A DNA stretch of 64,000 nucleotides from a virus (Duplodnaviria > Heunggongvirae > Uroviricota > Caudoviricetes): the IMG/VR virus record IMGVR_UViG_3300025778_000009; one strand, given 5' to 3'. The position numbers and the translations under genes were made by a program. Numbering within the stretch: the first letter of the stretch is position 1; each line of letters opens with the position of its first letter. The notes beneath the pieces are model-generated. The model searched no databases. It was not told the origin of the DNA and saw nothing but the letters and a program-made list of their open reading frames with translations. Positions 1-64,000 of this stretch are shown here, one piece after another.

Positions 1-82
1 GGATGAAGAAGTAAAGCAGCTATGTGATGAGCTATTCAAAGAATGGTCAAAGAGTGATCCTGTTAGTGGCATTGGCTTATAT

Positions 83-2768
83 ATGTACACACTTGCAGGA
101 AGAACTGAGACGAAGTTAAGTTCTCTTGCCAATGAACTCAGTAGGGTAAAGCGTCAGCTGGATATTCAAAAAGTACAAGCAGAAACCTGGAAGCAATCTT
201 ATCTCGAGCAGGTAAAAGAGAACGTCAAGATGCAAGCCGAGATGTTAGCAAATGAACAAGCGTAAGTTAGTAACTGATCGTCGTCCTGGTTGGATTGGAC
301 CTTATGGTGCTGTTAATATGAATAGCGAAGAGCAGACACTTACAGAAGTGTTGGATAAAGCTATCCTAGGTGAAAGCGGTGCACTTGTAGTTAGCATGAC
401 TTCATATATGTTGAAGCTTCACGAAGATATCGCTCGGCTATCAAAAGAGACTGAAATACTAGCAGCCAGAATGAATTATTATCAACATGCGTTGCAAGAG
501 ATTTGGGATATTGCAGATCAATGTGGGGAGCCAATCTCATCTAAAATGGCTAGTGATGCTTTAACTAAAAAGGTTTAAGATATGAGTGAAGATAAGATAA
601 CCGAAATAGCTCTTGATGTAGGTTTGTTGAATTATGTTGATAATGAAACACCTCGCAGATACTTCATACATGGTAATGCTGATTTAGAAGAATTAAACTT
701 ATTTGCTAAATCACTTATTATTGAATGTGCTAAGGTTGCAGATGATAATTATGATAAAGGTCTTTGTCCAGTTGGCAATTTTATAAAAGAACATTTTGGA
801 GTTGAATAATGAGTGGTGGGCACTTTGACTATAATCAGAACAGGATTGAATACATCATCGAAGATATTGAGCGTCTTTTTGAAGGAGAGACCAGATATCG
901 TCCTGAGACCATGGTAGAGTTTGGTGAAGCCATCCGTGCACTAAAGATTGCATATGTGTTTGCTCAGCGGATCGATTGGCTATTGTCAGGAGATGATAGC
1001 GAGGATACTTTTCACGAGAGGTTGAAACAAGAGCTGGGAGAGCTTAATAAATGAGTGGCGATAAGTTAAACGATGCGATTGAGTCATGGATTGATTCTCT
1101 GCCTGAAGTCGAACAGCAATTGATTAATGCTAAACGTCGAGCCAAGCTTCTTGAAGATGGCCCTGGCGGCATTATGGAAATGAAGCAAACTATTGCTAAT
1201 AAAGAAGCCGAGATTGAAGAATTAAAAAGACTGAATGTCAACGCCAATAAATTTAGTGAAAAGGTTGCGGCCAGCGTCTTAAATAAATTTTATTATGAAG
1301 ATCAAATTGAGAAGTTAGAACTTGAAATTGATCAGTTGCAAAAATATAAAGTCTTTGCTATAATGATAGCAAATGAACCATTGGAACTTAGTTATGAAAA
1401 GGTTCAGAACCAACGTGATTGGTGGAAGAAGTTGGCACAAGAGTTGATAGACGAATTGGAGAATGATCATGAGTAACGGTCCAAATAAAGATGAAGTGCT
1501 CCAATACATCAACCGTATTGAAAGGCTTGAAGAAGATAAAAAAGCAGTTGCAGAAGATATTAAAGGCGTCTATACTGAACTTAAGGGTAATGGTTACGAT
1601 GCTAAGATTATTCGTAAGTTAGTATTTATCCGTCGTAAGACTAAGGAAGAGCGTCAGGAAGAAGAAGCACTTCTTGAAATGTACATGCAAGCGATTGGAA
1701 TGGAATAATGTTTAGTGACGAGATTAAGTGGTATTTTATCATGATCACTGCAGTAGTTGCACTTATTGTTTGTGGTGCAGTAGTATATCAATGGCGTCAA
1801 ATGGATTGTAGTCTTACATTAGGTCAGGCTGGCCGCTCACCTGATGATATTAAGGCCATCTGCAAATGAGTAACGTTATTGAATTCAAGCCTAAACATCA
1901 ACCAGAAGTTAATCCAAGAAAGCACTTTTGGTTCTCGTTCAAGGATCTACTTCGTGAAAAATATTCAGAAACAGTAGTGCATTTAATCGTAGCAGCTATT
2001 ATGGATAGAGAATGCTATGAACGCACTAACGATGATATTCGTAAGGTGGTTGATATCTATTACGAACATGTTCCTTTATTATGATACTACTTGTTGCTTT
2101 TTTAATGCTGTTAAGTTTTGGTTTAGGTGTAGCTTGGAATTTAGTCTGGGTAAATATGAAAGAATTAGATGCCTGGCTAGATCGTCGAGCTTTAGAAGAT
2201 AAAGAACTTACAGAATCTTTCAAAAAAAGTGTTGATGAAATTAAAAAAGAATTAGATAATAAAATATCAGCCAATAATGAATTGAACAAACTTAAACAGA
2301 ATATAAACGGAGCTAAAAAATGAATACCAAGTCTATTGAATTATCTTATGAGTTTATCGATTCAATTGTGTTAAGTGAATTACAATCTGCTCTTGTATCT
2401 AACGTAAATGACTATCACAATAATGTTAGAGTATGTGAGACTCGTAAAGAGCATCGCCGTCTTATTGAATCTCTACGTCGTACTGTAGCTTACTTTATGC
2501 CTCATGATGAATTTGTAGAATATATTCGTGAAAATATTGACTGGCCAGAAGATATGGATACTAATCCAATTAAATGGTAATGCAATACGAAACTGAAATT
2601 AAGCCTATTCCTTTTCCATTAATTGCAAGACTTTTAAAGAAACGTCAAGAAGATCTTGTTAGTTACCTATGGGAAGAAGATGTTGACAATATTAAAAAAG
2701 CAAGGGATGATATAAAGACGTTCAAGTTTAAACTTGAACGTGGTGAAGTATACGAAGTGCCATTCTAA
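83..2768 (+). other. Run of small phage hypothetical ORFs (83-265, 252-578, 582-809, 809-1054, 1051-1476, 1866-2084, 2081-2323, 2320-2580, 2574-2768)
   Basis: Tightly packed or overlapping + strand ORFs; no recognisable family. Confidence 0.7.
1469..1708 (+). CDS. gapR: GapR/DUF2312-like nucleoid-associated protein
   Basis: YINRIERLEEDKKAVAEDIKGVYTELKGNGYDAKIIRKLV...EEEALLEMYMQAIGM matches the GapR pattern; SD GGAG. Confidence 0.85.
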   Translation: MSNGPNKDEVLQYINRIERLEEDKKAVAEDIKGVYTELKGNGYDAKIIRKLVFIRRKTKEERQEEEALLEMYMQAIGME

Positions 2769-2773
2769 TGATT

Positions 2774-2806
2774 GGGGGTATAGCTTAGTGGCAAAAGCCG
2801 GTGATT
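2774..2806 (+). pseudogene. 5' half of a disrupted tRNA
   Basis: GGGGGTA-TA-GCTT-AGTGGCAA-AAGC-C-GGTGA then breaks into a late promoter; acceptor pairs 6/7 with the fragment at 3401-3429. Confidence 0.75.
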
Positions 2807-2851
2807 TTATAAATATGTGACGGAGGATAATATGTTCACAGTTTATAAAAT
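2804..2851 (+). promoter_or_regulatory. Late promoter overlapping an RBS/ATG-enclosing hairpin
   Basis: TATAAATA 2808-2815; ATTTTATAAA/TTTATAAAAT and TGTGA/TCACA enclose GGAGG and ATG 2832. Confidence 0.7.
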
Positions 2852-3320
2852 TACAAATAATATTAATAACAAACATTATATAGGGGTACATAAAACTAAC
2901 AACCCTAACGATGGATATATGGGCAGTGGTAGAGCAATTAAAGCTGCTATAACCAAATATGGTATAGATAATTTTTCAAAACATATACTTTTTATTACAG
3001 AAAATAAAGAAGAAGCTTATAATTTAGAAAAAGAACTTACAGTTGATTATTATAAAGAAGATAATTATAATATGAAACTAGGAGGTGTAGGAGGCTTTAC
3101 CAAAGAAAATTCTAAAAAAGGTATTATTGCTTTAGCTAGAATTAGTGGAAAAGCATCTTACGATCAGAAAAAAGGATATCATGCTCAAACAAAACAGCAA
3201 TTGTCTGAAAATGGTAGAAAAGGCGGTCTAAAAAATAAAGGCCGAAAAAAAGGTCCTTTATCTGAAGAAACAAAACAAAAAATTCGTGAATCTCTGTTAA
3301 AAAGAAATAAGGACCGATAG
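2832..3320 (+). CDS. GIY-YIG (Seg-like) homing endonuclease
   Basis: VYKITN...YIGVH...DGYMGSG...YN motifs; basic C-terminal tail. Confidence 0.85.
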   Translation: MFTVYKITNNINNKHYIGVHKTNNPNDGYMGSGRAIKAAITKYGIDNFSKHILFITENKEEAYNLEKELTVDYYKEDNYNMKLGGVGGFTKENSKKGIIALARISGKASYDQKKGYHAQTKQQLSENGRKGGLKNKGRKKGPLSEETKQKIRESLLKRNKDR

Positions 3321-3385
3321 CCAAGCGGTAAGGCTCACTGCTCATAACAGTGCGAGCGTAGGTTCGAATCCTACTCGGTCCACCA
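3311..3385 (+). tRNA. tRNA anticodon CAT, probably Ile2
   Basis: Full cloverleaf with CCA; C4-G69/C5-G68 as in TilS substrates. Confidence 0.85.
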
Positions 3386-3400
3386 ACTATATAAGTAAAT

Positions 3401-3429
3401 CGTAGGTTCGAGTCCTACCATCCCCACCA
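3401..3429 (+). pseudogene. 3' half of a disrupted tRNA
   Basis: GTAGG-TTCGAGT-CCTAC-CATCCCC-A-CCA with no preceding anticodon or D arm. Confidence 0.8.
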
Positions 3430-3464
3430 TACCTCATAAATATATTTTTAACAGGGAGGTACGC

Positions 3465-3764
3465 ATGAAATACCTAATACCCCTTCTATTGATATCGACA
3501 TCTGCATTGGCTCAGCAACAATCTGGACCTTGTGATACAAAAGAAAAGACACACGAACTTCTTACAAAGCAATATGGCGAAAAGCCATTTGTCGAAATGA
3601 AAGACAATTTTGGTCGTCAATTCGTTATGTATGTTAATCCAAATACAGGTACATGGACGGTTATAGCCACTAAGGATGACGTCTCTTGTGGTGTGTCTGC
3701 AGGTAAAGATCTCACACCAGCAGATCCTAAAAGGTTCGAAGATAAGAAAAGTGATCCTAGTTGA
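3465..3764 (+). CDS. Secreted hypothetical protein
   Basis: Signal peptide, two Cys, NPNTGTWT motif; SD GGAGG. Confidence 0.6.
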   Translation: MKYLIPLLLISTSALAQQQSGPCDTKEKTHELLTKQYGEKPFVEMKDNFGRQFVMYVNPNTGTWTVIATKDDVSCGVSAGKDLTPADPKRFEDKKSDPS

Positions 3765-4045
3765 TTTTTTTATTATATCATTTTAATATAATAATTATGT
3801 AATTAGAGATTTTATAATGTATAAAGTATCGGTTCATCGTGGTCGTAAATTAGTAGAACGTAATTGCTTCTCTGATATAAAAAACTCAGAGAGGCATTTT
3901 GCGTTTTTAGAGCATAGATACATAAATGAAATGCAAGACTATAAAGTAAAAATTACTATTAAAAAAGACGGCGTCGAATTAAAAAGAGCTTGATTTCTTT
4001 TTGATTATATCATATCATTATTATATAATCTAACAGGAGGTACTT

Positions 4046-4270
4046 ATGTTTGACAACAACTTCTATAAATTCTCTATCTATGATAATGGATTCTATAAGT
4101 ACGTAGTTGAGTTTGAAAAAGCTTTCCATAAAGGTAATCTCCAAGGATTAACTATTAAAGATCGTCTGCATTTTGTAGATAAAGACGATGCTGAGAAGTG
4201 GATTAAGGCTGTAGCAGGTCTTGATAAGGATGAAACTTTTTTTAATTTTAAGATTGTTGAGGCAATTTAA
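4046..4270 (+). CDS. Hypothetical early protein
   Basis: SD AGGAGG; TTGATT-N17-TATCAT upstream. Confidence 0.6.
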   Translation: MFDNNFYKFSIYDNGFYKYVVEFEKAFHKGNLQGLTIKDRLHFVDKDDAEKWIKAVAGLDKDETFFNFKIVEAI

Positions 4271-4272
4271 TA

Positions 4273-5082
4273 ATGACCGCAAATACAGAGAACGTCACAT
4301 ACAGAATGTTTGAGAACCCAGCTGCGCAAATGCTTCCAGAGGGTTCAGAAAATAAAAAAATTATTACAGCATATAAGATGTATGAAAATTCAAATGTAGA
4401 AATTGCCCGTGGTAAATTAACTCGCCCATGGATGGATGATACATCTGATAAATTTGCATATCGTTGCTTACCGCTTAATATTGCTAACATGCACGGGTGG
4501 GCAATCTATCTTAAAAAGAGTGTAGTAGTAGAGTGGAACGGTAAACCAGGTATTGATGGTATTAAAATTATAGACCAAGAAGAGAATAAAAATTTAGTTA
4601 GCTCTCATTTTGGTAGTGGCATTGTAACTTTTTACGTAGACCATTTATTTAAAACACCAGAAAATTATAGCCTTTATATTACCGGGGCTCCTAATCATAT
4701 TATACCAGGTGCGCATGCATTAACTGGAGTATATGAGTCAGATTGGGCTCCTTATTCTTTTACTATGAATTGGAAACTAACTGATCCACATAGAAAAATT
4801 ATTTTTAATGTAGACGATCCTATTTGTTTTATATTTCCAGTTCAAAGAGAACTAATAGAAGAGTTTGTATTTGAAGTGCGCGATTTAAGTTCTAATCCAG
4901 AACTAGATACAGCTTATAAAGAATTTAACGATTCAAGAAATAGCTTTTTAGAATCAATAGCGCAGGGGACAAATAAAGATACTTGGCAACGAAATTATTT
5001 TCAAGGTAAAATGCCTAGTGGCTCAAAATGCCCTGTACATAACCATAAAACAAAGTTAAGTCTTAATTTTGAGGAAAAATAA
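4273..5082 (+). CDS. DUF6065-like protein
   Basis: RPWMD...AYRCLPLNIAN.HGW...SHFGSGIVTF...ESDWAPYSFTMNWK. Confidence 0.7.
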   Translation: MTANTENVTYRMFENPAAQMLPEGSENKKIITAYKMYENSNVEIARGKLTRPWMDDTSDKFAYRCLPLNIANMHGWAIYLKKSVVVEWNGKPGIDGIKIIDQEENKNLVSSHFGSGIVTFYVDHLFKTPENYSLYITGAPNHIIPGAHALTGVYESDWAPYSFTMNWKLTDPHRKIIFNVDDPICFIFPVQRELIEEFVFEVRDLSSNPELDTAYKEFNDSRNSFLESIAQGTNKDTWQRNYFQGKMPSGSKCPVHNHKTKLSLNFEEK

Positions 5083-5083
5083 A

Positions 5084-5419
5084 ATGAAGCTGTTTTTAGT
5101 TGATGCAGTATCTTCTTTTCGTAATTCTTATGTTATTCGCTGTGAAGATATAGATCATGCTGCTGACTCTGTAACATGCAATGAGGCAGGAGAGTTTAGT
5201 CAAGAATGGTTAGGGGAAACTATTTCTCGTATCCGTGAGATTACTGAAGATGATTATCTTGCTCTTTTTGATAAAGATAATGAATATCTAAAAAGCTGGG
5301 ATATTGAACAAAAGAAGAGTCTTATTCATACAGTAGACTATGATAAAAAAGAATTTAATCCAGTAGATGATATTCCTAAATCATATGACCCATTGAGTAG
5401 CGGAAAAGCGGAGATTTGA
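5084..5419 (+). CDS. Conserved phage hypothetical protein
   Basis: EFSQEWLGETI motif; SD GAGG. Confidence 0.6.
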   Translation: MKLFLVDAVSSFRNSYVIRCEDIDHAADSVTCNEAGEFSQEWLGETISRIREITEDDYLALFDKDNEYLKSWDIEQKKSLIHTVDYDKKEFNPVDDIPKSYDPLSSGKAEI

Positions 5420-5432
5420 TCTCCGCTTTTTT
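5405..5432. terminator. Bidirectional rho-independent terminator
   Basis: AAAAGCGGAGAT-ttg-ATCTCCGCTTTT between convergent genes. Confidence 0.8.
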
Positions 5433-5433
5433 A

Positions 5434-5958
5434 TTAGTTACCTATTTTTGCTAGTTTTTCTTGGCCGCGCATAAAGCTTGTTACACCAAGTATTGCTCCA
5501 AACGCTAAGTGTATTAAACCACCATTAGATAGAGTAAGACTCTGCCAGGCAGTATATGTGGTTTGTATACCTAATCCTTTGAAGAAAACAGGTAAGAACA
5601 TAGTAATTAATGGAAAGCCTACGAAGTCCATAAAGCAAATAGCCATATAAAGCCAGCCCATTGCTGGTCTCCAATAAGCCTTTACCCAATGTTCTTCTTC
5701 TTTTTCTATCTGATGTTCTGTAACTTCTTTATCAATAGAAGTTTCAGCTAAACCAACTGATGCTTCAGCTTGTGCTGTGGCTTGAATAGAAGCCATTTGT
5801 ACAGTTTGCTGAGCCATCACTGATGATGCGGCTGAATTATTATTGTTATTTACATCAATCACAGTAACTGCAGGAGCAGGTGTGGGTGCTGCAGCAGGTG
5901 TTGGATCAACAGTAGGTGTTGATGTATTATCTGATGTTTTTGATTTAAGCAAAGCCAT
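5434..5958 (-). CDS. 3TM holin-like membrane protein
   Basis: WRPAMGWLY...GAILGV...RGQEK pattern; TM helices. Confidence 0.6.
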   Translation of the reverse strand: MALLKSKTSDNTSTPTVDPTPAAAPTPAPAVTVIDVNNNNNSAASSVMAQQTVQMASIQATAQAEASVGLAETSIDKEVTEHQIEKEEEHWVKAYWRPAMGWLYMAICFMDFVGFPLITMFLPVFFKGLGIQTTYTAWQSLTLSNGGLIHLAFGAILGVTSFMRGQEKLAKIGN

Positions 5959-6002
5959 AACAAATCCTTTATAGTATATAAATATTAAAAAAAGAGATAA
6001 TC

Positions 6003-6452
6003 ATGACAAAAAAAATTATATTCACAGCATTTACATTGCTATTTATGAGTTATGATGTTTATGCATCTGAGATGGTTTATCAATTCAGTAATCCTTCGTT
6101 TTCTGGTCAAGGATGGTCTTCTCATGTATTGACTATAGAGAATGAAGAATACACTCGTCAGCAAGCAAACATTGTTGCACAGCAACAAGCGGCCGCTGCT
6201 GCTGCAGCTGCTGCAAATAATACAAATCTTGCAAAATTTTTAAATAATCTTGAGAGTAGAATATATGCTACTCTTTCTCAACAAATTGCTTCTCAATTGT
6301 TTTCCAATCAAGGAGCTACTTCTGGTCAATTTACAGTTGCTGGTAGCACTATACAATGGAATTCTGATGGAAGCAATGTTAACATTTCAATTACCGATGC
6401 CAATGGCATTACAACCAACATGACCGTACCTTTAGGAAGTTTAGCGATATGA
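6003..6452 (+). CDS. csgF: Curli assembly protein CsgF-like
   Basis: Signal peptide then YQFSNPSFSG; adjacent to csgG; late promoter 5977-5984. Confidence 0.75.
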   Translation: MTKKIIFTAFTLLFMSYDVYASEMVYQFSNPSFSGQGWSSHVLTIENEEYTRQQANIVAQQQAAAAAAAAANNTNLAKFLNNLESRIYATLSQQIASQLFSNQGATSGQFTVAGSTIQWNSDGSNVNISITDANGITTNMTVPLGSLAI

Positions 6453-7264
6453 AAAAATATATTATTGTTTGTTTGAGTTTATTATTAGCTGCATGTTCTA
6501 CTACAGAGGATTTACATAAGAATATAGAGACAAATGCTGATAAGGCTTTACCTCTCTATCCATTGAAAAAAAGACAAAACGAATTGTTTAATTTTGGACC
6601 TTTAGATGGTCCTAAAATTCCTATTGCAATCTATAAATTTAATGATTTGACTGGACAGAGAAAACCAAATTCTAACTTTGCTGATCTAAGTACTGCAGTC
6701 ACTCAAGGTTCTGAAGGTTTTTTAATTAAATCTTTACAGGATGTAGGCAGAGGAACTTGGTTCACTCCTGTCGAAAGAGTAGACCTTGATAATCTAGTTA
6801 AAGAAAGACAGCTTATTAGATCACAAAGAGAACTGTATGAAGGTAAAGAAGCCAAGCCTCTAACACCTCTCGTTGTTGCAGGAATCATGGTTGAAGGTGG
6901 AATTGTTGGTTATGATTCCAATCTTCTTTCTGGCGGTATAGGTGCCAGAATGCTTGGTATTGGTCTAACACAGCAGTACAGAAAAGATGAAGTTACCGTA
7001 GTTTTAAGATTGATATCGATAAATACTGGAGAGATAATGTTGTCTACAGGTGCAACCAAGACAATCTACAGTGTTGGTGTCAATGGAAACCTTTTGCAAT
7101 TTGTAGATGCTGGCACAACAGCCGTAGAATTTGAAACTGGTGCCAATGTAAACGAACCTACTACATATGCTATTAGAGTTGCTATAGACCAAGCAGTGTT
7201 ATCAATGGTCAAAGAAGGTATGGATAAACAACTATGGAAAGTTAAGAAAGACGAAAAGAGGTAA
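6449..7264 (+). CDS. csgG: Curli secretion channel CsgG
   Basis: Lipobox LLAAC; FNDLTGQRKP, STAVTQG, WFTPVER, KERQLIR, GGIVGYD. Confidence 0.9.
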   Translation: MKKYIIVCLSLLLAACSTTEDLHKNIETNADKALPLYPLKKRQNELFNFGPLDGPKIPIAIYKFNDLTGQRKPNSNFADLSTAVTQGSEGFLIKSLQDVGRGTWFTPVERVDLDNLVKERQLIRSQRELYEGKEAKPLTPLVVAGIMVEGGIVGYDSNLLSGGIGARMLGIGLTQQYRKDEVTVVLRLISINTGEIMLSTGATKTIYSVGVNGNLLQFVDAGTTAVEFETGANVNEPTTYAIRVAIDQAVLSMVKEGMDKQLWKVKKDEKR

Positions 7265-7267
7265 TAA

Positions 7268-7954
7268 ATGAAATTAATAACAAGATTGGCAATGTTGTCA
7301 TTCTTGGTTATGGTTCAAAATGCTTTTGCTGCTACAAACAATGTCTATGTTGACCAAATTGGTGACGGATCAAACATTACACTAACACAAACTGGACAAG
7401 GCAACAATATAGGTGATTCTACTACACATGCGGGATTTACTGGTAATAACAACACAGTCACGGTAGAACAAATTGGAAATCAAAACACAGCAACGTTGAA
7501 TGTAAACGGTGCAGGAAATAATATTAGCTCTTCGGCAAACGGTAACAACAATACAACAAACATTCAATCAAATAGTACTGGTGCAACAATCACAGACACT
7601 ATTTCTGGTAATGACAATACCGTAAATCATACTGTTGATGGTTCTGGTACATCCACAGTTAATATCTCTTCAGACAACAATACAGTAAATGTTACTAACA
7701 CTTCAACATCTGTGTTAGGAGCACAAAGCACCGTTAATATTACAAACGGTGGTGGAAACACTGTGGACATTCTACAGGATGGAGCTGCTGGTACAAATGG
7801 CCACGTTGCCAATGTATCAATAGCCGGTGCTACAAATACAGTCAATATTCAGCAAGGTGGTAACATTGATAGTACAGTTAATGCGACAATTACAGGTTCT
7901 GGTAATTCAGTTAGCGTTAACAGTAATTATTCTGGCTTGGGCATCTCCCACTAA
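7268..7954 (+). CDS. Curlin-repeat (CsgA/CsgB-like) protein
   Basis: Signal peptide; repeated QxGxxN/GNNN units. Confidence 0.75.
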   Translation: MKLITRLAMLSFLVMVQNAFAATNNVYVDQIGDGSNITLTQTGQGNNIGDSTTHAGFTGNNNTVTVEQIGNQNTATLNVNGAGNNISSSANGNNNTTNIQSNSTGATITDTISGNDNTVNHTVDGSGTSTVNISSDNNTVNVTNTSTSVLGAQSTVNITNGGGNTVDILQDGAAGTNGHVANVSIAGATNTVNIQQGGNIDSTVNATITGSGNSVSVNSNYSGLGISH

Positions 7955-8999
7955 AGCTGAAATAGGAACTGTTACCGAACAAACTGGTCCGACCGAAATC
8001 ATAAGAAACAAATCAAGTATCCCCAGTCAATTAAAATCTGGAGTGGAGATGGATGATACTATCTCCACTGCAAATGCAAAAGCTGGTATTACTTTTAATG
8101 ATAATACCCAAGTTCAAATTACAGAACAAAGCAAACTTGTCATCGACAACTTTATATATGATCCTAACAAAAATACTGGTAAGTTAGCAATTAAGATAGC
8201 ATTAGGAACCGTAAAGTATGCTTCTGGTCAAATTGCCAAAAATTATCCCGAACAAGTTAAAATTGAAACACCAACTGCCACAATTGGTGTCAGAGGAACA
8301 GACTTTAGCTCTACTGTCGATGAGATTGGACGCAGCACAATCATCCTTCTTCCTTCCTGTCCTCAAGGATGGAAAGACATTGAAAAAGATTGTATAACAG
8401 GAAAAATTATTGTAAAGACAGATGCAGGCGAACTAATGTTGACGAAGCCATTTCAGGCTACGACTATTGATTCAAGAATCCATGAACCAGCCAAACCATC
8501 TATCCTTAGTTTGGATCTACAACAAATAAACAATCTTCTGATTGTCTCTCCTCCACCTCAATTAAAGAAAGCAGAGACTACTACAACAGAAACAAAAGGA
8601 TTCAATTTCCTTGATGAAGATCTGTTGAAACAAGACTTGCTAAAATATACAGAGCTAGACAAAAACTATCTTCAAGATGCAACAACCAAGTTAGATATTA
8701 ACTATCTTGATAACAACTTCCTAATCAACTTGCTTGACGTTTCTTCTTCTCAGATGCTTGGTAATGAACTTGACCAATATAACTCTATGTTACCTAAATA
8801 CGATAAGAATTCAGGTTTAAAATATATGGTCGATGGTGATGGTCTAACATTGTACAGGGAGACTGTTTCTAGTTATGCTGAAATAAATGTTCAGAAAAAC
8901 AATGCTCTGACAACAAATATCAATCAAGATAACATTAATATTAATCAAATAGTAAATTATTCAGGTTCAACAACAATAACAATAAAGCAATCTCTATGA
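7881..8999 (+). CDS. FecR-domain protein
   Basis: IETPTATIGVRGTDF motif; start overlaps the curlin gene. Confidence 0.8.
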   Translation: MRQLQVLVIQLALTVIILAWASPTKAEIGTVTEQTGPTEIIRNKSSIPSQLKSGVEMDDTISTANAKAGITFNDNTQVQITEQSKLVIDNFIYDPNKNTGKLAIKIALGTVKYASGQIAKNYPEQVKIETPTATIGVRGTDFSSTVDEIGRSTIILLPSCPQGWKDIEKDCITGKIIVKTDAGELMLTKPFQATTIDSRIHEPAKPSILSLDLQQINNLLIVSPPPQLKKAETTTTETKGFNFLDEDLLKQDLLKYTELDKNYLQDATTKLDINYLDNNFLINLLDVSSSQMLGNELDQYNSMLPKYDKNSGLKYMVDGDGLTLYRETVSSYAEINVQKNNALTTNINQDNININQIVNYSGSTTITIKQSL

Positions 9000-9340
9000 A
9001 AAAACTTATTCTTTTATGTTTGTTAATTTGTACACCAGCAAATGCAGGAAGTGCAATTATTAATCTTTCCGGAAACAATAATGTTTTAAATCTTGCACAA
9101 AGAGCAGACACAAATGTGATGTTTAGTGCCACAGATCCTAATGCAAGTAACAATGTTTATTCTATCAAGCAATCTGGTGGTGGAGAACATACTGCTAGCA
9201 TTGACATAGAAGGTAATTTCCAAAACTATAACTTCTATCTTTCACAAAATAGCTCTCAGAATCTTTCAATATCAATTCAGCAAATTTGCAACAATCCTGT
9301 TTGCTCTCCTTCATCACCATATGTATTTAATCAGTATTGA
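8996..9340 (+). CDS. Small secreted curlin-like protein
   Basis: Signal peptide; SGNNN/Q repeats. Confidence 0.5.
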   Translation: MKKLILLCLLICTPANAGSAIINLSGNNNVLNLAQRADTNVMFSATDPNASNNVYSIKQSGGGEHTASIDIEGNFQNYNFYLSQNSSQNLSISIQQICNNPVCSPSSPYVFNQY

Positions 9341-9341
9341 C

Positions 9342-11381
9342 ATGAAAAATTTTCTAATATCTCTTGCAGTTGTTATTGTTTTAATAGCAATAAAAGTATC
9401 TAATCCACTTCCAGTACAATTATTGGAAATGAAATCGCTTGATTTGCTATTGACAAGTAAACCACAAACAACCAACGAAGATATAGTTATTGTTGAAGTG
9501 TCAGACAAGACTCTCGAAAAACTTGGTCAATGGCCATTAGATAGAAAAGTGTTTGCAGATAAGATTATGCAATTAAGAGAATATGGCGCAGGTCTTATTG
9601 TGATGCCTGTTTTATTTTCTGAACCTGATAGAGCCGGTCATGATAAAGAGTTAGCTGATGCTATTGGAACAGGAGGAGTTATAATTGCTCAAACACCAAC
9701 AAATCAAAACAAAAAACCAGATGCCGTTCGTCGTGGCTTTGCTGCTATTGGTGATAATCCTGCCCCTTATGCTTATAGCTGGAATGGAGCTGTTAGCCCT
9801 ATCAAAATGCTTGCAGATGCCGCAGCAGGGGTCGGCGTTGTTGCTTCCACACCTGAGGTGGACGGCGTTGTACGACGTATGCCAATGGTCGTTAACATAG
9901 ACGGAAATTTATATCCATCATTACCGTTAGAAACAATAAGAGCTGCTACAGATGACCCATCGTTTCAAATTAAAACAGATGATGCTGGGATTGCTGCTGT
10001 TCGCATCCCCAAGTTTAATACTATTAATACTGATAAAAATGGTAGAATATGGATTGATTGGTCTTCCAAGTATAAAACTGTTGATTTCCTGGAAGTAAAG
10101 AAAGAAGATGTAGAAGGTAAGTCTGTTATCATTGGTTTATCTGCATCAGGAATAGGCAATATAATTGCTACACCTCGTGGTGAACAATTTGCACACACCG
10201 TTCAAGCCAATGCTCTTATCTCTGTGTTCAACGGAACAACACCTGTAAGATATTCTTATGCACCAGCATTAGAACTTCTTGCTACAATTCTTTTAACTAC
10301 TCTTATAATATTAGTAATACCTAGAATACCGGTGTTAACTACTATTCCTGTATTAGTTATTTTAACTGGCGGTTTGATATATCTTCCTAAGTATCTTTTT
10401 ACTAGCAATTTAGAACTTTGGGATGTATCATATATTTTATTCTCAACAGTAATTACATACGGTACTGTAATTGCCCAGAGAATGTTAAGTGAGTATTTAC
10501 AGAAATTACAAATTAAAAAGCAATTTGGTACTTACTTATCTCCTGCAATGGTAGAAAAGTTACAAAAGAATCCTGAGTTGCTTCAACTCGGAGGAGAGTC
10601 TCGTGAGCTTTCAATTATGTTTACAGATGTTCGCGGTTTTACTGCTATTAGCGAGCATTACGGAAACGACGTTCAGGGGTTAACTAAAATAATGAATCGC
10701 TACATGACGGCGATGACAGCTTCTATATTAGAAGAAAATGGTACATTAGACAAATATATTGGTGATGCTCAAATGGCATTTTGGAATGCTCCTCTAGATG
10801 ATCCAAATCATGCCAAGCATGCAGTTAAAGCTGCTTTGAAAATGTTAGGAAAGTTAGATGAATTTAATAGAGAAGTTAGTGAAGAAGGTGTACCGCCTTT
10901 TGGCATGGGTCTTGGGATTAACACTGGGACCGTTGTTGTTGGTAACATGGGCAGCACTCAGCGTTTTGACTATACTTGTCTTGGGGATAGTGTCAATCTT
11001 GCTTCAAGACTAGAAGGTCAGTCAAAGAACTACGGTGTTCTATTAATCCTAGGACCTGAAACAGCTAAACAAGTTCAGGATGAATACAGAGTAATTCAAT
11101 TAGATACAATTGCTGTTAAGGGTAAGAAAGAAGGTGTAGATATCTATACTGTTCTAAATAATGCCGATTGGGCAAAGAGTCAAGTCATAACTCATAATAA
11201 ATTTTTAGAAATATATCGATCAGGTGATTGGGATCGTGCTATTTCATATGCAACAGATCTTAGAAGATGTTTTAATAAAAAACTAGATCATTATTATGAA
11301 TTAATGATCGAGCGTATTGAAGATTATAAGATTAATCCACCCAAGAACTGGGATGGTGTTTACAGAGCAACGAGTAAGTAA
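9342..11381 (+). CDS. CHASE2-domain class III adenylate/guanylate cyclase
   Basis: GQWPLDR, DGVVRR; TM helices; MFTDVRGFT, DKYIGDA, GDSVNLASRLEG. Confidence 0.9.
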   Translation: MKNFLISLAVVIVLIAIKVSNPLPVQLLEMKSLDLLLTSKPQTTNEDIVIVEVSDKTLEKLGQWPLDRKVFADKIMQLREYGAGLIVMPVLFSEPDRAGHDKELADAIGTGGVIIAQTPTNQNKKPDAVRRGFAAIGDNPAPYAYSWNGAVSPIKMLADAAAGVGVVASTPEVDGVVRRMPMVVNIDGNLYPSLPLETIRAATDDPSFQIKTDDAGIAAVRIPKFNTINTDKNGRIWIDWSSKYKTVDFLEVKKEDVEGKSVIIGLSASGIGNIIATPRGEQFAHTVQANALISVFNGTTPVRYSYAPALELLATILLTTLIILVIPRIPVLTTIPVLVILTGGLIYLPKYLFTSNLELWDVSYILFSTVITYGTVIAQRMLSEYLQKLQIKKQFGTYLSPAMVEKLQKNPELLQLGGESRELSIMFTDVRGFTAISEHYGNDVQGLTKIMNRYMTAMTASILEENGTLDKYIGDAQMAFWNAPLDDPNHAKHAVKAALKMLGKLDEFNREVSEEGVPPFGMGLGINTGTVVVGNMGSTQRFDYTCLGDSVNLASRLEGQSKNYGVLLILGPETAKQVQDEYRVIQLDTIAVKGKKEGVDIYTVLNNADWAKSQVITHNKFLEIYRSGDWDRAISYATDLRRCFNKKLDHYYELMIERIEDYKINPPKNWDGVYRATSK

Positions 11382-11669
11382 TTATACTTCGTTGTCATCG
11401 TTCATTTGAATGTGTCTAATTTGTTCTAAATGTTTACTGCGCAGTAGCAGAACTACATTTAATTTTTGATTTAATCTTATCAAATCATTATCCAACATTC
11501 TGATACGGTCAATAAGAGCAATTAAAACAGAGTTTGCATCTGATAGCACAGGCTTAATTTCTACAGTGGCCCATTGATACACATACCAAACAATATATCC
11601 AATACCGCAAGCTGCAATAATTGGAAATCCATATTGATTTACTGCATTAGCTACTGCTGTTAGATCCAT
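11382..11669 (-). CDS. Small membrane protein (YvrJ-like), paralogue of 12448-12726
   Basis: YGFPIIAA TM; LIDRIRMLDNDLIR. Confidence 0.55.
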   Translation of the reverse strand: MDLTAVANAVNQYGFPIIAACGIGYIVWYVYQWATVEIKPVLSDANSVLIALIDRIRMLDNDLIRLNQKLNVVLLLRSKHLEQIRHIQMNDDNEV

Positions 11670-11808
11670 TTTTTATTTTCTCATTAGTTTCAATATAAAA
11701 TTTTAAATTTGTGGACAGGAAAGTCATGAAAACTAACCTGCCCCTTAGATATACAGAATACTGTTTTTTGCCACTATACAATCGTCTAGCAACAATTTCA
11801 TACATTTA

Positions 11809-12360
11809 TTACAATGGTAGGAAATACCATATTCCGTTGCTTAGAAGTAAAATACCAATTAAGCCTATACCAACACTAGCCCATAGCATTTCCATAGAGA
11901 CCGCTAGAATAGCAGTAGAACTTAATACGATTGCAATTTGTAATAAAGCACTGGCAAAACTAAAATATGGACTTCGTGCTTTGGCATTATCTCTTTCAAT
12001 TTCTAATTCTTTGGCTTTGGCTAATAATTCTTTTTTACCTTCGCCAGTCTTAGGATCACTTTCGTAGCGATCTACTTTTGCTTTAAGATCTTCTACTTGT
12101 TTATCATTCTTACGAGCAACTGCTTCGTCTAATTGATATTCAGCTAAACTTTGCTTTATACTTTTTGCTTGATAAAAATTATAGGTATCATTAATTTTGA
12201 TTGTATTATTTAATACCTTACCGCTGATACCATTTCCAATTAATGTGCAAATAGCTAGTAGAGCAGCATAGATTGAAATAGTAATGGCACCTCGGCCTTT
12301 CATTACAGCTTCACCTTCACTGCGACTTAATACTTTACCATTTTTATCTTTTAAAACCAT
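11809..12360 (-). CDS. DUF4337-like membrane protein
   Basis: YNFYQAKSIKQ...LLQIAIVLSS. Confidence 0.7.
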   Translation of the reverse strand: MVLKDKNGKVLSRSEGEAVMKGRGAITISIYAALLAICTLIGNGISGKVLNNTIKINDTYNFYQAKSIKQSLAEYQLDEAVARKNDKQVEDLKAKVDRYESDPKTGEGKKELLAKAKELEIERDNAKARSPYFSFASALLQIAIVLSSTAILAVSMEMLWASVGIGLIGILLLSNGIWYFLPL

Positions 12361-12447
12361 TTTGTTTCCCCCAAAAAATATCTATAGTAATATAAGTCAT
12401 AATTATAGAATAAATTATTGCTACTATACCGATAAAATTATTCATCA

Positions 12448-12726
12448 TTAATCTCTCCTTGCATCATTTTTACCGTCTGCTCTGGCAATACGGTCAATAT
12501 CAGGTCTAAGACCTAATGCATCGCTCATAAGAGTATCAATTCTAATTAGATCATGATTCATTGTTTTTACACGGTTGTCTAAAGCAGTAATAATGCCTGC
12601 CATTCCTTTTACGGAACTCATAACGCCCGCTAAAATAAATTTAATTGTTAAAAATATAAAATAACCACCGACTAAAGAAGCAGCAATTGGGAACCCAACT
12701 TGCCCAATCAACTTTAAAATATCCAT
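12448..12726 (-). CDS. Small membrane protein (YvrJ-like)
   Basis: VGFPIAAS TM; LDNRVKTMNHDLIR. Confidence 0.55.
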   Translation of the reverse strand: MDILKLIGQVGFPIAASLVGGYFIFLTIKFILAGVMSSVKGMAGIITALDNRVKTMNHDLIRIDTLMSDALGLRPDIDRIARADGKNDARRD

Positions 12727-12757
12727 TATCTACCTACCATTTTTTTAGACCAAATCA

Positions 12758-13627
12758 TTAAATATTTAATTGTTGTCTAATAGTTGATACCGGCATATTT
12801 ATAATTTTAAGCATTTTTCTTTGTTTTAAAAAATTTTCAATTATCTCTCTTTCAAGCGTTATAAGTTTAAACCCGTTAAATTTGCGTCTTTTTTCCATAT
12901 CAGGGAAAATAGAATGATATAATAATATCTTTTCTAAACTATAAGCATCAAACATAGTTTTTACTTTATGTGCTTCAGTAAAATAGCTGGTATTTGATGT
13001 TAACAATTTAATTAATTCATTTTCAAGATATGATGCAATTAATTCAGGGTTTGTTTGAAAAAAATATGGAAAATGTAATGTTTTGTTATTTTCTATCCAT
13101 TTGCAAGGTACTAAAATATCTTTAGGATATCTCACACAAGTTGTACCTTTAATATTTTGAAACATTAAATTACCTGAACCTAATACTGCACATCCTTTCA
13201 TTTTTTCTATATTTTCTAATAAAAACAATTGAAGGTATCTAAAAATATTATTAGCAGAATATCCTTGCTCTAAATATTCAAATACCTTATCTTGAAAGAG
13301 ATATTTTGATTCAACTTCTACAATAATATGTTTTATGTTATATTTTTTAGTAAAATTAGTACAGTAGATTAAGTCATGCTCATTTTCTTTGTTTTCGTAT
13401 CTTACTGAAAACGCAGTAAAATCTACTCCCGCTTCTAAAAAAATTCTTGCGATAAATTCTCCATCAATACCTCCACTCATTGCTACGAATATAGGTCTTG
13501 TTGTTTGAGATCTAATATACCGAGCGGTATTAATTGCTTCATTTTTAAATGAATCAAATTTTCGATTTATTTTATTGAAATTTATTAAATAAGGTTCATC
13601 ATTGTATTGGAAAGCCACATTATTCAT
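12758..13627 (-). CDS. PP-loop (adenine nucleotide alpha-hydrolase-like) protein
   Basis: VAMSGGIDG motif. Confidence 0.6.
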   Translation of the reverse strand: MNNVAFQYNDEPYLINFNKINRKFDSFKNEAINTARYIRSQTTRPIFVAMSGGIDGEFIARIFLEAGVDFTAFSVRYENKENEHDLIYCTNFTKKYNIKHIIVEVESKYLFQDKVFEYLEQGYSANNIFRYLQLFLLENIEKMKGCAVLGSGNLMFQNIKGTTCVRYPKDILVPCKWIENNKTLHFPYFFQTNPELIASYLENELIKLLTSNTSYFTEAHKVKTMFDAYSLEKILLYHSIFPDMEKRRKFNGFKLITLEREIIENFLKQRKMLKIINMPVSTIRQQLNI

Positions 13628-13737
13628 ATTAAACTCACTAATAATAAAAAAATAATAGAATACCCTTGATTTTAAATAGGTATTCTATTATATATATGTA
13701 TGTAGATGCCTTATGGATCTACATTTTATTACATTCA

Positions 13738-13756
13738 ACCTTGCTTAATAGGAGGT
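13738..13756 (+). promoter_or_regulatory. ROSE-like RNA thermometer
   Basis: ACCTT(G)CT-taat-AGGAGGT: SD paired to UUGCU with a bulged G upstream of hsp20. Confidence 0.6.
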
Positions 13757-13760
13757 CTAC

Positions 13761-14300
13761 ATGACTACATTTGATATCGCAAAGATATTTGATATTGCAA
13801 CTATGGATAAATTTTTCGTTGGATATGAACCAATGATGAAGAGAATGGAAGAGGCGCATGCTGCTCTTTCAAAGTCAATTCCAAACTATCCGCCATATAA
13901 TATTGTTAAAGTTGACGAGAACAAGTATGTAATCGAAATGGCAGTTGCTGGTTTCGGTAAACAAAATCTTGACATTGAGATCCAAGACGGAACTCTCATT
14001 GTTTCAGGAAACTCACAGCTTGCTGATATGTATGATGAAGGTATTAATAATACATATCTCTATAAAGGAATTGCAGATCGCAATTTCACTCGTAAGTTCT
14101 CTATTGCCGATACTGTGGAAATTAAAAATGCTGACTTGATTAATGGTATGCTAAAGATTTGGCTTGAGAATATCATTCCTGACTCTAAGAAACCAAAGAA
14201 GATCGAGATTAATGATCCTACAGCAGATACCACTGTTAATGCTGCTCCTGTAAAAGGATCAAAGAAGCAACTTCTTACAGAAAATAAAAAAGAGGACTAA
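13761..14300 (+). CDS. hsp20: Small heat-shock protein Hsp20 (IbpA-like)
   Basis: NYPPYNI...EMAVAGF...YKGIADRNFTRKF...NGMLKI. Confidence 0.95.
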   Translation: MTTFDIAKIFDIATMDKFFVGYEPMMKRMEEAHAALSKSIPNYPPYNIVKVDENKYVIEMAVAGFGKQNLDIEIQDGTLIVSGNSQLADMYDEGINNTYLYKGIADRNFTRKFSIADTVEIKNADLINGMLKIWLENIIPDSKKPKKIEINDPTADTTVNAAPVKGSKKQLLTENKKED

Positions 14301-14302
14301 AA

Positions 14303-14479
14303 ATGTTTACCTTTAAAAAAATAGCTCGCTGGTATAAAGCCAGAGCGAGACAGCAAAGAACTGTTCGTGAATTAAGTTCATTGAATAACAGAGAGTTGGC
14401 TGATATTGGTCTTTCAAGATCAGACATTCATAGAGTGGCTAAAGATATTAGTTCTGCTAGATCATGGAGTATCCTATAA
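14303..14479 (+). CDS. DUF1127 small protein (58 aa, not in ORF track)
   Basis: RTVRELSSLNNRELADIGLSRSDI; SD GAGG. Confidence 0.8.
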   Translation: MFTFKKIARWYKARARQQRTVRELSSLNNRELADIGLSRSDIHRVAKDISSARSWSIL

Positions 14480-14661
14480 TGGTTACTGCAGTTTCTCATT
14501 TAGTAGATGCTATCTCTTCATTTTTTAATTTTGTAACAGAAACTGAAGAGCAAAAGTATCGTCGTAATATGGTTAATTTTCTTAACCAAGCAACCGACCG
14601 TCACCATTTAGAATTTCTCGAAAGAGAATGGGAAAGAGTGAATGGAAGGAGATATTGGTAA
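14464..14661 (+). CDS. DUF3563-like small protein
   Basis: FLNQATDRHHLEFLEREWER. Confidence 0.55.
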   Translation: MEYPIMVTAVSHLVDAISSFFNFVTETEEQKYRRNMVNFLNQATDRHHLEFLEREWERVNGRRYW

Positions 14662-14719
14662 GATGTGGCCATATACTGACGATGAACTTATCATAATCAA
14701 CGAAGGTTGTAAGTAATTG

Positions 14720-14742
14720 AAGGGGCTACGGCCCCTTCTTCT
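14720..14742 (+). terminator. Hairpin terminator
   Basis: GAAGGGGC-tacg-GCCCCTTC-TTCT. Confidence 0.6.
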
Positions 14743-14754
14743 ATAAATAAACAT

Positions 14755-14946
14755 ATGAAAACATTCAGTCAATTCTTAGAAAATTTTATGGATGGTAAAC
14801 ACCCGGAACATAAGGGTGATATGGCTCGCTACCATCTTAAAGGTAAGTCAGCCACTCAATTAAAAAAAGTGCGTTCATCTAAAACTGCTTCACCAAGAGC
14901 AAAACAACTTGCTCATTGGTTCCTAAACATGCATAAAAAACATTGA
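14755..14946 (+). CDS. Small late protein, possibly internal head protein
   Basis: MKTFSQFLE resembles the T4 capsid-targeting N-terminus; TATAAATA 14742. Confidence 0.5.
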   Translation: MKTFSQFLENFMDGKHPEHKGDMARYHLKGKSATQLKKVRSSKTASPRAKQLAHWFLNMHKKH

Positions 14947-14972
14947 TTTAGTTTATAAACTTTCATACAATA

Positions 14973-15293
14973 TTGAGTATGAACAAATACAACCGTGCCA
15001 TTATACGAAAACAAGTCTTAGAATATGCTCCTAAGATGCAACCTTTACTGCCTCCATTAGACGCTCATCCTAATGGTCGTGGAGCAATACCTCACATGTA
15101 TAGTGTTCTAGATGGTGTATTTGGTTGTTCAATTTCAGAAGTAAGAGATAGTCGATTAGACGATGCTCTTGCAATTTTAAAATATACAATGGATAATGCT
15201 ACTAAGATGCGTATTATGGCGCCTCTTCGTGAAATGTATGCTCCTGAACCTGAACCGATAAAACCTTCAACATTGGATAATTTCTTTGAGTAA
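14973..15293 (+). CDS. Hypothetical protein
   Basis: Ends STLDNFFE, a clamp-binding-like peptide. Confidence 0.55.
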   Translation: MSMNKYNRAIIRKQVLEYAPKMQPLLPPLDAHPNGRGAIPHMYSVLDGVFGCSISEVRDSRLDDALAILKYTMDNATKMRIMAPLREMYAPEPEPIKPSTLDNFFE

Positions 15294-17808
15294 ATTTTAT
15301 ACTTCAGTCGCACTACACCGCAACGATATTCTTTTACGTGGTTATGAAAATGGTCAGCGTGTACAATATACCATACCATGTAAACCATACCTATTCGTTC
15401 ATTCTAAAAATCCTAATTCAATTTACCGTAACCTTAAAGGTAAACAGGTAGATAAGGTTGAATTTGACTCACCATCAGCTGCGCGTGATTTTATTAAACG
15501 CTATACTAATGTCGAAGGATTTAATTATTACGGGTTTACTAATTTTGTATATCCTTTTATAAACGACTACTATACAGGTGAAATTGATTACGATCCTAAG
15601 GTTGTATCAAAAATTAATATCGATATCGAAGTTGCAGCTGATCAAGGGTTCCCTGATATTCAGACTGCAGATAAAGAAATTACTGCTATTACGATGAAGA
15701 AGAACGATATCTATATCGTGCTTGGATGTGGTGAGTTTACTACTGATAATGAAAAAGTAAAATATATTAAGTGTAAAGATGAGTATGAGCTTCTTATGAA
15801 GTTCTTAGATGTGTGGCGTAGTAAGTGGTTCTCACCAGATATTATTACTGGATGGAACGTTGAGTTCTTCGATATTCCCTACATTGTTAATCGTATTAAA
15901 AGAGTATTAGGTGACTCCTGGGCAAAGAAACTCTCGCCATGGGAAATATTAGAAGAGCGTACTGTTACTATTGCAGGTCGTGATAATCAGGTATACGTAC
16001 CGGTTGGTATTGCTATCCTTGACTATATGCAGATGTATAGAAAGTTTACCTTTACTATGCAAGAGTCATATCGACTTGATCATATTGCTAATATCGAATT
16101 AGGTGAACGTAAGCTTGACTACTCTGATTATGAAGGTCTGTTTGATCTTTATAAGAAAAACTATCAGCTATTCATTGAGTATAATATCAAGGACGTTGAT
16201 CTTGTTGATCGTTTAGATGAAAAGCTTAAACTTATTGAACAGGTGTTTGCTATTGCATACGATGCCAAGGTTAACTATAACGATACATTTACTTCTGTGC
16301 GTATGTGGGATGTGATTATCCATAACTACCTTTTAAGTCAAAATATTGTAGTACCTCAGTTAAAGATTACTGAGAAGGAAAGACAGATTATTGGTGCATA
16401 TGTTAAAGACCCTAAAGTAGGTATGCATAAATGGGTTGTATCCTTTGATTTGAATTCGCTTTACCCGCACCTTATGATGCAGTATAATATTTCACCAGAA
16501 ACTTATGTGGGTCATATTTCTGCTATTAATGGTGATGATGGTGTTCAAAAAATATTGGATGGTTATCTCAATGAGCCCTCTGTACGCAATCAGCTTGTTT
16601 CTTCCAGCGTCACTTGTGCCGCTTCTGGCTGTATGTTTGATAAAGATTATCAAGGCTTCCTTCCTAAATTAATGCAGAAGATGTATGACGACCGTGTTGT
16701 ATATAAAACACGAATGATTGAAGCTAAAAAAGAGCATGAAGTAAAACCTTCTGAGGCAACCGAAAAAGCAATTGCACAAAATCATAATATGCAACTTGCA
16801 AAGAAGATTCAGCTTAACTCAGCATATGGTGCACTATCTAACGCTTACTTCCGTTGGTTTGATAATAAGCTTGCAGAATCAATTACTCTTTCTGGTCAGC
16901 TCTCTATTAAATGGATGGAAAGAGAAATTAATAAGTATTTGAATAAACTCTTTAAGACCAAGGAAATTGATTATGTCATTGCATGCGATACGGATTCTAT
17001 GTATATTACGCTTGACAACCTGGTCACTCAAAGCGGTGTTGAAGGTATGTCAACAGAAGAGATCGTCAAGCTCCTTGACCACTTCTGTGAGCATCGGATT
17101 GAACCTTATATTGATAAGTGTTATGGGGATCTTGCTGAGTATGTTAATGCCTATCAACAAAAAATGAAGATGAAGCGAGAAGCAATCGCTAATAAAGGTA
17201 TTTGGACTGCAAAGAAGCGTTATATCCTTAACGTGTGGAATAACGAAGGTGTTCAATACTCTGAACCTAAACTTAAAATGATGGGTATTGAAGCTGTGCG
17301 TTCCTCTACACCAGCTGCTTGTCGTTCAAGTATTAAAAAAGCAATCAATATTATTATGAACAGTACTGAAGATGAAACGATTGAGTTTATTCAAAAGTTT
17401 CGTATTGAGTTTGGTCAGCTGCCTTTCGAAGATGTTGCTTTCCCTAGAGGTTGTAAAGGGCTATCAGAGTATTCTGATCTTAATAGCATTTATAGAAAAG
17501 GCACACCTATCCATGTAAGAGGTGCTCTGCTGTATAATAATATGCTGAAGCAGAAAAAATTAGATCAACGTTTTCCTATAATTAACGAAGGTGATAAGAT
17601 TAAATTTTGTTATATGAAATTGCCTAACCCTACTAGAGAAAATGTTTTTGCATGCCCTGGTACTCTACCAAGACAGCTTGGAATGGACCAATACATAGAT
17701 TACGATACTCAATATGAAAAGTCATTCGTAGAGCCTATTAAAACTATTTTAGATGCTATTGGATGGCGTGTTGAAAAGAAAGCATCTTTAGAAAGCTTTT
17801 TTACATGA
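15286..17808 (+). CDS. 43: Family B DNA polymerase (T4 gp43-like)
   Basis: DIEV exo I, SFDLNSLYP, KIQLNSAYG, DTDS, KKRY, C-terminal SLESFF. Confidence 0.97.
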   Translation: MSKFYTSVALHRNDILLRGYENGQRVQYTIPCKPYLFVHSKNPNSIYRNLKGKQVDKVEFDSPSAARDFIKRYTNVEGFNYYGFTNFVYPFINDYYTGEIDYDPKVVSKINIDIEVAADQGFPDIQTADKEITAITMKKNDIYIVLGCGEFTTDNEKVKYIKCKDEYELLMKFLDVWRSKWFSPDIITGWNVEFFDIPYIVNRIKRVLGDSWAKKLSPWEILEERTVTIAGRDNQVYVPVGIAILDYMQMYRKFTFTMQESYRLDHIANIELGERKLDYSDYEGLFDLYKKNYQLFIEYNIKDVDLVDRLDEKLKLIEQVFAIAYDAKVNYNDTFTSVRMWDVIIHNYLLSQNIVVPQLKITEKERQIIGAYVKDPKVGMHKWVVSFDLNSLYPHLMMQYNISPETYVGHISAINGDDGVQKILDGYLNEPSVRNQLVSSSVTCAASGCMFDKDYQGFLPKLMQKMYDDRVVYKTRMIEAKKEHEVKPSEATEKAIAQNHNMQLAKKIQLNSAYGALSNAYFRWFDNKLAESITLSGQLSIKWMEREINKYLNKLFKTKEIDYVIACDTDSMYITLDNLVTQSGVEGMSTEEIVKLLDHFCEHRIEPYIDKCYGDLAEYVNAYQQKMKMKREAIANKGIWTAKKRYILNVWNNEGVQYSEPKLKMMGIEAVRSSTPAACRSSIKKAINIIMNSTEDETIEFIQKFRIEFGQLPFEDVAFPRGCKGLSEYSDLNSIYRKGTPIHVRGALLYNNMLKQKKLDQRFPIINEGDKIKFCYMKLPNPTRENVFACPGTLPRQLGMDQYIDYDTQYEKSFVEPIKTILDAIGWRVEKKASLESFFT

Positions 17809-17912
17809 AAACTAAATGTATACAATGCGGTGAAGAGCGTGACTACATTAACTGTAAAGAAGTAGATTGCCCTCAAGCATTTTGGAACAATGAAAAAAAA
17901 GGAAACTTAAAA

Positions 17913-18194
17913 ATGGCTACTAACAATTCATCATTTGATGATTTTGATTTTGGTTTTTCTGCTGTAACAGAAGAAGAGCTAAAACAACATGAAACGCAAC
18001 AAATCAGTAAACTAACACAAGTTGCGCAAAAATCTTTGTCTTATCAAGATAAATTAGAGTCTATGTATAAAATGATTCTTCCTCTTATTGCTAATCTTTC
18101 TAAAGATCCAGAAAAAGAATATATTCTTTGGCCTGGTCGTGATAAAAAGCTCGCAGAATTTAAAGCTAAACTAGACGCATTGATGAATGGTTAA
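17913..18194 (+). CDS. Conserved T4-like hypothetical protein
   Basis: DDFDFGFSAV...KEYILWPGR. Confidence 0.6.
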   Translation: MATNNSSFDDFDFGFSAVTEEELKQHETQQISKLTQVAQKSLSYQDKLESMYKMILPLIANLSKDPEKEYILWPGRDKKLAEFKAKLDALMNG

Positions 18195-19017
18195 TTACCT
18201 AGTACTACTCACTGCTTTAAGTCTTTCTGGTGTTTCTGCTTATTATTCTATTATAGGACTTACTGCTGTCTTTGCTGGTTCATTTTGGCCTGTTGTTATA
18301 ATGGGAACAACATTGGAGTTTGCCAAAATTATATCTACTTCCTGGCTTTACAGGAATTGGAAGACGTCTCCTTTTTTATTGAAAATTTACCTAACTTTTG
18401 CTATCATTATACTAATGACCATTAGCTCTATGGGTATCTTTGGGTTTCTATCTAAAGCTCACATAGAACAAAATTTACAGATTCAAACAGGTGATGCAGA
18501 TCAAATACAAATTGTTCAGAGTAAAATAGATACGGAACAATCTTTTATAGATGATTTGAATAAACAAATAAGTCAAATAGATACTGCTGTTACTAAATTA
18601 ACAGATAAAGGACAAGCTCAGAGTTCTTTACAAGCAGCAGAAAAACAAAGGAAAGTTCGCGATGATCTCACAAAACAGAAAACGCAGCATGTGGAATCAC
18701 TTTCAGTTCTCAAAACAGAAAAAGTCAAACTTGAATCGAGCGTTAAAAAGACAGAAGCAGAAGTGGGTCCGATCAAGTATATTGCTGCAGCCATATACGG
18801 AACTTCTGGACCTGAGAATCTTGAGTTGGCTGTCAGATGGGTTATTATGCTTCTCGTTAGCGTGTTCGATCCTCTTGCTGTTGTCCTTCTTTTAGCAGCC
18901 AATCATGGTATAAACAATAAGAAAAAATTGTTGCCAGAAATACCAAAAGATAACATACTAGTTATTGATTCAGAAAAAGTTTTACAACCATCCAAAGAAA
19001 GTTTGTTAGGATATATT
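18187..19017 (+). CDS. Membrane/coiled-coil protein, in frame with uvsX (no own stop)
   Basis: TM helices, GIFGFLSKAH, EAEVGPIKYIA, VFDPLAV. Confidence 0.65.
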
Positions 19018-20070
19018 ATGTCTCTTATTAATCGTCTAATTAAGAATTCTACTATTAAAGATACTTCTTTGCTCACCGAATCTAAAATTTATGGCAAAAA
19101 AGACATTATTACAACTAGCGTTCCAATGGTGAACGTAGCACTATCAGGTAGTGTGGATGGTGGTCTCACCCCGGGGCTTACCGTTCTTGCTGGTCCTTCC
19201 AAGCACTTCAAGTCTGCCTTTTCTCTCCTTATGGCGTCTGCTTACATGAAGCAATATCCTGATAGTGTTCTTATATTCTATGATTCAGAATTTGGTACCC
19301 CTCAAACTTACTTTGAGTCATTTGGTATTGATATGAGTCGTGTTATTCATACACCAATTACTGATATCGAAGAACTTAAATTTGATATCATGAAACAACT
19401 AAATGAAATTAGTCGTGACGAAAAGGTTGTTATGGTAATTGACTCAGTAGGTAACCTTGCTTCTAAAAAAGAAGTAGAGGATGCTGCAAATGAGAAGTCA
19501 GTAGCTGATATGTCTCGTGCAAAGAGCTTGAAGAGTTTGTTCCGTATGGTAACTCCTCATTTAACACTTAAAGATATTCCTTTGATTGTTGTCAATCACA
19601 CTTATAAGGAAATTGGTTTGTATCCTAAGGACATTGTTGGTGGTGGTACAGGCATTTATTATTCAGCAGATACAATTTGGATTCTTGGTCGCCAACAAGA
19701 TAAAGATGCTGACGGTATTTCAGGTTACCACTTTATTATTAATGTTGAGAAGTCTCGTTATGTTAAAGAGAAGTCTAAGATACCTATTACTGTATCTTAC
19801 GAAGGTGGTATCAAGAGATGGTCTGGTATGCTCGATCTAGCTATCGAAGGCGGTTATGTTGTTAAGCCTTCTAACGGGTGGTATCAACTAGTAGATCGTA
19901 CTACCGGTGAGGTAACAGGCAATAAAATGCGCGCTGCCGATATAGAAGATAACAAAGAAGTATGGAAGCAGATACTTACAACCACTGACTTTGCTGATTT
20001 TATTAAAAACAAATATACTTTAGCATCTGGTTCACTTATTAGCAGTGATATTGACGACGAAGAGGAATAA
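19018..20070 (+). CDS. uvsX: UvsX RecA-like recombinase
   Basis: AGPSKHFKS, YDSEFG, DSVGNLASKKE, GGTGIYYSA; internal SD AGGA before ATG 19018. Confidence 0.95.
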   Translation: MSLINRLIKNSTIKDTSLLTESKIYGKKDIITTSVPMVNVALSGSVDGGLTPGLTVLAGPSKHFKSAFSLLMASAYMKQYPDSVLIFYDSEFGTPQTYFESFGIDMSRVIHTPITDIEELKFDIMKQLNEISRDEKVVMVIDSVGNLASKKEVEDAANEKSVADMSRAKSLKSLFRMVTPHLTLKDIPLIVVNHTYKEIGLYPKDIVGGGTGIYYSADTIWILGRQQDKDADGISGYHFIINVEKSRYVKEKSKIPITVSYEGGIKRWSGMLDLAIEGGYVVKPSNGWYQLVDRTTGEVTGNKMRAADIEDNKEVWKQILTTTDFADFIKNKYTLASGSLISSDIDDEEE

Positions 20071-20073
20071 TCT

Positions 20074-20551
20074 ATGAGTACTTCTGACTCTGAGGAGATT
20101 GATAATTTTCGAAAGATCTATAATGAAGCCAGAGACCAATATGATTCTGATGCTGAAAAATTTTGGGATAATCTTTCGTATGCAGATAAATTAATGGCTT
20201 TTTATATTGTCACTAAACGTATCCATAAGGGTGATATTATCGATAATGGATCGTTTAGACATGTTCTTTATGATGTATTTGGATTTGATATGGATTCTTA
20301 CCTGGTAGGAATGGATTCTGGATATATGGAAATTCATAATAGTATTATGGTACAGCAAGATGACCAGTGAGCAAATGGAAGCTAAGATTCAAAAACTTAT
20401 GCTCCCTGTAGATACTCAGATATTAATGTGTGATGATATAAACGATGTATTGCTTTTAGCAGTAGGTATGCTAAGACGTTCTATTCTTATTCTCGACAAT
20501 CAGTATAAATCTGAAGGTCGTAAAGCTGTTATTAATGAGTTTAATAAATGA
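20074..20551 (+). other. Two hypothetical ORFs (20074-20370, 20360-20551)
   Basis: ORF track; overlapping arrangement. Confidence 0.55.
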
Positions 20552-20678
20552 CGTTTAAAGCATGGTCTATTCGCTGGATAGGTTTTAAAGGTATCTTATT
20601 TTATTGGAGTCTTTATAGATTTAACAGCGGATATCCTTATGTCAGTTGGCGTATTGGTCCTATTTTAATTAAAAGGTA

Positions 20679-22064
20679 TTGGTAGTGATTGAAAAAACAA
20701 TTTTATCTCATTTAATATTTAACGAAGCATATGCAAGAAAGAGCCTTCCATTTCTCAAAGACGAGTATTTTCAAAACCTATCAGATAAAGTTGTATATAA
20801 TTTAATTAATGAGTATGTACAAAAGTATAACAATACACCTACTAAGGAAGTATTGTTTCTTGAATTAAATAATCGTGATGGGTTAAGTGAGAATGTCTTT
20901 AAAGAATCAAAGCGAACTATTGAAGATCTTCAAATCGATAATACGGAGATTCAGTGGTTATTGGATAGCACAGAAAAATTTTGTCAAGAAAAAGCTATCT
21001 ATAATGCTATTATGGCTTCCATTAAAATCTTGGATGACAAAACTGGATCATTATCTACAGGCTCTATTCCTACTTTGTTATCAGACGCTCTTGGTGTCAG
21101 TTTTGATGTCAGTATCGGTCATGATTATTTTGCTAATGCTGATGATCGGTTTGATTTCTATCATCGCAAGGAAGAACATATTCCCTTTGACCTCCAGTAC
21201 TTTAATGATATTACTAAAGGAGGTCTTGTTCGAAAAACCCTTAACATTGCCCTTGCAGGCACTGGTGTGGGGAAATCTCTTTTTATGTGTCATTGTGCTT
21301 CACATAACCTGACACAAGGTAAGAATGTACTCTACATAACAATGGAAATGGCTGAAGAGAAGATTGCAGAACGTATTGATGCTAATCTACTTAATGTTAC
21401 AGTTGATGAGCTCTCTATCATTCCTAAAGACGTATATGATAAAAAAATCAATCGTGTAAGAGAAAAAACTGTTGGTAAACTAATTGTTAAAGAATACCCA
21501 ACTGCATCAGCAGGTTCAGCTCATTTTAGGCATTTGATTAATGAACTCAGAATTAAACGAAACTTTATTCCAGATATTATCTATATCGATTATCTCAACA
21601 TTTGTAGCAGCTCTCGTATTAGAACTGGTTCAAACGTTAATTCCTACACGTATATTAAAGCCATTGCTGAGGAATTGCGTGGTCTTGCTGTTGAGTTTAA
21701 TGTTCCCGTGGTGTCTGCTACTCAAACAACACGAGGAGGTTATGGCAATTCTGATGTCGAGCTTACAGATACTTCTGAGTCTTTCGGTCTTCCTGCTACA
21801 GCAGATTTAATGTTTGCTTTAATTTCAACAGAAGACTTAGAAACACTCGGGCAGTTAATGGTTAAGCAACTAAAAAACCGATACAATGACCCAACACTGA
21901 ATAAGCGATTCGTAATTGGTATTGATCGAGCTAAAATGCGTTTGTATAATGTTGAACAGAGTGCGCAGACATTAGTAGATGATGCACCAGTATTTAACAG
22001 CACTAAGTCTGGTAAGACTATTGATTCAGAAAAACGTAATAAGTTTAAGGAATTAATGGTATGA
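20679..22064 (+). CDS. 41: Replicative helicase (T4 gp41-like)
   Basis: LAGTGVGKS, KEYPT, IDYLNIC, SATQTTR, TSESFGLPATAD, KQLKNRY. Confidence 0.97.
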   Translation: MVVIEKTILSHLIFNEAYARKSLPFLKDEYFQNLSDKVVYNLINEYVQKYNNTPTKEVLFLELNNRDGLSENVFKESKRTIEDLQIDNTEIQWLLDSTEKFCQEKAIYNAIMASIKILDDKTGSLSTGSIPTLLSDALGVSFDVSIGHDYFANADDRFDFYHRKEEHIPFDLQYFNDITKGGLVRKTLNIALAGTGVGKSLFMCHCASHNLTQGKNVLYITMEMAEEKIAERIDANLLNVTVDELSIIPKDVYDKKINRVREKTVGKLIVKEYPTASAGSAHFRHLINELRIKRNFIPDIIYIDYLNICSSSRIRTGSNVNSYTYIKAIAEELRGLAVEFNVPVVSATQTTRGGYGNSDVELTDTSESFGLPATADLMFALISTEDLETLGQLMVKQLKNRYNDPTLNKRFVIGIDRAKMRLYNVEQSAQTLVDDAPVFNSTKSGKTIDSEKRNKFKELMV

Positions 22065-22284
22065 AGACATCAGATGAGGCTTATGCTGAATTTGTTGCTG
22101 ATATTATCTTATCTTATTTTGCAGCTCAACAAGCTGCTGGTAGATCAGTTTTATATGAAAGCGAGATATGGCAGCTTTTAGGATTAGAGCTTCCTAAAGA
22201 TCAGGAAAATCGTAAATTTATCTTAAAAGAATATCATGATAATGTGATTCCGTTTCCAAAAAAACACTGATTCTATAAGAATCC

Positions 22285-22349
22285 AAAAAACCCAATGATT
22301 TCAATAGGTTACAACTTTTTTATAACTCATTGAAATCATTGGGTTTTTT
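22285..22349. repeat. Perfect 21-bp inverted repeat containing two IHF-like sites
   Basis: AAAAAACCCAATGATTTCAAT / ATTGAAATCATTGGGTTTTTT. Confidence 0.85.
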
Positions 22350-22576
22350 TTGTGCTTATCAGTTGATTTATTTCGTGAAATATACGATATTAATAATATG
22401 ATGAATGGAGATAAGAAATGATTGAGATTCTTACTGCTTATGCACCTTTTATCGAGATTTCCGTTGGAATTCTTGCAATTACTGCAATTTTTGAAGGAAT
22501 TTTCTGAAAATAACAGTTGCATTAATTACAGAAGTCAGTATAATCATAATATAGACAACACACACAGGAGTTATAA

Positions 22577-23002
22577 ATGTCTAATATTGCACTCGTTGTT
22601 AAGATGCTCGAATCTAATCCTACTGCAGATAAGGCTACTTTGGTTGAGATGGTTATTGCTCAGCTTAAAGTAACCAAGTCTAATGCTCAGGTCTACGTTT
22701 ATAACGCTCAGAAGAAGCTTGGTAAGCCTACTAAGACTGCAAAGCCTGCTAAGGCCTCTAAGTCTGTAAAAGATACTCGTGCAGAGATTGTTCGTAAGTC
22801 TGATGAAGAAGTTGCTCGTATCAAGGATGAACGTCTTGCTCAGATGAAGTCAATTGGTGAGCGTCGTGTAAAAGAGCAAGCAGAAATCGATGCTAAGAAA
22901 GAAGTAATGCTGTCTCAGATTGATACTTTTATGGATGACAATAAGGCTTATCTTGACGGTCTTACTGCTCCTACTCGTAAGTTTTTCGGCCTTGCCGAGT
23001 AA
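22577..23002 (+). CDS. Basic hypothetical early protein
   Basis: SD AGGAG; upstream GTTGCATT..TATAAT promoter-like element. Confidence 0.65.
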   Translation: MSNIALVVKMLESNPTADKATLVEMVIAQLKVTKSNAQVYVYNAQKKLGKPTKTAKPAKASKSVKDTRAEIVRKSDEEVARIKDERLAQMKSIGERRVKEQAEIDAKKEVMLSQIDTFMDDNKAYLDGLTAPTRKFFGLAE

Positions 23003-23060
23003 AGTTAGCTATATATGAGTAGAGAGAGCAATCTCTCTACTCAACTCTAAAGGACTATTA

Positions 23061-23165
23061 ATGCACTCTTTATCCTGTATGAAACAAACATATCGCCTAA
23101 CATTTAGCGGACAGATTGCTCCGAATGCTGGCGTATGGTCAGAAGGTAAGGAGCGCTCAGTGTAA
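23061..23165 (+). CDS. Putative leader peptide (34 aa, MHSLSCMKQTYRLTFSGQIAPNAGVWSEGKERSV)
   Basis: SD AAGGA; stop codon overlaps the 5' arm of the antiterminator. Confidence 0.65.
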   Translation: MHSLSCMKQTYRLTFSGQIAPNAGVWSEGKERSV

Positions 23166-23224
23166 AATTAGATAGATATAATCTAAGAACACTGAGCGGC
23201 CTAGGAAACTAGAGCCGCTTTTTT
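23154..23224 (+). promoter_or_regulatory. Attenuator: mutually exclusive antiterminator (23154-23198) and terminator (23194-23224)
   Basis: CGCTCAGTGT/ACACTGAGCG 10 bp versus GAGCGGC-CTAG-gaaa-CTAG-a-GCCGCTT-TTTT; shared GAGCG. Confidence 0.75.
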
Positions 23225-23279
23225 AATAGCCCTTTTTTAGTTGATTAAATTTTGTAAATTTACTATATTAATAATCGAT

Positions 23280-23354
23280 GCTGTTCCGAGTGGATAAGAA
23301 CAGCCCCTGACTGGTACTTGAGCCAAATGGCTGAATAGGTGGTTTCCAGCAGGG
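23280..23354 (+). ncRNA. Structured RNA segment
   Basis: GCTGTTC/GAACAGC hairpin; CCCTG..CTGG/CCAG..CAGGG stem. Confidence 0.45.
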
Positions 23355-23371
23355 TAGAAGAACAACGAAAG

Positions 23372-23528
23372 TTGTCTCTTCATGGATACTACACTGGGTA
23401 GGCTGATAGACGTATCAGCTAGGGAAACTCATGGCGCATTGAGAGTCCTGAGATAACCAGAGTCTGGCGCTAAGGACGGCTGCAACCGAATCCGAAGTTG
23501 ACTTTATGTAGTATCTTTGTAGAGACAA
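23372..23528 (+). ncRNA. Stem-enclosed ncRNA A
   Basis: 22-bp closing stem 23372-23393/23507-23528; internal hairpins. Confidence 0.7.
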
Positions 23529-23529
23529 T

Positions 23530-23668
23530 TTGTTTCTTCACAGATACATCAGAGCCCAAAGCTAGTGCACAAATATTAAAGCAGAGGTAGGCTTCCCAGA
23601 ATCGGTAATCAGCTGTAATAACGAGTGGTATTGGAAGTTAGATAGCTGGTGTATCTTTGAAGAGACAA
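23530..23668 (+). ncRNA. Stem-enclosed ncRNA B
   Basis: 23-bp closing stem 23530-23552/23646-23668, similar in sequence to A. Confidence 0.7.
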
Positions 23669-23675
23669 TTGAATT

Positions 23676-23835
23676 TTGGACGGTATTGGCTAGGCGCTGA
23701 TATCTGTATTCTCTGGCAGGAGTACGAACGAGGGATGCCAGTCCCTCTAGTAGCCAAATAACTAATCGTAGCAGTTTGGCACTGCTGGTGAAGCACCTAC
23801 GGAGATGGTAGGAGAGCAGATGAGCAATCATCCAA
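23676..23835 (+). ncRNA. Multi-hairpin ncRNA with kissing loops
   Basis: Loops CTGGCA (23713-18) and TGCCAG (23736-41) are complementary; several further hairpins. Confidence 0.6.
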
Positions 23836-23858
23836 CAAAACAAATGCCAAACATTTTT

Positions 23859-23957
23859 GTGGCGTATGGTGTAATGGTAGCACAGGAAGTCCGAGACGCC
23901 TTAGGTGGAGTAGGCATTCAAAAAGCCAAGAGCAGTTCGATCCTGCTGCGCTGCACA
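23859..23957 (+). ncRNA. tRNA-like RNA with expanded anticodon region, no CCA
   Basis: D arm GTGT-AATGGTA-GCAC, T arm AGCAG-TTCGATC-CTGCT and acceptor pairing; about 35 nt replace the anticodon arm. Confidence 0.5.
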
Positions 23958-23964
23958 AAGTATT

Positions 23965-24048
23965 GGAGGTATGCGAGCAAGGTGCTCAAAGAGTCTTGAA
24001 AACTCTGCCACCGCAAGGTTGATGGTTCGATTCCTTGTACCTCCGCCA
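23965..24048 (+). tRNA. tRNA-Ser(TGA), atypical D arm and weak T stem
   Basis: GGAGGTA/TACCTCC, G73, long variable arm, CCA. Confidence 0.75.
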
Positions 24049-24052
24049 ATAT

Positions 24053-24201
24053 TGCAGGTGTGGAAACCTGTATATCACTAGCATTGATGTACCGAAGTAA
24101 ATGCTAGGTATAGTGGGCAGCCACTGGAGTCTGCATTGTCGGTCGTACCCGCAGTCCTATAATCTGTCAACGCGAAGATTGACACTGGAAGGAGTAACCA
24201 G
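24053..24201 (+). ncRNA. Multi-hairpin structured RNA
   Basis: TGCAGGT/ACCTGTA, CTAGCATT/AATGCTAG, TGTCAA/TTGACA, CTGG/CCAG; GC-rich, no ORF. Confidence 0.45.
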
Positions 24202-24212
24202 AACGAGTTTTT

Positions 24213-24306
24213 GGGTGAGTTGATGCTACGGCGTGTGCATCCCCGGACTGTAAATCCGGTCCCTATGTGGTAAACAATGTTGGTTCGACTCCAACCTCAC
24301 CCACCA
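24213..24306 (+). tRNA. tRNA-Tyr(GTA), extended D stem
   Basis: Cloverleaf, long variable region, CCA. Confidence 0.85.
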
Positions 24307-24400
24307 AAGATTTCAGTTGCATTATTATGCGATGTATCGTATTATAATAATGTACTGAAACGGACATTGTGTCCACCTTTTATAATATGGAGAAGTGAAA

Positions 24401-24658
24401 ATGACTAATACAACTCGCGTACTTACAGCTCTTATGACTGGTGAAGAATTGACTGCAAAGCAGATCTCAGCACGTTACGGCATTGCAAATGCTCGTGCAA
24501 CTATCTCTGCTCTTCGTTCAGAAGGTTATGCAATCTATCTTAACGCTCGTAAGGACACTAAAGGTCGTGTAACTAACAAGTATCGTCTTGGAACACCTAC
24601 TCGCAAGATCATTGCAGCTGGTTACAAGGCACTTGGCGCTGAAGCATACGGCGCCTAA
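24401..24658 (+). CDS. Small HTH-like protein
   Basis: LTAKQISARYGIANARATISALRSEGY..YRLGTP. Confidence 0.65.
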   Translation: MTNTTRVLTALMTGEELTAKQISARYGIANARATISALRSEGYAIYLNARKDTKGRVTNKYRLGTPTRKIIAAGYKALGAEAYGA

Positions 24659-24681
24659 TAGCTAGGTCCCATCTCGGATGT

Positions 24682-24711
24682 AAAGAGGGGCTTAGCGGCC
24701 CCTCTTTTTTT
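24682..24711 (+). terminator. Rho-independent terminator
   Basis: AAAGAGGGGC-ttagcg-GCCCCTCTTT-TTTT. Confidence 0.8.
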
Positions 24712-24802
24712 ATCTCTTCACGAATACATCAGTTGCAGTCCGCATCCAAGAGTACTGCGTAATTTTGTGTGATGCCAGTCTGATGTATTCTTGAAGATAT
24801 AA
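24710..24802 (+). ncRNA. Stem-enclosed ncRNA C with H-type pseudoknot
   Basis: 23-bp closing stem similar to A and B; GCAGT/ACTGC plus GCATC/GATGC. Confidence 0.65.
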
Positions 24803-24803
24803 T

Positions 24804-24837
24804 GAACTCTTAGCTCAGTTGGTAGAGCACAGGTCTT
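24804..24837 (+). pseudogene. 5' half of a disrupted tRNA (Lys-like)
   Basis: GAACTCT-TA-GCTC-AGTTGGTA-GAGC-A-CAGGT-CT-T then break. Confidence 0.75.
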
Positions 24838-24856
24838 AAGTCAAATGCTCTAGATT

Positions 24857-24886
24857 TATAAATATCAGTAAAGGAGATACTGATAT
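24857..24886 (+). promoter_or_regulatory. Late promoter plus RBS/ATG hairpin
   Basis: TATAAATA 24857-64; ATATCAGTA-aaggaga-TACTGATAT(G). Confidence 0.75.
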
Positions 24887-25448
24887 GAAAAAGTCTAAAA
24901 GTGAAGCTTGGTATGCTGCAATGGCTGCTAAAAAAGATAAAGGTACCAATCGTAATCAATATACCAAAGCTAAAGAGTTAGGATTACCCAAACCAGAAAT
25001 TTCAGAAGAGTCGCATAAAAAAAGAAGTTCTGCTAGTAAAAGACCTCATACTGAAGAAACAAAAAAGAAAATTAGTGATCATCGTATAAAATTTTTACGA
25101 GAAAATCCTGATAAGGTACCTTATAAATTAAATCATTCTTCTAAAGGTAGATCATATGCAGAAGAATATTGGAAAATAGTATTAGATACTAACAACTTAG
25201 TATATGAAGAACAATATCAAATTGGTCCTTATCAATTAGATTTTGCCTTCCCTAATTTAAAATTAGATTTAGAAATAGACGGTGATCAACATCATTTAGA
25301 TAAAAGAGTTGTTGAAAGTGATAAAAGAAGAAACCTTTATCTTGAAGAGCTTGGATGGACTGTTATAAGAGTTAAATGGTCTGACTATAAAAAACTAGAA
25401 GATAAAAAAAGTTTCGTTAATAATATAATAAGTTTACTGGACCCATAG
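24885..25448 (+). CDS. DUF559/Vsr-like endonuclease (putative homing endonuclease)
   Basis: YQLDFAF..LEIDGDQHH..SDKRRNLYLEELGWTVIR; HTEETKKKIS NUMOD3-like. Confidence 0.8.
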   Translation: MKKSKSEAWYAAMAAKKDKGTNRNQYTKAKELGLPKPEISEESHKKRSSASKRPHTEETKKKISDHRIKFLRENPDKVPYKLNHSSKGRSYAEEYWKIVLDTNNLVYEEQYQIGPYQLDFAFPNLKLDLEIDGDQHHLDKRVVESDKRRNLYLEELGWTVIRVKWSDYKKLEDKKSFVNNIISLLDP

Positions 25449-25514
25449 CACAATTGGTGGTGCAAGATGCTTTTAACTTCTAGGTTACAGGTTCAAATCC
25501 TGTTGGGTTCACCA
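25439..25514 (+). tRNA. tRNA-Lys(TTT)
   Basis: Cloverleaf, CCA; one U-U pair in anticodon stem. Confidence 0.85.
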
Positions 25515-25519
25515 ATGTT

Positions 25520-25595
25520 GTGTTGGTCGAGATTCCATTAACACTCGACAAGTCCTAGTCTGCCTGTAGTATACTGCAGTTTAGATCGGGCACCA
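25520..25595 (+). ncRNA. Small structured RNA ending in CCA
   Basis: GTCGAG/CTCGAC and TGTAG/CTGCA hairpins; ends GGGCACCA. Confidence 0.35.
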
Positions 25596-25601
25596 ATTTT
25601 T

Positions 25602-25678
25602 GGACCCTTAGCTCAATTGGTTAGAGCGCTCGCCTCTTAAGCGAATGGTTCTCAGTTCAATTCTGAGAGGGTTCACCA
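25602..25678 (+). tRNA. tRNA-Lys(CTT)
   Basis: Cloverleaf, CCA. Confidence 0.9.
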
Positions 25679-25687
25679 AAAAATTGA

Positions 25688-25761
25688 TGACTTGTAGCTC
25701 AATGGTAGAGCAAACGACTGATAATCGTTAGACGAAAGTTCGATTCTTTCCAGGTCAACCA
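25688..25761 (+). tRNA. tRNA-Ile(GAT)
   Basis: Cloverleaf, CCA. Confidence 0.9.
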
Positions 25762-25764
25762 AGA

Positions 25765-25902
25765 ACGGGGTGCAGGATAGAGTACAATTAGATTTACCAG
25801 ATTTAATTGGAAATATGGCTGCAGGCTACTTAATGTAGCGGTGCGATAAGGTGCTGGTAACATTGGACGTGCTGTAGGGTTCGACTCCCCTTGCCTTGTC
25901 AA
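25765..25902 (+). ncRNA. About 135-nt RNA with tRNA-like T arm
   Basis: GGG-TTCGACT-CCC near the 3' end; TTACCAG/CTGGTAA and GCTAC/GTAGC. Confidence 0.45.
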
Positions 25903-25903
25903 T

Positions 25904-26010
25904 TTTACGCCCGAATTAAATTTCGGATAATAAAATAAAAAGGCCATAAGCTAGAAATAGCAACACCTTGAGTGGTCATTGTTGGAGCCTAGCCAACACC
26001 GAGGCGTAAA
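25904..26010 (+). ncRNA. Structured RNA closed by TTTACGCC/GGCGTAAA
   Basis: Closing stem plus internal hairpins. Confidence 0.45.
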
Positions 26011-26021
26011 TATTATTTAAT

Positions 26022-26097
26022 GCCGTCTTAGTGTTGTTGGTCAGCACGTGAGTTTGTGGCACTCAAGGAACTAGTTCGATCCTAGTAGACGGTACCA
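26022..26097 (+). tRNA. tRNA-His(GTG), no G-1, A73
   Basis: GCCGTCT/AGACGGT-A-CCA. Confidence 0.9.
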
Positions 26098-26104
26098 AAA
26101 ATCT

Positions 26105-26179
26105 GCTGGTGGGGTGGCTTGGTGTCACAAAGGTCTCATAAGCCTTCTAAGATCAGATCGTTACTGATCACCAGCACCA
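26105..26179 (+). tRNA. Atypical tRNA(CAT)
   Basis: G8, D stem GTGGC/GTCAC, T loop ATCGTTA, CCA. Confidence 0.75.
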
Positions 26180-26186
26180 TCTATAA

Positions 26187-26264
26187 CTCGCGTTGGTGTA
26201 GCGATCTAACATACCCGCCTTTCAAGCGTGGAGATCATGGGTTTAAATCCCATACGCGGGACCA
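26187..26264 (+). tRNA. tRNA-Glu(TTC)
   Basis: Cloverleaf, CCA; A19/U56. Confidence 0.8.
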
Positions 26265-26268
26265 ATCT

Positions 26269-26343
26269 GCTCCGTTCGTCTATCGATTAGGACACTCGGT
26301 TCTCAACCGAACAGGATGGGTTTGATTCCCATACGGAGCTCCA
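26269..26343 (+). tRNA. tRNA-Glu(CTC)
   Basis: Cloverleaf, CCA; A19/U56. Confidence 0.8.
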
Positions 26344-26389
26344 GAAAGTAGTTGCATTTAATTAGCATACATAGTAGTATAAAGAATAT

Positions 26390-26464
26390 TGGGGAGTGGC
26401 GCAGCGGTAGCGCAGGTGACTGTTAATCACTTGGTCGTAGGTTCGAATCCTACCTCTCCAGCCA
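26390..26464 (+). tRNA. tRNA-Asn(GTT)
   Basis: Canonical cloverleaf. Confidence 0.95.
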
Positions 26465-26470
26465 GTTTAT

Positions 26471-26547
<77 letters not shown>

Positions 26548-26553
26548 ATTTAT

Positions 26554-26629
26554 GCTGGAATAGCTCAGTTGGTAGAGCAACGGTTTTGTAAACCGTAGGT
26601 CGCGAGTTCGAGTCCCGCTTTCAGCACCA
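26554..26629 (+). tRNA. tRNA-Thr(TGT)
   Basis: Canonical cloverleaf. Confidence 0.95.
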
Positions 26630-26650
26630 TTTTTTTGTTAAGGATTTTTT

Positions 26651-27292
26651 ATGGATCATTACTATCATACTTTTGGACTTAATCGTGCTAAAGGAAGTAA
26701 ATTCGGACACAATTTTGATTATCCTTTCATTTATAGAAAAATGGTACAATTAGCACCTCATGATGGTCATTTTGTTGAAATAGGCTCTCATATTGGAGGC
26801 AGTTCTTGCTTTCTTGCTGTTGAAATTATTAATAGCGGTAAAAATATTAAATTAGATTGTATTGATCCATGGAATGAAGATCCTGATTATGGAATGGATA
26901 GATTTAATGAATTTACTAAAAATATGAAACCAGTTGAAGGCTATTATAATGCTATTAGAGCATACAGCCCTGCAGCAGCAGATCAATATCAAGATCAATC
27001 ATTAGACTTTGTATGGATTGATGGTGATCATTGGTATGATGGTGTTAAAGCTGATATTTTAGGGTGGCTTCCTAAAATTAAAAAAAATGGCTGGCTTGGC
27101 GGTCATGATTGTGATAAACATGGCGGTGATGTTGAAAAAGTAGTTCATGAATTATTAGGTGATTACATATCAGAAGGCCTAGTAGAATTTCATTCTAGTG
27201 AGAAATTTTTTAAGGATAGTGATACAAATACTATCAATCATGATTACTTAGATCATTATAGAAAAAGCTTTCTAGTTCAGATTACTAAATAA
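26651..27292 (+). CDS. Class I SAM methyltransferase (Methyltransf_24-like)
   Basis: VEIGSHIGGS, DFVWIDGDH.Y..VKAD, GGHD. Confidence 0.85.
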   Translation: MDHYYHTFGLNRAKGSKFGHNFDYPFIYRKMVQLAPHDGHFVEIGSHIGGSSCFLAVEIINSGKNIKLDCIDPWNEDPDYGMDRFNEFTKNMKPVEGYYNAIRAYSPAAADQYQDQSLDFVWIDGDHWYDGVKADILGWLPKIKKNGWLGGHDCDKHGGDVEKVVHELLGDYISEGLVEFHSSEKFFKDSDTNTINHDYLDHYRKSFLVQITK

Positions 27293-27300
27293 AAAAGTTT

Positions 27301-27361
27301 CGGGAGAGCTGTATGGAAACATCAGCTAAGCTTGAAGGTTCAAATCCTTCTCTCCCGCCCA
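27301..27361 (+). ncRNA. 61-nt mini-tRNA (acceptor + T arm + GNRA hairpin)
   Basis: CGGGAGA/TCTCCCG-C-CCA; GAAGG-TTCAAAT-CCTTC; GCTG-T-ATG-gaaa-CAT-CAGC. Confidence 0.7.
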
Positions 27362-27378
27362 GTTTATGTGAGGTATGT

Positions 27379-27618
27379 ATGGGAATTGAACAATTAGCAT
27401 TTCATTGGCCCAATACAGGCTTTAGTGAAGAAGATTTCACGTTGGATTTCATTTATGATTTGCATATGCTTGTTGCAATAGATGGACCAAATGAATTTGC
27501 AAACATGTTAGTTTTCCATGATCTCGAATTGTATATAAATTTTTGTAATAAATGGGAAGAATATAACGAAACAAAATATTGGTTAACTAAAGAATCAACC
27601 ATATATCAATATGCATAG
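27379..27618 (+). CDS. Hypothetical protein
   Basis: SD GAGG downstream of the mini-tRNA. Confidence 0.45.
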   Translation: MGIEQLAFHWPNTGFSEEDFTLDFIYDLHMLVAIDGPNEFANMLVFHDLELYINFCNKWEEYNETKYWLTKESTIYQYA

Positions 27619-27637
27619 TTACAAAGAAGAAAGTTTA

Positions 27638-27713
27638 GCCGCTTTAGCTCATTTGGTAGAGCAATGAACTAGTAATTCATAGGTGATCTGTTCGAATCAG
27701 ATAAGCGGCACCA
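27638..27713 (+). tRNA. tRNA-Thr(AGT)
   Basis: Perfect cloverleaf; loop CT-AGT-AA. Confidence 0.9.
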
Positions 27714-27720
27714 TTATTAT

Positions 27721-27797
27721 TGCGGGGTAGAGAAGTGGTCATCTCGTCAGTCTCATAAACTGAAGATCGTTGGTTCAAATCCAACCCACCGCATCCA
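27721..27797 (+). tRNA. tRNA-Met(CAT), initiator-like D arm, bulged acceptor
   Basis: GAGA/TCTC D stem; CCA. Confidence 0.8.
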
Positions 27798-27800
27798 ATT

Positions 27801-27877
27801 GGGACGATAGCAAAATTGGCTAATGCAATGGACTGCAAATCCTCAAGGTGTCGGTTCGAGTCCGACTCGTCCCTCCA
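27801..27877 (+). tRNA. tRNA-Cys(GCA)
   Basis: Cloverleaf, U73, CCA. Confidence 0.9.
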
Positions 27878-27897
27878 AATATAGCGTAGCAATTAAG

Positions 27898-28089
27898 ATG
27901 AATAAAATAGCTTCCATTACTGGTGATAAAGAGGTAGATCTTTTAATTCATAAAACTCGTATGTGCTTATGTAACAAGTACTATAATGAAGTTTATAAGT
28001 ACCTTTCTATTTTAGAAACTAAAAATGTTTTCTTTAATGTGGATAGTGATAAAGAATATCAAGAATGGTTAAAGAATAAAGGCCTGTGA
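27898..28089 (+). CDS. Hypothetical protein; stop lies inside tRNA-Asp
   Basis: ORF track; TGA at tRNA positions 7-9. Confidence 0.45.
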   Translation: MNKIASITGDKEVDLLIHKTRMCLCNKYYNEVYKYLSILETKNVFFNVDSDKEYQEWLKNKGL

Positions 28090-28157
28090 GTCGGCATGGT
28101 GAAGACGTCTGCCTGTCACGCAGAAGATGAGGGGATCGTTACCCCTACAGGTCGCCA
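28081..28157 (+). tRNA. tRNA-Asp(GTC), atypical (G8, T loop ATCGTTA)
   Basis: Cloverleaf, G73, CCA. Confidence 0.85.
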
Positions 28158-28196
28158 ATATAAATATGATGTAAAACACTTATAAAAGGATTTAAA

Positions 28197-28529
28197 ATGA
28201 CTGATCCATCACAAATTAATTCTTCTAATTTAGTATCCTCAGTAGAATCAATTGCTAATAATATTTTTTCATCTTTGACTAGTTCTTCTTCAGGGTTTCA
28301 TGCTGATTTTTTAGTTCAAATAAATGAACTTGTTGATTACCTTAATACAGAAGCAGATAAACAACAAGAATTATTAAAGTTGGTAGATAATCTTCATACA
28401 AAAGTATCTTCACTTAAAGATACTCTTAATTTAGTTAATCAGACTCCTGTAGTTCAGGCAGTAGAAACTGAAGTTAAAACTAAAGTTTCTTGGTTTAAGC
28501 ATTTATTTTCAGACTTTAGAAAAAAATAA
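28197..28529 (+). CDS. Hypothetical late coiled-coil protein
   Basis: TATAAATA 28159; SD AAGGA. Confidence 0.55.
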   Translation: MTDPSQINSSNLVSSVESIANNIFSSLTSSSSGFHADFLVQINELVDYLNTEADKQQELLKLVDNLHTKVSSLKDTLNLVNQTPVVQAVETEVKTKVSWFKHLFSDFRKK

Positions 28530-28606
28530 TTAATATTTTAAAGTGTTACGGTAGCACATCAGTTATGTAGAAATTGTCATGCTGATTTACACTATAAGAA
28601 AGAAAC

Positions 28607-28681
28607 GTCGGGATAGTTTAATTGGCAAAATGTCGGTCTCCAAAACCGAAGTTCCCAGATCGTGGCTGGGTCCCGGTGCCA
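28607..28681 (+). tRNA. tRNA-Trp(CCA), T loop ATCGTGG
   Basis: Cloverleaf, G73, CCA. Confidence 0.85.
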
Positions 28682-28749
28682 TATACAGTTGATTTATTAT
28701 CACTAGTATCATATATTATCTTTACATACTTTATTAAATGGAGAAGTAT

Positions 28750-29412
28750 ATGACTGGTAAGGTGGCTATCTTTGTAGATCATCCTAGATGCTCAGTGCAA
28801 GGTGTCAATAATATTATTGAAATACTAGGTCAATATCATCCGTTTAATAACTTTAAAATTTTTACCAAACATGAAGTTGAAGATACGTTTTTTGATAACG
28901 TAAACTTAATAATAATTCCTGGTGGTTTTGGTGATGCAGATACTTTTAAAAAAGTTATGAAGCATCATATTAAGCCAATCAGAGATCATGTATTAAATAA
29001 CGGTGTTCATTATCTTGGTATTTGTATGGGTGCTTATTGGGCTGGTAAGCATTATTTTAATATTTTAAAAGATAAAGACTGCGTTCAATACTTAAGTAGA
29101 CCAAATGCAGATACACGTAGACCTCATGCAAAAAATCTTGAAGTTACGTGGAACGGAAATAAAGAGAGGATGTTCTGGTACGATGGATGCTCTATTGTGG
29201 GTGCCGGCCGGTTTGATACTGTTGCTACTTATAGCAATGGCGATGTTATGGCAGGCTATCAAGGAAGGATCGGTTTGATAGGATCTCATCCTGAAGCAGA
29301 TAAGATTTGGTATGACCAATATTCTTGGATGAAAAAAACTTGGAATGCAGATAATAATTTACGTAATAAAAAATTATTTGTAGATTTTGCAACCAAATTA
29401 ATGAAAAGATAA
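28750..29412 (+). CDS. BPL-N / class I glutamine amidotransferase-like protein
   Basis: IIPGG, YLGICMGAY, HPE. Confidence 0.75.
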   Translation: MTGKVAIFVDHPRCSVQGVNNIIEILGQYHPFNNFKIFTKHEVEDTFFDNVNLIIIPGGFGDADTFKKVMKHHIKPIRDHVLNNGVHYLGICMGAYWAGKHYFNILKDKDCVQYLSRPNADTRRPHAKNLEVTWNGNKERMFWYDGCSIVGAGRFDTVATYSNGDVMAGYQGRIGLIGSHPEADKIWYDQYSWMKKTWNADNNLRNKKLFVDFATKLMKR

Positions 29413-29488
<76 letters not shown>

Positions 29489-29502
29489 TTTAGGAAAATA
29501 CA

Positions 29503-29733
29503 ATGAGCAATGCTAATCTGTTTTGGACAGTTGAAGAAATAATTGAAAAATGGAATTGTATCTCTGTTATCAATGCACTTGTAATAACTGGTATTGCTAA
29601 AACAAAATCAGAAGCTCGTCGTATGATTGAACAAGGTTCAATTAAAGTTAATGACATTAAAGTAATAAGTCATAATTCGTTTATTATGATTGACCCTGTT
29701 ACTAATTATCACTGTTTATTACAAGACTATTAA
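29503..29733 (+). CDS. Stand-alone S4 RNA-binding domain (TyrRS C-terminus-like)
   Basis: LVITGIAKTKSEARRMIEQGSIKVND. Confidence 0.75.
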   Translation: MSNANLFWTVEEIIEKWNCISVINALVITGIAKTKSEARRMIEQGSIKVNDIKVISHNSFIMIDPVTNYHCLLQDY

Positions 29734-29734
29734 C

Positions 29735-29811
29735 GGATCCTTAGCTCAACTGAATAGAGCACATCGCTACGAACGAGAAGGTTGGGGGTTTGAGTCCCTC
29801 AGGATCCTCCA
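29735..29811 (+). tRNA. tRNA-Arg(ACG)
   Basis: Cloverleaf, A20, CCA; A19/U56. Confidence 0.9.
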
Positions 29812-29971
29812 TTTTTTAGGAATAAATAATGAAAATATCCACATACAAACTCTTTAAAAGATTAGACAGAATATTTGATTTTGTAATTAAGATTCTTTGG
29901 TTTGTTCTTTTATGTAAGTGGCTTGGTGGTGTGGATATTATTAGTTTGTTAAAGTAACAAATATATTTTAA

Positions 29972-30046
29972 GACCCTATGGCAGATTGGTTATGCAGGCG
30001 CCTCTAAAACGCTGTGAAGCAGGTTCAATTCCTGTTAGGGTCACCA
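29972..30046 (+). tRNA. Amber suppressor tRNA (anticodon CTA)
   Basis: GACCCTA/TAGGGTC-A-CCA; loop CT-CTA-AA; C31-A39 mismatch. Confidence 0.8.
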
Positions 30047-30065
30047 TTTATTATGAGAATGTGAA

Positions 30066-30920
30066 ATGAAAAATTGGTTAAAATTAACATGGCATTTGTT
30101 TAAAACATGGATCATAGTTAAAATTTGGGCTTTTAATAACCCTAAGCTTAAAAAACAATATTTTGAAGAACAGTGGCAAAAGAGAGCCATGAAGTTACGG
30201 GTTGATTGCATTACTAAACAACAGGCATATATTGATAAACAAAAAAATCCAGATAAATACTTTGATAATGGTAGTTGGTTTATTGGTGTTATTCCTCACG
30301 ATTGGCTTGATAGGATTAACATTGTGATTGAAAGACAAAACAAAAAGGAAGACAAGCAATGAAGAATTTCATCGCCTAGACTTACAGACCCCCCTAAATT
30401 ATTCCGTTGATTTTAATTGAATACTATCTTAAATTAACAATAACGGAGTAATAAAATGTCTATAGAATTAAAAATTAAATCAAAACATCTTGCACTAGAA
30501 CCTGTTATCATTCGTAAAGAAGAACATAAACTTCTTAAGCAGATTAAACATTACAGACAGTATCATCAAATTGGTTCTGCGAGTTTATTTGATTGTTATA
30601 AAGATCATCCTAATCTTTATAAGTTGTATGGTAAGCATGCCAATCTTAGCAACCATCGCAAGCAAGATGTTCGTAATGAAGCAAGAGCAACTTTCCTGGC
30701 AAGAGCATATATTAAAGGTATGCCTTATAAGGTAGTTGAGAGTAAGACTAGTGATGACGGGTTGTGTAACGCTGTCTCATCTAGTCTTGTACGAATGGTA
30801 ATGAAGTATGGTACAGTAAGATACAATTCGGATATGGATAGATCTGTGGTACCTTTTAAGACAATAAAGACTGCTGAAGCCAAAGCATGGGAAGACATTA
30901 AAAAGTGGCTTGAGCAGTAA
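30066..30920 (+). other. Two hypothetical ORFs (30066-30362, 30456-30920)
   Basis: ORF track; second has SD GGAG. Confidence 0.6.
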
Positions 30921-30929
30921 AAAGAATAT

Positions 30930-31004
30930 GGGCGGTTAGCTCAGCGGAAGAGCAGTGGTTTTACACGCCGAAGGTCGTAGGTTCGATCCCTACACCGCCC
31001 ACCA
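30930..31004 (+). tRNA. tRNA-Val(TAC)
   Basis: Cloverleaf, CCA. Confidence 0.9.
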
Positions 31005-31009
31005 TACTT

Positions 31010-31159
31010 TAGGATAGATGCAGCAAAAATTTATAAAACCGAGGCCTCGTGCCTCTCCGCACAGACTAACTTATGTTAGTCCTCGTTATGGAGTACATAA
31101 CTAGTGCAGTTTGACTGAGTCTGCACGATCAAATAACAAAAACATATCAAGCTATCCTG
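31010..31159 (+). ncRNA. Y-RNA-like cassette 1 (four internal hairpins)
   Basis: TAGGATAG/CTATCCTG stem + ATG + CAGCA. Confidence 0.75.
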
Positions 31160-31169
31160 ATAAAAATTT

Positions 31170-31284
31170 TAGAGTGATTTCAGCAAAAAAAATTGGCATA
31201 TAAAGCCTAAGATTGGTTCGACTCCAATATTCGTCACGTTTCAGACGAGTCCGCCTCGTGGTGAGGCAAACAAAATTCACTCTG
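31170..31284 (+). ncRNA. Y-RNA-like cassette 2 with permuted tRNA domain
   Basis: TAGAGTGA/TCACTCTG + TTT + CAGCA; T arm, loop-closed acceptor, D-like arm. Confidence 0.8.
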
Positions 31285-31291
31285 TTGATTT

Positions 31292-31404
31292 TAGGTTGTT
31301 TACAGCATATTTTTGCGCTTGTAGTGCCGGGTCGTGGGTTCGAATCCCACCGGGAGCTCCTTGCTTCTGTAGCTCAGTGGGTAGAGCACGTAAAAGACAA
31401 CCTG
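31292..31404 (+). ncRNA. Y-RNA-like cassette 3 (YrlA-like permuted tRNA domain)
   Basis: TAGGTTGT/ACAACCTG + TTA + CAGCA; GTGGG-TTCGAAT-CCCAC, CGGGAGC-tcctt-GCTTCTG, TA-GCTC-AGTGGGTA-GAGC. Confidence 0.85.
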
Positions 31405-31504
31405 TTGATTTTATTGAGAAAAAACTAACCTATTGAAATATAACGATTTTTTTATAGAAAAAACTCAATGATTTCAAGGTCATATTTCTGTTGACTTTAT
31501 ATCC

Positions 31505-31896
31505 ATTCTATCCTATTATAATAATATAAGGAATCGATGAACACTATTATTGTATTACGAGAGGTTAGCTATGAAGCTTTATAGGATCCGTTCTGGAAAC
31601 CGTTGGTATGTTGGACAACGAGTCTCTGAAACCTTTGGCAAGGATGAAGATGCTGGCGCCATTTTCAGGAATCGTGAAAAAGCAGAGCGTGAGATCCGTT
31701 CTCATTCCAAGAACTCTAACGGATACGATTTCACCGATCCTAAGATGGCATGGCGCAAGAAGGAACATGATCGCTGGACTAACGCTGTCGTGGTTGAATA
31801 TGATCTTGTGAGGATTGTTAACTAGATCGTTACAAAATTTCGGTTGGCAGAATCCAAAATGGTGCTATTCTATCCTATTATAATAATATAAGGAAT
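31505..31896 (+). repeat. 30-nt direct repeat (31505-31534, 31867-31896) in tandem early promoters
   Basis: ATTCTATCCTATTATAATAATATAAGGAAT occurs twice. Confidence 0.8.
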
Positions 31897-32584
31897 GGAG
31901 ATAAAGATATGTCCGACGCCGATATAATCAACGCGAGAATCAAGCTTTTCAAAAAAAGAGTCTCTCAGCTCTGGGCAAAGCATATACTACACCAACGTTC
32001 TACCGCACTTGGCAAACCCAGTCAGTTTGTGCTCTCACAGAAGCGGAGATTGATGAGGTCAAGGCTTATAGGGATGAGATCCCTGCCCTAGAGCAACTTC
32101 TCGCGAAGAAGGATTAATGATATGAAGCCGTTGATATTTATTGGTGTAGTTGTTGTTGGTGTTGTGAGTCTCGCCGTTGCAGCTGGTATATATGATCAGA
32201 ATCAATGGAATGATTTTTCCGCAGCTCACGATTGCAAGTTGGTTGGTCATAAGAACTCAACTGTTGGCTATGGTTTGACACCGTCTGGCAAAATGGGCAC
32301 GGTAATCCTTCCTGAAGAAAATTCTTACCTTTGCGATGATGGTGTAACATATACTCGTTAATTATATAGGAAATGGAGATAGGGATATGAAAAAGCAATA
32401 TCGCATCTTTGTTATGGAATCAGAACGGGGATGGGGTCAGAGATATGAACAGTGGGATTACGATACGTATGAAGAAGCAAAAGCAGCCATTCATCGAATC
32501 AATTCTGATAATACTGCACCAACTGCTCCTGATTGGTACATGCAAGCAGAAGATCGTGTTGAGGTAGTCGAAGTTAAAGTATAA
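31550..32584 (+). other. Block of small early ORFs (31550-31825, 31909-32091, 32122-32361, 32387-32584) splitting the RNA array
   Basis: ORF track; promoters and SD sites. Confidence 0.6.
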
Positions 32585-32591
32585 AAAGTTT

Positions 32592-32648
32592 TAGGGTCAG
32601 TTCAGCAACCAATTTTGCACGCCTGAATAGCAAAAAAAGTTGACCCTG
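32592..32648 (+). ncRNA. Y-RNA-like cassette 4
   Basis: TAGGGTCA/TGACCCTG + GTT + CAGCA. Confidence 0.75.
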
Positions 32649-32655
32649 TTGATTT

Positions 32656-32718
32656 TAGGATCTCTACAGCATAATCGCCGTAAGGCACTTTTTTTTGGAG
32701 AAAGCAGAGTAGATCCTG
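32656..32718 (+). ncRNA. Y-RNA-like cassette 5
   Basis: TAGGATCT/AGATCCTG + CTA + CAGCA. Confidence 0.75.
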
Positions 32719-32725
32719 TTGATTT

Positions 32726-32785
32726 TAGATTCAGTTCCGCAACAAAAACAAATTTTGTATCGAAAACAAAACCAAGTTGAATCTG
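32726..32785 (+). ncRNA. Y-RNA-like cassette 6
   Basis: TAGATTCA/TGAATCTG + GTT + CCGCA. Confidence 0.75.
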
Positions 32786-32806
32786 TAGTAAAAATGGAGA
32801 AGTGAA

Positions 32807-34240
32807 ATGACTACATTTGCAAACGCCGTTAAGAATCAGTCTGCACGTACTGAGAACGGTATGATGGCTCGTGCATCTACTGCTAACGCTCTTACTGATC
32901 TTTTCTTTAAGATTGGTGCAATGCGTGGCAAGAACGTAATTCCAGATTGGACTGCTGCTCGTGTTCAAGATGCTAATATCGCTGGTCGTATTGCATTGTG
33001 GGCTCGTGACGTTCGCGGTGGTGCTGGTGAGCGTAAGATCTTCCGTGACATCCTTTTGGATCTTGTTAATACAGATCAAGATCGTACACGTGCAATGATG
33101 AACAAGGTACCTGAGCTTGGTCGTTGGGATGACTTGCTCGTTTTTGTAGGTACTGATCTTCAAAACGAAGCGTTTGAAATGATCCGTCAAGCTCTTAATG
33201 AAGGCAATGGTCTCTGTGCTAAGTGGATGCCTCGTCAAGGTGAAGTAGCTGCAAAGCTTCGTACTCACTTTGGTTGGTCTCCTAAGTATTACCGTAAGCG
33301 TTTGGTTGAATTGACTAAGGTCGTTGAGACTCAGATGTGTGCAAAGGACTGGGATAACATTAACTTCAATCACGTTCCTTCTGTTGCTTCTGCTCGTTAC
33401 AAGAAGGCTTTCTCACGTCACACTGAGAAGTATAAGGAATGGGTTATGAAGCTTGTTTCTGATAAGCCAGAAGAACGTGCAGAGGTTAAGGTCAACGCTG
33501 GTGCAGTATATCCATACGATGTATTGAAGGGTGTGATCGGTTCTTATGGCGTAGCTTACGACAAGTCTAACTTGGGTCATATTGTTGCACAATGGGAAGC
33601 GCTTCCTAACTATGTTGGTGATGCAAACATTCTTCCTCTTGTTGACGTATCTGGTTCAATGTCTTGTAAGGCTGGTGGTATTAACTCTAAGTCTCAGACT
33701 ACTTGTATGGAAGTTGCTGTATCTCTTGGTCTCTACCTTGCAGATAAGAACAAGGGTAAGTTCAAGGACACTTTCCTGACTTTCTCTGGTCGACCACAAT
33801 TGCTTAACTTGCAGGGTAATATCCTTGATAAGATCAAGCAAATGGTCTCTTCTGATTGGCAAATGAATACTGACTTGGTTGCAGCCGTTCAAAAGATCTT
33901 GAATGTTGCAGTTGAGAACAATGTTCCTCAAGAAGAAATGCCAGCAGTATTGTTAATCTTGTCTGACATGCAATTTGACCGTTGTGCACAGTTTGATGAC
34001 TCTGCTATGCAAATGATTGCACGTAAGTATTCAGAATTTGGTTATACAATGCCTAACATTGTGTTCTGGAATCTGAATGCTGCAGACAATGTGCCTGCTA
34101 AGTTCAATGAACAAGGTGTGGCTCTTGTGTCTGGCTTCTCACCAGCGATTGTCAAAGGTGTTCTCGCCGCTGATCTTGATAACTTTACACCAGAAGCTAT
34201 CATGCTGAAGACAATCATGGCCGAGCGCTACGATTACTAA
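32807..34240 (+). CDS. DUF2828-type Ro60/TROVE-like protein with C-terminal vWA domain
   Basis: RTENG, ARDVRGGAGER, GRWDDL, AKWMPR, VPSVA, MIDAS DVSGS, ILSDMQFD, VFWNL, VSGFSP. Confidence 0.85.
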   Translation: MTTFANAVKNQSARTENGMMARASTANALTDLFFKIGAMRGKNVIPDWTAARVQDANIAGRIALWARDVRGGAGERKIFRDILLDLVNTDQDRTRAMMNKVPELGRWDDLLVFVGTDLQNEAFEMIRQALNEGNGLCAKWMPRQGEVAAKLRTHFGWSPKYYRKRLVELTKVVETQMCAKDWDNINFNHVPSVASARYKKAFSRHTEKYKEWVMKLVSDKPEERAEVKVNAGAVYPYDVLKGVIGSYGVAYDKSNLGHIVAQWEALPNYVGDANILPLVDVSGSMSCKAGGINSKSQTTCMEVAVSLGLYLADKNKGKFKDTFLTFSGRPQLLNLQGNILDKIKQMVSSDWQMNTDLVAAVQKILNVAVENNVPQEEMPAVLLILSDMQFDRCAQFDDSAMQMIARKYSEFGYTMPNIVFWNLNAADNVPAKFNEQGVALVSGFSPAIVKGVLAADLDNFTPEAIMLKTIMAERYDY

Positions 34241-34243
34241 TAA

Positions 34244-34267
34244 ATAGAGGGGAAGCATTCCCCTCTA
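34244..34267 (+). terminator. Hairpin after the TROVE-like gene
   Basis: TAGAGGGGA-agca-TTCCCCTCTA. Confidence 0.55.
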
Positions 34268-34306
34268 ATACTTTAAATCCATAAAAAAATAATGAAAGAA
34301 ATATAA

Positions 34307-34729
34307 GTGACTAAAACAATTGGATTTACCTGTTCTACATTTGATTTGTTTCATGCAGGCCATGTAGCTATGCTTGAAGAAGCAAAACAACAATGCGATT
34401 GGTTAATTGTAGGTCTTCAAGCAGATCCTTCTGTTGATAGACCTGAAAAAAATAAACCCATCCAAAGTTTAACAGAACGACAGATACAAGTCAGAGCTTG
34501 CAAATATGTTGATGAAATTATTGTTTATTCAACAGAATTGGAACTTTTAGAAATTCTTTGCATGCTTCCAATAGATGTCCGTATATTAGGTTCAGAATAT
34601 GAAAATAAAAATTTTACTGGACATCATCTTAAACATATGAGATATTACTTTAATAAAAGAGATCATGGTTTTAGTACATCCGAATTAAGAAAAAGGATTG
34701 CTAATGCTGAAAATGCCAAGCGGGTATGA
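34307..34729 (+). CDS. Glycerol-3-phosphate cytidylyltransferase-like (TagD family)
   Basis: FDLFHAGH, RDHGFSTSELR; stop inside tRNA-Gly. Confidence 0.85.
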   Translation: MTKTIGFTCSTFDLFHAGHVAMLEEAKQQCDWLIVGLQADPSVDRPEKNKPIQSLTERQIQVRACKYVDEIIVYSTELELLEILCMLPIDVRILGSEYENKNFTGHHLKHMRYYFNKRDHGFSTSELRKRIANAENAKRV

Positions 34730-34793
34730 TGTAGAGGTAACCTGTCACCTTGCCAAGGTGAACTCGCCAGTTCGATTCTGGCTACCCGCTCCA
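34720..34793 (+). tRNA. tRNA-Gly(GCC)
   Basis: Cloverleaf, U73, CCA. Confidence 0.9.
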
Positions 34794-34810
34794 ATTTTTT
34801 ATGGTGACTT

Positions 34811-35416
34811 ATGGAAGACACTGAAAGCCTAGCTTGGAAGAATACAGAGATTGAAGATCTCTGGATCTTTGATAAATTAATTCTTTCAAAAAAACTAGGA
34901 TATATTTGTGGACCAGTTGGCGTCGATGTTCCAGTTCCTGGAAATTATATTGTCCGACCATGCGTTAATATACCTGGAATGGGTAGAGGCGCAGAAGTAA
35001 AATTTATAGAAAAAGATACTTATAATATGACACCTGGTCATTTCTGGTGTGAATTATTTAATGGTAGACACATCAGTGTTGACTATAAAAATGGCAATCA
35101 AGCACTTGCAGTTGAAGGCTTAAGATATAAAGACAAGAATGAGCTTTGGCGTTTTAGTATGTGGAAGAAATTGGATGAAAATATTCCACTACCTTCTATC
35201 TTTTATAGCTTGACTAAAAAATATGAATACGTTAATATAGAATTTATAGATGGAAATCCAATAGAGGTTCATCTAAGGAATAATCCAGACTTTGAGTATA
35301 ACAACACAATAGCAATTCCTGTATGGAATGATCAAAAAGATCCTGAATTGGACGTTACTGGATTGAGATATGTTATGGATCCTTGCTACCATAGAAAAGG
35401 ATTCTGGATAGACTGA
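34811..35416 (+). CDS. ATP-grasp-like phage protein
   Basis: YIVRP..N..GMGRGA, G.HISVD, NIEFI..IEVHLR. Confidence 0.55.
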   Translation: MEDTESLAWKNTEIEDLWIFDKLILSKKLGYICGPVGVDVPVPGNYIVRPCVNIPGMGRGAEVKFIEKDTYNMTPGHFWCELFNGRHISVDYKNGNQALAVEGLRYKDKNELWRFSMWKKLDENIPLPSIFYSLTKKYEYVNIEFIDGNPIEVHLRNNPDFEYNNTIAIPVWNDQKDPELDVTGLRYVMDPCYHRKGFWID

Positions 35417-35426
35417 GGAGGTCAAA

Positions 35427-35927
35427 ATGCATAGACAACAAATGAATATCAATCAAGTAGCTGAGTTTATCAATGCTCAGTCTGCTGATACCAAGATTTA
35501 CATTGGTGGTGATTCAGAACGATTTCTAATAGACAATGTCTGGCATGCTGACTATACTCTTGCTGTTGTTGTTCACTATGGTGGCAATCGTGGTTGTAAG
35601 ATCTTTGGTGAAGTTGTTCGTGAAAGAGACTTTGATCAACAAAAAGACAAACCACGTATGCGACTTATGAATGAAGTAATGAAAATTGCTGATTTGTATT
35701 TGAAGTTAGCAGAAGTGTTGGAGGATCGTCATGTTGAAGTACATCTTGACATTAATCCAGATGAGCATCACGGTAGTTCTTGCGTTATCAATGAAGCAAC
35801 AGGATATATTCGTGGAATGTGTAATGTCGTGCCTTTGGTTAAGCCAAACGCTTTTGCTGCATCTTACTGCGCTGACCGATTGAAGGAAATTTTATATAAT
35901 CAAGAAAATACAAAAAAAGCTAGTTAA
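35427..35927 (+). CDS. RNase H-like YkuK family protein
   Basis: IYIGGDS, RLMNEV, EVHLDIN, KPNAFAASYCAD. Confidence 0.75.
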   Translation: MHRQQMNINQVAEFINAQSADTKIYIGGDSERFLIDNVWHADYTLAVVVHYGGNRGCKIFGEVVRERDFDQQKDKPRMRLMNEVMKIADLYLKLAEVLEDRHVEVHLDINPDEHHGSSCVINEATGYIRGMCNVVPLVKPNAFAASYCADRLKEILYNQENTKKAS

Positions 35928-35934
35928 AATGCGG

Positions 35935-35975
35935 CCTCCTATGCTGCTGATATATAAATAGTAAAGCATAGGAGG
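35935..35975 (+). promoter_or_regulatory. SD-sequestering hairpin with late promoter in the loop
   Basis: CCTCCTATGCT/AGCATAGGAGG; TATAAATA 35953-60. Confidence 0.8.
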
Positions 35976-35980
35976 TTAAT

Positions 35981-36619
35981 ATGAATTATTTAACTGTATA
36001 TAATAGCATTATAGAAAAATCTAAGTGTAGAGTAAACGATATGTATGTAGAAAAACATCATATTATTCCTAAATGCATTGGAGGAAATAACAACTCAGAT
36101 AATTTAGTTTCTTTAACTTATAGGGAACATTTTATATGTCATTGGCTATTATGTAAAATATATCCAGATAACTATAAACTAAAAGCTGCATTTGCAAAAA
36201 TGTTAGAGTCAAATAAAAACAACAAACGTATAACTTCTTCTTATATGTTTGATGCAGTTAAAAGAAATTTAAAAGATACTCAATACCCGTGGTTAAGAAA
36301 TTTAGAACCATGGAACAAAGGTAAAAAAGGTTTGCAAGTTCCTTGGAATAAAGGTATTAAAACAGGACCTGCTACGGAAGAAAGAAAAAAGAAATCTTCA
36401 GAAACTCTTAAAAAGAAATATAAAACATTAGAACATCATAGAAAAAATAAATCACCATGGAACAAAGGTAAAAAAGGTTTGCAAGTTCCTTGGAATAAAG
36501 GTATAGAAACTGTTAAAGAAGAATGTCCACATTGTAATAAAATGGTTGATAGGTTAAATATGAAAAAATGGCATGGTGATAAATGTAAACTATCACCTCT
36601 TAATAGGAGTATATTATGA
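35981..36619 (+). CDS. HNH homing endonuclease (MobE-like) with PWNKG repeats
   Basis: EKHHIIPKCIGG..NLVSLTYREHFICH; CPHC. Confidence 0.85.
   Translation: MNYLTVYNSIIEKSKCRVNDMYVEKHHIIPKCIGGNNNSDNLVSLTYREHFICHWLLCKIYPDNYKLKAAFAKMLESNKNNKRITSSYMFDAVKRNLKDTQYPWLRNLEPWNKGKKGLQVPWNKGIKTGPATEERKKKSSETLKKKYKTLEHHRKNKSPWNKGKKGLQVPWNKGIETVKEECPHCNKMVDRLNMKKWHGDKCKLSPLNRSIL
36307..36504 (+). repeat. Perfect 51-nt direct repeat (36307-36357, 36454-36504)
   Basis: Encodes PWNKGKKGLQVPWNKG twice. Confidence 0.9.
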
Positions 36620-36831
36620 CATTGATGTTACCAGAAGATGTAGAACATTTCCAGACTAAACTTGATCGTGTTATTCAAAAAGATACGATTGATTCTTGGA
36701 CTTATGTTAAAGTTCTTCAACATGAAATTGAATATCTTAAAAGTCAATTTCAGGATCATGATACAGGACATTTGAGAACAGCAGTCAGTGTTCTTGAGAA
36801 TCGTGTGAGAGATTTACGTATACAAATGTAA
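36616..36831 (+). CDS. Hypothetical protein
   Basis: HDTGHLRTAVSVL motif; SD AGGAG. Confidence 0.6.
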   Translation: MTLMLPEDVEHFQTKLDRVIQKDTIDSWTYVKVLQHEIEYLKSQFQDHDTGHLRTAVSVLENRVRDLRIQM

Positions 36832-36839
36832 TAACAATT

Positions 36840-36913
36840 GCGGAGTTGGTATATGGGTTGTGCCCCAGGTTTCCAACCTGTAGAAACGAGTTCGAATCTC
36901 GTACTCCGCTCCA
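36840..36913 (+). tRNA. tRNA-Gly(TCC)
   Basis: Cloverleaf, U73, CCA. Confidence 0.85.
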
Positions 36914-36984
36914 ATACAAGTGGTTGTGTTTTTGCTGAGAAGAAACACACGTAAGAGAAACTCAGAATCTGCCACTTACTTTAT

Positions 36985-37059
36985 GGGCTGTTAGTGATAA
37001 TGGTAGCACGACGCGTTTGCACCGCGTAGGCTGGAGTTCGATTCTCCAACGGTCCACCA
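36985..37059 (+). tRNA. tRNA-Ala(TGC)
   Basis: Cloverleaf with G3-U70, CCA. Confidence 0.9.
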
Positions 37060-37072
37060 CTAAGGTTTAATT

Positions 37073-37537
37073 ATGCAAATAGTAAAAGTAACAGGTTTTA
37101 AAAAACATTACGCATTTACCTATCTTATGAAGATAGAACATGCATGCTTTAACGGTGATTATATTACAAAAAAAGATTTTAAAACCAATTACGAAAGAAC
37201 TTTTTTTCTTTTAGACATTGATCAAAATATTATTGGTTACTATATGTGGTATCCTGAAAATGGTTATGCCTATCTTTACAGCCTTGCTATAGATAAATAT
37301 TATCAAGGTAATGGTTATTCAAAGCTAATGCTAGATCATTTTCTAGCCAATAGTGGGCATAATATACATTGCTTGCACGTAAAAGATATTAACGATAAAG
37401 CTAGACAACTTTATAAAAATTATGGGTTTATAGAATCTACAGTAGTAAATAATTTTTATGAAGATGGTGCTCCTGCAATAACAATGTACAAAAAGATAAA
37501 TGAAACACAAAATAGTCCACTTGTTTGGAAACATTGA
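37073..37537 (+). CDS. GNAT acetyltransferase (RimI-like)
   Basis: YSLAIDKYYQGNGYS, LHV...N.KARQLYKNYGF..FYEDG. Confidence 0.85.
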   Translation: MQIVKVTGFKKHYAFTYLMKIEHACFNGDYITKKDFKTNYERTFFLLDIDQNIIGYYMWYPENGYAYLYSLAIDKYYQGNGYSKLMLDHFLANSGHNIHCLHVKDINDKARQLYKNYGFIESTVVNNFYEDGAPAITMYKKINETQNSPLVWKH

Positions 37538-38186
37538 TGACTATGATCTACAAACATATCGATTAGATCTTGATCCAGAAGACACCAAAGAGAGTGAGAT
37601 TCTAGATAATGGTTGGTATGTTTTTAATGGTCGATGGATTGCTAATCGTCTTGTAAGGCTTGATCTTTCCAAATATACAAAAGAACCTAAACAGATTAAA
37701 GGCTATGAATTTGTCTTTAAAGAACGTTTAGATGATCATTCAGAAGTTGATAGGGTATTTCAAACCTTTATCAAGCTAAGAGGCCTCAGTCCAATTTACA
37801 GTGTAACTTGTGATCCTGAGAGAACTTCTTGGCTTTTAGTTTATAAAAATAACATTCTAGTTGCATTCACAAAGTTTACAAACTATGAAGGCGCATTAGA
37901 AAGTCAATTCACTGCCTGGGATTATTCAGAACCAAAAATATCTCTTGGTGTAAAGATAGTTGATTATGAAGTTATGCATGCCAGAAAAAAAGGTTATCCA
38001 TTTCTTTATATTGGGCCAGGTTATGGGGCAATAGCAGCTTATAAATCTAGATTTCAAGGCTTTGAATGGTGGACTGGCTCAGAATGGTCTAAGGATATCG
38101 ATAAATATGTTGAAGCTTGTAACAGAGATTCTACTATTAAGACTCTCGATGATTTAAATAGATTGTTTAACGACCCAAATGCATAA
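37500..38186 (+). CDS. ATE/Bpt-like aminoacyl-tRNA-protein transferase
   Basis: LDNGW, SLG...YE...A.KKGY.FLYIG...YKSRF. Confidence 0.65.
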   Translation: MKHKIVHLFGNIDDYDLQTYRLDLDPEDTKESEILDNGWYVFNGRWIANRLVRLDLSKYTKEPKQIKGYEFVFKERLDDHSEVDRVFQTFIKLRGLSPIYSVTCDPERTSWLLVYKNNILVAFTKFTNYEGALESQFTAWDYSEPKISLGVKIVDYEVMHARKKGYPFLYIGPGYGAIAAYKSRFQGFEWWTGSEWSKDIDKYVEACNRDSTIKTLDDLNRLFNDPNA

Positions 38187-38697
38187 AAGACATACTCAGT
38201 TAATTAAAGACTTGACTTTTAAAGCTCACAAAATGCTTAACGACCCTAAGGTGAAAGCCAGAGTCGATCAAGAAGTTACAATTAATAGAAAGTATGACGT
38301 TCCTTTTATTGCTGGTTATTCTAAAGATGGTAAAACAATCTATATTGACAGACACTTCAATCCAATGTTTGGAAAGATAGATGTTACACCTTATTTGTTA
38401 ATTCATGAAAAGACTGAAAAGGCTTTGTTGGATTATTATCATTTAGATTATCAACAAGCACACCATCTTGCAACTCACAATGAACATATGCATGTCAAAG
38501 CTGATGGTATAGATTGGCGTAAGTATACGGATCATTATGATCCTTATGAAAAGAATCTAGAGCACGAACATTTGACAAAAGTTCCTCCAGATTTAGATCT
38601 TGAACCTTATAGAGACGAGCATGATCCTAACTTCAAGAAGTTACAAGACTTGCAAAAAAAAGAAATAAAGTTTAATATAGTAAATAAGCGCGTGTAG
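38179..38697 (+). CDS. His-rich hypothetical protein; stop inside tRNA-Leu
   Basis: ORF track. Confidence 0.6.
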   Translation: MHKRHTQLIKDLTFKAHKMLNDPKVKARVDQEVTINRKYDVPFIAGYSKDGKTIYIDRHFNPMFGKIDVTPYLLIHEKTEKALLDYYHLDYQQAHHLATHNEHMHVKADGIDWRKYTDHYDPYEKNLEHEHLTKVPPDLDLEPYRDEHDPNFKKLQDLQKKEIKFNIVNKRV

Positions 38698-38764
38698 TCC
38701 AATTGGTAGAGGCGCCAGTCTTAGAAACTGGATGTTGAAGGTTCGAGTCCCTCCACGCGCACCA
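38688..38764 (+). tRNA. tRNA-Leu(TAG), short variable loop
   Basis: Cloverleaf, A73, CCA. Confidence 0.85.
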
Positions 38765-38769
38765 TTTCT

Positions 38770-38827
38770 GCCCTAGTAGTCCAATTGGTAGAGGCGCCGG
38801 CTTCAAACTCCGGATGATGGGGGTTCG
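38770..38827 (+). pseudogene. tRNA-Leu(CAA) truncated in the T loop
   Basis: Intact up to GGGGG-TTCG; no 3' T strand or acceptor. Confidence 0.75.
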
Positions 38828-39052
38828 TTTCATGATCATCTCCTAGTTGAAAGATCATAATAAATTCAATCATTCAATCAGTAATATAAACATGAAATAA
38901 TGTATAAGACGATTTGAGTACTCGCGTGCCAATTCGTTGAACTCAAGCCCGAAAGGTGGAAAAAGACTTGATCTACTATCCTCGTCATGCCACCTTAACA
39001 TTATACTTTTTATTTATAAATAGTATTAAATATTTCATTTAGGTAATAATAT

Positions 39053-40324
39053 ATGTCAAGACCATACACAATTGTACCACTTTCTGGTCAAATAACTATG
39101 ACCGATCTAGACAATGCATTTCATTTAGGTACAGATCTTGAAGCATATAGAGGTGTTCTCTATTTTAAACCTTCTGTTGATGACAATCCAAGGTATTTCC
39201 CTGCTAGCAATTTAGATATGGATATGTTCCATGGTACATGGGCAGTTACTCCACCTTCAGTAATAAATTTAAATGGTGGTGAAGCAGGCACTTTTTATAT
39301 TCCTATTTTTAGAAATTTTATTATTATTCAGGTATGGGGTGCTGGTGGTGTATCTAGCGACTTAGCTGGTGCAGGCGGCGGCGCTTTTAGACAATTTAAT
39401 TATTGTTTAGATAGTAGAGCAAATTATATTAATGTTAATTATGGAGACACATTTACATATAGAGTAGGAGTAAGTGTTAATGATCCTACAGGAGATTTAA
39501 AAAATTCTGTATGGAATGGTATTAAAGTATATGGCGGGGGATCAGCTTATTCTGTATATGGTGCAGGAGGGGCCGGCTGGAATTCTGCAGGCGGTATAGA
39601 TAGTAGCAGAGGTTGGTTTCAATCACCTGGTGATCCACAAATAGAACAATATGGAAGCTTATCAAATAGTCCGTATAATGTACCTTCAGGTAGAGGTAGT
39701 GGTTACTATGATGGTAATTTAAGCCCGTTTGGAGGTGGGGGCGGCCAGTCTGGTCTAGATAAATGGAATGCTGGTCCTTCCGGAGGGTATGCAATATTCG
39801 GTGGCGGCGGTGGCGGACAAGCATGGGGCGGAAATAGTAAATACGGTGGTGCTGGTCGTGGTATGTTAAGAAACGGCTCATCACAATATGGCGGTCAAAT
39901 AGGTCAAGTACCTGGTGGTGCAGACGCTAATGGTCTTATTAAAATTTTTATAGATATTACTCCACCTTTAGACGCCACCAGCGATATGGTATTATACGGT
40001 GCACCTCCCGGAAATGATGCTCCCACAAGCGGAGGACCATGGGCCAATGTGCCTAGTAATCCGGGTGCAATATCGTGGCCTCCACCTCCGCCACCACCCC
40101 CTCCTCCTCCTCCACCACCCCCTCCTGTTGGGGGTCCTGGAAGTAGTGGCGGAACGGATATTTTTAGTTTTTCTTTGGGTATTCCAAGTCTTGGACCTCC
40201 TCCACCACCACCACCACCTGGAGTACCGCCTCCGCCTGCTCCACCCCCTCCTCCTCCGCCACCCCCTCCTCCTCCTGCTCCACCACCACCTGATTATGGA
40301 AGCGGTGAAGGCGGCCACGGCTAA
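39053..40324 (+). CDS. Gly-rich late (virion?) protein with poly-Pro tail
   Basis: QVWGAGG and GGGG motifs; long Pro runs; TATAAATA 39015. Confidence 0.7.
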   Translation: MSRPYTIVPLSGQITMTDLDNAFHLGTDLEAYRGVLYFKPSVDDNPRYFPASNLDMDMFHGTWAVTPPSVINLNGGEAGTFYIPIFRNFIIIQVWGAGGVSSDLAGAGGGAFRQFNYCLDSRANYINVNYGDTFTYRVGVSVNDPTGDLKNSVWNGIKVYGGGSAYSVYGAGGAGWNSAGGIDSSRGWFQSPGDPQIEQYGSLSNSPYNVPSGRGSGYYDGNLSPFGGGGGQSGLDKWNAGPSGGYAIFGGGGGGQAWGGNSKYGGAGRGMLRNGSSQYGGQIGQVPGGADANGLIKIFIDITPPLDATSDMVLYGAPPGNDAPTSGGPWANVPSNPGAISWPPPPPPPPPPPPPPPPVGGPGSSGGTDIFSFSLGIPSLGPPPPPPPPGVPPPPAPPPPPPPPPPPPAPPPPDYGSGEGGHG

Positions 40325-40326
40325 TA

Positions 40327-40356
40327 AAAAACCGGGTATAAAAAATACCCGGTTTT
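40327..40356. terminator. Bidirectional terminator
   Basis: AAAACCGGGTAT-aaaaa-ATACCCGGTTTT. Confidence 0.75.
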
Positions 40357-40381
40357 AAATTTAATAATTTTTATTTTTATT

Positions 40382-41128
40382 TTACTTGTTAATATCTATA
40401 TTTTTTATTTTTTCTGCATACAGCTCTACACTATGATCATACAACCCATCAAACCACTGACCTTTAGACCATGATCTTTTATGAGCGCGCCATTTATCTT
40501 TAAAGCGCTGCCATTTAGAAAGATCACGAATATTACCATAAAAGTTAATATAATGTAAATTGCCATGGTGTCTAAATCCTAGAGCTGATGGCGGAACTGT
40601 TGTTACCATGTCATTGCAATTTACAAATCTATGGTGATCTGTTTTAATGCCAGCAACATAATCATGGCTCCCTACTCTGGGACTACCATAAGTGTATAAC
40701 CCAGCTACTTCATAACCTGCAAATTCTAATTCTTGTGTGATATAAGTAGCCATTGCAGCACCCAGTGAATGGCCTGTTATCCATATTGTTCTTTTAGGAT
40801 ATTTTTTAACATAATCTAGCACTAAATCTAAAATTTTTCTTGCTTCTTTTCTAAATCCAGCATGAACAAAACCGTTACCGTGTCTTTTCGGAATAGTGTC
40901 AAGATCAGCTAATAAGTCGTTTACTTGAGTCGGTTGTGTCCCTCTACATGTAATAATAAGATCGTCTCTATTACATGCAGCATGTCCTTGTGCACCTTCA
41001 TTATCAAAAAATACATAATTTTTTAAGTTGATTTCTTTAAAATTGTCGCTACAATCATCTTTATAGGCAGCTCCTGCTAATGTAGCAAAGAGATAGGCTC
41101 TTTCTAAAAATTTTAGATCTTGTATCAT
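40382..41128 (-). CDS. Lipase class 3
   Basis: CRGT, VHAGF, ITGHSLGAA, YTYGSPRVG. Confidence 0.9.
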   Translation of the reverse strand: MIQDLKFLERAYLFATLAGAAYKDDCSDNFKEINLKNYVFFDNEGAQGHAACNRDDLIITCRGTQPTQVNDLLADLDTIPKRHGNGFVHAGFRKEARKILDLVLDYVKKYPKRTIWITGHSLGAAMATYITQELEFAGYEVAGLYTYGSPRVGSHDYVAGIKTDHHRFVNCNDMVTTVPPSALGFRHHGNLHYINFYGNIRDLSKWQRFKDKWRAHKRSWSKGQWFDGLYDHSVELYAEKIKNIDINK

Positions 41129-41188
41129 TGCAGGTTCCCTTTATATAATATATAATAATAATATTAACCTTATTTATAGGAGTGTACT

Positions 41189-41416
41189 ATGAAAATGTTA
41201 CAAGACCAGTTAAACCAATTTATTGGACATGAATTCTCTTCAGTTAGCGATCAAATTAATAAACTTGCAGAAGAATATCACTTGCAAGTTTTACCATGGC
41301 CTGCTAATATAGGTATGGTAAGTGAAGATGCAGGCACACTTATAGTTCACATTAATAATGATATAGAAGATATTATTGTTAATTTTAAAATAATTGATGT
41401 GGATGCAAATAATTAA
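41189..41416 (+). CDS. Hypothetical protein
   Basis: SD AGGAG. Confidence 0.5.
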   Translation: MKMLQDQLNQFIGHEFSSVSDQINKLAEEYHLQVLPWPANIGMVSEDAGTLIVHINNDIEDIIVNFKIIDVDANN

Positions 41417-41441
41417 TAATTTAAACAACTTATAAATTAAC

Positions 41442-41531
41442 GGAGAGTTGGCTGAGTGGCCGAAAGCACTCGTTTGCTAAATGAGCGAACCAGAAATGGT
41501 TCCGTGGGTTCGAATCCCACACTCTCCGCCA
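41442..41531 (+). tRNA. tRNA-Ser(GCT)
   Basis: Class II cloverleaf, CCA. Confidence 0.95.
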
Positions 41532-41545
41532 TAATAAATAGAAGT

Positions 41546-42289
41546 ATGCAATACAAATCTATCTTTATTTCTGACATTCACTTAGGTACTAAGATGAGTC
41601 AAGCCGATAAGGTTATTGACTTTTTGAAAAACACTGAGTCAGAGAATTTATTTCTTGTAGGTGATATTATTGATGGATGGGCTTTGCATAAGAACTTCTA
41701 CTGGCCACAAGAACACAATGATGTTGTTCAAAAAATTCTCCGTAAAGCACGTAAAGGTACTAACGTAGTTTATCTACCTGGTAACCACGATGAGTTCTTA
41801 AGATCTTTTGGATTACATTCATTTGGTAATATCGCACTCAAAATGTCAGATCTTTATACTGGTATTGATGGTAAGAAGTATTATATCTGTCATGGCGATC
41901 AATTTGATATTGTAATTAAAAATGCAAAATGGTTAGCCCATATTGGTAGTTGGGCTTATGACATGGTAATGTATCTAAACATTGCATTTAATTTTTGCAG
42001 AAGAATGTTGGGTCTTAAACCTTGGTCACTAAGTGCATGGGCCAAGTATAAAGTTAAACAAGCTGTAAGTTTTATTTCTCTTTACGAAGAGAATCTTTCT
42101 AACTATGGTAAAAGTATTAAAGCAGATGGTATGATTTGTGGTCACATCCATCATGCTAATATCAGAGATATTGATAGTCTTCAATATATGAATTGCGGTG
42201 ATTGGGTAGAGAGTTGTACTGCCCTTGTTGAACACTTAGATGGTAAGTGGGAAATTATACGATGGAACGAACAAGACTCTGCATCGTAA
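41546..42289 (+). CDS. plcP: PlcP/LpxH2-like metallophosphoesterase (phospholipase C)
   Basis: SDIHLG, GDIIDGW, WPQEHNDVVQKILRKARKG, GNHDE, HGDQFD, GHIH, GDWVESCTA. Confidence 0.8.
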   Translation: MQYKSIFISDIHLGTKMSQADKVIDFLKNTESENLFLVGDIIDGWALHKNFYWPQEHNDVVQKILRKARKGTNVVYLPGNHDEFLRSFGLHSFGNIALKMSDLYTGIDGKKYYICHGDQFDIVIKNAKWLAHIGSWAYDMVMYLNIAFNFCRRMLGLKPWSLSAWAKYKVKQAVSFISLYEENLSNYGKSIKADGMICGHIHHANIRDIDSLQYMNCGDWVESCTALVEHLDGKWEIIRWNEQDSAS

Positions 42290-43290
42290 CAGATGCCTGG
42301 CTACCACAAGTAAATGGTGTAGTCACTACCCTAACTAATTTAGTAGAACAAGCAGAAAAAGATAACTGGGAAGTGTTGGTAATTCATCCTGGTTTGTTTA
42401 AAAATATATCTGCGCCTGGATATCCTGAAGTTAAACTATCCTGGCCTCGAGGATTAAAAAAAATGATAAGGGGTTTTTCTCCTCATCATTTACATATTGC
42501 TACAGAAGGTCCTTTAGGTTTAGCAGCACGAATTTCTTTCCGTAAAATTACTTTTACTACTGCATATCACACTAACTGGCCTCAATTTCTTAAAAATATT
42601 CTTAAAATATCACCGTCTATTACATGGAAATTTATAAAATGGTTTCATTCTAATTGCAAGGTAATGGTGCCTACTAAAGGTATTAAAGAAGAACTTGAGA
42701 AACATAATATTGGTAAGTCTGTAGTTTTGTTTAGTAGAGGTGTTAATCTTACTAATCTAAAACCTACAATTAAACATATACCTTCAGATAGAAAAATTAA
42801 GTTACTTTGTGTTAGTAGAATTAGTAAAGAAAAAAACTTAGATGCATATTGTAGTTTAAATCCAAAGTTATATGAATTAGTATTAGTAGGTGATGGTCCA
42901 TATAAAGAAGAACTTATAAAGAAATATCCTTGGGTATATTTTACTGGTACATTAAAAGGTACTGATCTTGCTAATGAATATGTTAATGCTGAATGTTTTG
43001 TTTTTCCTTCTTTAACAGATACATTTGGTTTAGTAATGATAGAAGCTCAATGTTTAGGAACACCAGTTGCTGCTTTTCCTGTGAATGGCCCTATGGATGT
43101 TATTTTACCTGAAACAGGTTTTATGCATGAAGATATAAAAATAGCAATAGATAAGGCTATGTTCCTTAACAGAACAAAATGCATGAATATTGCACGTGAT
43201 AAATATAATTGGACTTCCGCTTGGAGACAATTCAAAGGTCATTTAATTGACCATGAAGATGATAATGATCCTATATTTTTTTTAACATGA
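42262..43290 (+). CDS. GT4 glycosyltransferase (Agt-like)
   Basis: TDAWLPQVNGVVTTL, HIATEGPLG, VFPSLTDTFGLVMIEA. Confidence 0.85.
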   Translation: MERTRLCIVTDAWLPQVNGVVTTLTNLVEQAEKDNWEVLVIHPGLFKNISAPGYPEVKLSWPRGLKKMIRGFSPHHLHIATEGPLGLAARISFRKITFTTAYHTNWPQFLKNILKISPSITWKFIKWFHSNCKVMVPTKGIKEELEKHNIGKSVVLFSRGVNLTNLKPTIKHIPSDRKIKLLCVSRISKEKNLDAYCSLNPKLYELVLVGDGPYKEELIKKYPWVYFTGTLKGTDLANEYVNAECFVFPSLTDTFGLVMIEAQCLGTPVAAFPVNGPMDVILPETGFMHEDIKIAIDKAMFLNRTKCMNIARDKYNWTSAWRQFKGHLIDHEDDNDPIFFLT

Positions 43291-43298
43291 GGTATACA

Positions 43299-44099
43299 AT
43301 GAAAAAGTTTCTACTTTCCCTTTTATTTTTAATTCCTACATTAGCTTTTGCTGCAGACCAGCAACCTCCAAAAGACATTAAGACATGTGCAGTGCAGATG
43401 CCTTACGGTCAGCCTTCTACAAAGGCAAATGATCCGGTTATCTGCCGTACTGCATATGTTTTAGAGCACGACTCATTAGCAAAAATTCCAGTTTGGGTAG
43501 TCTGGACCTTGACTCCAGAACACGCAATCGGGTGTGTTGCTCGTACTAATGCTTTTGCTGCTGATCAATCACTTCCTGCTACTGCTCGTTCAACTCCTGC
43601 TGATTATGCAGCATCTGGTTATGATCAAGGACATTTAGCAAACGATGCTGATATGTCATGGGATGATCAAGTTGAGCATGAGTCATTCTACATGTCTAAT
43701 ATGTCACCACAGCTCCCTAACGTTAACCGTGGTACTTGGAAGAGCCTTGAATCAGCTGCTCGTGCATGGGTATATCAGACTAAGCATGCTCATACAATAT
43801 ATGCCGGTAATATCTTTGCTACTTCTACAAAGACAATCGGGCCAGATAAAGTATTTGTACCAACTGATCTTTATAAGATTGTAATTGACGACGTAACTAA
43901 AAAGTCTTATGCTTTTATTATTCCTAATAAAGAAGGTATTGATGCAGACTTTACTAAGTTCCAAGTTACAGTCGCTGACGTAGAAAAAGTTTCTGGTGTT
44001 ACTTTCCCTGTACCAGATGCAAAGAATGTAAAGAACCCTTTAATAGTTGCAGATCTTAAGACAATTGCTGCAGATAAAAAGAAGCAATGTAAAGAATGA
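43299..44099 (+). CDS. Secreted DNA/RNA non-specific endonuclease
   Basis: Signal peptide; GYDQGHLA, SNMSPQ..NRGTW..LE. Confidence 0.9.
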   Translation: MKKFLLSLLFLIPTLAFAADQQPPKDIKTCAVQMPYGQPSTKANDPVICRTAYVLEHDSLAKIPVWVVWTLTPEHAIGCVARTNAFAADQSLPATARSTPADYAASGYDQGHLANDADMSWDDQVEHESFYMSNMSPQLPNVNRGTWKSLESAARAWVYQTKHAHTIYAGNIFATSTKTIGPDKVFVPTDLYKIVIDDVTKKSYAFIIPNKEGIDADFTKFQVTVADVEKVSGVTFPVPDAKNVKNPLIVADLKTIAADKKKQCKE

Positions 44100-44147
44100 T
44101 AGAAAAAATAGGTTGCTTTAATTAGCAACCTATACTATTATTTTAAT

Positions 44148-44435
44148 ATGAGCAACATTGATAATTATGTAAGACGTTTATGGCTCGCTTATCGAGCATA
44201 TCACGACGTATCGTGTCGTAACGGTTCAGACGGTGACGAGTACGCTACCGCCTGTACTAACGGTTACTTAGAATACCTTCATAATCTTACTAAAGCAGAA
44301 GATTCTGTATATGACTGGGGTGACTGGTCAGATGCTATAGAGAATCATGTTCGTATTTTAGTAGGGTTTATTGAATGTTACGATAGGCCAGTTAAAAGAG
44401 ATAAAATAGTTAGTAAGACCAGATGGTCTGTATGA
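44148..44435 (+). CDS. Hypothetical early protein
   Basis: ORF after a GTTGCTTT promoter-like element. Confidence 0.5.
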   Translation: MSNIDNYVRRLWLAYRAYHDVSCRNGSDGDEYATACTNGYLEYLHNLTKAEDSVYDWGDWSDAIENHVRILVGFIECYDRPVKRDKIVSKTRWSV

Positions 44436-44450
44436 TTAGGAGATTATAAA

Positions 44451-45215
44451 ATGGGTATTGCGGTTGCTGAACTAGAATTTCTAATTCGTATTAAAGACCA
44501 CATTCGAGGTGATGCATTACAACTAGGCCGTCAAGGTATGCATATTGTTTTTAGGCAAGACATTTTTAATGCTGCTTATGAAACATTTAAGCGATATTTT
44601 CCGGATGGTAATATAGAAGACATTCTTGCTACTCGCCCACATGCAGATGCTTTGTTTACGTATCTAGGTGCCTCTACAGTAGAGAGTTTAGACTACTCTC
44701 CTTTTGAAGAAGCAACTATCATTCATGACTTAAATAACCCAGTTCCTCCAGAACTACAAAATCGTTTTGATTTTATCTATGATGGTGGTACAATCGAGCA
44801 TGTTTATGATATTAAAACTACAATGGAAAACATTAAGAAGATGCTTCGTGTAGGCGGTATTTTTGCTGGTCTTTCTGTTGCTGATGGTTGTTTAGGACAC
44901 GGGTTCTATCAATTTAGTCCAGAACTTTATAGAACAGTATTCTCAGAAGAGAACGGCTATAAAATTCTTTCTTATGAATTGGTTGATATCACAGATTTTG
45001 GTGCTAAATTTGTACCTCTAGAAACACCCCCAAGAGGTCAGAGACAAGAATTTAGACTACAATCTGCTGTATCAGTAAATAATGGATTCGTAATTCAAAA
45101 AGTGCGCGATATTGATGTTACCCCAGAATATCAACAAAGCGATTATGTTGCTAACTGGGATCATTACAATAGTCGTGTAAATCAAAATCCAAACGTATTT
45201 GTTTATCGTACTTAA
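44451..45215 (+). CDS. SAM methyltransferase
   Basis: DLN...FDFIYDGGTIEHVYD...HGFYQFSPE. Confidence 0.8.
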   Translation: MGIAVAELEFLIRIKDHIRGDALQLGRQGMHIVFRQDIFNAAYETFKRYFPDGNIEDILATRPHADALFTYLGASTVESLDYSPFEEATIIHDLNNPVPPELQNRFDFIYDGGTIEHVYDIKTTMENIKKMLRVGGIFAGLSVADGCLGHGFYQFSPELYRTVFSEENGYKILSYELVDITDFGAKFVPLETPPRGQRQEFRLQSAVSVNNGFVIQKVRDIDVTPEYQQSDYVANWDHYNSRVNQNPNVFVYRT

Positions 45216-45318
45216 CAGGAGACATAAATGATCAAGCGTTACGACCTTATTCTTAAGAAGTGGCTTGTTGGTTATTGGATTGGTTCTACTTTTAAGATAG
45301 TTGCTGCTATAGATTAAT

Positions 45319-46107
45319 ATGAAAAGAATACTATTAGTAGGTAAAAATAGCTTTATATGTAAACAGCTACTAATAGATCTTAGTATGGTAAATTATGTCG
45401 ATTGTATATCATTTCACAATTTAGGTGATGTGGTATACAACGACTATGATTATATTATTAACTGTGCTATACATCCCGATTATAGAAGTCAACCTTACTC
45501 TTACAATAATGATATAGACCTGAAAATATCTAGAAAATTTTCAGGCTATTTTATTATGTTTAGTTCCCGTAAAGTTTACGGTTCTAATAATGATCTTTTA
45601 TATTATACAGAAGACTCACCTATAAACCCTAACGATCACTATGGGTTAAATAAATCTTTTACGGAAAATACTATTAAGAGTGAGCGCAATAAGAATATTA
45701 TTCTTAGAGCATCAAACGTGTTTGGTTTGGAATATCAGAGAAAATCTTATATGGGATTTTTAATGAATCAGTTAAAAGATAGTGGTAATATCGAGATAGA
45801 TGTGAGCCCGTATACTATTAGAGATTTTATTTGTGTACAAGATGTTTCTAAAATAGTTAATTTAATTGTTGAAAAAGAAATAGAAGGTACTTATAATTTA
45901 AGTTCTGGTTACGGTGAAATGGTAGGTTCTACTGCTGAGTATCTTATAAAAGGATATGGAAGAGGCAACCTCGTTTCTAAATCAAAAGAACGAAGAGATC
46001 AATTTATTTTAGATAATAAAAAACTTTTAACTGCTTTAAACGTAGATATTGAATTTAATATTAAAGATCAAATGATGAATTTAGGTGAACAATTATGCAA
46101 GATATGA
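45319..46107 (+). CDS. NAD-dependent epimerase/dehydratase
   Basis: GKNSFI, SSRKVYG, YGLNK. Confidence 0.8.
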   Translation: MKRILLVGKNSFICKQLLIDLSMVNYVDCISFHNLGDVVYNDYDYIINCAIHPDYRSQPYSYNNDIDLKISRKFSGYFIMFSSRKVYGSNNDLLYYTEDSPINPNDHYGLNKSFTENTIKSERNKNIILRASNVFGLEYQRKSYMGFLMNQLKDSGNIEIDVSPYTIRDFICVQDVSKIVNLIVEKEIEGTYNLSSGYGEMVGSTAEYLIKGYGRGNLVSKSKERRDQFILDNKKLLTALNVDIEFNIKDQMMNLGEQLCKI

Positions 46108-46943
46108 TTATTAGTGCTATTAGCGATTATAAAAAAGATAATTTGAAATACTGGGTTAACTCTATTAATCGTTCTGGTTTTAATGGTCGTAGGGTTATGG
46201 TTGTTCATAATATTTTAGACGAGACATTAGAATATCTTGATTCAGAAGGTTTTGAAGTTCTACTTACGTCTGATGTACGTAATAAAAATAACAATGGGTT
46301 TCATTTTGCTGATAACTATGGTAATCGTGTTACAGTTTCTCGTCATTGGTATAACTGGAAATTTTTAAAAGATCAAACTGATGTTCGTTTTGTGATATCG
46401 TGTGATATTGATATTATTTTTCAATCTAATCCATCTGAATGGTTAGAAGAAAATCTAGGTGATAAAAAATTAAATTATGGGTGCGAGGCTTTGCTTTACA
46501 AAGATGAGCCATGGGGTAATGATAATTTAATGCGTTGCTTTGGTCCTGAGATACACGAAACAATGAAAAATAATCCAATCTATAATGCAGGCTCAATGGC
46601 TGGTGAATGTAAAACACTTGCTGATTTTTCTTTGAATGTATTTAAAACTATTGAACGTATTCCTAATGATGTTCCAGATCAAGCTGGTGTTAATTTTCTT
46701 TTGAATCTTGAACCATATAAATCAATTACTAAATTTAATGATCATGATACTAATTGGGCATGTCAGTTAGGCACAACAGCCAATCCTCAAAAGATAGGTC
46801 ATTTCCGTCCTAACTTATTGAGCTCGGAACCAGTGTTTGATGGACATTATATATACAATAGTAAGGGTGAAAAATATTGTTTAGCTCATCAATATAATAA
46901 AGTGCCTGAATGGCAAGCTAAACTAGAACAAATTTATGGATGA
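46095..46943 (+). CDS. GT-A glycosyltransferase-like
   Basis: CDIDIIFQSNP, NAG, DQA, HQY. Confidence 0.65.
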   Translation: MQDMIISAISDYKKDNLKYWVNSINRSGFNGRRVMVVHNILDETLEYLDSEGFEVLLTSDVRNKNNNGFHFADNYGNRVTVSRHWYNWKFLKDQTDVRFVISCDIDIIFQSNPSEWLEENLGDKKLNYGCEALLYKDEPWGNDNLMRCFGPEIHETMKNNPIYNAGSMAGECKTLADFSLNVFKTIERIPNDVPDQAGVNFLLNLEPYKSITKFNDHDTNWACQLGTTANPQKIGHFRPNLLSSEPVFDGHYIYNSKGEKYCLAHQYNKVPEWQAKLEQIYG

Positions 46944-46949
46944 TTTATT

Positions 46950-47900
46950 ATGATTATTGTGACCGGGGCTGCTGGGTTTATTGGCAGCAATTTTGTAAAA
47001 TATCTAATTAATAAAACCTCAGAACAAATTGCCGTTGTAGATAACCTTACCTATGCATCTGCATTAGGATTTAAGGATATTGTCAACCTCCCTATTCTTT
47101 TATATCGTTTAAATATTATTCATTATGATGCACTTGAGCCGCTATTCAAAAATAATCAAATTACTGCAGTTATTCATTTTGCAGCCGAAAGTCATGTTGA
47201 TAATTCTATTGCTAATTGTCAACCTTTTATTGATACTAATATAACAGGTACAGTTAATCTTCTTAAGCTGGCTGTTAAATATAAAGTTTTAAGATTTCTG
47301 CATGTATCTACCGATGAAGTTTTTGGTCAAATTATAGACGGTAAATTTGATGAGTCTTGGGCTCTTCAACCAAGAAATCCTTATTCAGCTTCTAAGGCTG
47401 CAGCAGAACATTTTGTAGAAGCATTTCATAACACATATGGTCTTAATACCACTATTGTTAATTGCTCTAACAATTATGGACCAAATCAATTTCCAGAAAA
47501 GCTTATTCCATTAACTATTAATAATCTTCTTAAGGGTAAGAAGATACCTGTATACGGTACTGGGCAACAAGTACGTGATTGGCTTTTTGTAGAAGATTGC
47601 TGTGAAGCAATCTTTAAGGTATACGAGCATTCAATGTCAGAATATGGGTGGGCACAGGATAGATTTTGTATTGGCGGTGATAATGAAATTGCTAATATTG
47701 ATCTTATTAAGAAGATTATCTCTATTATGGGTATGTCAGAAGAATCTATAGAATATGTTAAAGATAGACCTGGGCATGATTATCGCTATGCAACTAGTAT
47801 TGAAAAAATTAAAAAAGAGTTGAAATGGGAACCTAAAACTTCTCTTGATGATGGATTAAAAATTACAATTGATAGGATTAAAAATGAAAATAGGATTTAA
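46950..47900 (+). CDS. rmlB: dTDP-glucose 4,6-dehydratase
   Basis: TGAAGFIG, HFAAESHVDNS, STDEV, YSASK, DRPGHD. Confidence 0.92.
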   Translation: MIIVTGAAGFIGSNFVKYLINKTSEQIAVVDNLTYASALGFKDIVNLPILLYRLNIIHYDALEPLFKNNQITAVIHFAAESHVDNSIANCQPFIDTNITGTVNLLKLAVKYKVLRFLHVSTDEVFGQIIDGKFDESWALQPRNPYSASKAAAEHFVEAFHNTYGLNTTIVNCSNNYGPNQFPEKLIPLTINNLLKGKKIPVYGTGQQVRDWLFVEDCCEAIFKVYEHSMSEYGWAQDRFCIGGDNEIANIDLIKKIISIMGMSEESIEYVKDRPGHDYRYATSIEKIKKELKWEPKTSLDDGLKITIDRIKNENRI

Positions 47901-48372
47901 CTGTTCTTCTTTTGATTTATTCCATGCTGGGCATGTCGCCATGCTTAAAATGGAAAAAGAGATGTGTGATTATTTAAAAGTAGCTCTTCAGGTAGATCCT
48001 TCTATTGATCGTCCTGGAATTAAAAATAAACCAGTTCAGTCAATGTACGAAAGATACATTCAATTACAAGCCTGTAAATACGTAGATGAAATTCTTTTGT
48101 ATGATACGGAAGATGATCTCCTTAATCTAATTAAAAGTCAGACAATGCATATCCGGTTCTTAAGTGAAGAGTATAAGAACCGTGATTTTACTGGTAAAGA
48201 GTATTGTTTGAATAATGGTATTGAGATTCATTATCATCTTCGCCAACATAATTTTAGCTCTACTGAATTACGTGATAGAATTTATCAAATGGAATTACAA
48301 AAAAGATCAGAAAAATTTGAAAGTCCTATTCCACCACATTCATTAGAATTGTTGAAGAAGGTTAAAAAATGA
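47884..48372 (+). CDS. Cytidylyltransferase (TagD-like), second copy
   Basis: FDLFHAGH, RQHNFSSTELR. Confidence 0.85.
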   Translation: MKIGFNCSSFDLFHAGHVAMLKMEKEMCDYLKVALQVDPSIDRPGIKNKPVQSMYERYIQLQACKYVDEILLYDTEDDLLNLIKSQTMHIRFLSEEYKNRDFTGKEYCLNNGIEIHYHLRQHNFSSTELRDRIYQMELQKRSEKFESPIPPHSLELLKKVKK

Positions 48373-49202
48373 ATCCAAATATGACAATAGTCACAGCCTT
48401 TTTTGATGTTGGTAGAGGTGAAGTACCACCCGTAGTAAGAGGTAGAGAAGTACCTGCATATCAACGTAGAGGCTTTGAGGAATATTTTTATTACTTTAAT
48501 ATGCTTGCATCTATGAAAAATGATATGATCATTTATACAGAACCAAAGTTTGTTGATGCAATTAATAATATTAGAGCATCACATGGTAATGTAGAGAATA
48601 CAAAAGTTATTGTATACGAAAATGCGTTAGAGAGTTTTAATTTTGTTACAGAGCAATTAAATAAAGTATTAAACTCAGAAGAGTATGTTAGTAAGATTGA
48701 TAATCCTCATCTTATTGAATATTGGAATGCAAAATATAATCTAGTAAATTTTTTAAAGTCACACTTTGTTGCACAAGCATATGAAAATGGTTTTATTAAG
48801 ACCTCAAAGGCTGCTTGGATTGATTTTGGGTATGTTCGTACTCCTAATAATCTTCCACCATCTTTTTATTGGGATTATGATTTCGATGTTAATAAGATTC
48901 ACCTCTTTAACTTAAAAGAGATTGAACCGGAAAGACCTGTAGAAGATATTATTAAGACTGGTGACGTCTATATTATGGGTTGTCATATAGTTGCTGGTTC
49001 ACATATGTGGTCGAGATTAAAAGATTTAGTATTTGATAATGTTGCTGAACTGCTAAAACGTAATTTAACCGATGACGATCAAACAATGTTGTTGCTTTCT
49101 TATTTGCAAGAGCCTAATATATTTGAATTGCGTCATGTCGATCCTAGTAACTGGTTTATTATTTTTAATAAATTTAATGATTTGAGAGTTGCAAATGTAT
49201 AA
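48369..49202 (+). CDS. HtrL/YibB (WlaTC)-like glycosyltransferase
   Basis: TIVTAFFDVGR, AWIDFG, DDDQ. Confidence 0.75.
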   Translation: MNPNMTIVTAFFDVGRGEVPPVVRGREVPAYQRRGFEEYFYYFNMLASMKNDMIIYTEPKFVDAINNIRASHGNVENTKVIVYENALESFNFVTEQLNKVLNSEEYVSKIDNPHLIEYWNAKYNLVNFLKSHFVAQAYENGFIKTSKAAWIDFGYVRTPNNLPPSFYWDYDFDVNKIHLFNLKEIEPERPVEDIIKTGDVYIMGCHIVAGSHMWSRLKDLVFDNVAELLKRNLTDDDQTMLLLSYLQEPNIFELRHVDPSNWFIIFNKFNDLRVANV

Positions 49203-49935
49203 TGTAGTTATACCTATGGCTGGATTAGGATCTAGATTTCCTTCTCATCAATTTCCTATGCCTAAACCGTTAATTCCGGTTAACGGTGAACCAATGATTA
49301 CTAAGGCTATTAAAAGTTTTGGTTTTGATCTTTTATCTTTTGACTGTAACTGGTATTTTGTAGTTGCTAAAAATAACTATACAAACCAATTAAAAGATAC
49401 TATTTGCCTTACAGTTCCTAGTGCAAATTTTATTGATATAGACTATATTACAGAAGGACCGGCATGTTCAGCTCTTTTGTTTAAAGATAAAATTAACAAT
49501 GAAGATGAATTAATTATTGCTAATTGTGATCAGATTATGGAATGGAGCAGCTCTATGTTCTTCCTTAATGCTCGTTCATTTCAAGGATGTGTAGTAACTT
49601 ATCATACAGATACTGATAAGAATAGTTTTGCTCGTATTGATGAAAATGGTTTAGTTAAAGAAATTAGAGAAAAACAAGTTCTTAGTAATGTAAGCCTTAA
49701 TGGTATTCACTATTGGCGCCAAGGAAAATATTTTGTTGATAGCGCAGAAGAAATGATTGCTGCTCAAGATAGAGCACCTAATGGTGAGTTTTATATTGGT
49801 CCAACATATAACTATATGATTAAATCAGGTAAAACTGTTGGCATCTACCATATACCTAACCAACAGCATCATGCCGTTGGTGTTCCTCATGATCTAGAAA
49901 TGTATTTAAATTATGTTAAAAGAAAAACTAAGTAA
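49195..49935 (+). CDS. Sugar-phosphate nucleotidyltransferase
   Basis: IPMAGLGSRF...PKPLI, TEGPACSA, NGEFYI. Confidence 0.8.
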   Translation: MYNVVIPMAGLGSRFPSHQFPMPKPLIPVNGEPMITKAIKSFGFDLLSFDCNWYFVVAKNNYTNQLKDTICLTVPSANFIDIDYITEGPACSALLFKDKINNEDELIIANCDQIMEWSSSMFFLNARSFQGCVVTYHTDTDKNSFARIDENGLVKEIREKQVLSNVSLNGIHYWRQGKYFVDSAEEMIAAQDRAPNGEFYIGPTYNYMIKSGKTVGIYHIPNQQHHAVGVPHDLEMYLNYVKRKTK

Positions 49936-50233
49936 TATGATCCGCGGATGGTTCATAGGTGATTTTGAACCATCCGTGTTTAAGACTAAAGATTTTGAAG
50001 TTGGCGTTCTTACTCATAAAAAAGGTGAAGAATGGCCAAAACATTATCATAAGATTGCTACAGAATATACCGTTTTGCTTTCTGGTTCAATGACCATTTG
50101 TGGTGAATTAATTGAAGCTGGAACTATTTTTATTTTAGAACCGGGTGAAGTTGCAGATCCAGTCTTTCATGAAGACTGTACAGTGATTGTAGTAAAAACC
50201 CCTAGCGTGATTGGAGATAAGTATGTCGTTTGA
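49913..50233 (+). CDS. Cupin-domain protein
   Basis: GWFIGDFEP, HYHKIATE. Confidence 0.7.
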   Translation: MLKEKLSNMIRGWFIGDFEPSVFKTKDFEVGVLTHKKGEEWPKHYHKIATEYTVLLSGSMTICGELIEAGTIFILEPGEVADPVFHEDCTVIVVKTPSVIGDKYVV

Positions 50234-51422
50234 TGCTTTTCGTGATAAATCTTCTTTAGATCCTCAAGAATACGTATTTGTAAAATATGAATTAGATAGC
50301 ACTGAAAGTGTTAAGAAGGCAGCTTGGGATCTAGCTATCGGTCAGAGTGTTGGTAATCCAAATGTTCGTAATGATTGGGAAACAGATGAGCTGTTTGAAA
50401 AACATAGTTGCTTGATTACTATGGTAGATGAAGAAAATAAATTAGCTGAAATAGCTTTTCCAGTTGAGAATACTAATTGGAAAGAAGATGGTATCTCTCA
50501 CTTACTTTGTCAGATTATGGGTGGTCAAACAGATATTGATCATATTATTAAGAGTCGTGTAATTGATATTGAAATCCCTGAATGTGTTAAAGCTTGGTTT
50601 AGGGAACCACGATTTGGATTTAAAGGTTATCGTGAGTATTTAAACCAATATGATAAACCTTTATTGGGTGGTATTGTAAAACCAAAGACAGGTATTAGCC
50701 CGCAAACTCTTCTTGAGATGGTTAAGCAAATGGTCGAGGGTGGTGTTGATTTTATTAAAGAAGATGAAATTCTTTCCAATCCCAACTTCTGCCCTCTTTG
50801 GCAACGTGTTCCATTGATTGCTGATTATCTAGCTAATTGTGGTCGAAAGGTTGCTTATCATTTTTGTATTAATAGCGATCCTCTATATGTTCTTGAAAGA
50901 GCCAAATATGTTGCTAAGCACAGCACTGAAAATTTAACATTAGGGGTTCATATTAATGTTTGGTCTGGACTTGGTGTTTACAATTCTATTCGTAAATTAA
51001 ATTTGCCTTTATTCATTCATTATCAAAAGAGTGGTGAAAAGACATTTACACATCCAAAGAATCCATTTGGTATTTCATGGCCTGTACTTTGTGAATTAGC
51101 AGGATTGTCTGGTGTAGATACTATTCATGCAGGTATGATCGGGGGGTATTCTTCTGATGATCCAGTAATGATGGAACAAGCTATTGCAAATCTTAATAAG
51201 TATGGGACGGTCCCATCATTATCATGTGGAATGCATCCTGGTCTTGTTAATCATGTAACTGAATTATTTGGTTCAGTTGATTATATGGCAAGTGTCGGTG
51301 GTGCTATTCATGGTCATCCAAACGGCACACTAGCAGGTGCAACGGCTATGCGTCAGGCTATTGATAAGACTTATGGGCCTGAATATGATGTAGCTATTGC
51401 TAAATGGGGTTTAGTAAATTGA
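50223..51422 (+). CDS. RuBisCO-like protein (form IV)
   Basis: GGIVKPKTG, GGVDFIKEDE, SCGMHPG, GGAIHGHP.G..AGA.AMRQA. Confidence 0.9.
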   Translation: MSFDAFRDKSSLDPQEYVFVKYELDSTESVKKAAWDLAIGQSVGNPNVRNDWETDELFEKHSCLITMVDEENKLAEIAFPVENTNWKEDGISHLLCQIMGGQTDIDHIIKSRVIDIEIPECVKAWFREPRFGFKGYREYLNQYDKPLLGGIVKPKTGISPQTLLEMVKQMVEGGVDFIKEDEILSNPNFCPLWQRVPLIADYLANCGRKVAYHFCINSDPLYVLERAKYVAKHSTENLTLGVHINVWSGLGVYNSIRKLNLPLFIHYQKSGEKTFTHPKNPFGISWPVLCELAGLSGVDTIHAGMIGGYSSDDPVMMEQAIANLNKYGTVPSLSCGMHPGLVNHVTELFGSVDYMASVGGAIHGHPNGTLAGATAMRQAIDKTYGPEYDVAIAKWGLVN

Positions 51423-52123
51423 AAAAGAAAAGCGTTTCCTGGTCAGATGGCCAGACTAATCAAAACATTTTTGATAACTACAATAACTGGATTATGAGTG
51501 CTGATAAGAAAGTATTCTTTAAGCTTTGCATGCGCATGAATCTTTATAATCAAGTAAAAGATTTACATGGTGATATAGTAGAATGTGGTGTGTTTAAAGG
51601 CGCAGGGCTTTTGGCCTGGCTTAAACTTATTGATATGCATCAACCTCATTCTATTAAAAAAGTAATTGGTTTTGATTTTTTTGATCCAACATTTACTGAT
51701 AATTTAGAAAGTACTATTGATAAAGAAAACATGAAACATGTTTTTAATAGAGATCCTACACTTAAAGTATCAGAGTTGTCTGTAGAGAGTATTAAAACTA
51801 AATTAAATAATGCTGGATACAATGAAAGTAAATTTGAATTAATTAAAGGCGATATTTCTGATACTGCTAAAATATTTGTAGAAGATAAACCAGGATTTAG
51901 AATATCACTACTCTACTTAGACCTTGATTTAGATCATCCAACATACGATACTTTAGAAGCATTCTGGGATAGAGTAGTCCCTGGTGGTATTGTTGTATTT
52001 GATGAGTATGCTATCTACAGCTGGACAGAGTCAAATGCAGTTGATAGATTCTTTAAAGACAAAAATGTCAAGATTATAAACACAAATATATTTTCACCAT
52101 CAGCATATATTATTAAGGAATAA
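51404..52123 (+). CDS. TylF/MycF-like O-methyltransferase
   Basis: GDIVECGVFKG, GFDFF, LYLDLD, GGIVVFDEY. Confidence 0.8.
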   Translation: MGFSKLKKKSVSWSDGQTNQNIFDNYNNWIMSADKKVFFKLCMRMNLYNQVKDLHGDIVECGVFKGAGLLAWLKLIDMHQPHSIKKVIGFDFFDPTFTDNLESTIDKENMKHVFNRDPTLKVSELSVESIKTKLNNAGYNESKFELIKGDISDTAKIFVEDKPGFRISLLYLDLDLDHPTYDTLEAFWDRVVPGGIVVFDEYAIYSWTESNAVDRFFKDKNVKIINTNIFSPSAYIIKE

Positions 52124-52125
52124 AC

Positions 52126-52863
52126 ATGAAGACCGCTATTGTAATTAATGGACATGTTCGTACATGGGAAAAATGTAAAGATAACTTCATTGACACTTTC
52201 GGTGATTTGAACGCTGACGTATTTGTTTCTGTCTATAATAAACAATTTGAATATGCAGAATATATTAGATCAATTCAAGATTTTTATGGTGAAAATATCT
52301 TAGAAGAAAATGATATTAAAAGAATGTTTGAAGGTATTAATCTTAAAAAGATTGTTATTGATAACAGTGAGGAAATGCAATCAATAGTTGCAAAAGAAAA
52401 AGAAAACGTAAAACTTCAATTTAATACACAAGCACACGGTAAAGATATTTTTATCTCTATTTACCCACAATACCGTAAACTATATTACATTATGAAAGAT
52501 GTAGCCAAATACGAAGAAGAGAACAACTTTAAGTATGATAGAATTATTAAGACAAGAACAGAAGTAATTTATCACCCTGAAGTTTTTAAAAGAGCTTATA
52601 GTATCTTAGGTGATAATGAAATACTGGTCGATGCCGGTGCAGTACCTCTTAACGATGTAATGTATGCATGTAGCCGAGATAATATGTATAAAATTGTTGA
52701 CTTTCTTTATAATGAATTTTTTGATCCTAAATTTCCTGAACATGACGTTCATTGGCCTCCTCACAGTATGTTAAAGATTGGCGTTGAATCAAATAATATT
52801 GGTGTTGTTTCTCGCCGGTTGTTTAAGCATATTGAAAGAGAAAAACTTCAACAGGTGTATTGA
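52126..52863 (+). CDS. Putative glycosyltransferase-like protein
   Basis: AIVINGHVR...YDRIIKTR; paralogue of 53318-54034. Confidence 0.55.
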   Translation: MKTAIVINGHVRTWEKCKDNFIDTFGDLNADVFVSVYNKQFEYAEYIRSIQDFYGENILEENDIKRMFEGINLKKIVIDNSEEMQSIVAKEKENVKLQFNTQAHGKDIFISIYPQYRKLYYIMKDVAKYEEENNFKYDRIIKTRTEVIYHPEVFKRAYSILGDNEILVDAGAVPLNDVMYACSRDNMYKIVDFLYNEFFDPKFPEHDVHWPPHSMLKIGVESNNIGVVSRRLFKHIEREKLQQVY

Positions 52864-53321
52864 TGATTAAGATTGCTCATCGTGGTTTATTTGAAAGTCA
52901 AAGTAACGACCGTGATTTAGAAAATAAACCTGAACAAATTGAATTAGCTTTAGCTAAAGGATTTGATGCAGAGATTGACTTACAGGTAATTAATAATAAA
53001 TTATTTTTAGGTCACGATACTCCTGATTATGAGATAAATGAATCTTTTCTATTAAAAAGAGGTTTATGGATTCATGCCAAGAATGCTGATTCGCTTCGAT
53101 ATTTGGCCACTAAATTGCCTAACCTAAATTATTTTGCACATGCCAATGATCCAGTTGTTATTACGACTCATGGTTGGTTATGGTATCATTGCTATCATCT
53201 TAAAGATATGAAGAGAGGTAGAGCCATTGCTGTTATGCCTGAATACACAATAAGAGATGTTAATTCATTTAATTCTTTAGATTGTGATGGTATTTGTTCT
53301 GACTTCGTTGGCCTTTTATGA
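52860..53321 (+). CDS. PLC-like/GDPD phosphodiesterase
   Basis: IAHRG, EN, EID, LGHD, WIHAKN, GICSD. Confidence 0.75.
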   Translation: MMIKIAHRGLFESQSNDRDLENKPEQIELALAKGFDAEIDLQVINNKLFLGHDTPDYEINESFLLKRGLWIHAKNADSLRYLATKLPNLNYFAHANDPVVITTHGWLWYHCYHLKDMKRGRAIAVMPEYTIRDVNSFNSLDCDGICSDFVGLL

Positions 53322-54034
53322 GAACAGCACTTATATTAACCGGTCATATGAGATGCTGGAAGCAAATGATTCCTCATATGACAGAAAAATATATTAATAA
53401 GTATAATCCTGATATATTTATTAGTTGTTGGGAGAACGAAGGTTGGTGGAAATGGGGGAATGAAAAGGGATTTCATGAAAATTCTAATCATGTAGATCCT
53501 GATGAGATAAGATCTCTCCTTAACCCTGTTGAAATGAGATATGAATATTTTGATCCTCATGAACCGTATTTTACTGAGAGAGCAAAACGTTATCCTAATT
53601 CATATATTTCCCCTAAAAATATTTTATCGATGACTTATAAATGGCTTGATGGATTTTATCTATTAAAGCATCATATGGCTATTACTGGTAAACAGTATGA
53701 TCTAGTTATTAAAACTAGAACTGACTTAGAGATAATGGGTGATTTGCCTGAATTTGATTTAGATAAATTTTATATCATCTATAACCACTACAACCAAGGT
53801 GGTCATAATGATGTGTTTTATGCTAGTAACTATCAAAAAGCTGAGCATGTATCTAATTTTATTCTTAATTTTGACTCATTATATTCTCAAACAAACACAG
53901 TCTGTACACATCTAATGACGCAAAAACATTTTGAAAATGCAGAAATAGACGTGATTTCTTTAAATATTCCATATAGACTACATAATACACCTTGGGGTCA
54001 GCACCAAGATGTTAACAGATTTATTAAACAATAA
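53318..54034 (+). CDS. Putative glycosyltransferase-like protein
   Basis: ALILTGHMR...YDLVIKTRTD. Confidence 0.55.
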   Translation: MRTALILTGHMRCWKQMIPHMTEKYINKYNPDIFISCWENEGWWKWGNEKGFHENSNHVDPDEIRSLLNPVEMRYEYFDPHEPYFTERAKRYPNSYISPKNILSMTYKWLDGFYLLKHHMAITGKQYDLVIKTRTDLEIMGDLPEFDLDKFYIIYNHYNQGGHNDVFYASNYQKAEHVSNFILNFDSLYSQTNTVCTHLMTQKHFENAEIDVISLNIPYRLHNTPWGQHQDVNRFIKQ

Positions 54035-54106
54035 ATAATAAATCGTGTTTTGTTTGACACGAGAAGCATAAGGAGAGTATCCTTATGTCAACCAAAAGGA
54101 CAAACA

Positions 54107-54574
54107 ATGAAGAAACTACTATTAGCCCTAGTGATGGGGTGTAGTATGTCCGTTTCTGCATCATACGCCAAAGATACTTCGTCAAATATATCGTCTAATA
54201 CATCGAAATATACATCGTTAGATATAAAAGAATTAGTTACAACTATTGCAGAAAGACATCACGTTCCATTTGATTTAGCGCATGCTGTAATCTATGTGGA
54301 ATCAAAATATAATCCTAATGTTATGGGTCAAAAAGGTGAATATGGCTTAGGTCAGATTCGCTGTGGAACAGCCAAGAGCATGGGATTTAAAGGCAAGTGT
54401 GAAGAGTTGCACGATGCTAAGAATAACTTAGAATATAGCATGGCTTATCTTCGTTATGCATTAGATCAAACAGATAACGATATCTGTAAAGCAGCATCTT
54501 ATTACGGTAGCGGGTTGATCCCTAAATCCAATAAAACCGCATACTGCCGAAAAATACTTGACAATTTAAATTAA
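54107..54574 (+). CDS. SLT lytic transglycosylase
   Basis: Signal peptide; VIYVESKYNP, GLGQI, NLEYSMAYL. Confidence 0.85.
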   Translation: MKKLLLALVMGCSMSVSASYAKDTSSNISSNTSKYTSLDIKELVTTIAERHHVPFDLAHAVIYVESKYNPNVMGQKGEYGLGQIRCGTAKSMGFKGKCEELHDAKNNLEYSMAYLRYALDQTDNDICKAASYYGSGLIPKSNKTAYCRKILDNLN

Positions 54575-54614
54575 TTACTATATTATAATAGTCAGCGTAT
54601 TAACTGACTATTTT

Positions 54615-54688
54615 TGGAGGATCGTATAATGGAAGTACTAAGGACTTTGACTCCTTCAATCTAGGTTCGAATCCTAGTCCTCCAGCCA
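54615..54688 (+). tRNA. tRNA-Gln(TTG)
   Basis: U1-A72 cloverleaf, CCA. Confidence 0.92.
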
Positions 54689-54725
54689 TAAATAAATTTT
54701 TAATAGTTTTGCGAAAGGGTTGCAA

Positions 54726-55088
54726 ATGAATAAGACTTGGGGCTATCATCTTCTATTGGATTGTACAGCTGGCGATAAAGAGCTTATTGGTTCAAGAGAC
54801 AACATTTATAATTTTACTAAAGAATTAGTAGTGGCCATTGATATGGTTGCTTTTGGTGAACCATGGATTGAACGTTTTGCAACCCATGCAGCAGACAAAG
54901 CTGGCTACAGCATGTGTCAAATGATTGAGACATCAAACATTACTGGTCATTTCTGTGACAATGATGGTAATTTTTATATTGATGTTTTTTCATGTAAGCC
55001 GTTTGAAAATGAAACAGTTATTAGTGTAGTTGATAAGTACTTTAAGCCTGAAAAGGTTCGTACTCATTTTATCTCACGTGACGCTTGA
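54726..55088 (+). CDS. speD: S-adenosylmethionine decarboxylase proenzyme
   Basis: GYHLLLD, IETSNITGH, YIDVFSCK. Confidence 0.85.
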   Translation: MNKTWGYHLLLDCTAGDKELIGSRDNIYNFTKELVVAIDMVAFGEPWIERFATHAADKAGYSMCQMIETSNITGHFCDNDGNFYIDVFSCKPFENETVISVVDKYFKPEKVRTHFISRDA

Positions 55089-55099
55089 GACTAATTTAT

Positions 55100-55176
55100 C
55101 GCGGGATAGCGCAGTCAGGTAGAGCACCGGACTCATAATCCGGAGGTCGTTGGTTCGAATCCATCTCCCGCAACCA
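55100..55176 (+). tRNA. tRNA-Met(CAT), initiator-type C1-A72
   Basis: Cloverleaf, CCA; anticodon stem CCGGA. Confidence 0.88.
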
Positions 55177-55193
55177 AACAATAAAGGTGATCT

Positions 55194-55949
55194 ATGAAAA
55201 TTGAACATGCTTACATTTTGTATATTGATAACCCTGAAGCTACTAACTACATGGAGCAATGTAAGCAGTCTTGCATAGACCATAGCGTACCAGTCACCTC
55301 ATTTCTCGGATTTAAGCTTCCTACAACGGTTGCTGAAGTTAAAGAGAAATGGGGTGTTCGTATAGACCCTGTTGTTCAAGAACGTATTGATGAACCTGTA
55401 TTTCGTATTTGGTTTAAAGAACAACTTTGTACTGCAGGACATATTGCAATGTGGAAAGAGATTGCTAAGCAAGATAAAGCTTATGCTATCTTTGAACATG
55501 ATGCGATCGTAAAACGTAATTTTGATGGTATTGAAGTTAATGATGGTGAAATAGTTTTCTTAGGATTCCGTGTTGATCACCGTGATGATTATGAATGTAT
55601 AAATGATGTATTTACAAAAATTCCAATGAATAAATTTGAAGGTACTCATGCATACGCTATTACCCCTAATACTTGTAAATATCTTTTGGAAGCTATTGAA
55701 CAAAGAGAATATCTCCCAGTAGGAATCTCTGTAGATTTTTATCTTGGTGTGCAGAATCTCTTTAGACTCAATATGTTTGTTGCTGACCCTGCACCTGTAG
55801 TTGCAGCAGTAGAAGATAAAGTATCAGAAACACAACCAGAAGGTAAAGTTGCAAAATACAATATGCTACCACCTGATGGGTTTCTTAAAGGTCTAGTTAA
55901 ACCAGAGAAATATTCAATTGATGAAAAAAATGGATGGTTGGTATTCTAA
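55194..55949 (+). CDS. GT25-like glycosyltransferase
   Basis: C.AGH..MW, IFEHDA, GTHAYAITP. Confidence 0.65.
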   Translation: MKIEHAYILYIDNPEATNYMEQCKQSCIDHSVPVTSFLGFKLPTTVAEVKEKWGVRIDPVVQERIDEPVFRIWFKEQLCTAGHIAMWKEIAKQDKAYAIFEHDAIVKRNFDGIEVNDGEIVFLGFRVDHRDDYECINDVFTKIPMNKFEGTHAYAITPNTCKYLLEAIEQREYLPVGISVDFYLGVQNLFRLNMFVADPAPVVAAVEDKVSETQPEGKVAKYNMLPPDGFLKGLVKPEKYSIDEKNGWLVF

Positions 55950-56458
55950 TGAAAGTAAATATTGGCAAATATCCTAAGAGCGATAAAAAAGAACGTAAAA
56001 TTTCAGTAAAGCTAGATTACTGGGATACATGGTCCATGGATCATACTCTTGCTCTTATTATTCATCCGATGCTAGTACAATTACAAAAAACAAAGCATGG
56101 CTCTCCTTTTACTGACGATAATGATGTTCCGGAAGAACTTCGTTCTACATCAGCTCCTCCTAAAGAAAATGAATGGGATACAGATGATAACCATTTTAAG
56201 CGTTGGGAATGGATTCTTGATGAAATGATTTGGGCATTTGCTCAACAATTAGATGATAATGCATCTAGTCAATTTCATTCAGGAAAAATTGACTTACAAT
56301 TTAAAGAAGTTGAGGTTGATGGTGAAAAATATAGTGAAATGGTAAGAGGTCCATTAGATACTCACGTTTTTGATAAGGAGGGTCACGATGCTTGGCAAGC
56401 CAGAAAAACAAACGGATTTAAACTCTTTGGTAAGTATTATGAGGCTCTCTGGGACTGA
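55949..56458 (+). CDS. Conserved phage hypothetical protein
   Basis: WDTWSMDHTLALII.P, WILDEMIWAF, LFGKYY..LWD. Confidence 0.7.
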   Translation: MKVNIGKYPKSDKKERKISVKLDYWDTWSMDHTLALIIHPMLVQLQKTKHGSPFTDDNDVPEELRSTSAPPKENEWDTDDNHFKRWEWILDEMIWAFAQQLDDNASSQFHSGKIDLQFKEVEVDGEKYSEMVRGPLDTHVFDKEGHDAWQARKTNGFKLFGKYYEALWD

Positions 56459-56617
56459 AACACATAATTATTCAGTTGATGCTTTAAAAAAAGCTGCATT
56501 CGTTGACGAGCTTAATAATGTTCTTATTCATGCGGAAAAAACAGTTGCAAAAGATATCATAGTAGAATATCTTAATATAAGAGTTAATGAGATTAATAAA
56601 AGGTACAAATAGGTTAT

Positions 56618-56709
56618 GGGCGTGGGTGTTGGTACACGAGAGGAGCTTATATCTCCTTTAGCGGCAGATTACCGTTCTAGACTTGGTTCGAATCCGAGCG
56701 CGCCTACCA
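56618..56709 (+). tRNA. tRNA-Ile(TAT)-like with long variable arm
   Basis: GGGCGTG/CGCGCCT-A-CCA; GAGGAG-CTTATAT-CTCCTT; AGCGG/CCGTT arm. Confidence 0.75.
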
Positions 56710-56726
56710 ATTTCTAGGAGACTAAA

Positions 56727-56999
56727 ATGCCAACCGTTACGACCGAAGTTGATTTTGATTTAGAAACAATCGATGACTATGACCTCATAGATGAGCTAGA
56801 GAGACGAGGTTATGAGATAATCGAAAACGGTAGAGAAGACGACGATCTCATAGATATTTTAACTGATCGTGGATATTCAGTCATTGTTAGAGATTATTTA
56901 GAAGAACTCTATAGTACCTACTTGACAATGTCTCCTGAGTTTTTTCAGAAAGAATTGAAGAAATTATTCCGAGAGAAGTTAGACGTAAATATATACTAA
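56727..56999 (+). CDS. Hypothetical acidic protein
   Basis: SD AGGAG; internal DDxLIDxLxxRGY repeat. Confidence 0.6.
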   Translation: MPTVTTEVDFDLETIDDYDLIDELERRGYEIIENGREDDDLIDILTDRGYSVIVRDYLEELYSTYLTMSPEFFQKELKKLFREKLDVNIY

Positions 57000-57006
57000 T
57001 ACCAAT

Positions 57007-57044
57007 GGTCACATAGCTTAACTGGAATAAGAGCAAGAGATTTC
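57007..57044 (+). pseudogene. 5' half of disrupted tRNA-Arg(TC-)
   Basis: GGTCACA-TAGCTTAACTGGAATAAGAGC-A-AGAGA-TT-TC then break. Confidence 0.7.
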
Positions 57045-57065
57045 ATTTTATATAAATACCTATAT

Positions 57066-57148
57066 GCGAACGTAGCCGAGGGGAGCTTCTACCTCCTTAG
57101 ACGTAACTGGAGCTGTAAATGGGGGTTCGAATCCCTCCGTTCGCGCCA
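57066..57148 (+). tRNA. D-armless tRNA-Arg(TCT)-like RNA
   Basis: GCGAACG/CGTTCGC-G-CCA; GGGGAG-CTTCTAC-CTCCTT; canonical T arm; only 7 nt between acceptor and anticodon arm. Confidence 0.7.
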
Positions 57149-57161
57149 TAGGAAACAAAAA

Positions 57162-57902
57162 ATGAAAAAAACATTGTGTAATAAATGTAATAATTATTTT
57201 GCTAATAGAGCAGGCAATTATAATCGACATCACATGGTATGTGACGGAAATTATATTTTACCTGAACAAAGAGGTGTTTGTAAATATTGCAATATTAAGT
57301 TTGATCTAAATGATAAACCTAAAGGCTGGATGGCTAACCATAGCAGATGGTGTGATAGCAATTTAGATAGAGAAAAATATAAAAAATCAAATAAAACTAA
57401 TATTAAATCTATGCAGACTCCAGAAGCTAGAAAAAAAGCTGTAGAAGGTATAAAAAAAGCATGGCAAGATGGTAAATATAATCATTGTGATCACAAAACA
57501 TTTTTAGGTAGAACTCATTCAGATAAATCTAAAAAATTAATGAGTGAGAGTGCTTTAAAAGCAAAGCACAGGAGAATTTTAAGATCAACTAGAAAATATA
57601 TTTGTAAGGATGGTAGTGAAGTTTTATTAGATTCTTCTTGGGAAGAACAGTTAGCAATAAGATTGGATCAATTGAATATTAATTGGATAAGGCCGAAGGA
57701 CCCTATTCAATGGTTAGATAAAGAAGGAAAAACACACAATTATTTTCCCGATTTTTATTTAACCGATTATAACATTTATATTGATCCCAAAAATGATATA
57801 GTATATAATATAACAATAACTAAAATAGAAGCTCTTAAAATTATTTTGCCTAATCTTATTATTTTAAGATCTTTAGAAGAGTGTAAGAATTTTAAAATAT
57901 AA
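57162..57902 (+). CDS. PD-(D/E)xK (TnsA-like) endonuclease with Zn-finger and NUMOD3 segments
   Basis: CxxC pairs; FLGRTHSDKSKKLMS; DSSWE...YFPDFYL...YIDPK. Confidence 0.75.
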   Translation: MKKTLCNKCNNYFANRAGNYNRHHMVCDGNYILPEQRGVCKYCNIKFDLNDKPKGWMANHSRWCDSNLDREKYKKSNKTNIKSMQTPEARKKAVEGIKKAWQDGKYNHCDHKTFLGRTHSDKSKKLMSESALKAKHRRILRSTRKYICKDGSEVLLDSSWEEQLAIRLDQLNINWIRPKDPIQWLDKEGKTHNYFPDFYLTDYNIYIDPKNDIVYNITITKIEALKIILPNLIILRSLEECKNFKI

Positions 57903-57903
57903 T

Positions 57904-57980
57904 GTCCGTTTAGCCCAGTGGTAGGAGGCAAGGCGCTTAAAACGCCTACAGGACTGGTTCGAATCCAGTAACGGACACCA
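57904..57980 (+). tRNA. tRNA-Leu(TAA), short variable loop
   Basis: Cloverleaf, A73, CCA. Confidence 0.88.
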
Positions 57981-58021
57981 AAATCTCCAAAGTGTCGGTT
58001 CGAATCCCACCATCCGCACCA
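57981..58021 (+). pseudogene. 3' half of disrupted tRNA (Leu-like)
   Basis: AAA-TCTCC-AAAGT-GTCGG-TTCGAAT-CCCAC-CATCCGC-A-CCA. Confidence 0.75.
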
Positions 58022-58041
58022 TTTTTAACAAAGGATATATT

Positions 58042-58537
58042 ATGAACAAGTTCGTTAAGCTTACAAACAATGCAGATGCACATAAAGGCAATCCAATTTA
58101 TATTAATGTAGATCATATTACTGCTGTTTATGATGCTGCCGTTGAAGGTGGAAACATTAAGACATTCATCTTTGGTGGTTATACAGGTGTTCAGTGGGAA
58201 GTAGAAGAATCCCCAAAGCAAGTAATTGATATGATTATGCCTGTGGAGTATATTTAACATGATTAAAGAATGTCTCGTTAAAAAGAAACCATTATATCAA
58301 AAAGCAATTCAATATACTCCTGAGCTTACTAATGAAGAATTACGTCGATGGACAAATAATAAAGCTTTTATTATGCAGCTTGAGCGCGGCGATGACGAAT
58401 GTGTAGTTATTAATACACTCGAAGGTACAATGAAAGCTTCAATGGGTGATTGGATTATGCAAGGGGTTACAGGAGAAGATTTTTATCCTATACGTGAAGA
58501 TATAATGTATCAATCATATAATTTCTTGAGGGATTGA
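58042..58537 (+). other. Two hypothetical ORFs (58042-58257; 58259-58537 with TLEGTM..GDWI motif)
   Basis: ORF track. Confidence 0.6.
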
Positions 58538-58538
58538 T

Positions 58539-59198
58539 ATGAATGCTAGTATAGTTGCAGTAACACGTCCTACCAGCGGGTTAGACGTGAATGAATTTGT
58601 TGCTTACGTAGCACGTGTATCCAATCCCTCCAATCAGAACAATATAGAGACAGCACCAAAGCTTATTAAATATCTTATTAAAAATAAGCACTGGTCGCCA
58701 TTAGAAATGGTTCATGTTGTAATGGAGATCAATACAACTCGAGACATTGCTCGTCAAATCCTTAGACATCGCTCATTTGCCTTTCAGGAGTTTTCTCAAC
58801 GTTATGCAGATCCGACAAATGACTTGGGTTTTGTCACTCGTGAAGCCCGTCTCCAAGATACAAAAAATAGACAAAATTCAATTGAAGTTAAAGACGATCC
58901 AGAACTCAAACACGGTTGGAATGAGCGTCAAAAGATAGTTATTGAATATGCACAAAAAGAATATGATTGGGCTATTAAGAACGGTATTGCAAAAGAACAA
59001 GCTCGTGCAGTTCTTCCTGAAGGTCTTACTGTTTCTCGTCTTTATATGGCTGGTTCTCTTAGAAGCTGGGTGCACTATTGTCAGTTACGTTGTTCTAACG
59101 GTACTCAGAAAGAGCACAGAGAAATAGCATTAGATTGCTGGTATAATTTAATAAAAGAGTTTCCTTCTCTAATAGACTTAGAACTTATCTCACCTTAG
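58539..59198 (+). CDS. thyX: FAD-dependent thymidylate synthase
   Basis: HWSPLE, QILRHRSFAFQEFSQRY, EQARAVLP, TQKEH. Confidence 0.95.
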   Translation: MNASIVAVTRPTSGLDVNEFVAYVARVSNPSNQNNIETAPKLIKYLIKNKHWSPLEMVHVVMEINTTRDIARQILRHRSFAFQEFSQRYADPTNDLGFVTREARLQDTKNRQNSIEVKDDPELKHGWNERQKIVIEYAQKEYDWAIKNGIAKEQARAVLPEGLTVSRLYMAGSLRSWVHYCQLRCSNGTQKEHREIALDCWYNLIKEFPSLIDLELISP

Positions 59199-59208
59199 GA
59201 ATATAATT

Positions 59209-59970
59209 ATGTTTGAACAAGAAATTATTAATGCTATGACTCCTTTTATTCCTAATAGTTCAGGAGATAATAGTACTAAATTTAGTATGGCTCTTGATGG
59301 TAATAAAAATTTTGTTAGTAATCTATTAAGTATTGCTGAAGTTTTTGGTCATCAGATTATAGAATATACAGTTATTGAAACTATTGCGCAAGAGGATACT
59401 GCAGAACTTAAAACCCTTTTTAATTCATATGGAAGTGATAAGTCTAACTCACATAACTATGATATTTTTTATGCTAATATTTTAAATGATAGAGAAAATA
59501 TTAAAGCTGTTGCTGAAATAGGAATGGGCACCAATAATACATCGGTCCTATCTAATATGGGATCAGATGGTAAACCTGGTGCATCTCTTAGAGCTTTTAG
59601 AGATTATTTGCCTAATGCTCAAATATATGGCGGTGATGTTGACCGTAATATTCTTTTTAATGAAGATAGAATACAAACATTTTTTGTTGATCAATTAAGA
59701 CTGGAAACTATTGATAACTTTTTTAATAATCTTCCAGACGATTTAGATCTTTTTATTGATGATGGACTTCATTCACCGGAAGCTAATTTAAATGTTTTAA
59801 TGTATGGTATCTCTAAAATTAAAATCGGTGGTTGGTATGTAGTAGAAGATATATCAAATCAATCTATGAATTTATGGAAAGTAGTATCTCTTCTTATTTC
59901 AGATAACTATGATAAATATTTACTGAAAGCAGATAAAGGTAATTTATTTGTCATTAATAGGAATGCGTGA
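59209..59970 (+). CDS. SAM methyltransferase-like protein
   Basis: YGSDK..HNY, EIGMG, GASLRA, IDDGLH, VVED. Confidence 0.75.
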   Translation: MFEQEIINAMTPFIPNSSGDNSTKFSMALDGNKNFVSNLLSIAEVFGHQIIEYTVIETIAQEDTAELKTLFNSYGSDKSNSHNYDIFYANILNDRENIKAVAEIGMGTNNTSVLSNMGSDGKPGASLRAFRDYLPNAQIYGGDVDRNILFNEDRIQTFFVDQLRLETIDNFFNNLPDDLDLFIDDGLHSPEANLNVLMYGISKIKIGGWYVVEDISNQSMNLWKVVSLLISDNYDKYLLKADKGNLFVINRNA

Positions 59971-59978
59971 GGTTTATT

Positions 59979-60428
59979 ATGGCTACGTTAGAAGAAATTA
60001 AAAAACAAAAAGCAGAAGAACTTCAACGCAAAATGCGTGAAGAAGAAGATAAGATAAGAAGAGAATCTCATAATAGTCTTACTATACGTTCTTTCTTTGA
60101 ACAAGAACTAGAACGTGAAATTAGAAAGACAGGATTTTATAAGAAGTTAATGTATCTCACCCCTCTTATTGTTTTTGTAGTAATGCTAGCAGCAGGCTCT
60201 GCGTATATTTACTTCAAAGATTTTCTTACAATAAGAGATGCTAATGCTGAAGCATATGCTATCGAAGCTATCGGTAAAGCCACCGCGTCAGCAGTAACTC
60301 AAGTTGGAATGGCTCTTAAACAAAATCCAGAATATGTACCATTGACTACAGCTCAAAAGTGGGATGGTAAACTTCCTAACACTATGGTTTCTGGTCAAAA
60401 TCCTCCGTTTATTAATACTAAACCTTAA
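59979..60428 (+). CDS. Membrane protein with SPFH-like C-terminal tail
   Basis: TM helix; AEAYAI..ALKQNP..KWDGKLP. Confidence 0.5.
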   Translation: MATLEEIKKQKAEELQRKMREEEDKIRRESHNSLTIRSFFEQELEREIRKTGFYKKLMYLTPLIVFVVMLAAGSAYIYFKDFLTIRDANAEAYAIEAIGKATASAVTQVGMALKQNPEYVPLTTAQKWDGKLPNTMVSGQNPPFINTKP

Positions 60429-60855
60429 AAAAGTCAATGATTTCAACGGTATATTTTTTAAAAATACCGTTGATTTTATTAGGAATCCATGCTATATTAT
60501 AATATAAGCAATGGAGATATATTCGTGGATAATTCAAAGATACCTTACGTCTTTACAGGTCAGCTCAATTACGCTATTAAGAAAATGCGTACTATGCAGC
60601 GAGCAGGTTACCGTGTAGTAAAACAGCATATTCATCCAGATAAGTCTATCACCATCTCTATGGAAAAGAAGTTATACTAATGGAAAACATTCGTGCAGCA
60701 CATAAAGAGTTTATATTGAATGGCGCTAAATGTGAGCGTACTGATGCTACCTATACAATAAACGGTAGACCTCATTCTGCCCGTTTGCCCTGGATTGCTT
60801 CTGCTCAAGAAGTGCGATTCTTTATTATTAGACAGCGTCAGGGATATTCAAAAAA

Positions 60856-61152
60856 GTGAATATTGCTTTAGACTTTGATGATACGTATACTCGGGATCCA
60901 ACTCTTTGGAATAAGTTTATTGAAGACGCCAAAGACAGAGGACATGATATACGTATCGTCACTTTCCGTAAGAAAGTAATGGAAGATCCAGCATTGAATT
61001 ATCTTGCACTTTCTATTCCGGTCATCTATACTGAATATCAACAGAAGAGACAATTTACAAATAATATGGGATGGATCGTCGATGTTTGGATTGACGATAG
61101 TCCTGAATTTATTGTTAATAATATCCCTTTGATTGGTAAGAGTAATGATTAA
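60856..61152 (+). CDS. HAD-like protein
   Basis: ALDFDDT, VT.R, WIDDSP. Confidence 0.7.
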   Translation: MNIALDFDDTYTRDPTLWNKFIEDAKDRGHDIRIVTFRKKVMEDPALNYLALSIPVIYTEYQQKRQFTNNMGWIVDVWIDDSPEFIVNNIPLIGKSND

Positions 61153-61630
61153 GTTTGAAAATACACATTTGATTGGTAGAGAGTCTGCTAAGATGATGCG
61201 CAGTCTTGCAGAGTTTACTCTTAATAAGTTCTTTACCAAGCCTAAACAAGATAAACTAGACGTTACAGTTATTTTCAAAAAAGATCTTTTTGAAAAGACT
61301 AATCAATTTGGTAACTGTATTTGGGAAGACGAATATTACCGTCCGTTTGATTTTACAATTCAAATAGATCCGGATCAGAAGATTCAACTTCTGCTAAATA
61401 GCCTAGCTCATGAACTCGTACATGTTAAACAATGGGCAAAAGGTGAATTTTATCAACTTCAACGTGAACGAAGTGTCTATAAATTTAATGGGCAAAAATT
61501 CAACACAGAAAAAGTTGATTACTGGGATACGCCCTGGGAAATTGAAGCCCATGGACGTGCAATCGGGCTAGTCGTGCAGTGGGCAAGAATGAATAAGCTC
61601 TCTCACAAAAATTTAGTCGTAGAAGGCTAG
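61145..61630 (+). CDS. HExxH metallopeptidase-like protein
   Basis: LAHELVHVKQ, PWEIEA. Confidence 0.7.
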   Translation: MIKFENTHLIGRESAKMMRSLAEFTLNKFFTKPKQDKLDVTVIFKKDLFEKTNQFGNCIWEDEYYRPFDFTIQIDPDQKIQLLLNSLAHELVHVKQWAKGEFYQLQRERSVYKFNGQKFNTEKVDYWDTPWEIEAHGRAIGLVVQWARMNKLSHKNLVVEG

Positions 61631-61661
61631 CCCCTATTTTTAACACTAAGGAGACTACTAA

Positions 61662-62324
61662 ATGAAAAAGCTACTTATTACTGTTGCTGCTGTTATGCTC
61701 GCAACTTCCGCATATGCTACTGATCTTCCAAACAAAAAGAAGGCACCAGCTGCACCTGCTCCTGTTGCTGCTGCTACTGCAACCGCAGAAAGCACAGATA
61801 GCTTAACTGCTGCTTATGGCCAGGATACTGCTGTTGGCAATCTTGGTTCTAAGACTGACGACATTTATCAAATGACATACTCACATAAGCTAGGTAACGG
61901 TGTTGCTGTTGGTGGTATGGCTCAGACAACTCAAGTTCCTGGTTCACAATTGAATCAAAATCTTGAAGCACAAGCTTCATATACACTACCTGCTTTCTCT
62001 GGAGTTTCTGTAACAGGTAAGATTGGTGTTGGTGAGAAGTTTACCACTACTAACTTCCCATACTATGCAGTATACGGCAGTGCAGATTATAAGGTTATGG
62101 ATAAGCTAACTTGGAACGCAGTTTCATATCGTTATCGTTCAGCATTTGATACAAACACATACGGTTATCAGACTCATCAAATTGGTACTGGTGTAACTTA
62201 TGATCTTGCATCTAACTATTCAGTCAGTGCAAAGGTATACCGTAACTATGATGCTTCATCAAGCTTTACTAATCCAACAGCATCTGGTGATGCGTTCATG
62301 CTTGGTTTGACTGTAAAGTTCTGA
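61662..62324 (+). CDS. Outer-membrane beta-barrel protein
   Basis: Signal peptide, ATDLP..KAP Pro/Ala linker, amphipathic strands, C-terminal F. Confidence 0.75.
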   Translation: MKKLLITVAAVMLATSAYATDLPNKKKAPAAPAPVAAATATAESTDSLTAAYGQDTAVGNLGSKTDDIYQMTYSHKLGNGVAVGGMAQTTQVPGSQLNQNLEAQASYTLPAFSGVSVTGKIGVGEKFTTTNFPYYAVYGSADYKVMDKLTWNAVSYRYRSAFDTNTYGYQTHQIGTGVTYDLASNYSVSAKVYRNYDASSSFTNPTASGDAFMLGLTVKF

Positions 62325-62348
62325 TACAAAACTTGATGATATCAGGCA

Positions 62349-62374
62349 GAAAAGGCGCTTAGGCGCCTTTTTTT
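62349..62374 (+). terminator. Rho-independent terminator
   Basis: AAAAAGGCGC-ttag-GCGCCTTTTTT. Confidence 0.8.
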
Positions 62375-62432
62375 GTTGCTTATTTTTGTAATGTATGTTA
62401 TAATATATTGTAAGATTGAAATGGAGTGTGAA

Positions 62433-62648
62433 ATGAATCAACGTGCTGGTAAGACTCATGCAGCTGGACTAAATGATGGTGATAAGATACCTCTCGCATC
62501 TATTATTAAGTTCTGTAAAGAAGCAAAGACAGACTTAGAGAATAACGGTGATGAAGATGCCGCTCTTCGTTTTGAAATATTAGCTGACTATCTTCTTAAT
62601 GACTATCGTGGATCCTTTAAATATCAATCTAAAATGATAGGACTATAA
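62433..62648 (+). CDS. Hypothetical protein
   Basis: SD GGAG. Confidence 0.55.
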   Translation: MNQRAGKTHAAGLNDGDKIPLASIIKFCKEAKTDLENNGDEDAALRFEILADYLLNDYRGSFKYQSKMIGL

Positions 62649-62682
62649 ATATCATATAGATTCTAATTCATAGGAGAAAATC

Positions 62683-63651
62683 ATGGTTGATAACAAAATT
62701 GATCAATACGCAGCATTCATTTCAGGTCAAATAGATAAAAGTTCCATTAAGGAAGCTAGACTCGAAAAAGAAATTGAATCTGTAAATGAAGCTCATCCTG
62801 GCATGGATGAACCAGAATATCACAGCGATAAGGTTGATGAGATTACTAAAAAAATAGAAAAGATTAACCGTTCTGGTGGTAGAGTAGGCCCTAATCATCC
62901 ATTAAGCCAAAAGCTATCATATCACATGGGTGAATTAAAAAGAACAAGAGCTAAAAAAAGAAGAGAAATGGATGAAGAAGTATATCAGATAGACGAGCTT
63001 AAAAAGAGTACATTAGGCTCTTATATTAATAAAGCAGCACAAAGCAAGAGTGATGCAGAAAGCAAGATGTCTAATGACCAAGATTGGGATGATATGTCTG
63101 ATAAAGAACAGGATAAAACTGTTCGTGATCAGAAAAATAGAACAAAGGGAATTGGTAAAGCTGTAGATAAATTGACTAAAGAAGAAGCAGATGTTAAATT
63201 CTCAGAAGCTGAAGTAAATGCTATTGAAAATATTATTGATAATGATCAAATAGACGAAAAGTCTATGGGACCTAAAGCAAAACCTGGTCAATATGATCAT
63301 ATTGATCCAATGCGTCCAAAAAATACTGGCACAACAAGATTGATCCACCCTGCTCCCCCTAAAGCTAAGCCTGGTGAAGAAAAGCATACCGACCCTGCAC
63401 CTTCTAAAGCAAAACCTGGTGAAGGAAAACACATTGATCCAACATCATCTAAAAAGCCAGGTAATATGGATAAAATTACACCTATGAAACAACCTGCTTT
63501 TAATACTAAGCATTATAAAGAAGATAATGTTTCTTTCTATGCTCAGTTTATTTCAAAGCAACTTGTCGGAGAAGGGGTGGAAACTCTTTCAGAATCACTA
63601 GCTAAGGCTACAAAAGCAATAGAAAAAATGGATGGGGATGCAATCATGTAG
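62683..63651 (+). CDS. Late charged protein, probable internal head protein; likely continues to 63883 via frameshift
   Basis: TATAAATA 62644; IDELKKSTLGSYINKA; multiple I/L-x-E sites; PKAKPG repeats. Confidence 0.6.
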   Translation: MVDNKIDQYAAFISGQIDKSSIKEARLEKEIESVNEAHPGMDEPEYHSDKVDEITKKIEKINRSGGRVGPNHPLSQKLSYHMGELKRTRAKKRREMDEEVYQIDELKKSTLGSYINKAAQSKSDAESKMSNDQDWDDMSDKEQDKTVRDQKNRTKGIGKAVDKLTKEEADVKFSEAEVNAIENIIDNDQIDEKSMGPKAKPGQYDHIDPMRPKNTGTTRLIHPAPPKAKPGEEKHTDPAPSKAKPGEGKHIDPTSSKKPGNMDKITPMKQPAFNTKHYKEDNVSFYAQFISKQLVGEGVETLSESLAKATKAIEKMDGDAIM

Positions 63652-63903
63652 GATCTCATGGTACACAGCATGTTTTTATACGCGGTGGCGATCATGGTGA
63701 AAGTCACCATTATACAGTACATGATACTGCTACTGGAAAAAACCATGATATACATCTAGAGCATGGTGGTAAAACAATGTCAATGGTTCAGGTTAAAAAA
63801 GCAGCAGATAAAGAAGTTCACCCAGAAATTCTTAGTATGATTCATGCTGATCATAAAGAAGATGTAAAAACTCACAATATCTAATTTATACGAATAGTCA
63901 TTC

Positions 63904-63932
63904 AAGAGGGCCTCTTTAGGCCCTCTTTTTTT
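63904..63932 (+). terminator. Rho-independent terminator
   Basis: AAGAGGGCC-tcttta-GGCCCTCTT-TTTTT. Confidence 0.8.
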
Positions 63933-64000
63933 TGTTTGCCTAAATATTATATTAAAAATTATCTTAATCGGAATATTTCCATGAAAACATTCTTATCATA

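Follow-up and report, generated by a model that had tools for sequence, protein, structure and literature searches.

Organisation of the cassettes

The DNA studied was a window of 64,000 nucleotides, that is, the whole stretch analysed, from a large uncultured phage of the Caudoviricetes (IMG/VR record IMGVR_UViG_3300025778_000009). Three nuclease cassettes, at loci a, b and c, lie inside tRNA genes of this window; in each the resident tRNA is split at the anticodon and a spare tRNA is brought in. A sequence-only reading had proposed such tRNA-breaking cassettes at these loci, and all three were confirmed by ARAGORN, Rfam and alignments with relatives. Every cassette consists of the TATAAATA motif, one gene for a predicted site-specific nuclease and one or more complete genes for a tRNA or tRNA-like RNA, and takes the place of the middle of the resident gene or genes from the anticodon loop onward. 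The cargo anticodon equals that of the interrupted gene in every cassette, the specificity of the broken gene at locus a (presumably CAT) being read from one relative only, L087.

Locus a contains the following features:

2774–2806, + strand: broken tRNA 5' half with acceptor 5' strand, D arm and anticodon stem 5' strand, ending at T33
2808–2815, + strand: TATAAATA motif at the cassette 5' edge, in the same place in L200 and L310
2832–3320, + strand: GIY-YIG (SegE/SegB-like) homing endonuclease gene, 162 aa, with a NUMOD3-like tail (Pfam, PHROG)
3311–3385, + strand: intact cargo tRNA(CAT) (ARAGORN; Rfam 66.5 bits), overlapping the end of the nuclease ORF
3397–3429, + strand: resident tRNA 3' remnant with variable loop, T arm, acceptor 3' strand and CCA

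The 5' half gave a truncated match to positions 1-32 of the Rfam tRNA model (16.7 bits, E 0.1), the break lying after T33. Positions 3392-3429 matched the 3' end of the model, with the T arm, acceptor 3' strand and CCA within 3397-3429 (E 3.5e-6), and the 3' strand of the anticodon stem is absent. A decayed version of the 5' remnant precedes the GIY-YIG homologues in L310 and L312. The empty site is seen in L087, where an intact tRNA(CAT) occupies exactly the position of locus a and is followed by the same downstream gene; the cargo is 75% identical to this native tRNA.

Locus b contains the following features:

24804 to about 24838, + strand: resident tRNA-Lys(TTT) 5' half, broken after CTT of the anticodon loop (positions 32-34)
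24857–24864, + strand: TATAAATA motif, conserved in L169 and L170
24885–25448, + strand: DUF559/MTES_1575 (Vsr-like PD-(D/E)xK) endonuclease gene, 187 aa, with a NUMOD3 motif (Pfam)
25439–25514, + strand: intact cargo tRNA-Lys(TTT) (ARAGORN, Rfam), overlapping the ORF end

The 5' half matched positions 1-34 of the tRNA model (truncated, 21.4 bits, E 0.006), and a clear 3' half was sought at this locus and not found, in agreement with the sequence-only reading. The layout of locus b recurs in L169 and L170, with the same half and the same junction. The empty site in L089 and L090 holds an intact tRNA-Lys(TTT) followed by Lys(CTT); compared with L089, the cargo Lys(TTT) is 74% identical to the native gene and the neighbouring Lys(CTT) 90%. 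The cargo Lys of L170 carries a long variable arm.

Locus c contains the following features:

57007–57044, + strand: resident tRNA-Arg(TCT) 5' half, broken after TTTC (C35), aligning with the intact genes of relatives
57051–57058, + strand: TATAAATA motif, conserved in most cassette variants and one base off in L284 and L293
57066–57148, + strand: cargo Arg(UCU) tRNA-like RNA (Rfam tRNA 34 bits, 57066-57145)
57162–57902, + strand: PD-(D/E)xK endonuclease gene c, 246 aa (AlphaFold2 fold; PHROG endonuclease/resolvase families)
57904–57980, + strand: intact cargo tRNA-Leu(TAA) (ARAGORN, Rfam)
57981–58021, + strand: resident tRNA-Leu(TAA) 3' half, starting in the anticodon loop and aligning with intact Leu(TAA) genes

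The two halves align column-for-column with the intact Arg(TCT) and Leu(TAA) genes of L009, L011, L012, L013, L014 and L016, the T stem and acceptor strand of the Leu half being decayed. These two genes stand 2-6 nt apart at the empty sites of L009, L010/L011, L012, L013, L014 and L016. Relatives without the cassettes had been expected to hold intact alleles, and tRNAs of the predicted specificity were found at all three sites. The cargo Leu(TAA) and the native Leu(TAA) of L009 share only 65% identity. The c family was found in 11 distinct contexts (45-100% nuclease identity), all with the order Arg 5' half, TATAAATA (one base off in two), Arg(UCU) tRNA or tRNA-like RNA and nuclease; the Arg half ends in (C/T)TTC or TTT, which places the break at C35 or at the base before it. 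L292 and L293 also retain the Arg 3' remnant that goes with the 5' half, and L200 carries c-type and a-type cassettes in tandem.

tRNA fragments also occur elsewhere in the window (28541-28563, 38770-38830 and 23865-23884) with no recognisable nuclease beside them; broken tRNAs therefore also come from other insertions.

The TATAAATA motif begins 1-20 nt past each break (at 2808, 24857 and 57051) and equals the T4 late-promoter consensus. A late promoter had been assigned to each cassette; the conserved motif stands, and its promoter function is putative. The motif was not enriched across the window (9 copies against 8.2 expected).

The Arg(UCU) cargo RNA of locus c

The Arg cargo was not called as a tRNA by ARAGORN. 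Its acceptor, anticodon and T arms are present, 8 nt replace the D arm, and an insert of about 20-22 nt with a D-loop-like AACTGGA follows the anticodon arm; the Rfam alignment deletes 15 D-arm positions of the model. The stems covary: 92.4% of cells pair across 7 variants, compared with 47-56% when the partners are slid, and 14 pairs show compensatory changes on both sides, a value reached by 0 of 500 shuffles, for a set of only 7 sequences. A canonical four-arm cloverleaf was rejected, there being no D arm between the acceptor and anticodon arms. The Arg(TCT)-like RNA of the sequence-only reading is thus retained as a conserved, covarying tRNA-like RNA, judged from its alignment to be without a normal D arm, and not as a normal tRNA. 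It may not be a chargeable tRNA. The same RNA is also found in a nuclease-free tRNA array (L297).

Nuclease families

Nuclease a matched Pfam PF19835 (SegE_GIY-YIG) with 26.5 bits, above the cutoff of 25, and PF01541 with 20.2 bits, under the cutoff of 22.6, while PHROG 314 'homing endonuclease' was matched at E 2.8e-37. Nuclease b scored above the cutoffs for both PF04480 (40.6 bits, cutoff 20.6) and PF18741 (40.9 bits, cutoff 38.2). The Pfam search with nuclease c gave no match, and nuclease c is therefore placed outside any named family. Besides a nuclease core at the C terminus, the protein has two Cys/His motifs and a segment resembling NUMOD3. The AlphaFold2 model (pLDDT 87) was similar to TnsA (Z 9.2 over 114 residues, rmsd 3.3), Vsr (Z 7.4), VRR_NUC (Z 6.9) and Hjc (Z 5.2), and also to I-Bth0305I (Z 5.0) and I-Ssp6803I (PDB 2ost, Z 4.1). 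D157, E161, D197, D208 and K210 were invariant in 29 homologues. The model thus gives nuclease c a predicted PD-(D/E)xK core fold.

The assignments first made, GIY-YIG for a, DUF559/Vsr for b and PD-(D/E)xK for c, hold by Pfam, PHROG and structure similarity. The description of three unrelated families that had converged was overstated. The alignment of nuclease b with nuclease c is weak (hhalign probability 60%, E 9e-5), and as both are Vsr-like PD-(D/E)xK enzymes with NUMOD3 motifs, two superfamilies are represented here and not three.

Homologues of nuclease a in metagenomes numbered 247, and those of nuclease c at least 568. The cassette layout recurs with distant nuclease homologues (45-80% identity), and the nuclease families retain their tRNA partner despite deep divergence, two of them being tied to single isoacceptors, Arg-UCU for c and Lys-UUU for b. 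Homologues of b with at least 43% identity adjoin tRNA-Lys(TTT) in all 16 of 16 distinct loci. Close GIY-YIG homologues adjoin CAT or TAT tRNAs and more distant ones Gln, Asp, Glu or Trp.

Mobility of the cassettes

The window and L007 show 3 differences over 57004-58184 (99.7% identity), whereas their flanks are 65-88% identical. Nuclease c is 100% identical in L007 and 98.4% in L008, compared with 83-86% for the neighbouring protein. The two junctions of L008 are those of the window, but the alleles of its halves are its own; the Leu half is the same as the functional allele of L009. The recombination tracts stop at the cassette edges, and the tract ends differ in L007 and L008. The near identity of c amid diverged flanks and the separate half alleles of L008 are therefore read as the footprint of homing by recombination. 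The alignments show that cassette c moved recently between diverged phages by recombination with variable co-conversion, the exchange ending inside the tRNA halves or a short way beyond them. Only for c were near-identical copies seen against diverged backgrounds, none being found in IMG/VR for a or b. Presence/absence polymorphism between related genomes was seen at all three loci.

Interpretation and alternative explanations

The cassettes are probably free-standing (intron-less) homing-endonuclease cassettes with a tRNA gene as their home. The sequence-only reading is partly supported, by the empty sites, the mobility of c, the lack of splicing and the constant tRNA partner of each nuclease family; its claim of three unrelated families was not upheld.

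Repair at the RNA level, either by degenerate group I introns or by joining of the split tRNA halves after transcription, is very improbable. In its favour, the insertion point in the anticodon loop is shared with group I introns of bacterial tRNA genes, and I-Ssp6803I, to which the model of nuclease c is similar at Z 4.1, is a PD-(D/E)xK homing endonuclease housed in such an intron. Against this, Rfam Intron_gpI was sought in every cassette at E up to 1-10 with no match, and the position of TATAAATA so soon after each break leaves no room there for a 5' ribozyme domain. The halves cannot be joined because those of c are an Arg 5' half and a Leu 3' half with non-complementary acceptor strands, because locus a is without the anticodon stem 3' strand and because locus b is without a 3' half. 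A group I intron in a tRNA gene was accordingly rejected, no ribozyme core being detected and the halves making no complete tRNA; splicing of the halves, which would have spoken against the proposal, is contradicted by the sequence. An integrase-type tRNA-targeting element was also rejected, since the nuclease is the sole ORF of each cassette and there is no direct repeat of a tRNA 3' part; the only repetition in the cassettes is a loose likeness between the T arms of cargo and remnant.

Recombination scars in a hot spot, with the nucleases as Seg-like passengers that have no specificity for the broken gene and the adjoining tRNA as a co-converted flank instead of compensation, offer a rather unlikely account. 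Recombination is frequent in phage tRNA arrays, and tRNA fragments can be left behind by any gene that inserts: in the window, a Leu(CAA)-like gene is broken in the T loop (38770-38830) before a 423-aa ORF without a nuclease family, and a Trp fragment (28541-28563) adjoins another such ORF. The varied tRNAs beside distant GIY-YIG homologues and the lack of isotype preference among SegB homologues (PMC13096335) are in the same direction. Scars would not, however, be expected to repeat the Arg(UCU) break at the same nucleotide, or at the one before it, in 11 contexts with nuclease identity as low as 45%, to place every one of the 16 DUF559 loci by Lys(TTT), to match the cargo anticodon always to the broken gene, or to end the c tracts at the cassette edges. 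It is also unlikely that the payload came first, the cargo tRNAs being selected for themselves, for instance to resist host anticodon nucleases acting on Lys(UUU) or Arg tRNAs, and spread by the nuclease; this would be compatible with homing. SegB-driven tRNA amplification acts as counter-defence, with tRNA-Tyr against Septu (PMC13096335), and the conserved rewired Arg RNA, which also exists without a nuclease in L297, and the long variable arm of the L170 cargo would suit such a role. The anticodon loops of the Lys and Leu cargoes are, however, identical to the native ones.

Comparison with known systems

No paper describing a tRNA-overwriting cassette arrangement was found in the literature. 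T4 SegB is a free-standing GIY-YIG nuclease gene in a phage tRNA cluster that supports intronless homing (PMC2330249, PMC13096335; Belle et al. 2002 as cited there). Like SegB and other Seg/Mob genes, the cassettes are free-standing nucleases in phage tRNA clusters, present or absent among relatives; Seg/Mob genes are inherited with nearby tRNA genes through double-strand-break repair and co-conversion, and SegB recognises a motif of tRNA genes. That motif, in the T loop, is common to many tRNAs, SegB shows no isotype preference, and its gene is placed between others, whereas the cassettes lie inside one tRNA gene, split it at the anticodon, leave dead halves and bring a like-for-like replacement, and two of their nuclease families are bound to single isoacceptors.

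I-Ssp6803I in Synechocystis tRNA-fMet is the homing endonuclease of an anticodon-loop group I intron (review PMC3984707). The cassettes share with tRNA group I introns the anticodon-loop insertion, the PD-(D/E)xK fold and an essential, conserved gene as the target. Since they hold no ribozyme, the host gene is not restored by splicing, and a second gene within the element takes over its function. In the 'Fractured genes' of environmental phage-like DNA (Dassa et al. 2009, PMC2677866) a conserved gene is likewise split by a free-standing homing-endonuclease gene and the damage compensated, there by protein trans-splicing with split inteins and here by a spare copy of an RNA gene. Integrase-mediated elements also insert into tRNA genes, in many cases at the anticodon or the T loop, and leave tRNA function intact. 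They encode an integrase, however, and the gene is made whole by a duplicate of its 3' part, present as a direct repeat; in the cassettes the nuclease is the only ORF, and both an integrase and a repeat of this kind are absent.

Proposed mechanism

When a phage with the cassette meets one without it in a mixed infection, the nuclease would cleave the empty allele. The cut would fall within or close to that part of the anticodon stem-loop which the nuclease's own genome has split or lost. By analogy with SegB, the nucleases might cut elsewhere, for example in the T loop, and at many distant DUF559 and GIY-YIG homologue loci the nuclease merely lies between intact tRNAs with no half detectable. 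The break would then be mended by recombination, the tRNA halves and the adjoining genes serving as homology arms, and the cassette would be copied in the process. If homing into functional genes happened again and again, this would account for the many halves that still resemble good tRNA sequence. The resident tRNA would be destroyed for good, because there is no ribozyme, while the cargo tRNA, more diverged than neighbouring orthologues as in the Lys pair of locus b, would retain decoding capacity for the phage and presumably escape cutting.

Arrangement of the cassettes and comparison with cassette-free relatives

Relatives were gathered from IMG/VR and public metagenome assemblies, using the flanking genes and the nucleases themselves as queries; an IMG/VR search with the methyltransferase as query gave no relatives. 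No close relative of the window was found among the deposited phage genomes (INPHARED), where only short tRNA, Seg or ThyX matches were obtained, and nuclease c is present letter for letter on other contigs of up to 229 kb, so the source is probably a large uncultured phage. The 64-kb window contains 31 tRNA genes (ARAGORN), all on the + strand amid small phage-type genes. The features analysed are listed below, cargo being a tRNA or tRNA-like gene carried by a cassette and TATAAATA a motif resembling the T4 late-promoter consensus.

Cassette features in the window
2774-3429: locus a, broken tRNA 5' half, GIY-YIG nuclease, 3' remnant
24804-25514: locus b, Lys 5' half, nuclease b, cargo tRNA-Lys(TTT)
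57007-58021: locus c, in the order tRNA 5' part ending TTTC, TATAAATA, 83-nt tRNA-like RNA, 246-aa ORF (nuclease c), tRNA-Leu(TAA), tRNA 3' part ending CCA
57066-57148: Arg cargo RNA of locus c, 7-bp acceptor stem, 5-bp anticodon stem with loop CUUCUAC, T arm, GCCA

The 83-nt RNA of locus c has a UCU anticodon loop and the cargo tRNA-Leu(TAA) is intact. Six relatives without the insert (contigs L009, L010/L011, L012, L013, L014 and L016; flanking genes 70-75% identical) carry an intact tRNA-Arg(TCT) followed after 2-6 nt by an intact tRNA-Leu(TAA). Alignment with these relatives revealed that the left fragment corresponds to Arg positions 1-35 and the right fragment to Leu from the anticodon loop through CCA; cassette c therefore stands in place of the Arg 3' part, the spacer and the Leu 5' part. 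The two halves belong to separate genes, with acceptor strands that do not complement each other.

The closest relatives at locus b, contigs L089 and L090 (75% identity across the upstream region), have an intact tRNA-Lys(TTT) exactly at the window's 5' half, which matches tRNA model positions 1-34, and then the same tRNA-Lys(CTT). The cargo Lys(TTT) and its native counterpart in L089 share 74% identity, as against 90% for the neighbouring Lys(CTT), which fits a foreign origin of the cargo. A Lys 3' remnant was sought in the 86-nt spacer between the cargo and Lys(CTT) (25515-25601). Likeness to the native 3' end is loose and confined to the final ~14 nt, too little to claim a remnant. The spacer shows two hairpins and a terminal CACCA, and a weak YrlA-like Rfam match (21.5 bits, E 0.08) extends over 25460-25658. 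No copy nearly identical to cassette b turned up elsewhere.

For locus a, contig L087 has flanks 76-85% identical to the window. At this place it has an intact tRNA(CAT), with a pstS-like gene before it and, immediately after it, the 99-aa gene found in the window downstream of the 3' remnant; read from L087, the broken gene would have had CAT specificity. The pstS-like gene (L087:1508-2473) encodes a PstS-like phosphate-binding protein and is part of the variable gene content at this hot spot. The 5' half gave a modest match to tRNA positions 1-32 (16.7 bits) and the 3' remnant a good match to the tRNA 3' end. Since their acceptor strands pair at 6 of 7 positions, both remnants may come from one gene, about ten nt of which are missing, comprising the anticodon and the 3' strand of the anticodon stem.

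The comparison with cassette-free relatives proposed in the sequence-only reading recovered intact alleles at locus a (L087), locus b (L089, L090) and locus c (six relatives). The observation of cassettes splitting tRNA genes was confirmed, and the core of its interpretation is supported by comparative evidence.

Mobility of cassette c

Cassette c is common to the window and contigs L007 and L008. The window and L007 showed three differences over 57004-58184, with 65-88% identity on either side. The identity of nuclease c to the window protein is 100% in L007 and 98.4% in L008, and that of the neighbouring 174-aa protein is 86% and 83%, respectively. The high-identity tract of L008 ends at both junctions, whose sequences are the same as in the window. 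The Arg half of L008 departs from that of the window at many positions, and its Leu half matches, without a difference, the functional allele of L009, which lacks the cassette; in the Leu half of the window the T stem is broken and the acceptor strand has diverged. One insertion architecture in differing backgrounds, with recombination end points at varying distances, is the pattern expected of homing by double-strand-break repair with co-conversion. The shortness of the tracts suggests that the initiating break would lie close to the insertion point. An extra 221-aa ORF, again variable gene content at a hot spot, is located immediately upstream of cassette c in both L007 and L008 (L007:2496-3161).

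Nuclease families and their tRNA partners

Nuclease c gave no Pfam match and nothing in a PDB sequence search; it matches PHROG endonuclease and resolvase families and has at least 568 homologues in metagenomes. The AlphaFold2 model built from 29 homologues (pLDDT 87) was compared with known folds. Residues 138-246 resemble TnsA (Z 9.2) and Vsr (Z 7.4), also VRR_NUC, Bax1 and Hjc, and among homing endonucleases I-Bth0305I (Z 5.0) and I-Ssp6803I (Z 4.1); Foldseek against the PDB returned weak rows only, the best being TnsA (E 0.06). Residues D157, E161, D197, D208 and K210 are invariant in the 29 homologues. The fold matches and invariant residues bear out the earlier assignment of nuclease c to PD-(D/E)xK. 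Nuclease b is a DUF559/MTES_1575 protein with a NUMOD3 motif, and the two proteins align weakly (hhalign probability 60%, E 9e-5). The three nucleases had been called unrelated families; b and c are both Vsr-like PD-(D/E)xK enzymes with NUMOD3-type segments, and what stands is two superfamilies in the window.

The surroundings of nuclease c homologues were fetched at 80, 74, 59, 57, 53, 51, 50, 46 and 45% identity (contigs L280-L294 and L200), giving eleven distinct contexts. In all eleven, an Arg(UCU) 5' half ending (C/T)TTC, or one base earlier, lies upstream of the nuclease gene and is followed at 0-10 nt by a TATAAATA-type motif (L284 and L293 differ from it by one base); an Arg(UCU) gene also precedes the nuclease, as a canonical tRNA in L286-288 and L200 and as the atypical RNA elsewhere. 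L292 and L293 retain the matching Arg 3' remnant directly after the nuclease gene, so the original event was probably insertion into a single Arg gene; the window version, extending into Leu with a Leu cargo, is on that view a derived form.

A tRNA-Lys(TTT) is found within a few hundred bases of nuclease b homologues at 16 of 16 distinct IMG/VR loci (43-63% identity). The layout of locus b recurs in L169 (63%) and L170 (55%): the Lys 5' half stops at CT or CTT, AAAT-type filler leads to TATAAATA, and the nuclease is followed by an intact Lys(TTT). L185 and L187 instead have Lys 3' remnants, and more distant homologues merely adjoin an intact Lys(TTT). The cargo Lys(TTT) of L170 (3542-3625) has a long, type II-like variable arm. 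Next to it comes a chimeric pseudogene resembling Lys(CTT), the 3' end of which pairs with the Lys 5' half lying upstream.

Nuclease a has 247 homologues in metagenomes. Among GIY-YIG homologues, L200-202 (43% identity) have, immediately after a c-type cassette, a 5' half that ends in CT, followed by TATAAATA, the nuclease and tRNA(CAT). Cassettes of types a and c are thus adjacent elsewhere, as L200 (1700-3700) carries both in tandem: Arg 5' half, TATAAATA motif, tRNA-Arg(TCT), PD-(D/E)xK nuclease, tRNA-Leu(TAA), another 5' half, TATAAATA motif, GIY-YIG nuclease and tRNA(CAT). The nuclease gene overlaps tRNA(CAT) in L311 (78%), and L310 (70%) has tRNA-Ile(TAT) instead of CAT, preceded by the same 5' remnant in decayed form. 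A fourth cassette of like design, absent from the window, was found at L008:2377-3141. In it a tRNA-Gln 5' half, interrupted where the anticodon loop begins, leads into TATAAATA / TATATAAATA and a GIY-YIG gene, after which comes a tRNA-Gln(TTG) that is intact and diverged. The GIY-YIG family appears looser about its tRNA partner than the families of nucleases b and c.

Structure of the Arg cargo RNA

In the Arg cargo, 8 nt replace the D arm and 22 nt including AACUGGA come after the anticodon arm. The comparison covered seven variants, among them a second subtype (L291, L294) and a nuclease-free array copy (L297). The three stems are kept with many compensatory changes: 92.4% of cells pair, a figure that falls to 47-56% on sliding the partners, and 14 pairs are changed on both sides. 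The Arg cargo is therefore a conserved structured molecule and no decayed gene. A fourth helix, linker (UAGC) with insert (GCUG), is paired in 84% of cells, and in L292 one of its pairs has gone from G-C to A-U; on the basis of seven sequences, a rewired D helix is no more than a lead. Of ten hits from scanning metagenomes with a pattern for the Arg-like RNA, one was true, that in L297, whose D-arm-less Arg(UCU) tRNA-like RNA (1731-1809) lies in a tRNA array with neither nuclease nor 5' half adjoining; such an RNA thus exists apart from the cassette.

The TATAAATA motif and other tRNA fragments

On the + strand of the window TATAAATA occurs 9 times against 8.2 expected from base composition, so that it is no general feature of the window; four of the nine copies are at tRNA-fragment junctions. 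Its conservation at cassette 5' edges in many phages speaks for a functional motif, which by analogy with T4 would be a late promoter.

Further tRNA fragments are present in the window without a nuclease alongside, and homing therefore does not account for every broken tRNA. The ORFs adjoining the fragments at 23865, 28541 and 38770 gave no family hits. A Leu(CAA)-like gene broken in the T loop (38770-38830) directly follows an intact tRNA-Leu(TAG); past it come ~170 nt possibly structured, TATAAATA (39015) and a 423-aa ORF (39015-40324 region) without Pfam or PHROG match, which may be another tRNA-breaking insertion with no recognisable nuclease. At 28541-28563 there is a match to positions 8-30 of tRNA-Trp genes, 44 nt upstream of an intact, unusual tRNA-Trp and after a 110-aa ORF that TATAAATA (28159) precedes. 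A His-like 5' fragment lies at 23865-23884. The tRNA at 29972-30046 has anticodon CTA and would read the amber codon (ARAGORN label 'Pyl', Rfam tRNA 52 bits); a similar CTA tRNA lies just downstream of a GIY-YIG homologue in contig L312.

Discussion

No cassette gave a match to a group I intron model at E up to 1-10. Joining of the halves as a split tRNA was rejected, the halves being unable to make a tRNA, and an integrase-type element is excluded as each cassette has one ORF. The cassettes are probably a form of intronless homing.

Invasion of a conserved gene has its nearest parallels in the homing endonucleases that inhabit introns of tRNA anticodon loops, and in 'fractured genes', which split inteins rescue (PMC2677866). 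In the tRNA cluster of T4, the free-standing GIY-YIG homing endonuclease SegB recognises a T-loop motif and spreads its own gene with nearby tRNA genes (PMC2330249). A 2026 study mapped SegB cuts inside tRNA genes, found the SegB-tRNA association to be general and without isotype preference, and described SegB-driven tRNA-Tyr amplification as counter-defence (PMC13096335). Full-text searches, with incomplete coverage of the literature, gave no account of a cassette that lacks an intron, divides a tRNA gene at its anticodon and brings the replacement with it.

Homing endonucleases are not known to invade essential genes unless hidden in a self-splicing intron or intein; otherwise they occupy intergenic sites. 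The cassettes indicate a third way, in which the gene is broken and a spare is brought along. A broader and rather doubtful proposal is that these are isoacceptor-specific 'tRNA gene drives' widespread in environmental phages, in which nuclease families drawn from two or more superfamilies are each directed at the anticodon region of one tRNA gene, overwrite that gene intron-free and install their own diverged tRNA; the Arg(UCU) cargo would then be a topologically rewired tRNA, its D helix enclosing the anticodon arm, that evades the nuclease and possibly also anticodon nucleases of the host. The cassettes would partly explain why phage tRNA arrays show turnover and chimerism and are littered with pseudogenes. 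They provide three or more nuclease families with likely targets readable directly from empty-site alleles, bring an unusual conserved Arg(UCU) tRNA-like RNA to attention, and through their cargo tRNAs offer a possible link to tRNA-targeting host defences.

Follow-up and report, generated by a model that had tools for sequence, protein, structure and literature searches.

Why phages carry tRNA genes, and when those genes are expressed, is still debated. The locus described here touches the second part of that question: within a 64,000-nucleotide stretch of DNA from an uncultured phage (hereafter the window; ~35% G+C, 31 tRNA genes), what does a small structured unit at positions 23008 to 23224 do ahead of the tRNA genes? 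The gene content of the window includes a DNA polymerase, a UvsX-like recombinase and a DnaB-like helicase. A search of INPHARED for relatives of the window returned tRNA-like matches only and no close deposited phage genome, and the conserved core of the leader gave 0 matches in 185,579 prokaryote genomes and thus no clue to a prophage or a host. We give an even chance to the reading that the unit is a ribosome-dependent transcription attenuator reporting general decoding speed; under such control, slow decoding by ribosomes would probably raise the share of transcription that passes the terminator. A switch of this kind, tied to translation and placed ahead of a tRNA array, would constitute a feedback loop between decoding capacity and tRNA supply.

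The unit follows a 141-residue ORF that ends at 23002, is present as a single copy in the window and lies, with the features listed in the rest of this paragraph, on the + strand. It opens with a TATA-rich box (GCTATATAT, 23008 to 23016), its likely promoter, in place of which relatives carry TATAAATAG, preceded in several of them by TTGACA 17 nt upstream. A 12-bp stem-loop forms the start of the unit in the minimum-energy fold (23016 to 23043; relatives carry a hairpin of other sequence at this site) and is followed by a Shine-Dalgarno-like AAGGA (23050 to 23054) 6 nt 5′ of an ATG at 23061, and by a leader ORF of 34 codons with a TAA stop (23061 to 23165) that encodes a 34-residue peptide. 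Folded on itself, the ORF makes a rod (23063 to 23156) composed of the pairing P1 (23063–23076 with 23144–23156), an invariant helix (23089–23097 with 23130–23137) and an apical hairpin (23108–23111 with 23120–23123). An antiterminator hairpin, H1 (23154 to 23198; 10 bp plus an inner 6-bp stem), has the arms CGCTCAGTGT (23154–23163) and ACACTGAGCG (23189–23198), of which the 5′ arm spans the final three codons and reaches one base into the stop; pairing of AGG at 23149–23151 with CCU at 23200–23202 extends it. The intrinsic terminator (23196 to 23224, −16.4 kcal/mol) has a 9-bp GC-rich stem with one bulge (arms 23196–23204 and 23209–23218), a GAAA loop and a U6 tract (T6 in the DNA, 23219–23224). 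Behind it lie a sigma-70-like promoter (TTGATT-N17-TATATT, 23241 to 23269) and a downstream unit (23270 to 24707) made up of an ncRNA region, tRNA-Ser(TGA) (23965–24048), tRNA-Tyr(GTA) (24213–24306) and the next + strand terminator (24682–24707). The AAGGA, the 34-codon frame, the 10-bp hairpin over the stop codon and the GC-rich terminator with its U tract had all been described in an earlier, sequence-only reading of the window, and each was recovered where that reading had placed it. A similar Shine-Dalgarno sequence precedes 22 of 38 phage genes in the window, and among the window's terminators that of the leader unit is the sole one behind a Shine-Dalgarno-led short frame of high amino-acid diversity. 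No covariance model of Rfam 15 (leaders, riboswitches, T-box, 6S and tmRNA included) matched anywhere in positions 23000–23960 at E values up to 1.

Searches with the neighboring protein, the terminator sequence and the conserved core as queries identified 17 distinct close units on viral and metagenome contigs from freshwater samples, divided into group 1 (15 units, window included) and group 2 (2 units, with neighboring proteins only 39% identical). The ORF is exactly 34 codons long in all 17, and 16 of them retain the GGA core of the Shine-Dalgarno sequence amid surroundings that vary. A scan with a motif taken from the downstream ncRNA added ~26 further loci, and all 15 distinct sequences that were long enough (~14 new units) share the same order upstream of the ncRNA: a TATAAATA box, a Shine-Dalgarno sequence, an ORF of 24–35 codons, a hairpin over the stop and a terminator. 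This wider family comprises at least 10 sequence groups, with the unit heading a phage tRNA array in every case and a large tRNA array behind it on the same strand at all loci with enough sequence. The element is a folded RNA of ~200 bases that precedes tRNA genes in a small clade of uncultured freshwater phages. The sequence-only reading had proposed looking for high-diversity upstream frames paired with terminators before the tRNA clusters of related phages, and this arrangement recurs in every relative found. On one contig (L029) the unit follows a different upstream gene, yet the same promoter, ncRNA and tRNA-Ser/Tyr come after it, so the unit travels with the tRNA locus.

Leader-peptide attenuation is a textbook mechanism for amino-acid operons, and the layout at this locus resembles the enterobacterial leaders trpL, hisL, leuL, thrL, pheL and ilvL, in which a short leader frame has its stop placed so that the terminating ribosome blocks the antiterminator, and competition among helices 1:2, 2:3 and 3:4 is followed by an intrinsic terminator and U tract. 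The spacing of stop and U tract (~55 nt) is similar in enterobacterial amino-acid leaders. Found in the window are a Shine-Dalgarno sequence, start codon and short ORF, an intrinsic terminator ahead of the putatively controlled genes, an antiterminator that shares bases with it and a stop codon inside H1; a further feature of attenuators, controlled genes without a promoter of their own, is absent from the window and present in groups 8–10. In groups 1 and 2 the 5′ arm of H1 contains the stop, as it does, by reading of the sequences, in the wider groups. Bases common to H1 and the terminator are GCG, the first 3–4 terminator bases (AGC in group 2). When the window transcript was cut before the 3′ arm of the terminator, H1 extended by AGG::CCU occupied 6 of the 9 bases of the terminator 5′ arm before the 3′ arm exists, a stronger competition than the sequence-only reading had claimed; with the same cut, the extended helix of relative L002 occupied the entire 5′ arm. 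At two other loci (L037 and L077), the last codons and stop mimic the 3′ arm of the terminator. Among natural variants the overlap of antiterminator and terminator ranges from 3 bases to the full arm; the overlap between ORF end and terminator arm has been maintained through complete sequence turnover.

Folded to equilibrium, the complete transcript contains both H1 (7 bp) and the full terminator, which means that any switch must be kinetic. In a folding model with a masked ribosome footprint, the probability of the terminator was ~0.95 in every lineage tested when the mask covered the last codons, and 0.0–0.5 in most lineages when it covered earlier codons; in group 8, ribosome position had no effect in this model. 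With no ribosome and the transcript cut before the 3′ arm, the full H1 already forms even with P1 present, P1 sharing just 2 bases and the AGG with extended H1. The safest statement on the basis of these predictions is that termination would need a ribosome at the stop and that all else would favor read-through. The folding results suggest how ribosome position may act on termination. Transcription would start from the TATA-rich box and first yield the protective 5′ hairpin, after which the 34-codon frame would be translated. A ribosome at the stop would cover the 5′ arm of H1, leaving the terminator 5′ arm free, which would allow terminator formation and release of the transcript at the U tract. 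If the ribosome lagged in the frame or never arrived, H1 would form, extend through AGG::CCU and occupy much of the terminator 5′ arm, and RNA polymerase would more often continue into the ncRNA and tRNA genes. Separately, the Shine-Dalgarno purines at 23051–23053 pair with CCU at 23200–23202 in cut transcripts (in L002, 4459–4464 with ~4605–4610, CUCU), and such predicted pairing with the terminator 5′ arm could link ribosome binding and terminator state at the 5′ end as well.

To what such a switch would respond depends on the composition of the leader frame. The window's leader contains 19 amino-acid types (Asp is absent) and 29 codon types, among them both codons for each of Lys, Gln and Glu, three for Gly and four for Ser; a recount agreed with the sequence-only reading on all of these. 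That reading had also called for a simulation of this diversity, in which its claim held for amino acids and failed for codons. At least 29 codon types in 34 codons are rare against the codon usage of the genome (0.28%) but occur in 13% (0.13) of the open frames obtained by shuffling the ORF's bases, and its DNA read in the two other frames gives 26–31 codon types (and 14–18 amino-acid types). The codon count is therefore unremarkable, since the base composition of the ORF (45% G+C versus 35% for the genome) is enough to give it; the low codon adaptation of the ORF (0.52 versus 0.71, 2.5th percentile) points in the same direction. At least 19 amino-acid types were reached in 1.8% of draws from the window's codon usage, in 1.3% of real 34-residue windows of its proteins and in 3.7% of open shuffles of the ORF's bases.

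Taken alone, the amino-acid count of the window is mildly unusual, and the effect holds across the family. The 17 close units have 18–20 amino-acid types each (all 20 in six of them), and in the 10 sequence groups each ORF has 2–4 types above the expectation for its length. The combined excess was significant under every null applied, whether the amino-acid frequencies of the window's proteins (Fisher P = 1.5e-8), shuffles of each ORF's own bases (P = 1.1e-6), Met, Cys and Trp taken as given (P = 3e-4) or groups 1–5 merged to one (P = 9e-4). Cys occurs in all 10 groups (expected 2.5), Trp in 9 (expected 3.7) and His in 9 (expected 4.8), while Asp is found in only 5 (expected 8.7). In 16 of 16 ORFs the coding frame has at least as many amino-acid types as the other frames. 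Diversity that depends on the reading frame and survives complete sequence turnover argues for translation and for selection on composition, and on these grounds we infer that the frame is translated. Stop avoidance in group 1 was weakly significant (~1.8 stops expected, 0 seen). A chimera test within group 1 gave 19.1 types observed versus 18.2–18.5, a difference that is too small to be of use given the shared ancestry of the sequences.

With no run of any codon and with single codons for 19 amino acids, the signal would be overall decoding speed and not the supply of one amino acid. An attenuator specific to one amino acid, of the classical kind, is excluded by the lack of a codon run and by the presence of 29 codon types in 34 codons. 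Compared with the codon runs of classical attenuators, single codons offer far lower sensitivity (PMC1183508). The claim of the sequence-only reading that the leader samples almost the whole tRNA pool is thus upheld in part: amino-acid diversity is high family-wide, whereas codon diversity follows base composition and there are no tandem regulatory codons. Sampling of nearly all tRNAs is a plausible reading. As a tentative extension, the frame may be a selected “decoding test” that includes almost all amino acids, even the rarest, and in which loss of almost any charged tRNA, for example through a tRNA-cleaving defense, would slow the ribosome and open the phage tRNA array to transcription; as a biological trigger, a link between the leader and anticodon nucleases is pure inference. 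Were the “decoding test” true, the supply of phage tRNAs would be demand-driven. According to a current view, phage tRNAs replace host tRNAs destroyed by defense nucleases (PMC10264068). A match between leader amino acids and the tRNAs encoded behind them was not demonstrable in groups 4, 8, 9 and 10 (hypergeometric P = 0.05–0.3 with all tRNAs counted, computed by hand), the nearly complete leader sets leaving little power; a value of 0.007 arises only with a tRNA block picked post hoc, and we make no claim from it.

The RNA itself is strongly folded, with z-scores against shuffles of −7.9 for the window and −5.8 for group 2, and nearly every base of the unit lies in a helix. Variable codons 2–4 pair with codons 29–31, and compensatory changes were found in 7 of the 12 pairs of P1 and in 2 pairs of H1 (GC/AU and UA/CG); 89.8% of cells are paired, versus 32–42% in slid-partner controls. 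G-U pairs indicate that the folded molecule is the + strand RNA. Within group 1, variable sites are spread evenly over the three codon positions (14/15/14) and pN/pS is ~0.95, which indicates that the peptide sequence is not under purifying selection and fits a leader peptide. The same values bear on whether the locus is simply a small protein-coding gene that ends in its own terminator and functions through a 34-residue product, as could be thought from the frame having been predicted by gene callers in metagenomes, where it forms three cluster representatives of 28–34 residues. We consider this highly improbable given the near-neutral variation, the low codon adaptation and the fact that peptides of different groups cannot be aligned. 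A peptide profile search of 1.84 billion proteins returned the family's own three clusters and repetitive proteins that were taken for translated CRISPR repeats; this resemblance was rejected as a clue to the nature of the unit, of which the window has one copy only. Two further peptide classes were considered and dropped: a lasso or other modified-peptide precursor (there is no acidic ring position) and a type I toxin (there is no hydrophobic segment).

Conservation within the rod is uneven. Its apical half (23089–23137) is invariant, third codon positions included, and contains invariant blocks of 15 and 18 bases, while P1 covaries. When groups 1 and 2 are compared, it is the third positions that show the highest conservation (10 of 12 in the shared core, by manual count), and Gly17, Pro21, Gly24 and Trp26 are invariant in both groups. 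Arrest leaders such as TnaC and SecM carry a peptide motif that stalls the ribosome on an effector, and the invariant residues, together with the presence of Cys in all 10 groups and of Trp in 9, could be read as a motif of this type (G-Q-x-x-P-x-x-G-x-W in groups 1–5, with Cys and Trp throughout) by which the nascent peptide stalls the ribosome for one effector. The conserved residues fall on conserved stems, however: Gly, Pro and Trp are shared because the stem bases GGA/UCC and UGG are fixed. As third positions are the best kept between groups, no common peptide motif extends across groups 6–10 and no Pfam match was obtained, nascent-peptide arrest appears improbable.

The same stem bases agree with an attenuator that is set by something other than the ribosome: the invariant apical rod would bind a protein, a small molecule or another RNA, and the binding would stabilize or open P1 and thereby tip the balance of H1 and terminator, with the reading frame as a by-product. 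Invariant blocks of 15 and 18 bases closed by a covarying P1 are what a binding core closed by a helix would look like, and such a model also accounts for the conserved Gly, Pro and Trp. Still, it is distinctly unlikely: no Rfam family matched; a Shine-Dalgarno sequence, a start codon and an open frame recur in each of the 10 groups, even those that lack the invariant core; no frame but the coding one shows raised amino-acid diversity; and the stop codon always lies within the 5′ arm of the hairpin. For the ribosome-dependent attenuator, the invariance of the apical rod is unexplained by a plain leader peptide and hints at another sequence-specific partner. The terminator stem is likewise invariant in group 1, and its 3′ arm and the U tract are identical in group 2; terminator sequences are not usually fixed in this way, which suggests that an additional sequence-specific constraint acts here.

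The remaining alternative concerns the relation of the unit to the genes behind it. The sequence-only reading had cautioned that the promoter-like TTGATT-N17-TATATT at 23241–23269 could bypass the attenuator, and this caveat was borne out: the promoter is present and is conserved in group 1. In the window, the downstream genes consequently need no read-through, and a switch would only add transcription read through from upstream; its direct control would be limited by the next + strand terminator (24682–24707) to the ncRNA, tRNA-Ser and tRNA-Tyr. A promoter directly behind the terminator also accords with the unit being a stable small RNA in its own right, possibly trans-acting, whose frame could be translated or not and whose terminator would simply mark its 3′ end and insulate the downstream promoter, with no control of the tRNAs in cis. 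Such an RNA would have its own promoter, 5′ hairpin, rod and terminator, as the unit does, and its folding (nearly all bases helical; z-scores as above) and the sequence invariance of the apical rod and terminator in group 1, and of most of the terminator in group 2, are in keeping with it. Terminated attenuator RNAs that act in trans have a precedent in rnTrpL (PMC6614838). A 6S-like RNA was considered separately and dropped, as there is no central bubble and no Rfam match.

Wider sampling of the family makes a purely independent small RNA unlikely. The promoter behind the terminator is absent from, or has no room in, groups 2 and 8–10. In groups 8–10 the ncRNA starts 8–15 nt past the U tract, and a + strand scan of the gap between U tract and ncRNA found no promoter there; because this gap is too short for a promoter, transcription can reach the ncRNA and tRNAs only by getting past the terminator. 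By reading of the sequence, these groups carry TTGACA-N17-TATAAAT ahead of the leader (an element that the promoter scan leaves unscored, its last base being A), and their order is the classical one of promoter, leader, attenuator and genes. The maintained overlap between ORF end and terminator arm and the dependence of amino-acid diversity on the reading frame likewise speak against a stable RNA without a function in cis. Elsewhere in the window, TATAAATA boxes occur on the + strand at 2808, 5977, 24857, 28159, 35953, 39015 and 62644, mostly a few tens of nucleotides 5′ of a Shine-Dalgarno sequence and ATG, as T4 late promoters do, and their position before genes is suggestive; neither GCTATATAW nor TATAAATA was enriched in the window by plain count.

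The ribosome-dependent attenuator proposed here would be unusual in kind, having many single codons instead of a run of one codon. Leaders of amino-acid operons differ from it in having a run of cognate codons where single codons for 19 amino acids are found here, and in controlling enzymes, whereas an ncRNA and tRNAs lie behind this phage-encoded leader; the promoter behind the terminator in the window and the lack of a match to any Rfam leader family also set it apart. In the pyrBI leader of Escherichia coli, which encodes a peptide of ~44 codons with no regulatory codon run, termination is set by the closeness of the ribosome to RNA polymerase; the signal is UTP-dependent pausing of the polymerase, and the ribosome itself blocks the terminator. 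The unit resembles pyrBI in its leader peptide without a regulatory codon run and, if it works as proposed, in letting the trailing ribosome decide termination; it differs in that ~30 nt separate the stop from the terminator arm and the antiterminator is a hairpin of its own. A short frame that reports general translation stress is also known from antibiotic-sensing leader attenuators and from toiL, the upstream ORF of topAI-yjhQ, where stalling at several positions relieves premature termination (PMC12121999). Rho and the accessibility of the RNA mediate the toiL response, which belongs to a bacterial toxin-antitoxin operon, in contrast to the intrinsic terminator and phage tRNA locus found here. 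rnTrpL, the attenuator-derived small RNA mentioned above, offers a further likeness, as the terminated leader would be a structured and probably stable RNA with a possible second role in trans, a lead that could be followed for the invariant apical rod. A literature search found no paper on leader-peptide attenuation of tRNA genes or in phages.

Several neighboring elements were recorded alongside the leader. A conserved structured ncRNA lies between the leader terminator and the first tRNA (window 23270–23960, L012:8229–8330, L029:3010–3440 and ~26 loci in L031–L082). It starts with GAUGCU and a hairpin, followed by CUGACUGGUAC, another hairpin and GUGGUUUCCAGCAG, which pairs back and in whose pairing U-A is exchanged for C-G between groups; it has no Rfam match, and many freshwater phage contigs have it. 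Between leader terminator and ncRNA, eight contigs (L031, L034, L039, L042, L046, L062, L063 and L066) carry a conserved 52-residue ORF with a strong Shine-Dalgarno sequence. Inside the tRNA array of the window, an ORF resembling HNH/homing endonucleases (24885–25448; PHROG 559, E = 2e-9) overlaps with its 3′ end the start of tRNA-Lys (25439) by 10 bases. Positions 31302–31411 gave a sub-threshold match to YrlA, a Y-RNA-like family (33.6 bits, E = 3e-4; gathering score 69). The array also includes a tRNA with anticodon CTA (29972–30046; labeled Pyl by ARAGORN), which reads UAG and may be an amber suppressor.

What the first reader, a model, noticed from the sequence alone, without database searches (positions are those of the whole stretch)
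31170..31404. Two cassettes carry circularly permuted tRNA mimics (YrlA topology)
Seen: unit 3 reads T arm (GTGGG-TTCGAAT-CCCAC, 31334-50), an acceptor stem closed by a loop (CGGGAGC-tcctt-GCTTCTG), then a canonical D arm (TA-GCTC-AGTGGGTA-GAGC). Unit 2 has the same order (ATTGG-TTCGACT-CCAAT; ATTCGTC-loop-GACGAGT; GCCTC-GTGGT-GAGGC). There is no CCA end, so they cannot be charged. Known: this order is the hallmark of bacterial YrlA Y RNAs. This supports the Y-RNA reading of the array independently of the handle motif.
Basis: partly seen in the sequence, partly recalled or inferred. Interest (0 to 1): 0.75.

Follow-up and report, generated by a model that had tools for sequence, protein, structure and literature searches.

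The report
Phage Y-like RNAs displaying permuted tRNAs
Two small RNA genes in a large uncultured phage each encode a tRNA look-alike whose parts are in rotated order and whose amino-acid end is sealed by a loop. They are held in a shared "handle" next to a gene for a Ro60-shaped RNA-binding protein, so they are probably that protein's partner RNAs, a phage version of Y RNA that is not catalogued.

Summary
Unit 3 (31293-31403) has a T arm, a 7-bp acceptor stem closed by a 5-nt loop, U8-A9 and a canonical D arm. Unit 2 (31171-31283) is a reduced version of the same order. Rfam YrlA matches unit 3 below threshold (33.6 bits against 69). In 31 distinct related cassettes 97.8% of pairs hold (40-47% when slid), all 7 acceptor pairs covary, and the 15-48 tertiary pair covaries.

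Unit 3 also keeps an anticodon-arm mimic. Rejoined at positions 26/27, ARAGORN calls it tRNA-Thr(UGU). So it is a whole permuted cloverleaf, not exactly YrlA, which lacks the anticodon loop.

Both units belong to six cassettes that share a stem plus UUCAGCAA handle. The ORF at 32807-34240 (DUF2828 + vWA) folds as Ro60 (pLDDT 91.6; top PDB matches are all Ro60/TROVE). In 63 of 70 related loci a cassette ends within 150 nt of that gene's start. The same handle design occurs beside DUF2828 genes in Felix O1 and mycobacteriophage Snenia.

Best reading: phage Y-like RNAs that present uncharged tRNA mimics. Binding and function are inferred, not shown. This scan has noted the same system on other DNA. 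I found no paper describing it.

The parts
30930..31004 (+). tRNA-Val(UAC). Its encoded CCA end lies 6 nt before the first cassette, so array 1 continues the tRNA cluster on the same strand.
   Evidence: ARAGORN and Rfam tRNA, 62.1 bits
31011..31158 (+). Cassette 1. Handle stem AGGATAG/CTATCCT, GCAGCAA motif, and a payload of four hairpins that is not tRNA-like.
   Evidence: Fold z -3.4. R1 model 28.3 bits through the handle only.
31171..31283 (+). Handle AGAGTGA/TCACTCT plus UUCAGCAA. Payload: small hairpin 31195-31207, T arm 31212-31228, loop-closed 7-bp acceptor 31229-31250, D-like hairpin with a GG loop 31253-31267. A reduced permuted tRNA mimic.
   Evidence: R1 58.5 bits, E 6e-11. The 91%-identical orthologue in L002/L003 scores 70.8 bits.
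31293..31403 (+). Handle AGGTTGT/ACAACCT plus UUACAGCA. Payload is a complete permuted cloverleaf: anticodon-arm mimic 31313-31329 (loop CUUGUAG), variable loop 31330-31333, T arm 31334-31350, loop-closed acceptor 31351-31369, U8-A9 31370-31371, D arm 31372-31387.
   Evidence: Rfam YrlA 33.6 bits. R1 110 bits. ARAGORN calls tRNA-Thr(UGU) after rejoining at 26/27 and nothing in the native order. Covariation.
32593..32647 (+). Cassette 4. Short payload, same handle (AGGGTCAGT/GTTGACCCT, UUCAGCAA).
   Evidence: R1 33.1 bits.
32657..32717 (+). Cassette 5. Short payload, handle AGGATCT/AGATCCT, UACAGCA.
   Evidence: R1 24.1 bits.
32727..32784 (+). Cassette 6. Short payload, handle AGATTCA/TGAATCT, UUCCGCAA. 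It ends 22 nt before the start codon of the Ro60-like gene.
   Evidence: Aligns end to end with Rfam Dicty_Class_I_RNA at 21 bits, below threshold.
32807..34240 (+). Ro60-like protein gene, 477 aa: PF11443 DUF2828 + PF25043 DUF7788, phrog_850 'RNA-binding protein'. Helical repeat ring plus a vWA domain with an invariant MIDAS motif (D280, S282, S284, T355, D387). The presumed protein partner of the cassettes.
   Evidence: AlphaFold2 pLDDT 91.6. Foldseek top 12 listed hits are all Ro60/TROVE, E 2e-9 to 2e-5, mostly TM 0.55-0.61.
35427..35927 (+). PF04308 RNase H-like ORF (166 aa). It recurs within 6 kb of the Ro60-like gene and is a possible effector. Its membership of the system is an inference.
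   Evidence: Pfam E 1.4e-15. Homologue present in 30 of 83 loci, including KVP40 and BUCT-ZZ01.

Best explanation
Units 2 and 3 are two of six tandem small-RNA cassettes on the + strand. They are co-oriented with the tRNA cluster and with a Ro60-like (DUF2828 + vWA) gene.

Each cassette is closed by the same handle:
- a 7-10 bp stem with conserved A-U and G-C pairs at its base;
- the motif U(U/A)CAGCA(A/U) just inside the 5' strand;
- an A-rich 3' inner strand;
- a conserved GUU just outside.

The handle is the likely docking site for the Ro60-like protein, as the Ro-binding stem is in Y RNAs.

The payload of units 2 and 3 folds into the L-shape of tRNA. The gene order is rotated and the acceptor end is sealed by a loop, so as transcribed the RNA has no 3' end at which an amino acid could be attached. 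Unit 3 is a whole cloverleaf, including an anticodon-arm mimic with a Thr-like UGU loop. Unit 2 keeps only the elbow (T arm plus a GG-loop hairpin) and the acceptor.

The particle would then work like Ro60/Y RNA. The handle holds the ring protein. The tRNA mimic recruits or decoys a tRNA-binding factor, such as a host nuclease, a modification or processing enzyme, or a tRNA-targeting defence protein. This would happen within the contest over tRNA and RNA repair between phage and host.

Shown here: the RNA structures, their conservation, the Ro60 fold, and the gene-RNA linkage. Inferred: protein binding to the handle, processing into separate RNAs, and the biological role.
For: Structure:
- establish the arms, the covariation and the tRNA tertiary signature.
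- Re-permuted unit 3 is called tRNA-Thr(UGU) by ARAGORN. 18 of 32 related cassettes are callable after the same operation, with different anticodon-like loops: UGU, UAU, GAA, UGA, UCA, UUC.

Partner protein:
- DUF2828 + DUF7788 by Pfam, full-length phrog_850 'RNA-binding protein'.
- High-confidence model whose best PDB matches over the full length are Xenopus and human Ro60, D. radiodurans Rsr and Thermus phage phiLo Ro60.
- Invariant MIDAS residues.

Linkage:
- The cassette grammar gives 319 hits on the gene's strand against 40 on the other.
- 63 of 70 loci have a cassette ending within 150 nt of the start codon, and 69 of 70 have one within 1.5 kb.
- The same design occurs next to DUF2828 genes in Felix O1: four cassettes with AGACCNN-UUACAGCAA, one carrying a permuted tRNA mimic.
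- It also occurs in mycobacteriophage Snenia: three cassettes with GGACNNN-ACAGCAA, one hitting Rfam YrlA at 39.3 bits.
- R1 also hits at 56 bits downstream of the DUF2828 gene in cyanophage BUCT-ZZ01 (L081); I did not read that sequence.

Precedent:
- Phage Ro60 with two Y-like RNAs upstream of its gene binds them and host PNPase (PMC12135203).
- The Ro60-like gp130 of the Felix O1-like phage Bas63 counters the Ppl defence. Its authors guessed that Y RNAs hide among the tRNA genes (bioRxiv 10.1101/2024.10.10.617714).
- Neighbouring genes in other phages fit RNA repair: RtcB-type ligase, band-7/SPFH, RNA ligase 2.
Against: - There are no expression, end-mapping or binding data. Protein-handle binding rests on linkage and analogy alone.
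- The protein is related to Ro60 only at fold level. A profile of the family reaches Ro60 chains at E about 0.05, and no TROVE Pfam hit was found.
- The handle lacks the GNCGAA/CGAA motif of YrlA and phiLo Yrl RNAs.
- Array 1 is separated from the gene by four small ORFs and a promoter-like site at 31491-31519. It may therefore be expressed with the tRNAs rather than with the gene.
- The anticodon-arm mimic of the window's unit 3 is weak: 2 Watson-Crick pairs, 2 G-U pairs and 1 mismatch.
- The covariation alignment was fitted to the model structure, which favours that structure.
Confidence: 0.7

Rival explanations
1. Unit 3 is a permuted tRNA gene that matures into a working tRNA-Thr(UGU). The handle brings positions 26 and 27 together for cutting and ligation. 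RNase P and 3' processing open the acceptor loop. This would resemble the permuted tRNA genes of the red alga Cyanidioschyzon merolae.
For: - ARAGORN calls the rejoined sequence tRNA-Thr(UGU) with a 7-bp acceptor.
- The acceptor loop begins UCC, close to N73-CC.
- M. smegmatis YrlA is cut by RNase P and receives CCA (PMC4201824).
- RtcB-type or Rnl2-type ligases sit near DUF2828 genes in some other phages.
Against: - The same handle encloses payloads that are not tRNA-like, or lack an acceptor or an anticodon arm: cassettes 1 and 4-6 and unit 2.
- The break point differs between orthologous cassettes: 26/27, the anticodon loop, or the variable loop.
- The phage already has a standard tRNA-Thr(UGU) at 26554-26629.
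- From my own knowledge, no bulge-helix-bulge endonuclease pathway is known in bacteria. No ligase turned up among the 27 window ORFs I scanned.
- The anticodon stem of the window copy has a mismatch and two G-U pairs.
Confidence: 0.06
2. After RNase P opens the acceptor loop and CCA is added, the cassette stays in one base-paired piece. It is then a chargeable, handle-tethered tRNA mimic, so 'cannot be charged' would be wrong.
For: - The acceptor is 7 bp in nearly all cassettes, with 95% of cells paired.
- Unit 3 has G1-C72, C2-G71 and a UGU loop. To my knowledge these overlap the bacterial ThrRS identity elements.
- There is a precedent in M. smegmatis YrlA (PMC4201824).
Against: - Acceptor loops vary from 1 to more than 60 nt with no conserved CCA.
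- Most YrlA RNAs are not cleaved (PMC4201824; 10.1101/312249).
- Nothing here tests cleavage.
Confidence: 0.12
3. The cassettes are cis-acting elements rather than trans-acting partner RNAs. They could be processing or stability signals for the polycistronic tRNA transcript, or an autoregulatory leader of the Ro60-like mRNA. In that case the tRNA-like shapes would be decayed tRNA genes, or the T arm of one tRNA followed by the D arm of the next.
For: - Array 2 lies in the 5' leader of the gene, 22 nt from the start codon.
- Array 1 directly follows tRNA-Val.
- A true tRNA dimer in the window scores 36 bits with my model, so dimers can imitate the pattern.
Against: - The acceptor is a closed hairpin with 7 of 7 covarying pairs and only a short loop between T and D arms. 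It is not two tRNAs.
- Tertiary pairs are maintained by compensatory change, so the structure is not decaying.
- Handle and payloads are conserved across phages whose Ro60-like proteins are only 32-48% identical.
- An autoregulatory leader would be compatible with, and not exclusive of, the partner-RNA reading.
Confidence: 0.1
4. The repeats are DNA-level elements, such as miniature mobile elements, recombination cassettes or promoters built on TTGATT, rather than RNAs.
For: - The design is modular: inverted repeats flank variable cargo.
- The junction motif CTGTTGATTTTA resembles a -35 box. It also occurs before ORFs at 30403 and 31487.
Against: - There is a strong strand bias (319 against 40; all 147 model hits on one strand).
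- G-U pairs are frequent in the stems while other mismatches are rare. That fits RNA pairing and not DNA pairing.
- A -10 box at the right spacing is present at only one junction (my reading).
- The 3' flank varies (GTTGTT, GTTATT, GTTGAA) in other loci.
Confidence: 0.03

Closest known systems
YrlA-type Y RNAs with Ro60/Rsr in bacteria and some phages (Rfam RF02553; Chen et al. 2014, PMC4201824; Wang et al. 2018, bioRxiv 10.1101/312249)
   Same: - Encoded beside a Ro60-fold gene.
- Terminal stem module plus a tRNA-like module in the order T arm, loop-closed acceptor, D arm.
- The tRNA tertiary pairs are conserved, including covariation at 15-48.
- Several different RNAs per locus.
   Different: - The protein is DUF2828, related to TROVE only by fold.
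- The handle carries CAGCAA, not GNCGAA.
- The Rfam score is half the threshold.
- Unit 3 keeps an anticodon-arm mimic, which YrlA lacks.
- Cassettes come in head-to-tail arrays of up to about 8, with interchangeable payloads and several different permutation break points.
Thermus phage phiLo Ro60 with Yrl1 and Yrl2 (PMC12135203; PDB 9KOP, 9L5Y)
   Same: - A phage-encoded Ro60-shaped ring with vWA.
- Two or more Y-like RNAs directly upstream of its gene.
- The RNAs have a 5'-3' stem flanking an internal loop with a conserved motif on the 5' side.
- This is among the best structural matches of the window protein.
   Different: - phiLo Ro60 is a TROVE-domain protein and its RNAs carry CGAA.
- My term search of that paper found no mention of a tRNA-like payload.
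- Sequence identity to the window protein is about 16-17%.
Ro60-like gp130 of the Felix O1-like phage Bas63 (PhageMaP, bioRxiv 10.1101/2024.10.10.617714)
   Same: - The window protein is 37% identical to the Felix O1 homologue. I assume Bas63 gp130 is the orthologue of that Felix O1 protein but did not compare them.
- The gene sits beside a tRNA cluster.
- Its authors proposed that Y RNAs hide among the tRNA genes.
   Different: - That work gives a phenotype (it counters the Ppl defence) but identified no RNA.
- Here the candidate RNAs are identified, including four in Felix O1 itself, but there is no phenotype.
Class I RNAs of dictyostelid amoebae (Rfam RF01414; Kjellin et al. 2021, PMC7919456)
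   Same: - About 60 nt, with a short covarying stem joining the 5' and 3' ends.
- The Rfam consensus shows the motif CUUACAGCAA next to the 5' strand, a variable interior, an A-rich 3' inner strand and a conserved CUG(U) at the 3' end.
- One short window cassette and two of Felix O1 align end to end with the model.
   Different: - Scores are 20-21 bits against a threshold of 41.5, and the E-values (0.1-0.8) are not significant.
- The paper names an RRM protein (Rnp1A) as the direct binder and finds the RNAs only in Dictyostelia.
- I could not test whether dictyostelids have a DUF2828 protein.
- This is a resemblance only.
Circularly permuted tRNA genes of Cyanidioschyzon merolae and related algae (own knowledge; mentioned in PMC4238349)
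   Same: The 3' half of the cloverleaf is encoded before the 5' half, and the acceptor ends are joined by a short linker.
   Different: - Those genes mature into ordinary tRNAs through a circular intermediate made by eukaryotic splicing enzymes.
- Here there is no sign of such processing.
- Here the payloads are often incomplete tRNAs.
- Here a conserved handle and a Ro60-like gene accompany the cassettes.

Membership tests
YrlA (Rfam RF02553) | Reaches the curated gathering score of the covariance model (69 bits) | tested here: not met
   Unit 3 scores 33.6 bits, E 2e-5 in a 751-nt search. There is no YrlA hit for unit 2 and none at gathering threshold in the window.
YrlA (Rfam RF02553) | tRNA-like module in the order T arm, loop-closed acceptor stem, UA, D arm, with conserved T-loop and D-loop nucleotides | tested here: met
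   It is fully met in unit 3. It is partly met in unit 2, which has CC instead of UA and a D-like hairpin with a GG loop.
YrlA (Rfam RF02553) | Anticodon-stem-like helix links the tRNA module to the Ro-binding stem, with no anticodon loop | tested here: not met
   Unit 3 has a separate hairpin with a 7-nt loop in the place of the anticodon arm. It is joined to the handle by single strands. Some orthologous cassettes (L007, L008, L019, L034, L056) do have the closing helix.
YrlA (Rfam RF02553) | GNCGAA(N0-1)G motif on the 5' strand of the Ro-binding module | tested here: not met
   The handle consensus over 245 cassettes is U(U/A)CAGCA(A/U). No CGAA is conserved.
Y RNA (functional class: RNA partner of a Ro60-family protein) | Encoded next to a gene for a Ro60-fold protein (helical ring plus vWA with MIDAS) | tested here: met
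   Ro60 fold. MIDAS. Linkage in 63 of 70 loci.
Y RNA (functional class: RNA partner of a Ro60-family protein) | Physically bound by the Ro60-family protein | not testable with these tools
   Needs co-purification or gel-shift experiments.
Ro60 / TROVE (Pfam PF05731), for the neighbouring protein | Significant sequence match to the TROVE domain or to Ro60 chains | tested here: not met
   Pfam gives DUF2828 + DUF7788 only. phmmer against PDB finds nothing. A family profile reaches Ro60/TROVE chains only at E about 0.05.
Ro60 / TROVE (Pfam PF05731), for the neighbouring protein | Ro60 three-dimensional architecture | tested here: met
   Foldseek's top 12 listed hits are Ro60/TROVE structures over the full length, E 1.8e-9 to 1.8e-5, mostly TM 0.55-0.61.
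Permuted tRNA gene (algal type) | Re-permutation gives a complete cloverleaf | tested here: met
   Unit 3 becomes tRNA-Thr(UGU) by ARAGORN. Unit 2 gives nothing.
Permuted tRNA gene (algal type) | Processing to a linear, CCA-ended functional tRNA | not testable with these tools
   No RNA data. The arguments against are the variable break points and the non-tRNA payloads in the same handle.
Dictyostelid Class I RNA (Rfam RF01414) | Reaches the gathering score (41.5 bits) | tested here: not met
   21.0 bits for 32728-32785. 20.1 and 19.7 bits for two Felix O1 cassettes.

The most novel reading that the evidence does not exclude
The CAGCAA handle plus DUF2828 ring would be a widespread, uncatalogued ribonucleoprotein platform. 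On it, phages display a menu of uncharged tRNA look-alikes with different anticodon-like loops and different circular permutations. These would act as baits or adaptors against host factors that bind or cut tRNA, so that the particle shields or repairs the phage's own tRNA supply. The near-identical handle of the dictyostelid Class I RNAs would then mean those long-unexplained RNAs belong to the same ancient RNP type.
Probability: 0.25. Interest if true: 0.9.

Novelty: new variant of a known kind. Interest (0 to 1): 0.74.

Why it matters
Ro60 and Y RNAs are known from animals, about 5% of bacteria and a few phages. What the tRNA-like module of bacterial Y RNAs binds is still unknown.

This work assigns candidate partner RNAs to DUF2828, a much larger protein family that is mostly found in phages. 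It matched 711 of the 50,697 phage records searched, including Felix O1, KVP40, and Listeria, Campylobacter, Staphylococcus and mycobacterial phages.

The RNAs form a natural series. There is one constant handle, and the tRNA mimics are cut open at different places and either carry or lack an anticodon arm. Such a series is a ready-made experiment on which parts of tRNA shape the unknown effector reads.

It also offers a concrete lead for how the Ro60-like gp130 of Bas63 counters a defence system. Because Felix O1-type phages are easy to grow, the idea can be tested directly.

Tried and rejected
- Megablast of 3 kb around the finding against 50,697 phage records found nothing. The phage is uncultured and no whole genome is held.
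- I considered that CAGCA pairs with the downstream UGUUG as a pseudoknot or an inter-cassette hairpin. Variants CCGCA and CUGCA are not matched by changes in the 3' flank, so I rejected it.
- I considered that the junction CTGTTGATTTTA is a promoter -35 box. A suitable -10 is present at only one junction, and the flank varies in other loci, so I rejected it as a general explanation.
- My first regular expression for D arms missed most of them. I replaced it with a covariance model.
- Re-permuted unit 3 is no closer to the phage's own tRNA-Thr than to other tRNAs (68-71% identity), so it is not a recent copy.
- The supplementary tables of Chen 2014 are not held. I could not check which phages they listed.
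- The protein atlas added nothing beyond DUF2828 phage clusters.
- No RtcB, PNPase or other ligase turned up among the 27 window ORFs I scanned. Smaller ORFs were not scanned.
- I did not resolve whether the handle has a second short helix (UUAC/GUAA across a 3-nt bulge, seen in the window and in Felix O1).
Full report
**Setting**

The window comes from a large uncultured phage. The Ro60-like protein described below is on record on a 229-kb contig. No cultured phage matches the region at DNA level. The window carries 31 tRNA genes on the + strand and T4-like replication genes: family B polymerase, UvsX and a DnaB-like helicase. The finding lies just after tRNA-Val (30930-31004).

**The observation**

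Unit 3:
- T arm at 31334-31350.
- Acceptor stem of 7 pairs closed by the loop UCCUU at 31351-31369.
- U8-A9 at 31370-31371.
- Canonical D arm at 31372-31387.

Unit 2:
- T arm at 31212-31228.
- 7-pair closed acceptor at 31229-31250.
- A 5-bp hairpin whose loop GUGGU supplies the two G's that a D loop gives to the tRNA elbow (31253-31267).

Each unit folds as a multibranched structure closed by a long terminal stem. Rfam's YrlA model aligns end to end with unit 3. The T arm, acceptor and D arm align well, while the stems of the model do not. The score is 33.6 bits, E 2e-5 for the 751 nt searched, against a gathering score of 69. Nothing but tRNAs reaches threshold in the window.

**Related sequences**

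The 477-aa ORF at 32807-34240 brought in 80 related viral loci. BLASTN found orthologues of units 2 and 3 just upstream of that gene in about a dozen of them.

I aligned 18 unit-3-type cassettes and built a covariance model. It gave these results:
- 147 hits in 902 kb, all on the + strand.
- Unit 3 scores 110 bits and unit 2 scores 58.5 bits.

On the 31 distinct best cassettes:
- 97.8% of cells form standard pairs, against 40-47% when the 3' partners are slid by 1-3 columns.
- 19 of 23 pairs change on both sides.
- All seven acceptor pairs covary.

This alignment was fitted to the model, which favours the structure, but the gap to the slid controls is large.

The tertiary signature of tRNA is also kept:
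- U8 in 29/31.
- A14 in 28/31.
- GG in the D loop in 28/31.
- A UUCRANY T loop.
- The equivalent of the Levitt pair covaries: G15-C48 16 times, A15-U48 8 times, U15-A48 3 times.

Acceptor loops range from 1 to more than 60 nt, so the ORFs that overlap the units are not coding.

**A refinement**

In unit 3 and its closest orthologues, a hairpin with a 7-nt loop sits exactly where an anticodon arm should be. It is followed by a class-I variable loop (GGUC, AGGUC) and then the T stem.

The loops read CUUGUAA/G, CUGAAAA, CUUAUAA, CUUGAAA and AUUCAAA. In every case there is U at position 2 and A at position 6, and A at position 7 except in the window copy, which ends in G. The stems covary.

I joined the two halves of unit 3 in silico at positions 26/27. 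ARAGORN then calls the sequence tRNA-Thr(UGU), whereas it finds nothing in the native order. The anticodon stem of this copy is weak. After the same operation, 18 of 32 cassettes are callable.

Other orthologous cassettes are opened elsewhere:
- In the anticodon loop, with a closing helix. This is the true YrlA topology (L007, L008, L019, L034, L056).
- In the variable loop, giving the order T, acceptor, D, anticodon arm (L054, L063, L069).
- In the normal order D, anticodon arm, T, with the acceptor short or absent (L011:5697-5815, L014, L061:2427-2526, L067).

In every case the acceptor end is capped or missing. Selection therefore seems to act on tRNA shape without a chargeable end. Re-permuted unit 3 is not a recent copy of any tRNA in the window.

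**The handle and the array**

Units 2 and 3 are two of six cassettes: 31011-31158, 31171-31283, 31293-31403, 32593-32647, 32657-32717 and 32727-32784. The last one ends 22 nt before the start codon of the 477-aa ORF.

Over 245 distinct cassettes the consensus is UUUU, a stem AGGNUNN, one variable base, U(U/A)CAGCA(A/U), the payload, an A-rich run, the stem NNANCCU, then GUU.

A simple grammar for this layout finds 319 instances on the gene's strand and 40 on the other. In 63 of 70 loci with enough upstream sequence, a cassette ends within 150 nt of the start codon. In 69 of 70 there is at least one within 1.5 kb.

**The neighbouring protein**

Pfam gives DUF2828 plus DUF7788, and PHROGs gives a full-length match to phrog_850, 'RNA-binding protein'. 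A 75-sequence alignment shows an invariant DxSxS...T...D MIDAS motif.

The AlphaFold2 model is confident (pLDDT 91.6, pTM 0.90). Its twelve best listed PDB matches are all Ro60/TROVE structures matched over their whole length: Thermus phage phiLo Ro60, Xenopus and human Ro60, and D. radiodurans Rsr. E-values run from 1.8e-9 to 1.8e-5, and TM is mostly 0.55-0.61.

By sequence the relationship is not detectable. The protein is therefore a Ro60-fold protein of a family separate from TROVE.

**Breadth**

The family occurs in 711 phage records.

- Felix O1: four cassettes with the same design (stem AGACCNN, then UUACAGCAA) lie among the tRNA genes just after its DUF2828 gene. One carries a T arm, closed acceptor and D arm.
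- Mycobacteriophage Snenia: three cassettes (stem GGACNNN, then ACAGCAA) follow the 'Ro-like RNA binding protein' gene. The middle one hits Rfam YrlA at 39.3 bits.
- Cyanophage BUCT-ZZ01: one model hit of 56 bits, and one cassette found by the general scan just upstream of the gene.

Neighbouring genes in other phages include an RtcB-type ligase, band-7/SPFH proteins and RNA ligase 2. This fits the RNA-repair setting described for Ro-type proteins in jumbo phages (PMC7824862). A PF04308 RNase H-like ORF (35427-35927) lies within 6 kb of the gene in 30 of 83 loci, including KVP40.

**Comparison with what is known**

YrlA RNAs are described as circularly permuted tRNA mimics with a closed acceptor, no anticodon loop, and a GNCGAA motif in the Ro-binding stem. 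They are encoded next to Ro60 in more than 250 bacteria and phages (PMC4201824; 10.1101/312249).

Thermus phage phiLo Ro60 binds two Y-like RNAs encoded upstream of its gene, and also binds host PNPase (PMC12135203).

The Ro60-like gp130 of the Felix O1-like phage Bas63 counters the Ppl defence. Its authors guessed that Y RNAs hide among the tRNA genes (10.1101/2024.10.10.617714).

The present RNAs work like this kind but fail three defining tests of YrlA: the Rfam score, the motif, and for unit 3 the absence of an anticodon loop.

Full-text searches found no paper that links DUF2828 to such RNAs.

**A lead from earlier notes of this scan**

I checked this lead in part. The Rfam consensus of the dictyostelid Class I RNAs has a 6-bp terminal stem, CUUACAGCAA next to its 5' strand, an A-rich 3' inner strand and a terminal CUG. 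One short cassette of the window and two of Felix O1 align with it end to end, but only at 20-21 bits against a threshold of 41.5. This is a resemblance and not membership.

**Verdict**

The most likely mechanism is a Ro60-like ring docked on the shared handle, with the tRNA mimic recruiting or decoying a tRNA-binding factor. The docking and the role are inferences.

The same system has been noted by this scan in at least eight other genomes.

Noticed in passing
L083:5725-6557 (Salmonella phage Felix O1, NC_005282.1 about 23872-24704): Four unannotated cassettes lie between annotated tRNA genes, downstream of the DUF2828 'RNA-binding protein' gene. Each has the stem AGACCNN, UUACAGCAA, a payload and NNGGUCU. 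The fourth (6433-6557) carries a permuted tRNA mimic.
   Followed up: partly
L086:5975-6245 (Mycobacterium phage Snenia, KT281794.1): Three cassettes with the same design (GGACNNN, ACAGCAA) sit in the gap after the 'Ro-like RNA binding protein' gene. The middle one hits Rfam YrlA at 39.3 bits, below threshold.
   Followed up: partly
window 35427-35927 (+): A PF04308 RNase H-like ORF. A homologue lies within 6 kb of the Ro60-like gene in 30 of 83 loci and directly after it in KVP40. It is a possible nuclease partner.
   Followed up: partly
window 32728-32785; L083:5726-5792 and 5893-5950: Short cassettes align end to end with Rfam Dicty_Class_I_RNA (RF01414) at about 20 bits, below threshold. 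That family's consensus shares CUUACAGCAA, the terminal stem and the 3' CUG.
   Followed up: partly
window 57066-57145 (+): Rfam calls a tRNA here (34 bits) that ARAGORN did not report.
   Followed up: no
window 29972-30046 (+): A tRNA with anticodon CUA (an amber suppressor, labelled Pyl by ARAGORN), although ORFs read intact in the standard code.
   Followed up: no
window 37073-38186 (+): A GNAT acetyltransferase-like ORF overlaps an ORF with a weak match to the C-terminal domain of arginyl-tRNA-protein transferase (PF04377, E 2.5e-4). Both lie inside the tRNA cluster.
   Followed up: no
window 31505-31537 and 31867-31899 (+): A 33-nt direct repeat (97% identical) containing TATAAT-like and Shine-Dalgarno-like sequence precedes two small ORFs between the two cassette arrays. 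It is probably a repeated promoter and ribosome-binding-site unit.
   Followed up: no
window 50211-51422 (+) and 9321-11381 (+): A RuBisCO large-chain-like ORF (PF00016, E 1.4e-42) and a CHASE2 plus adenylate/guanylate cyclase ORF. Both are unusual cargo for a phage.
   Followed up: no
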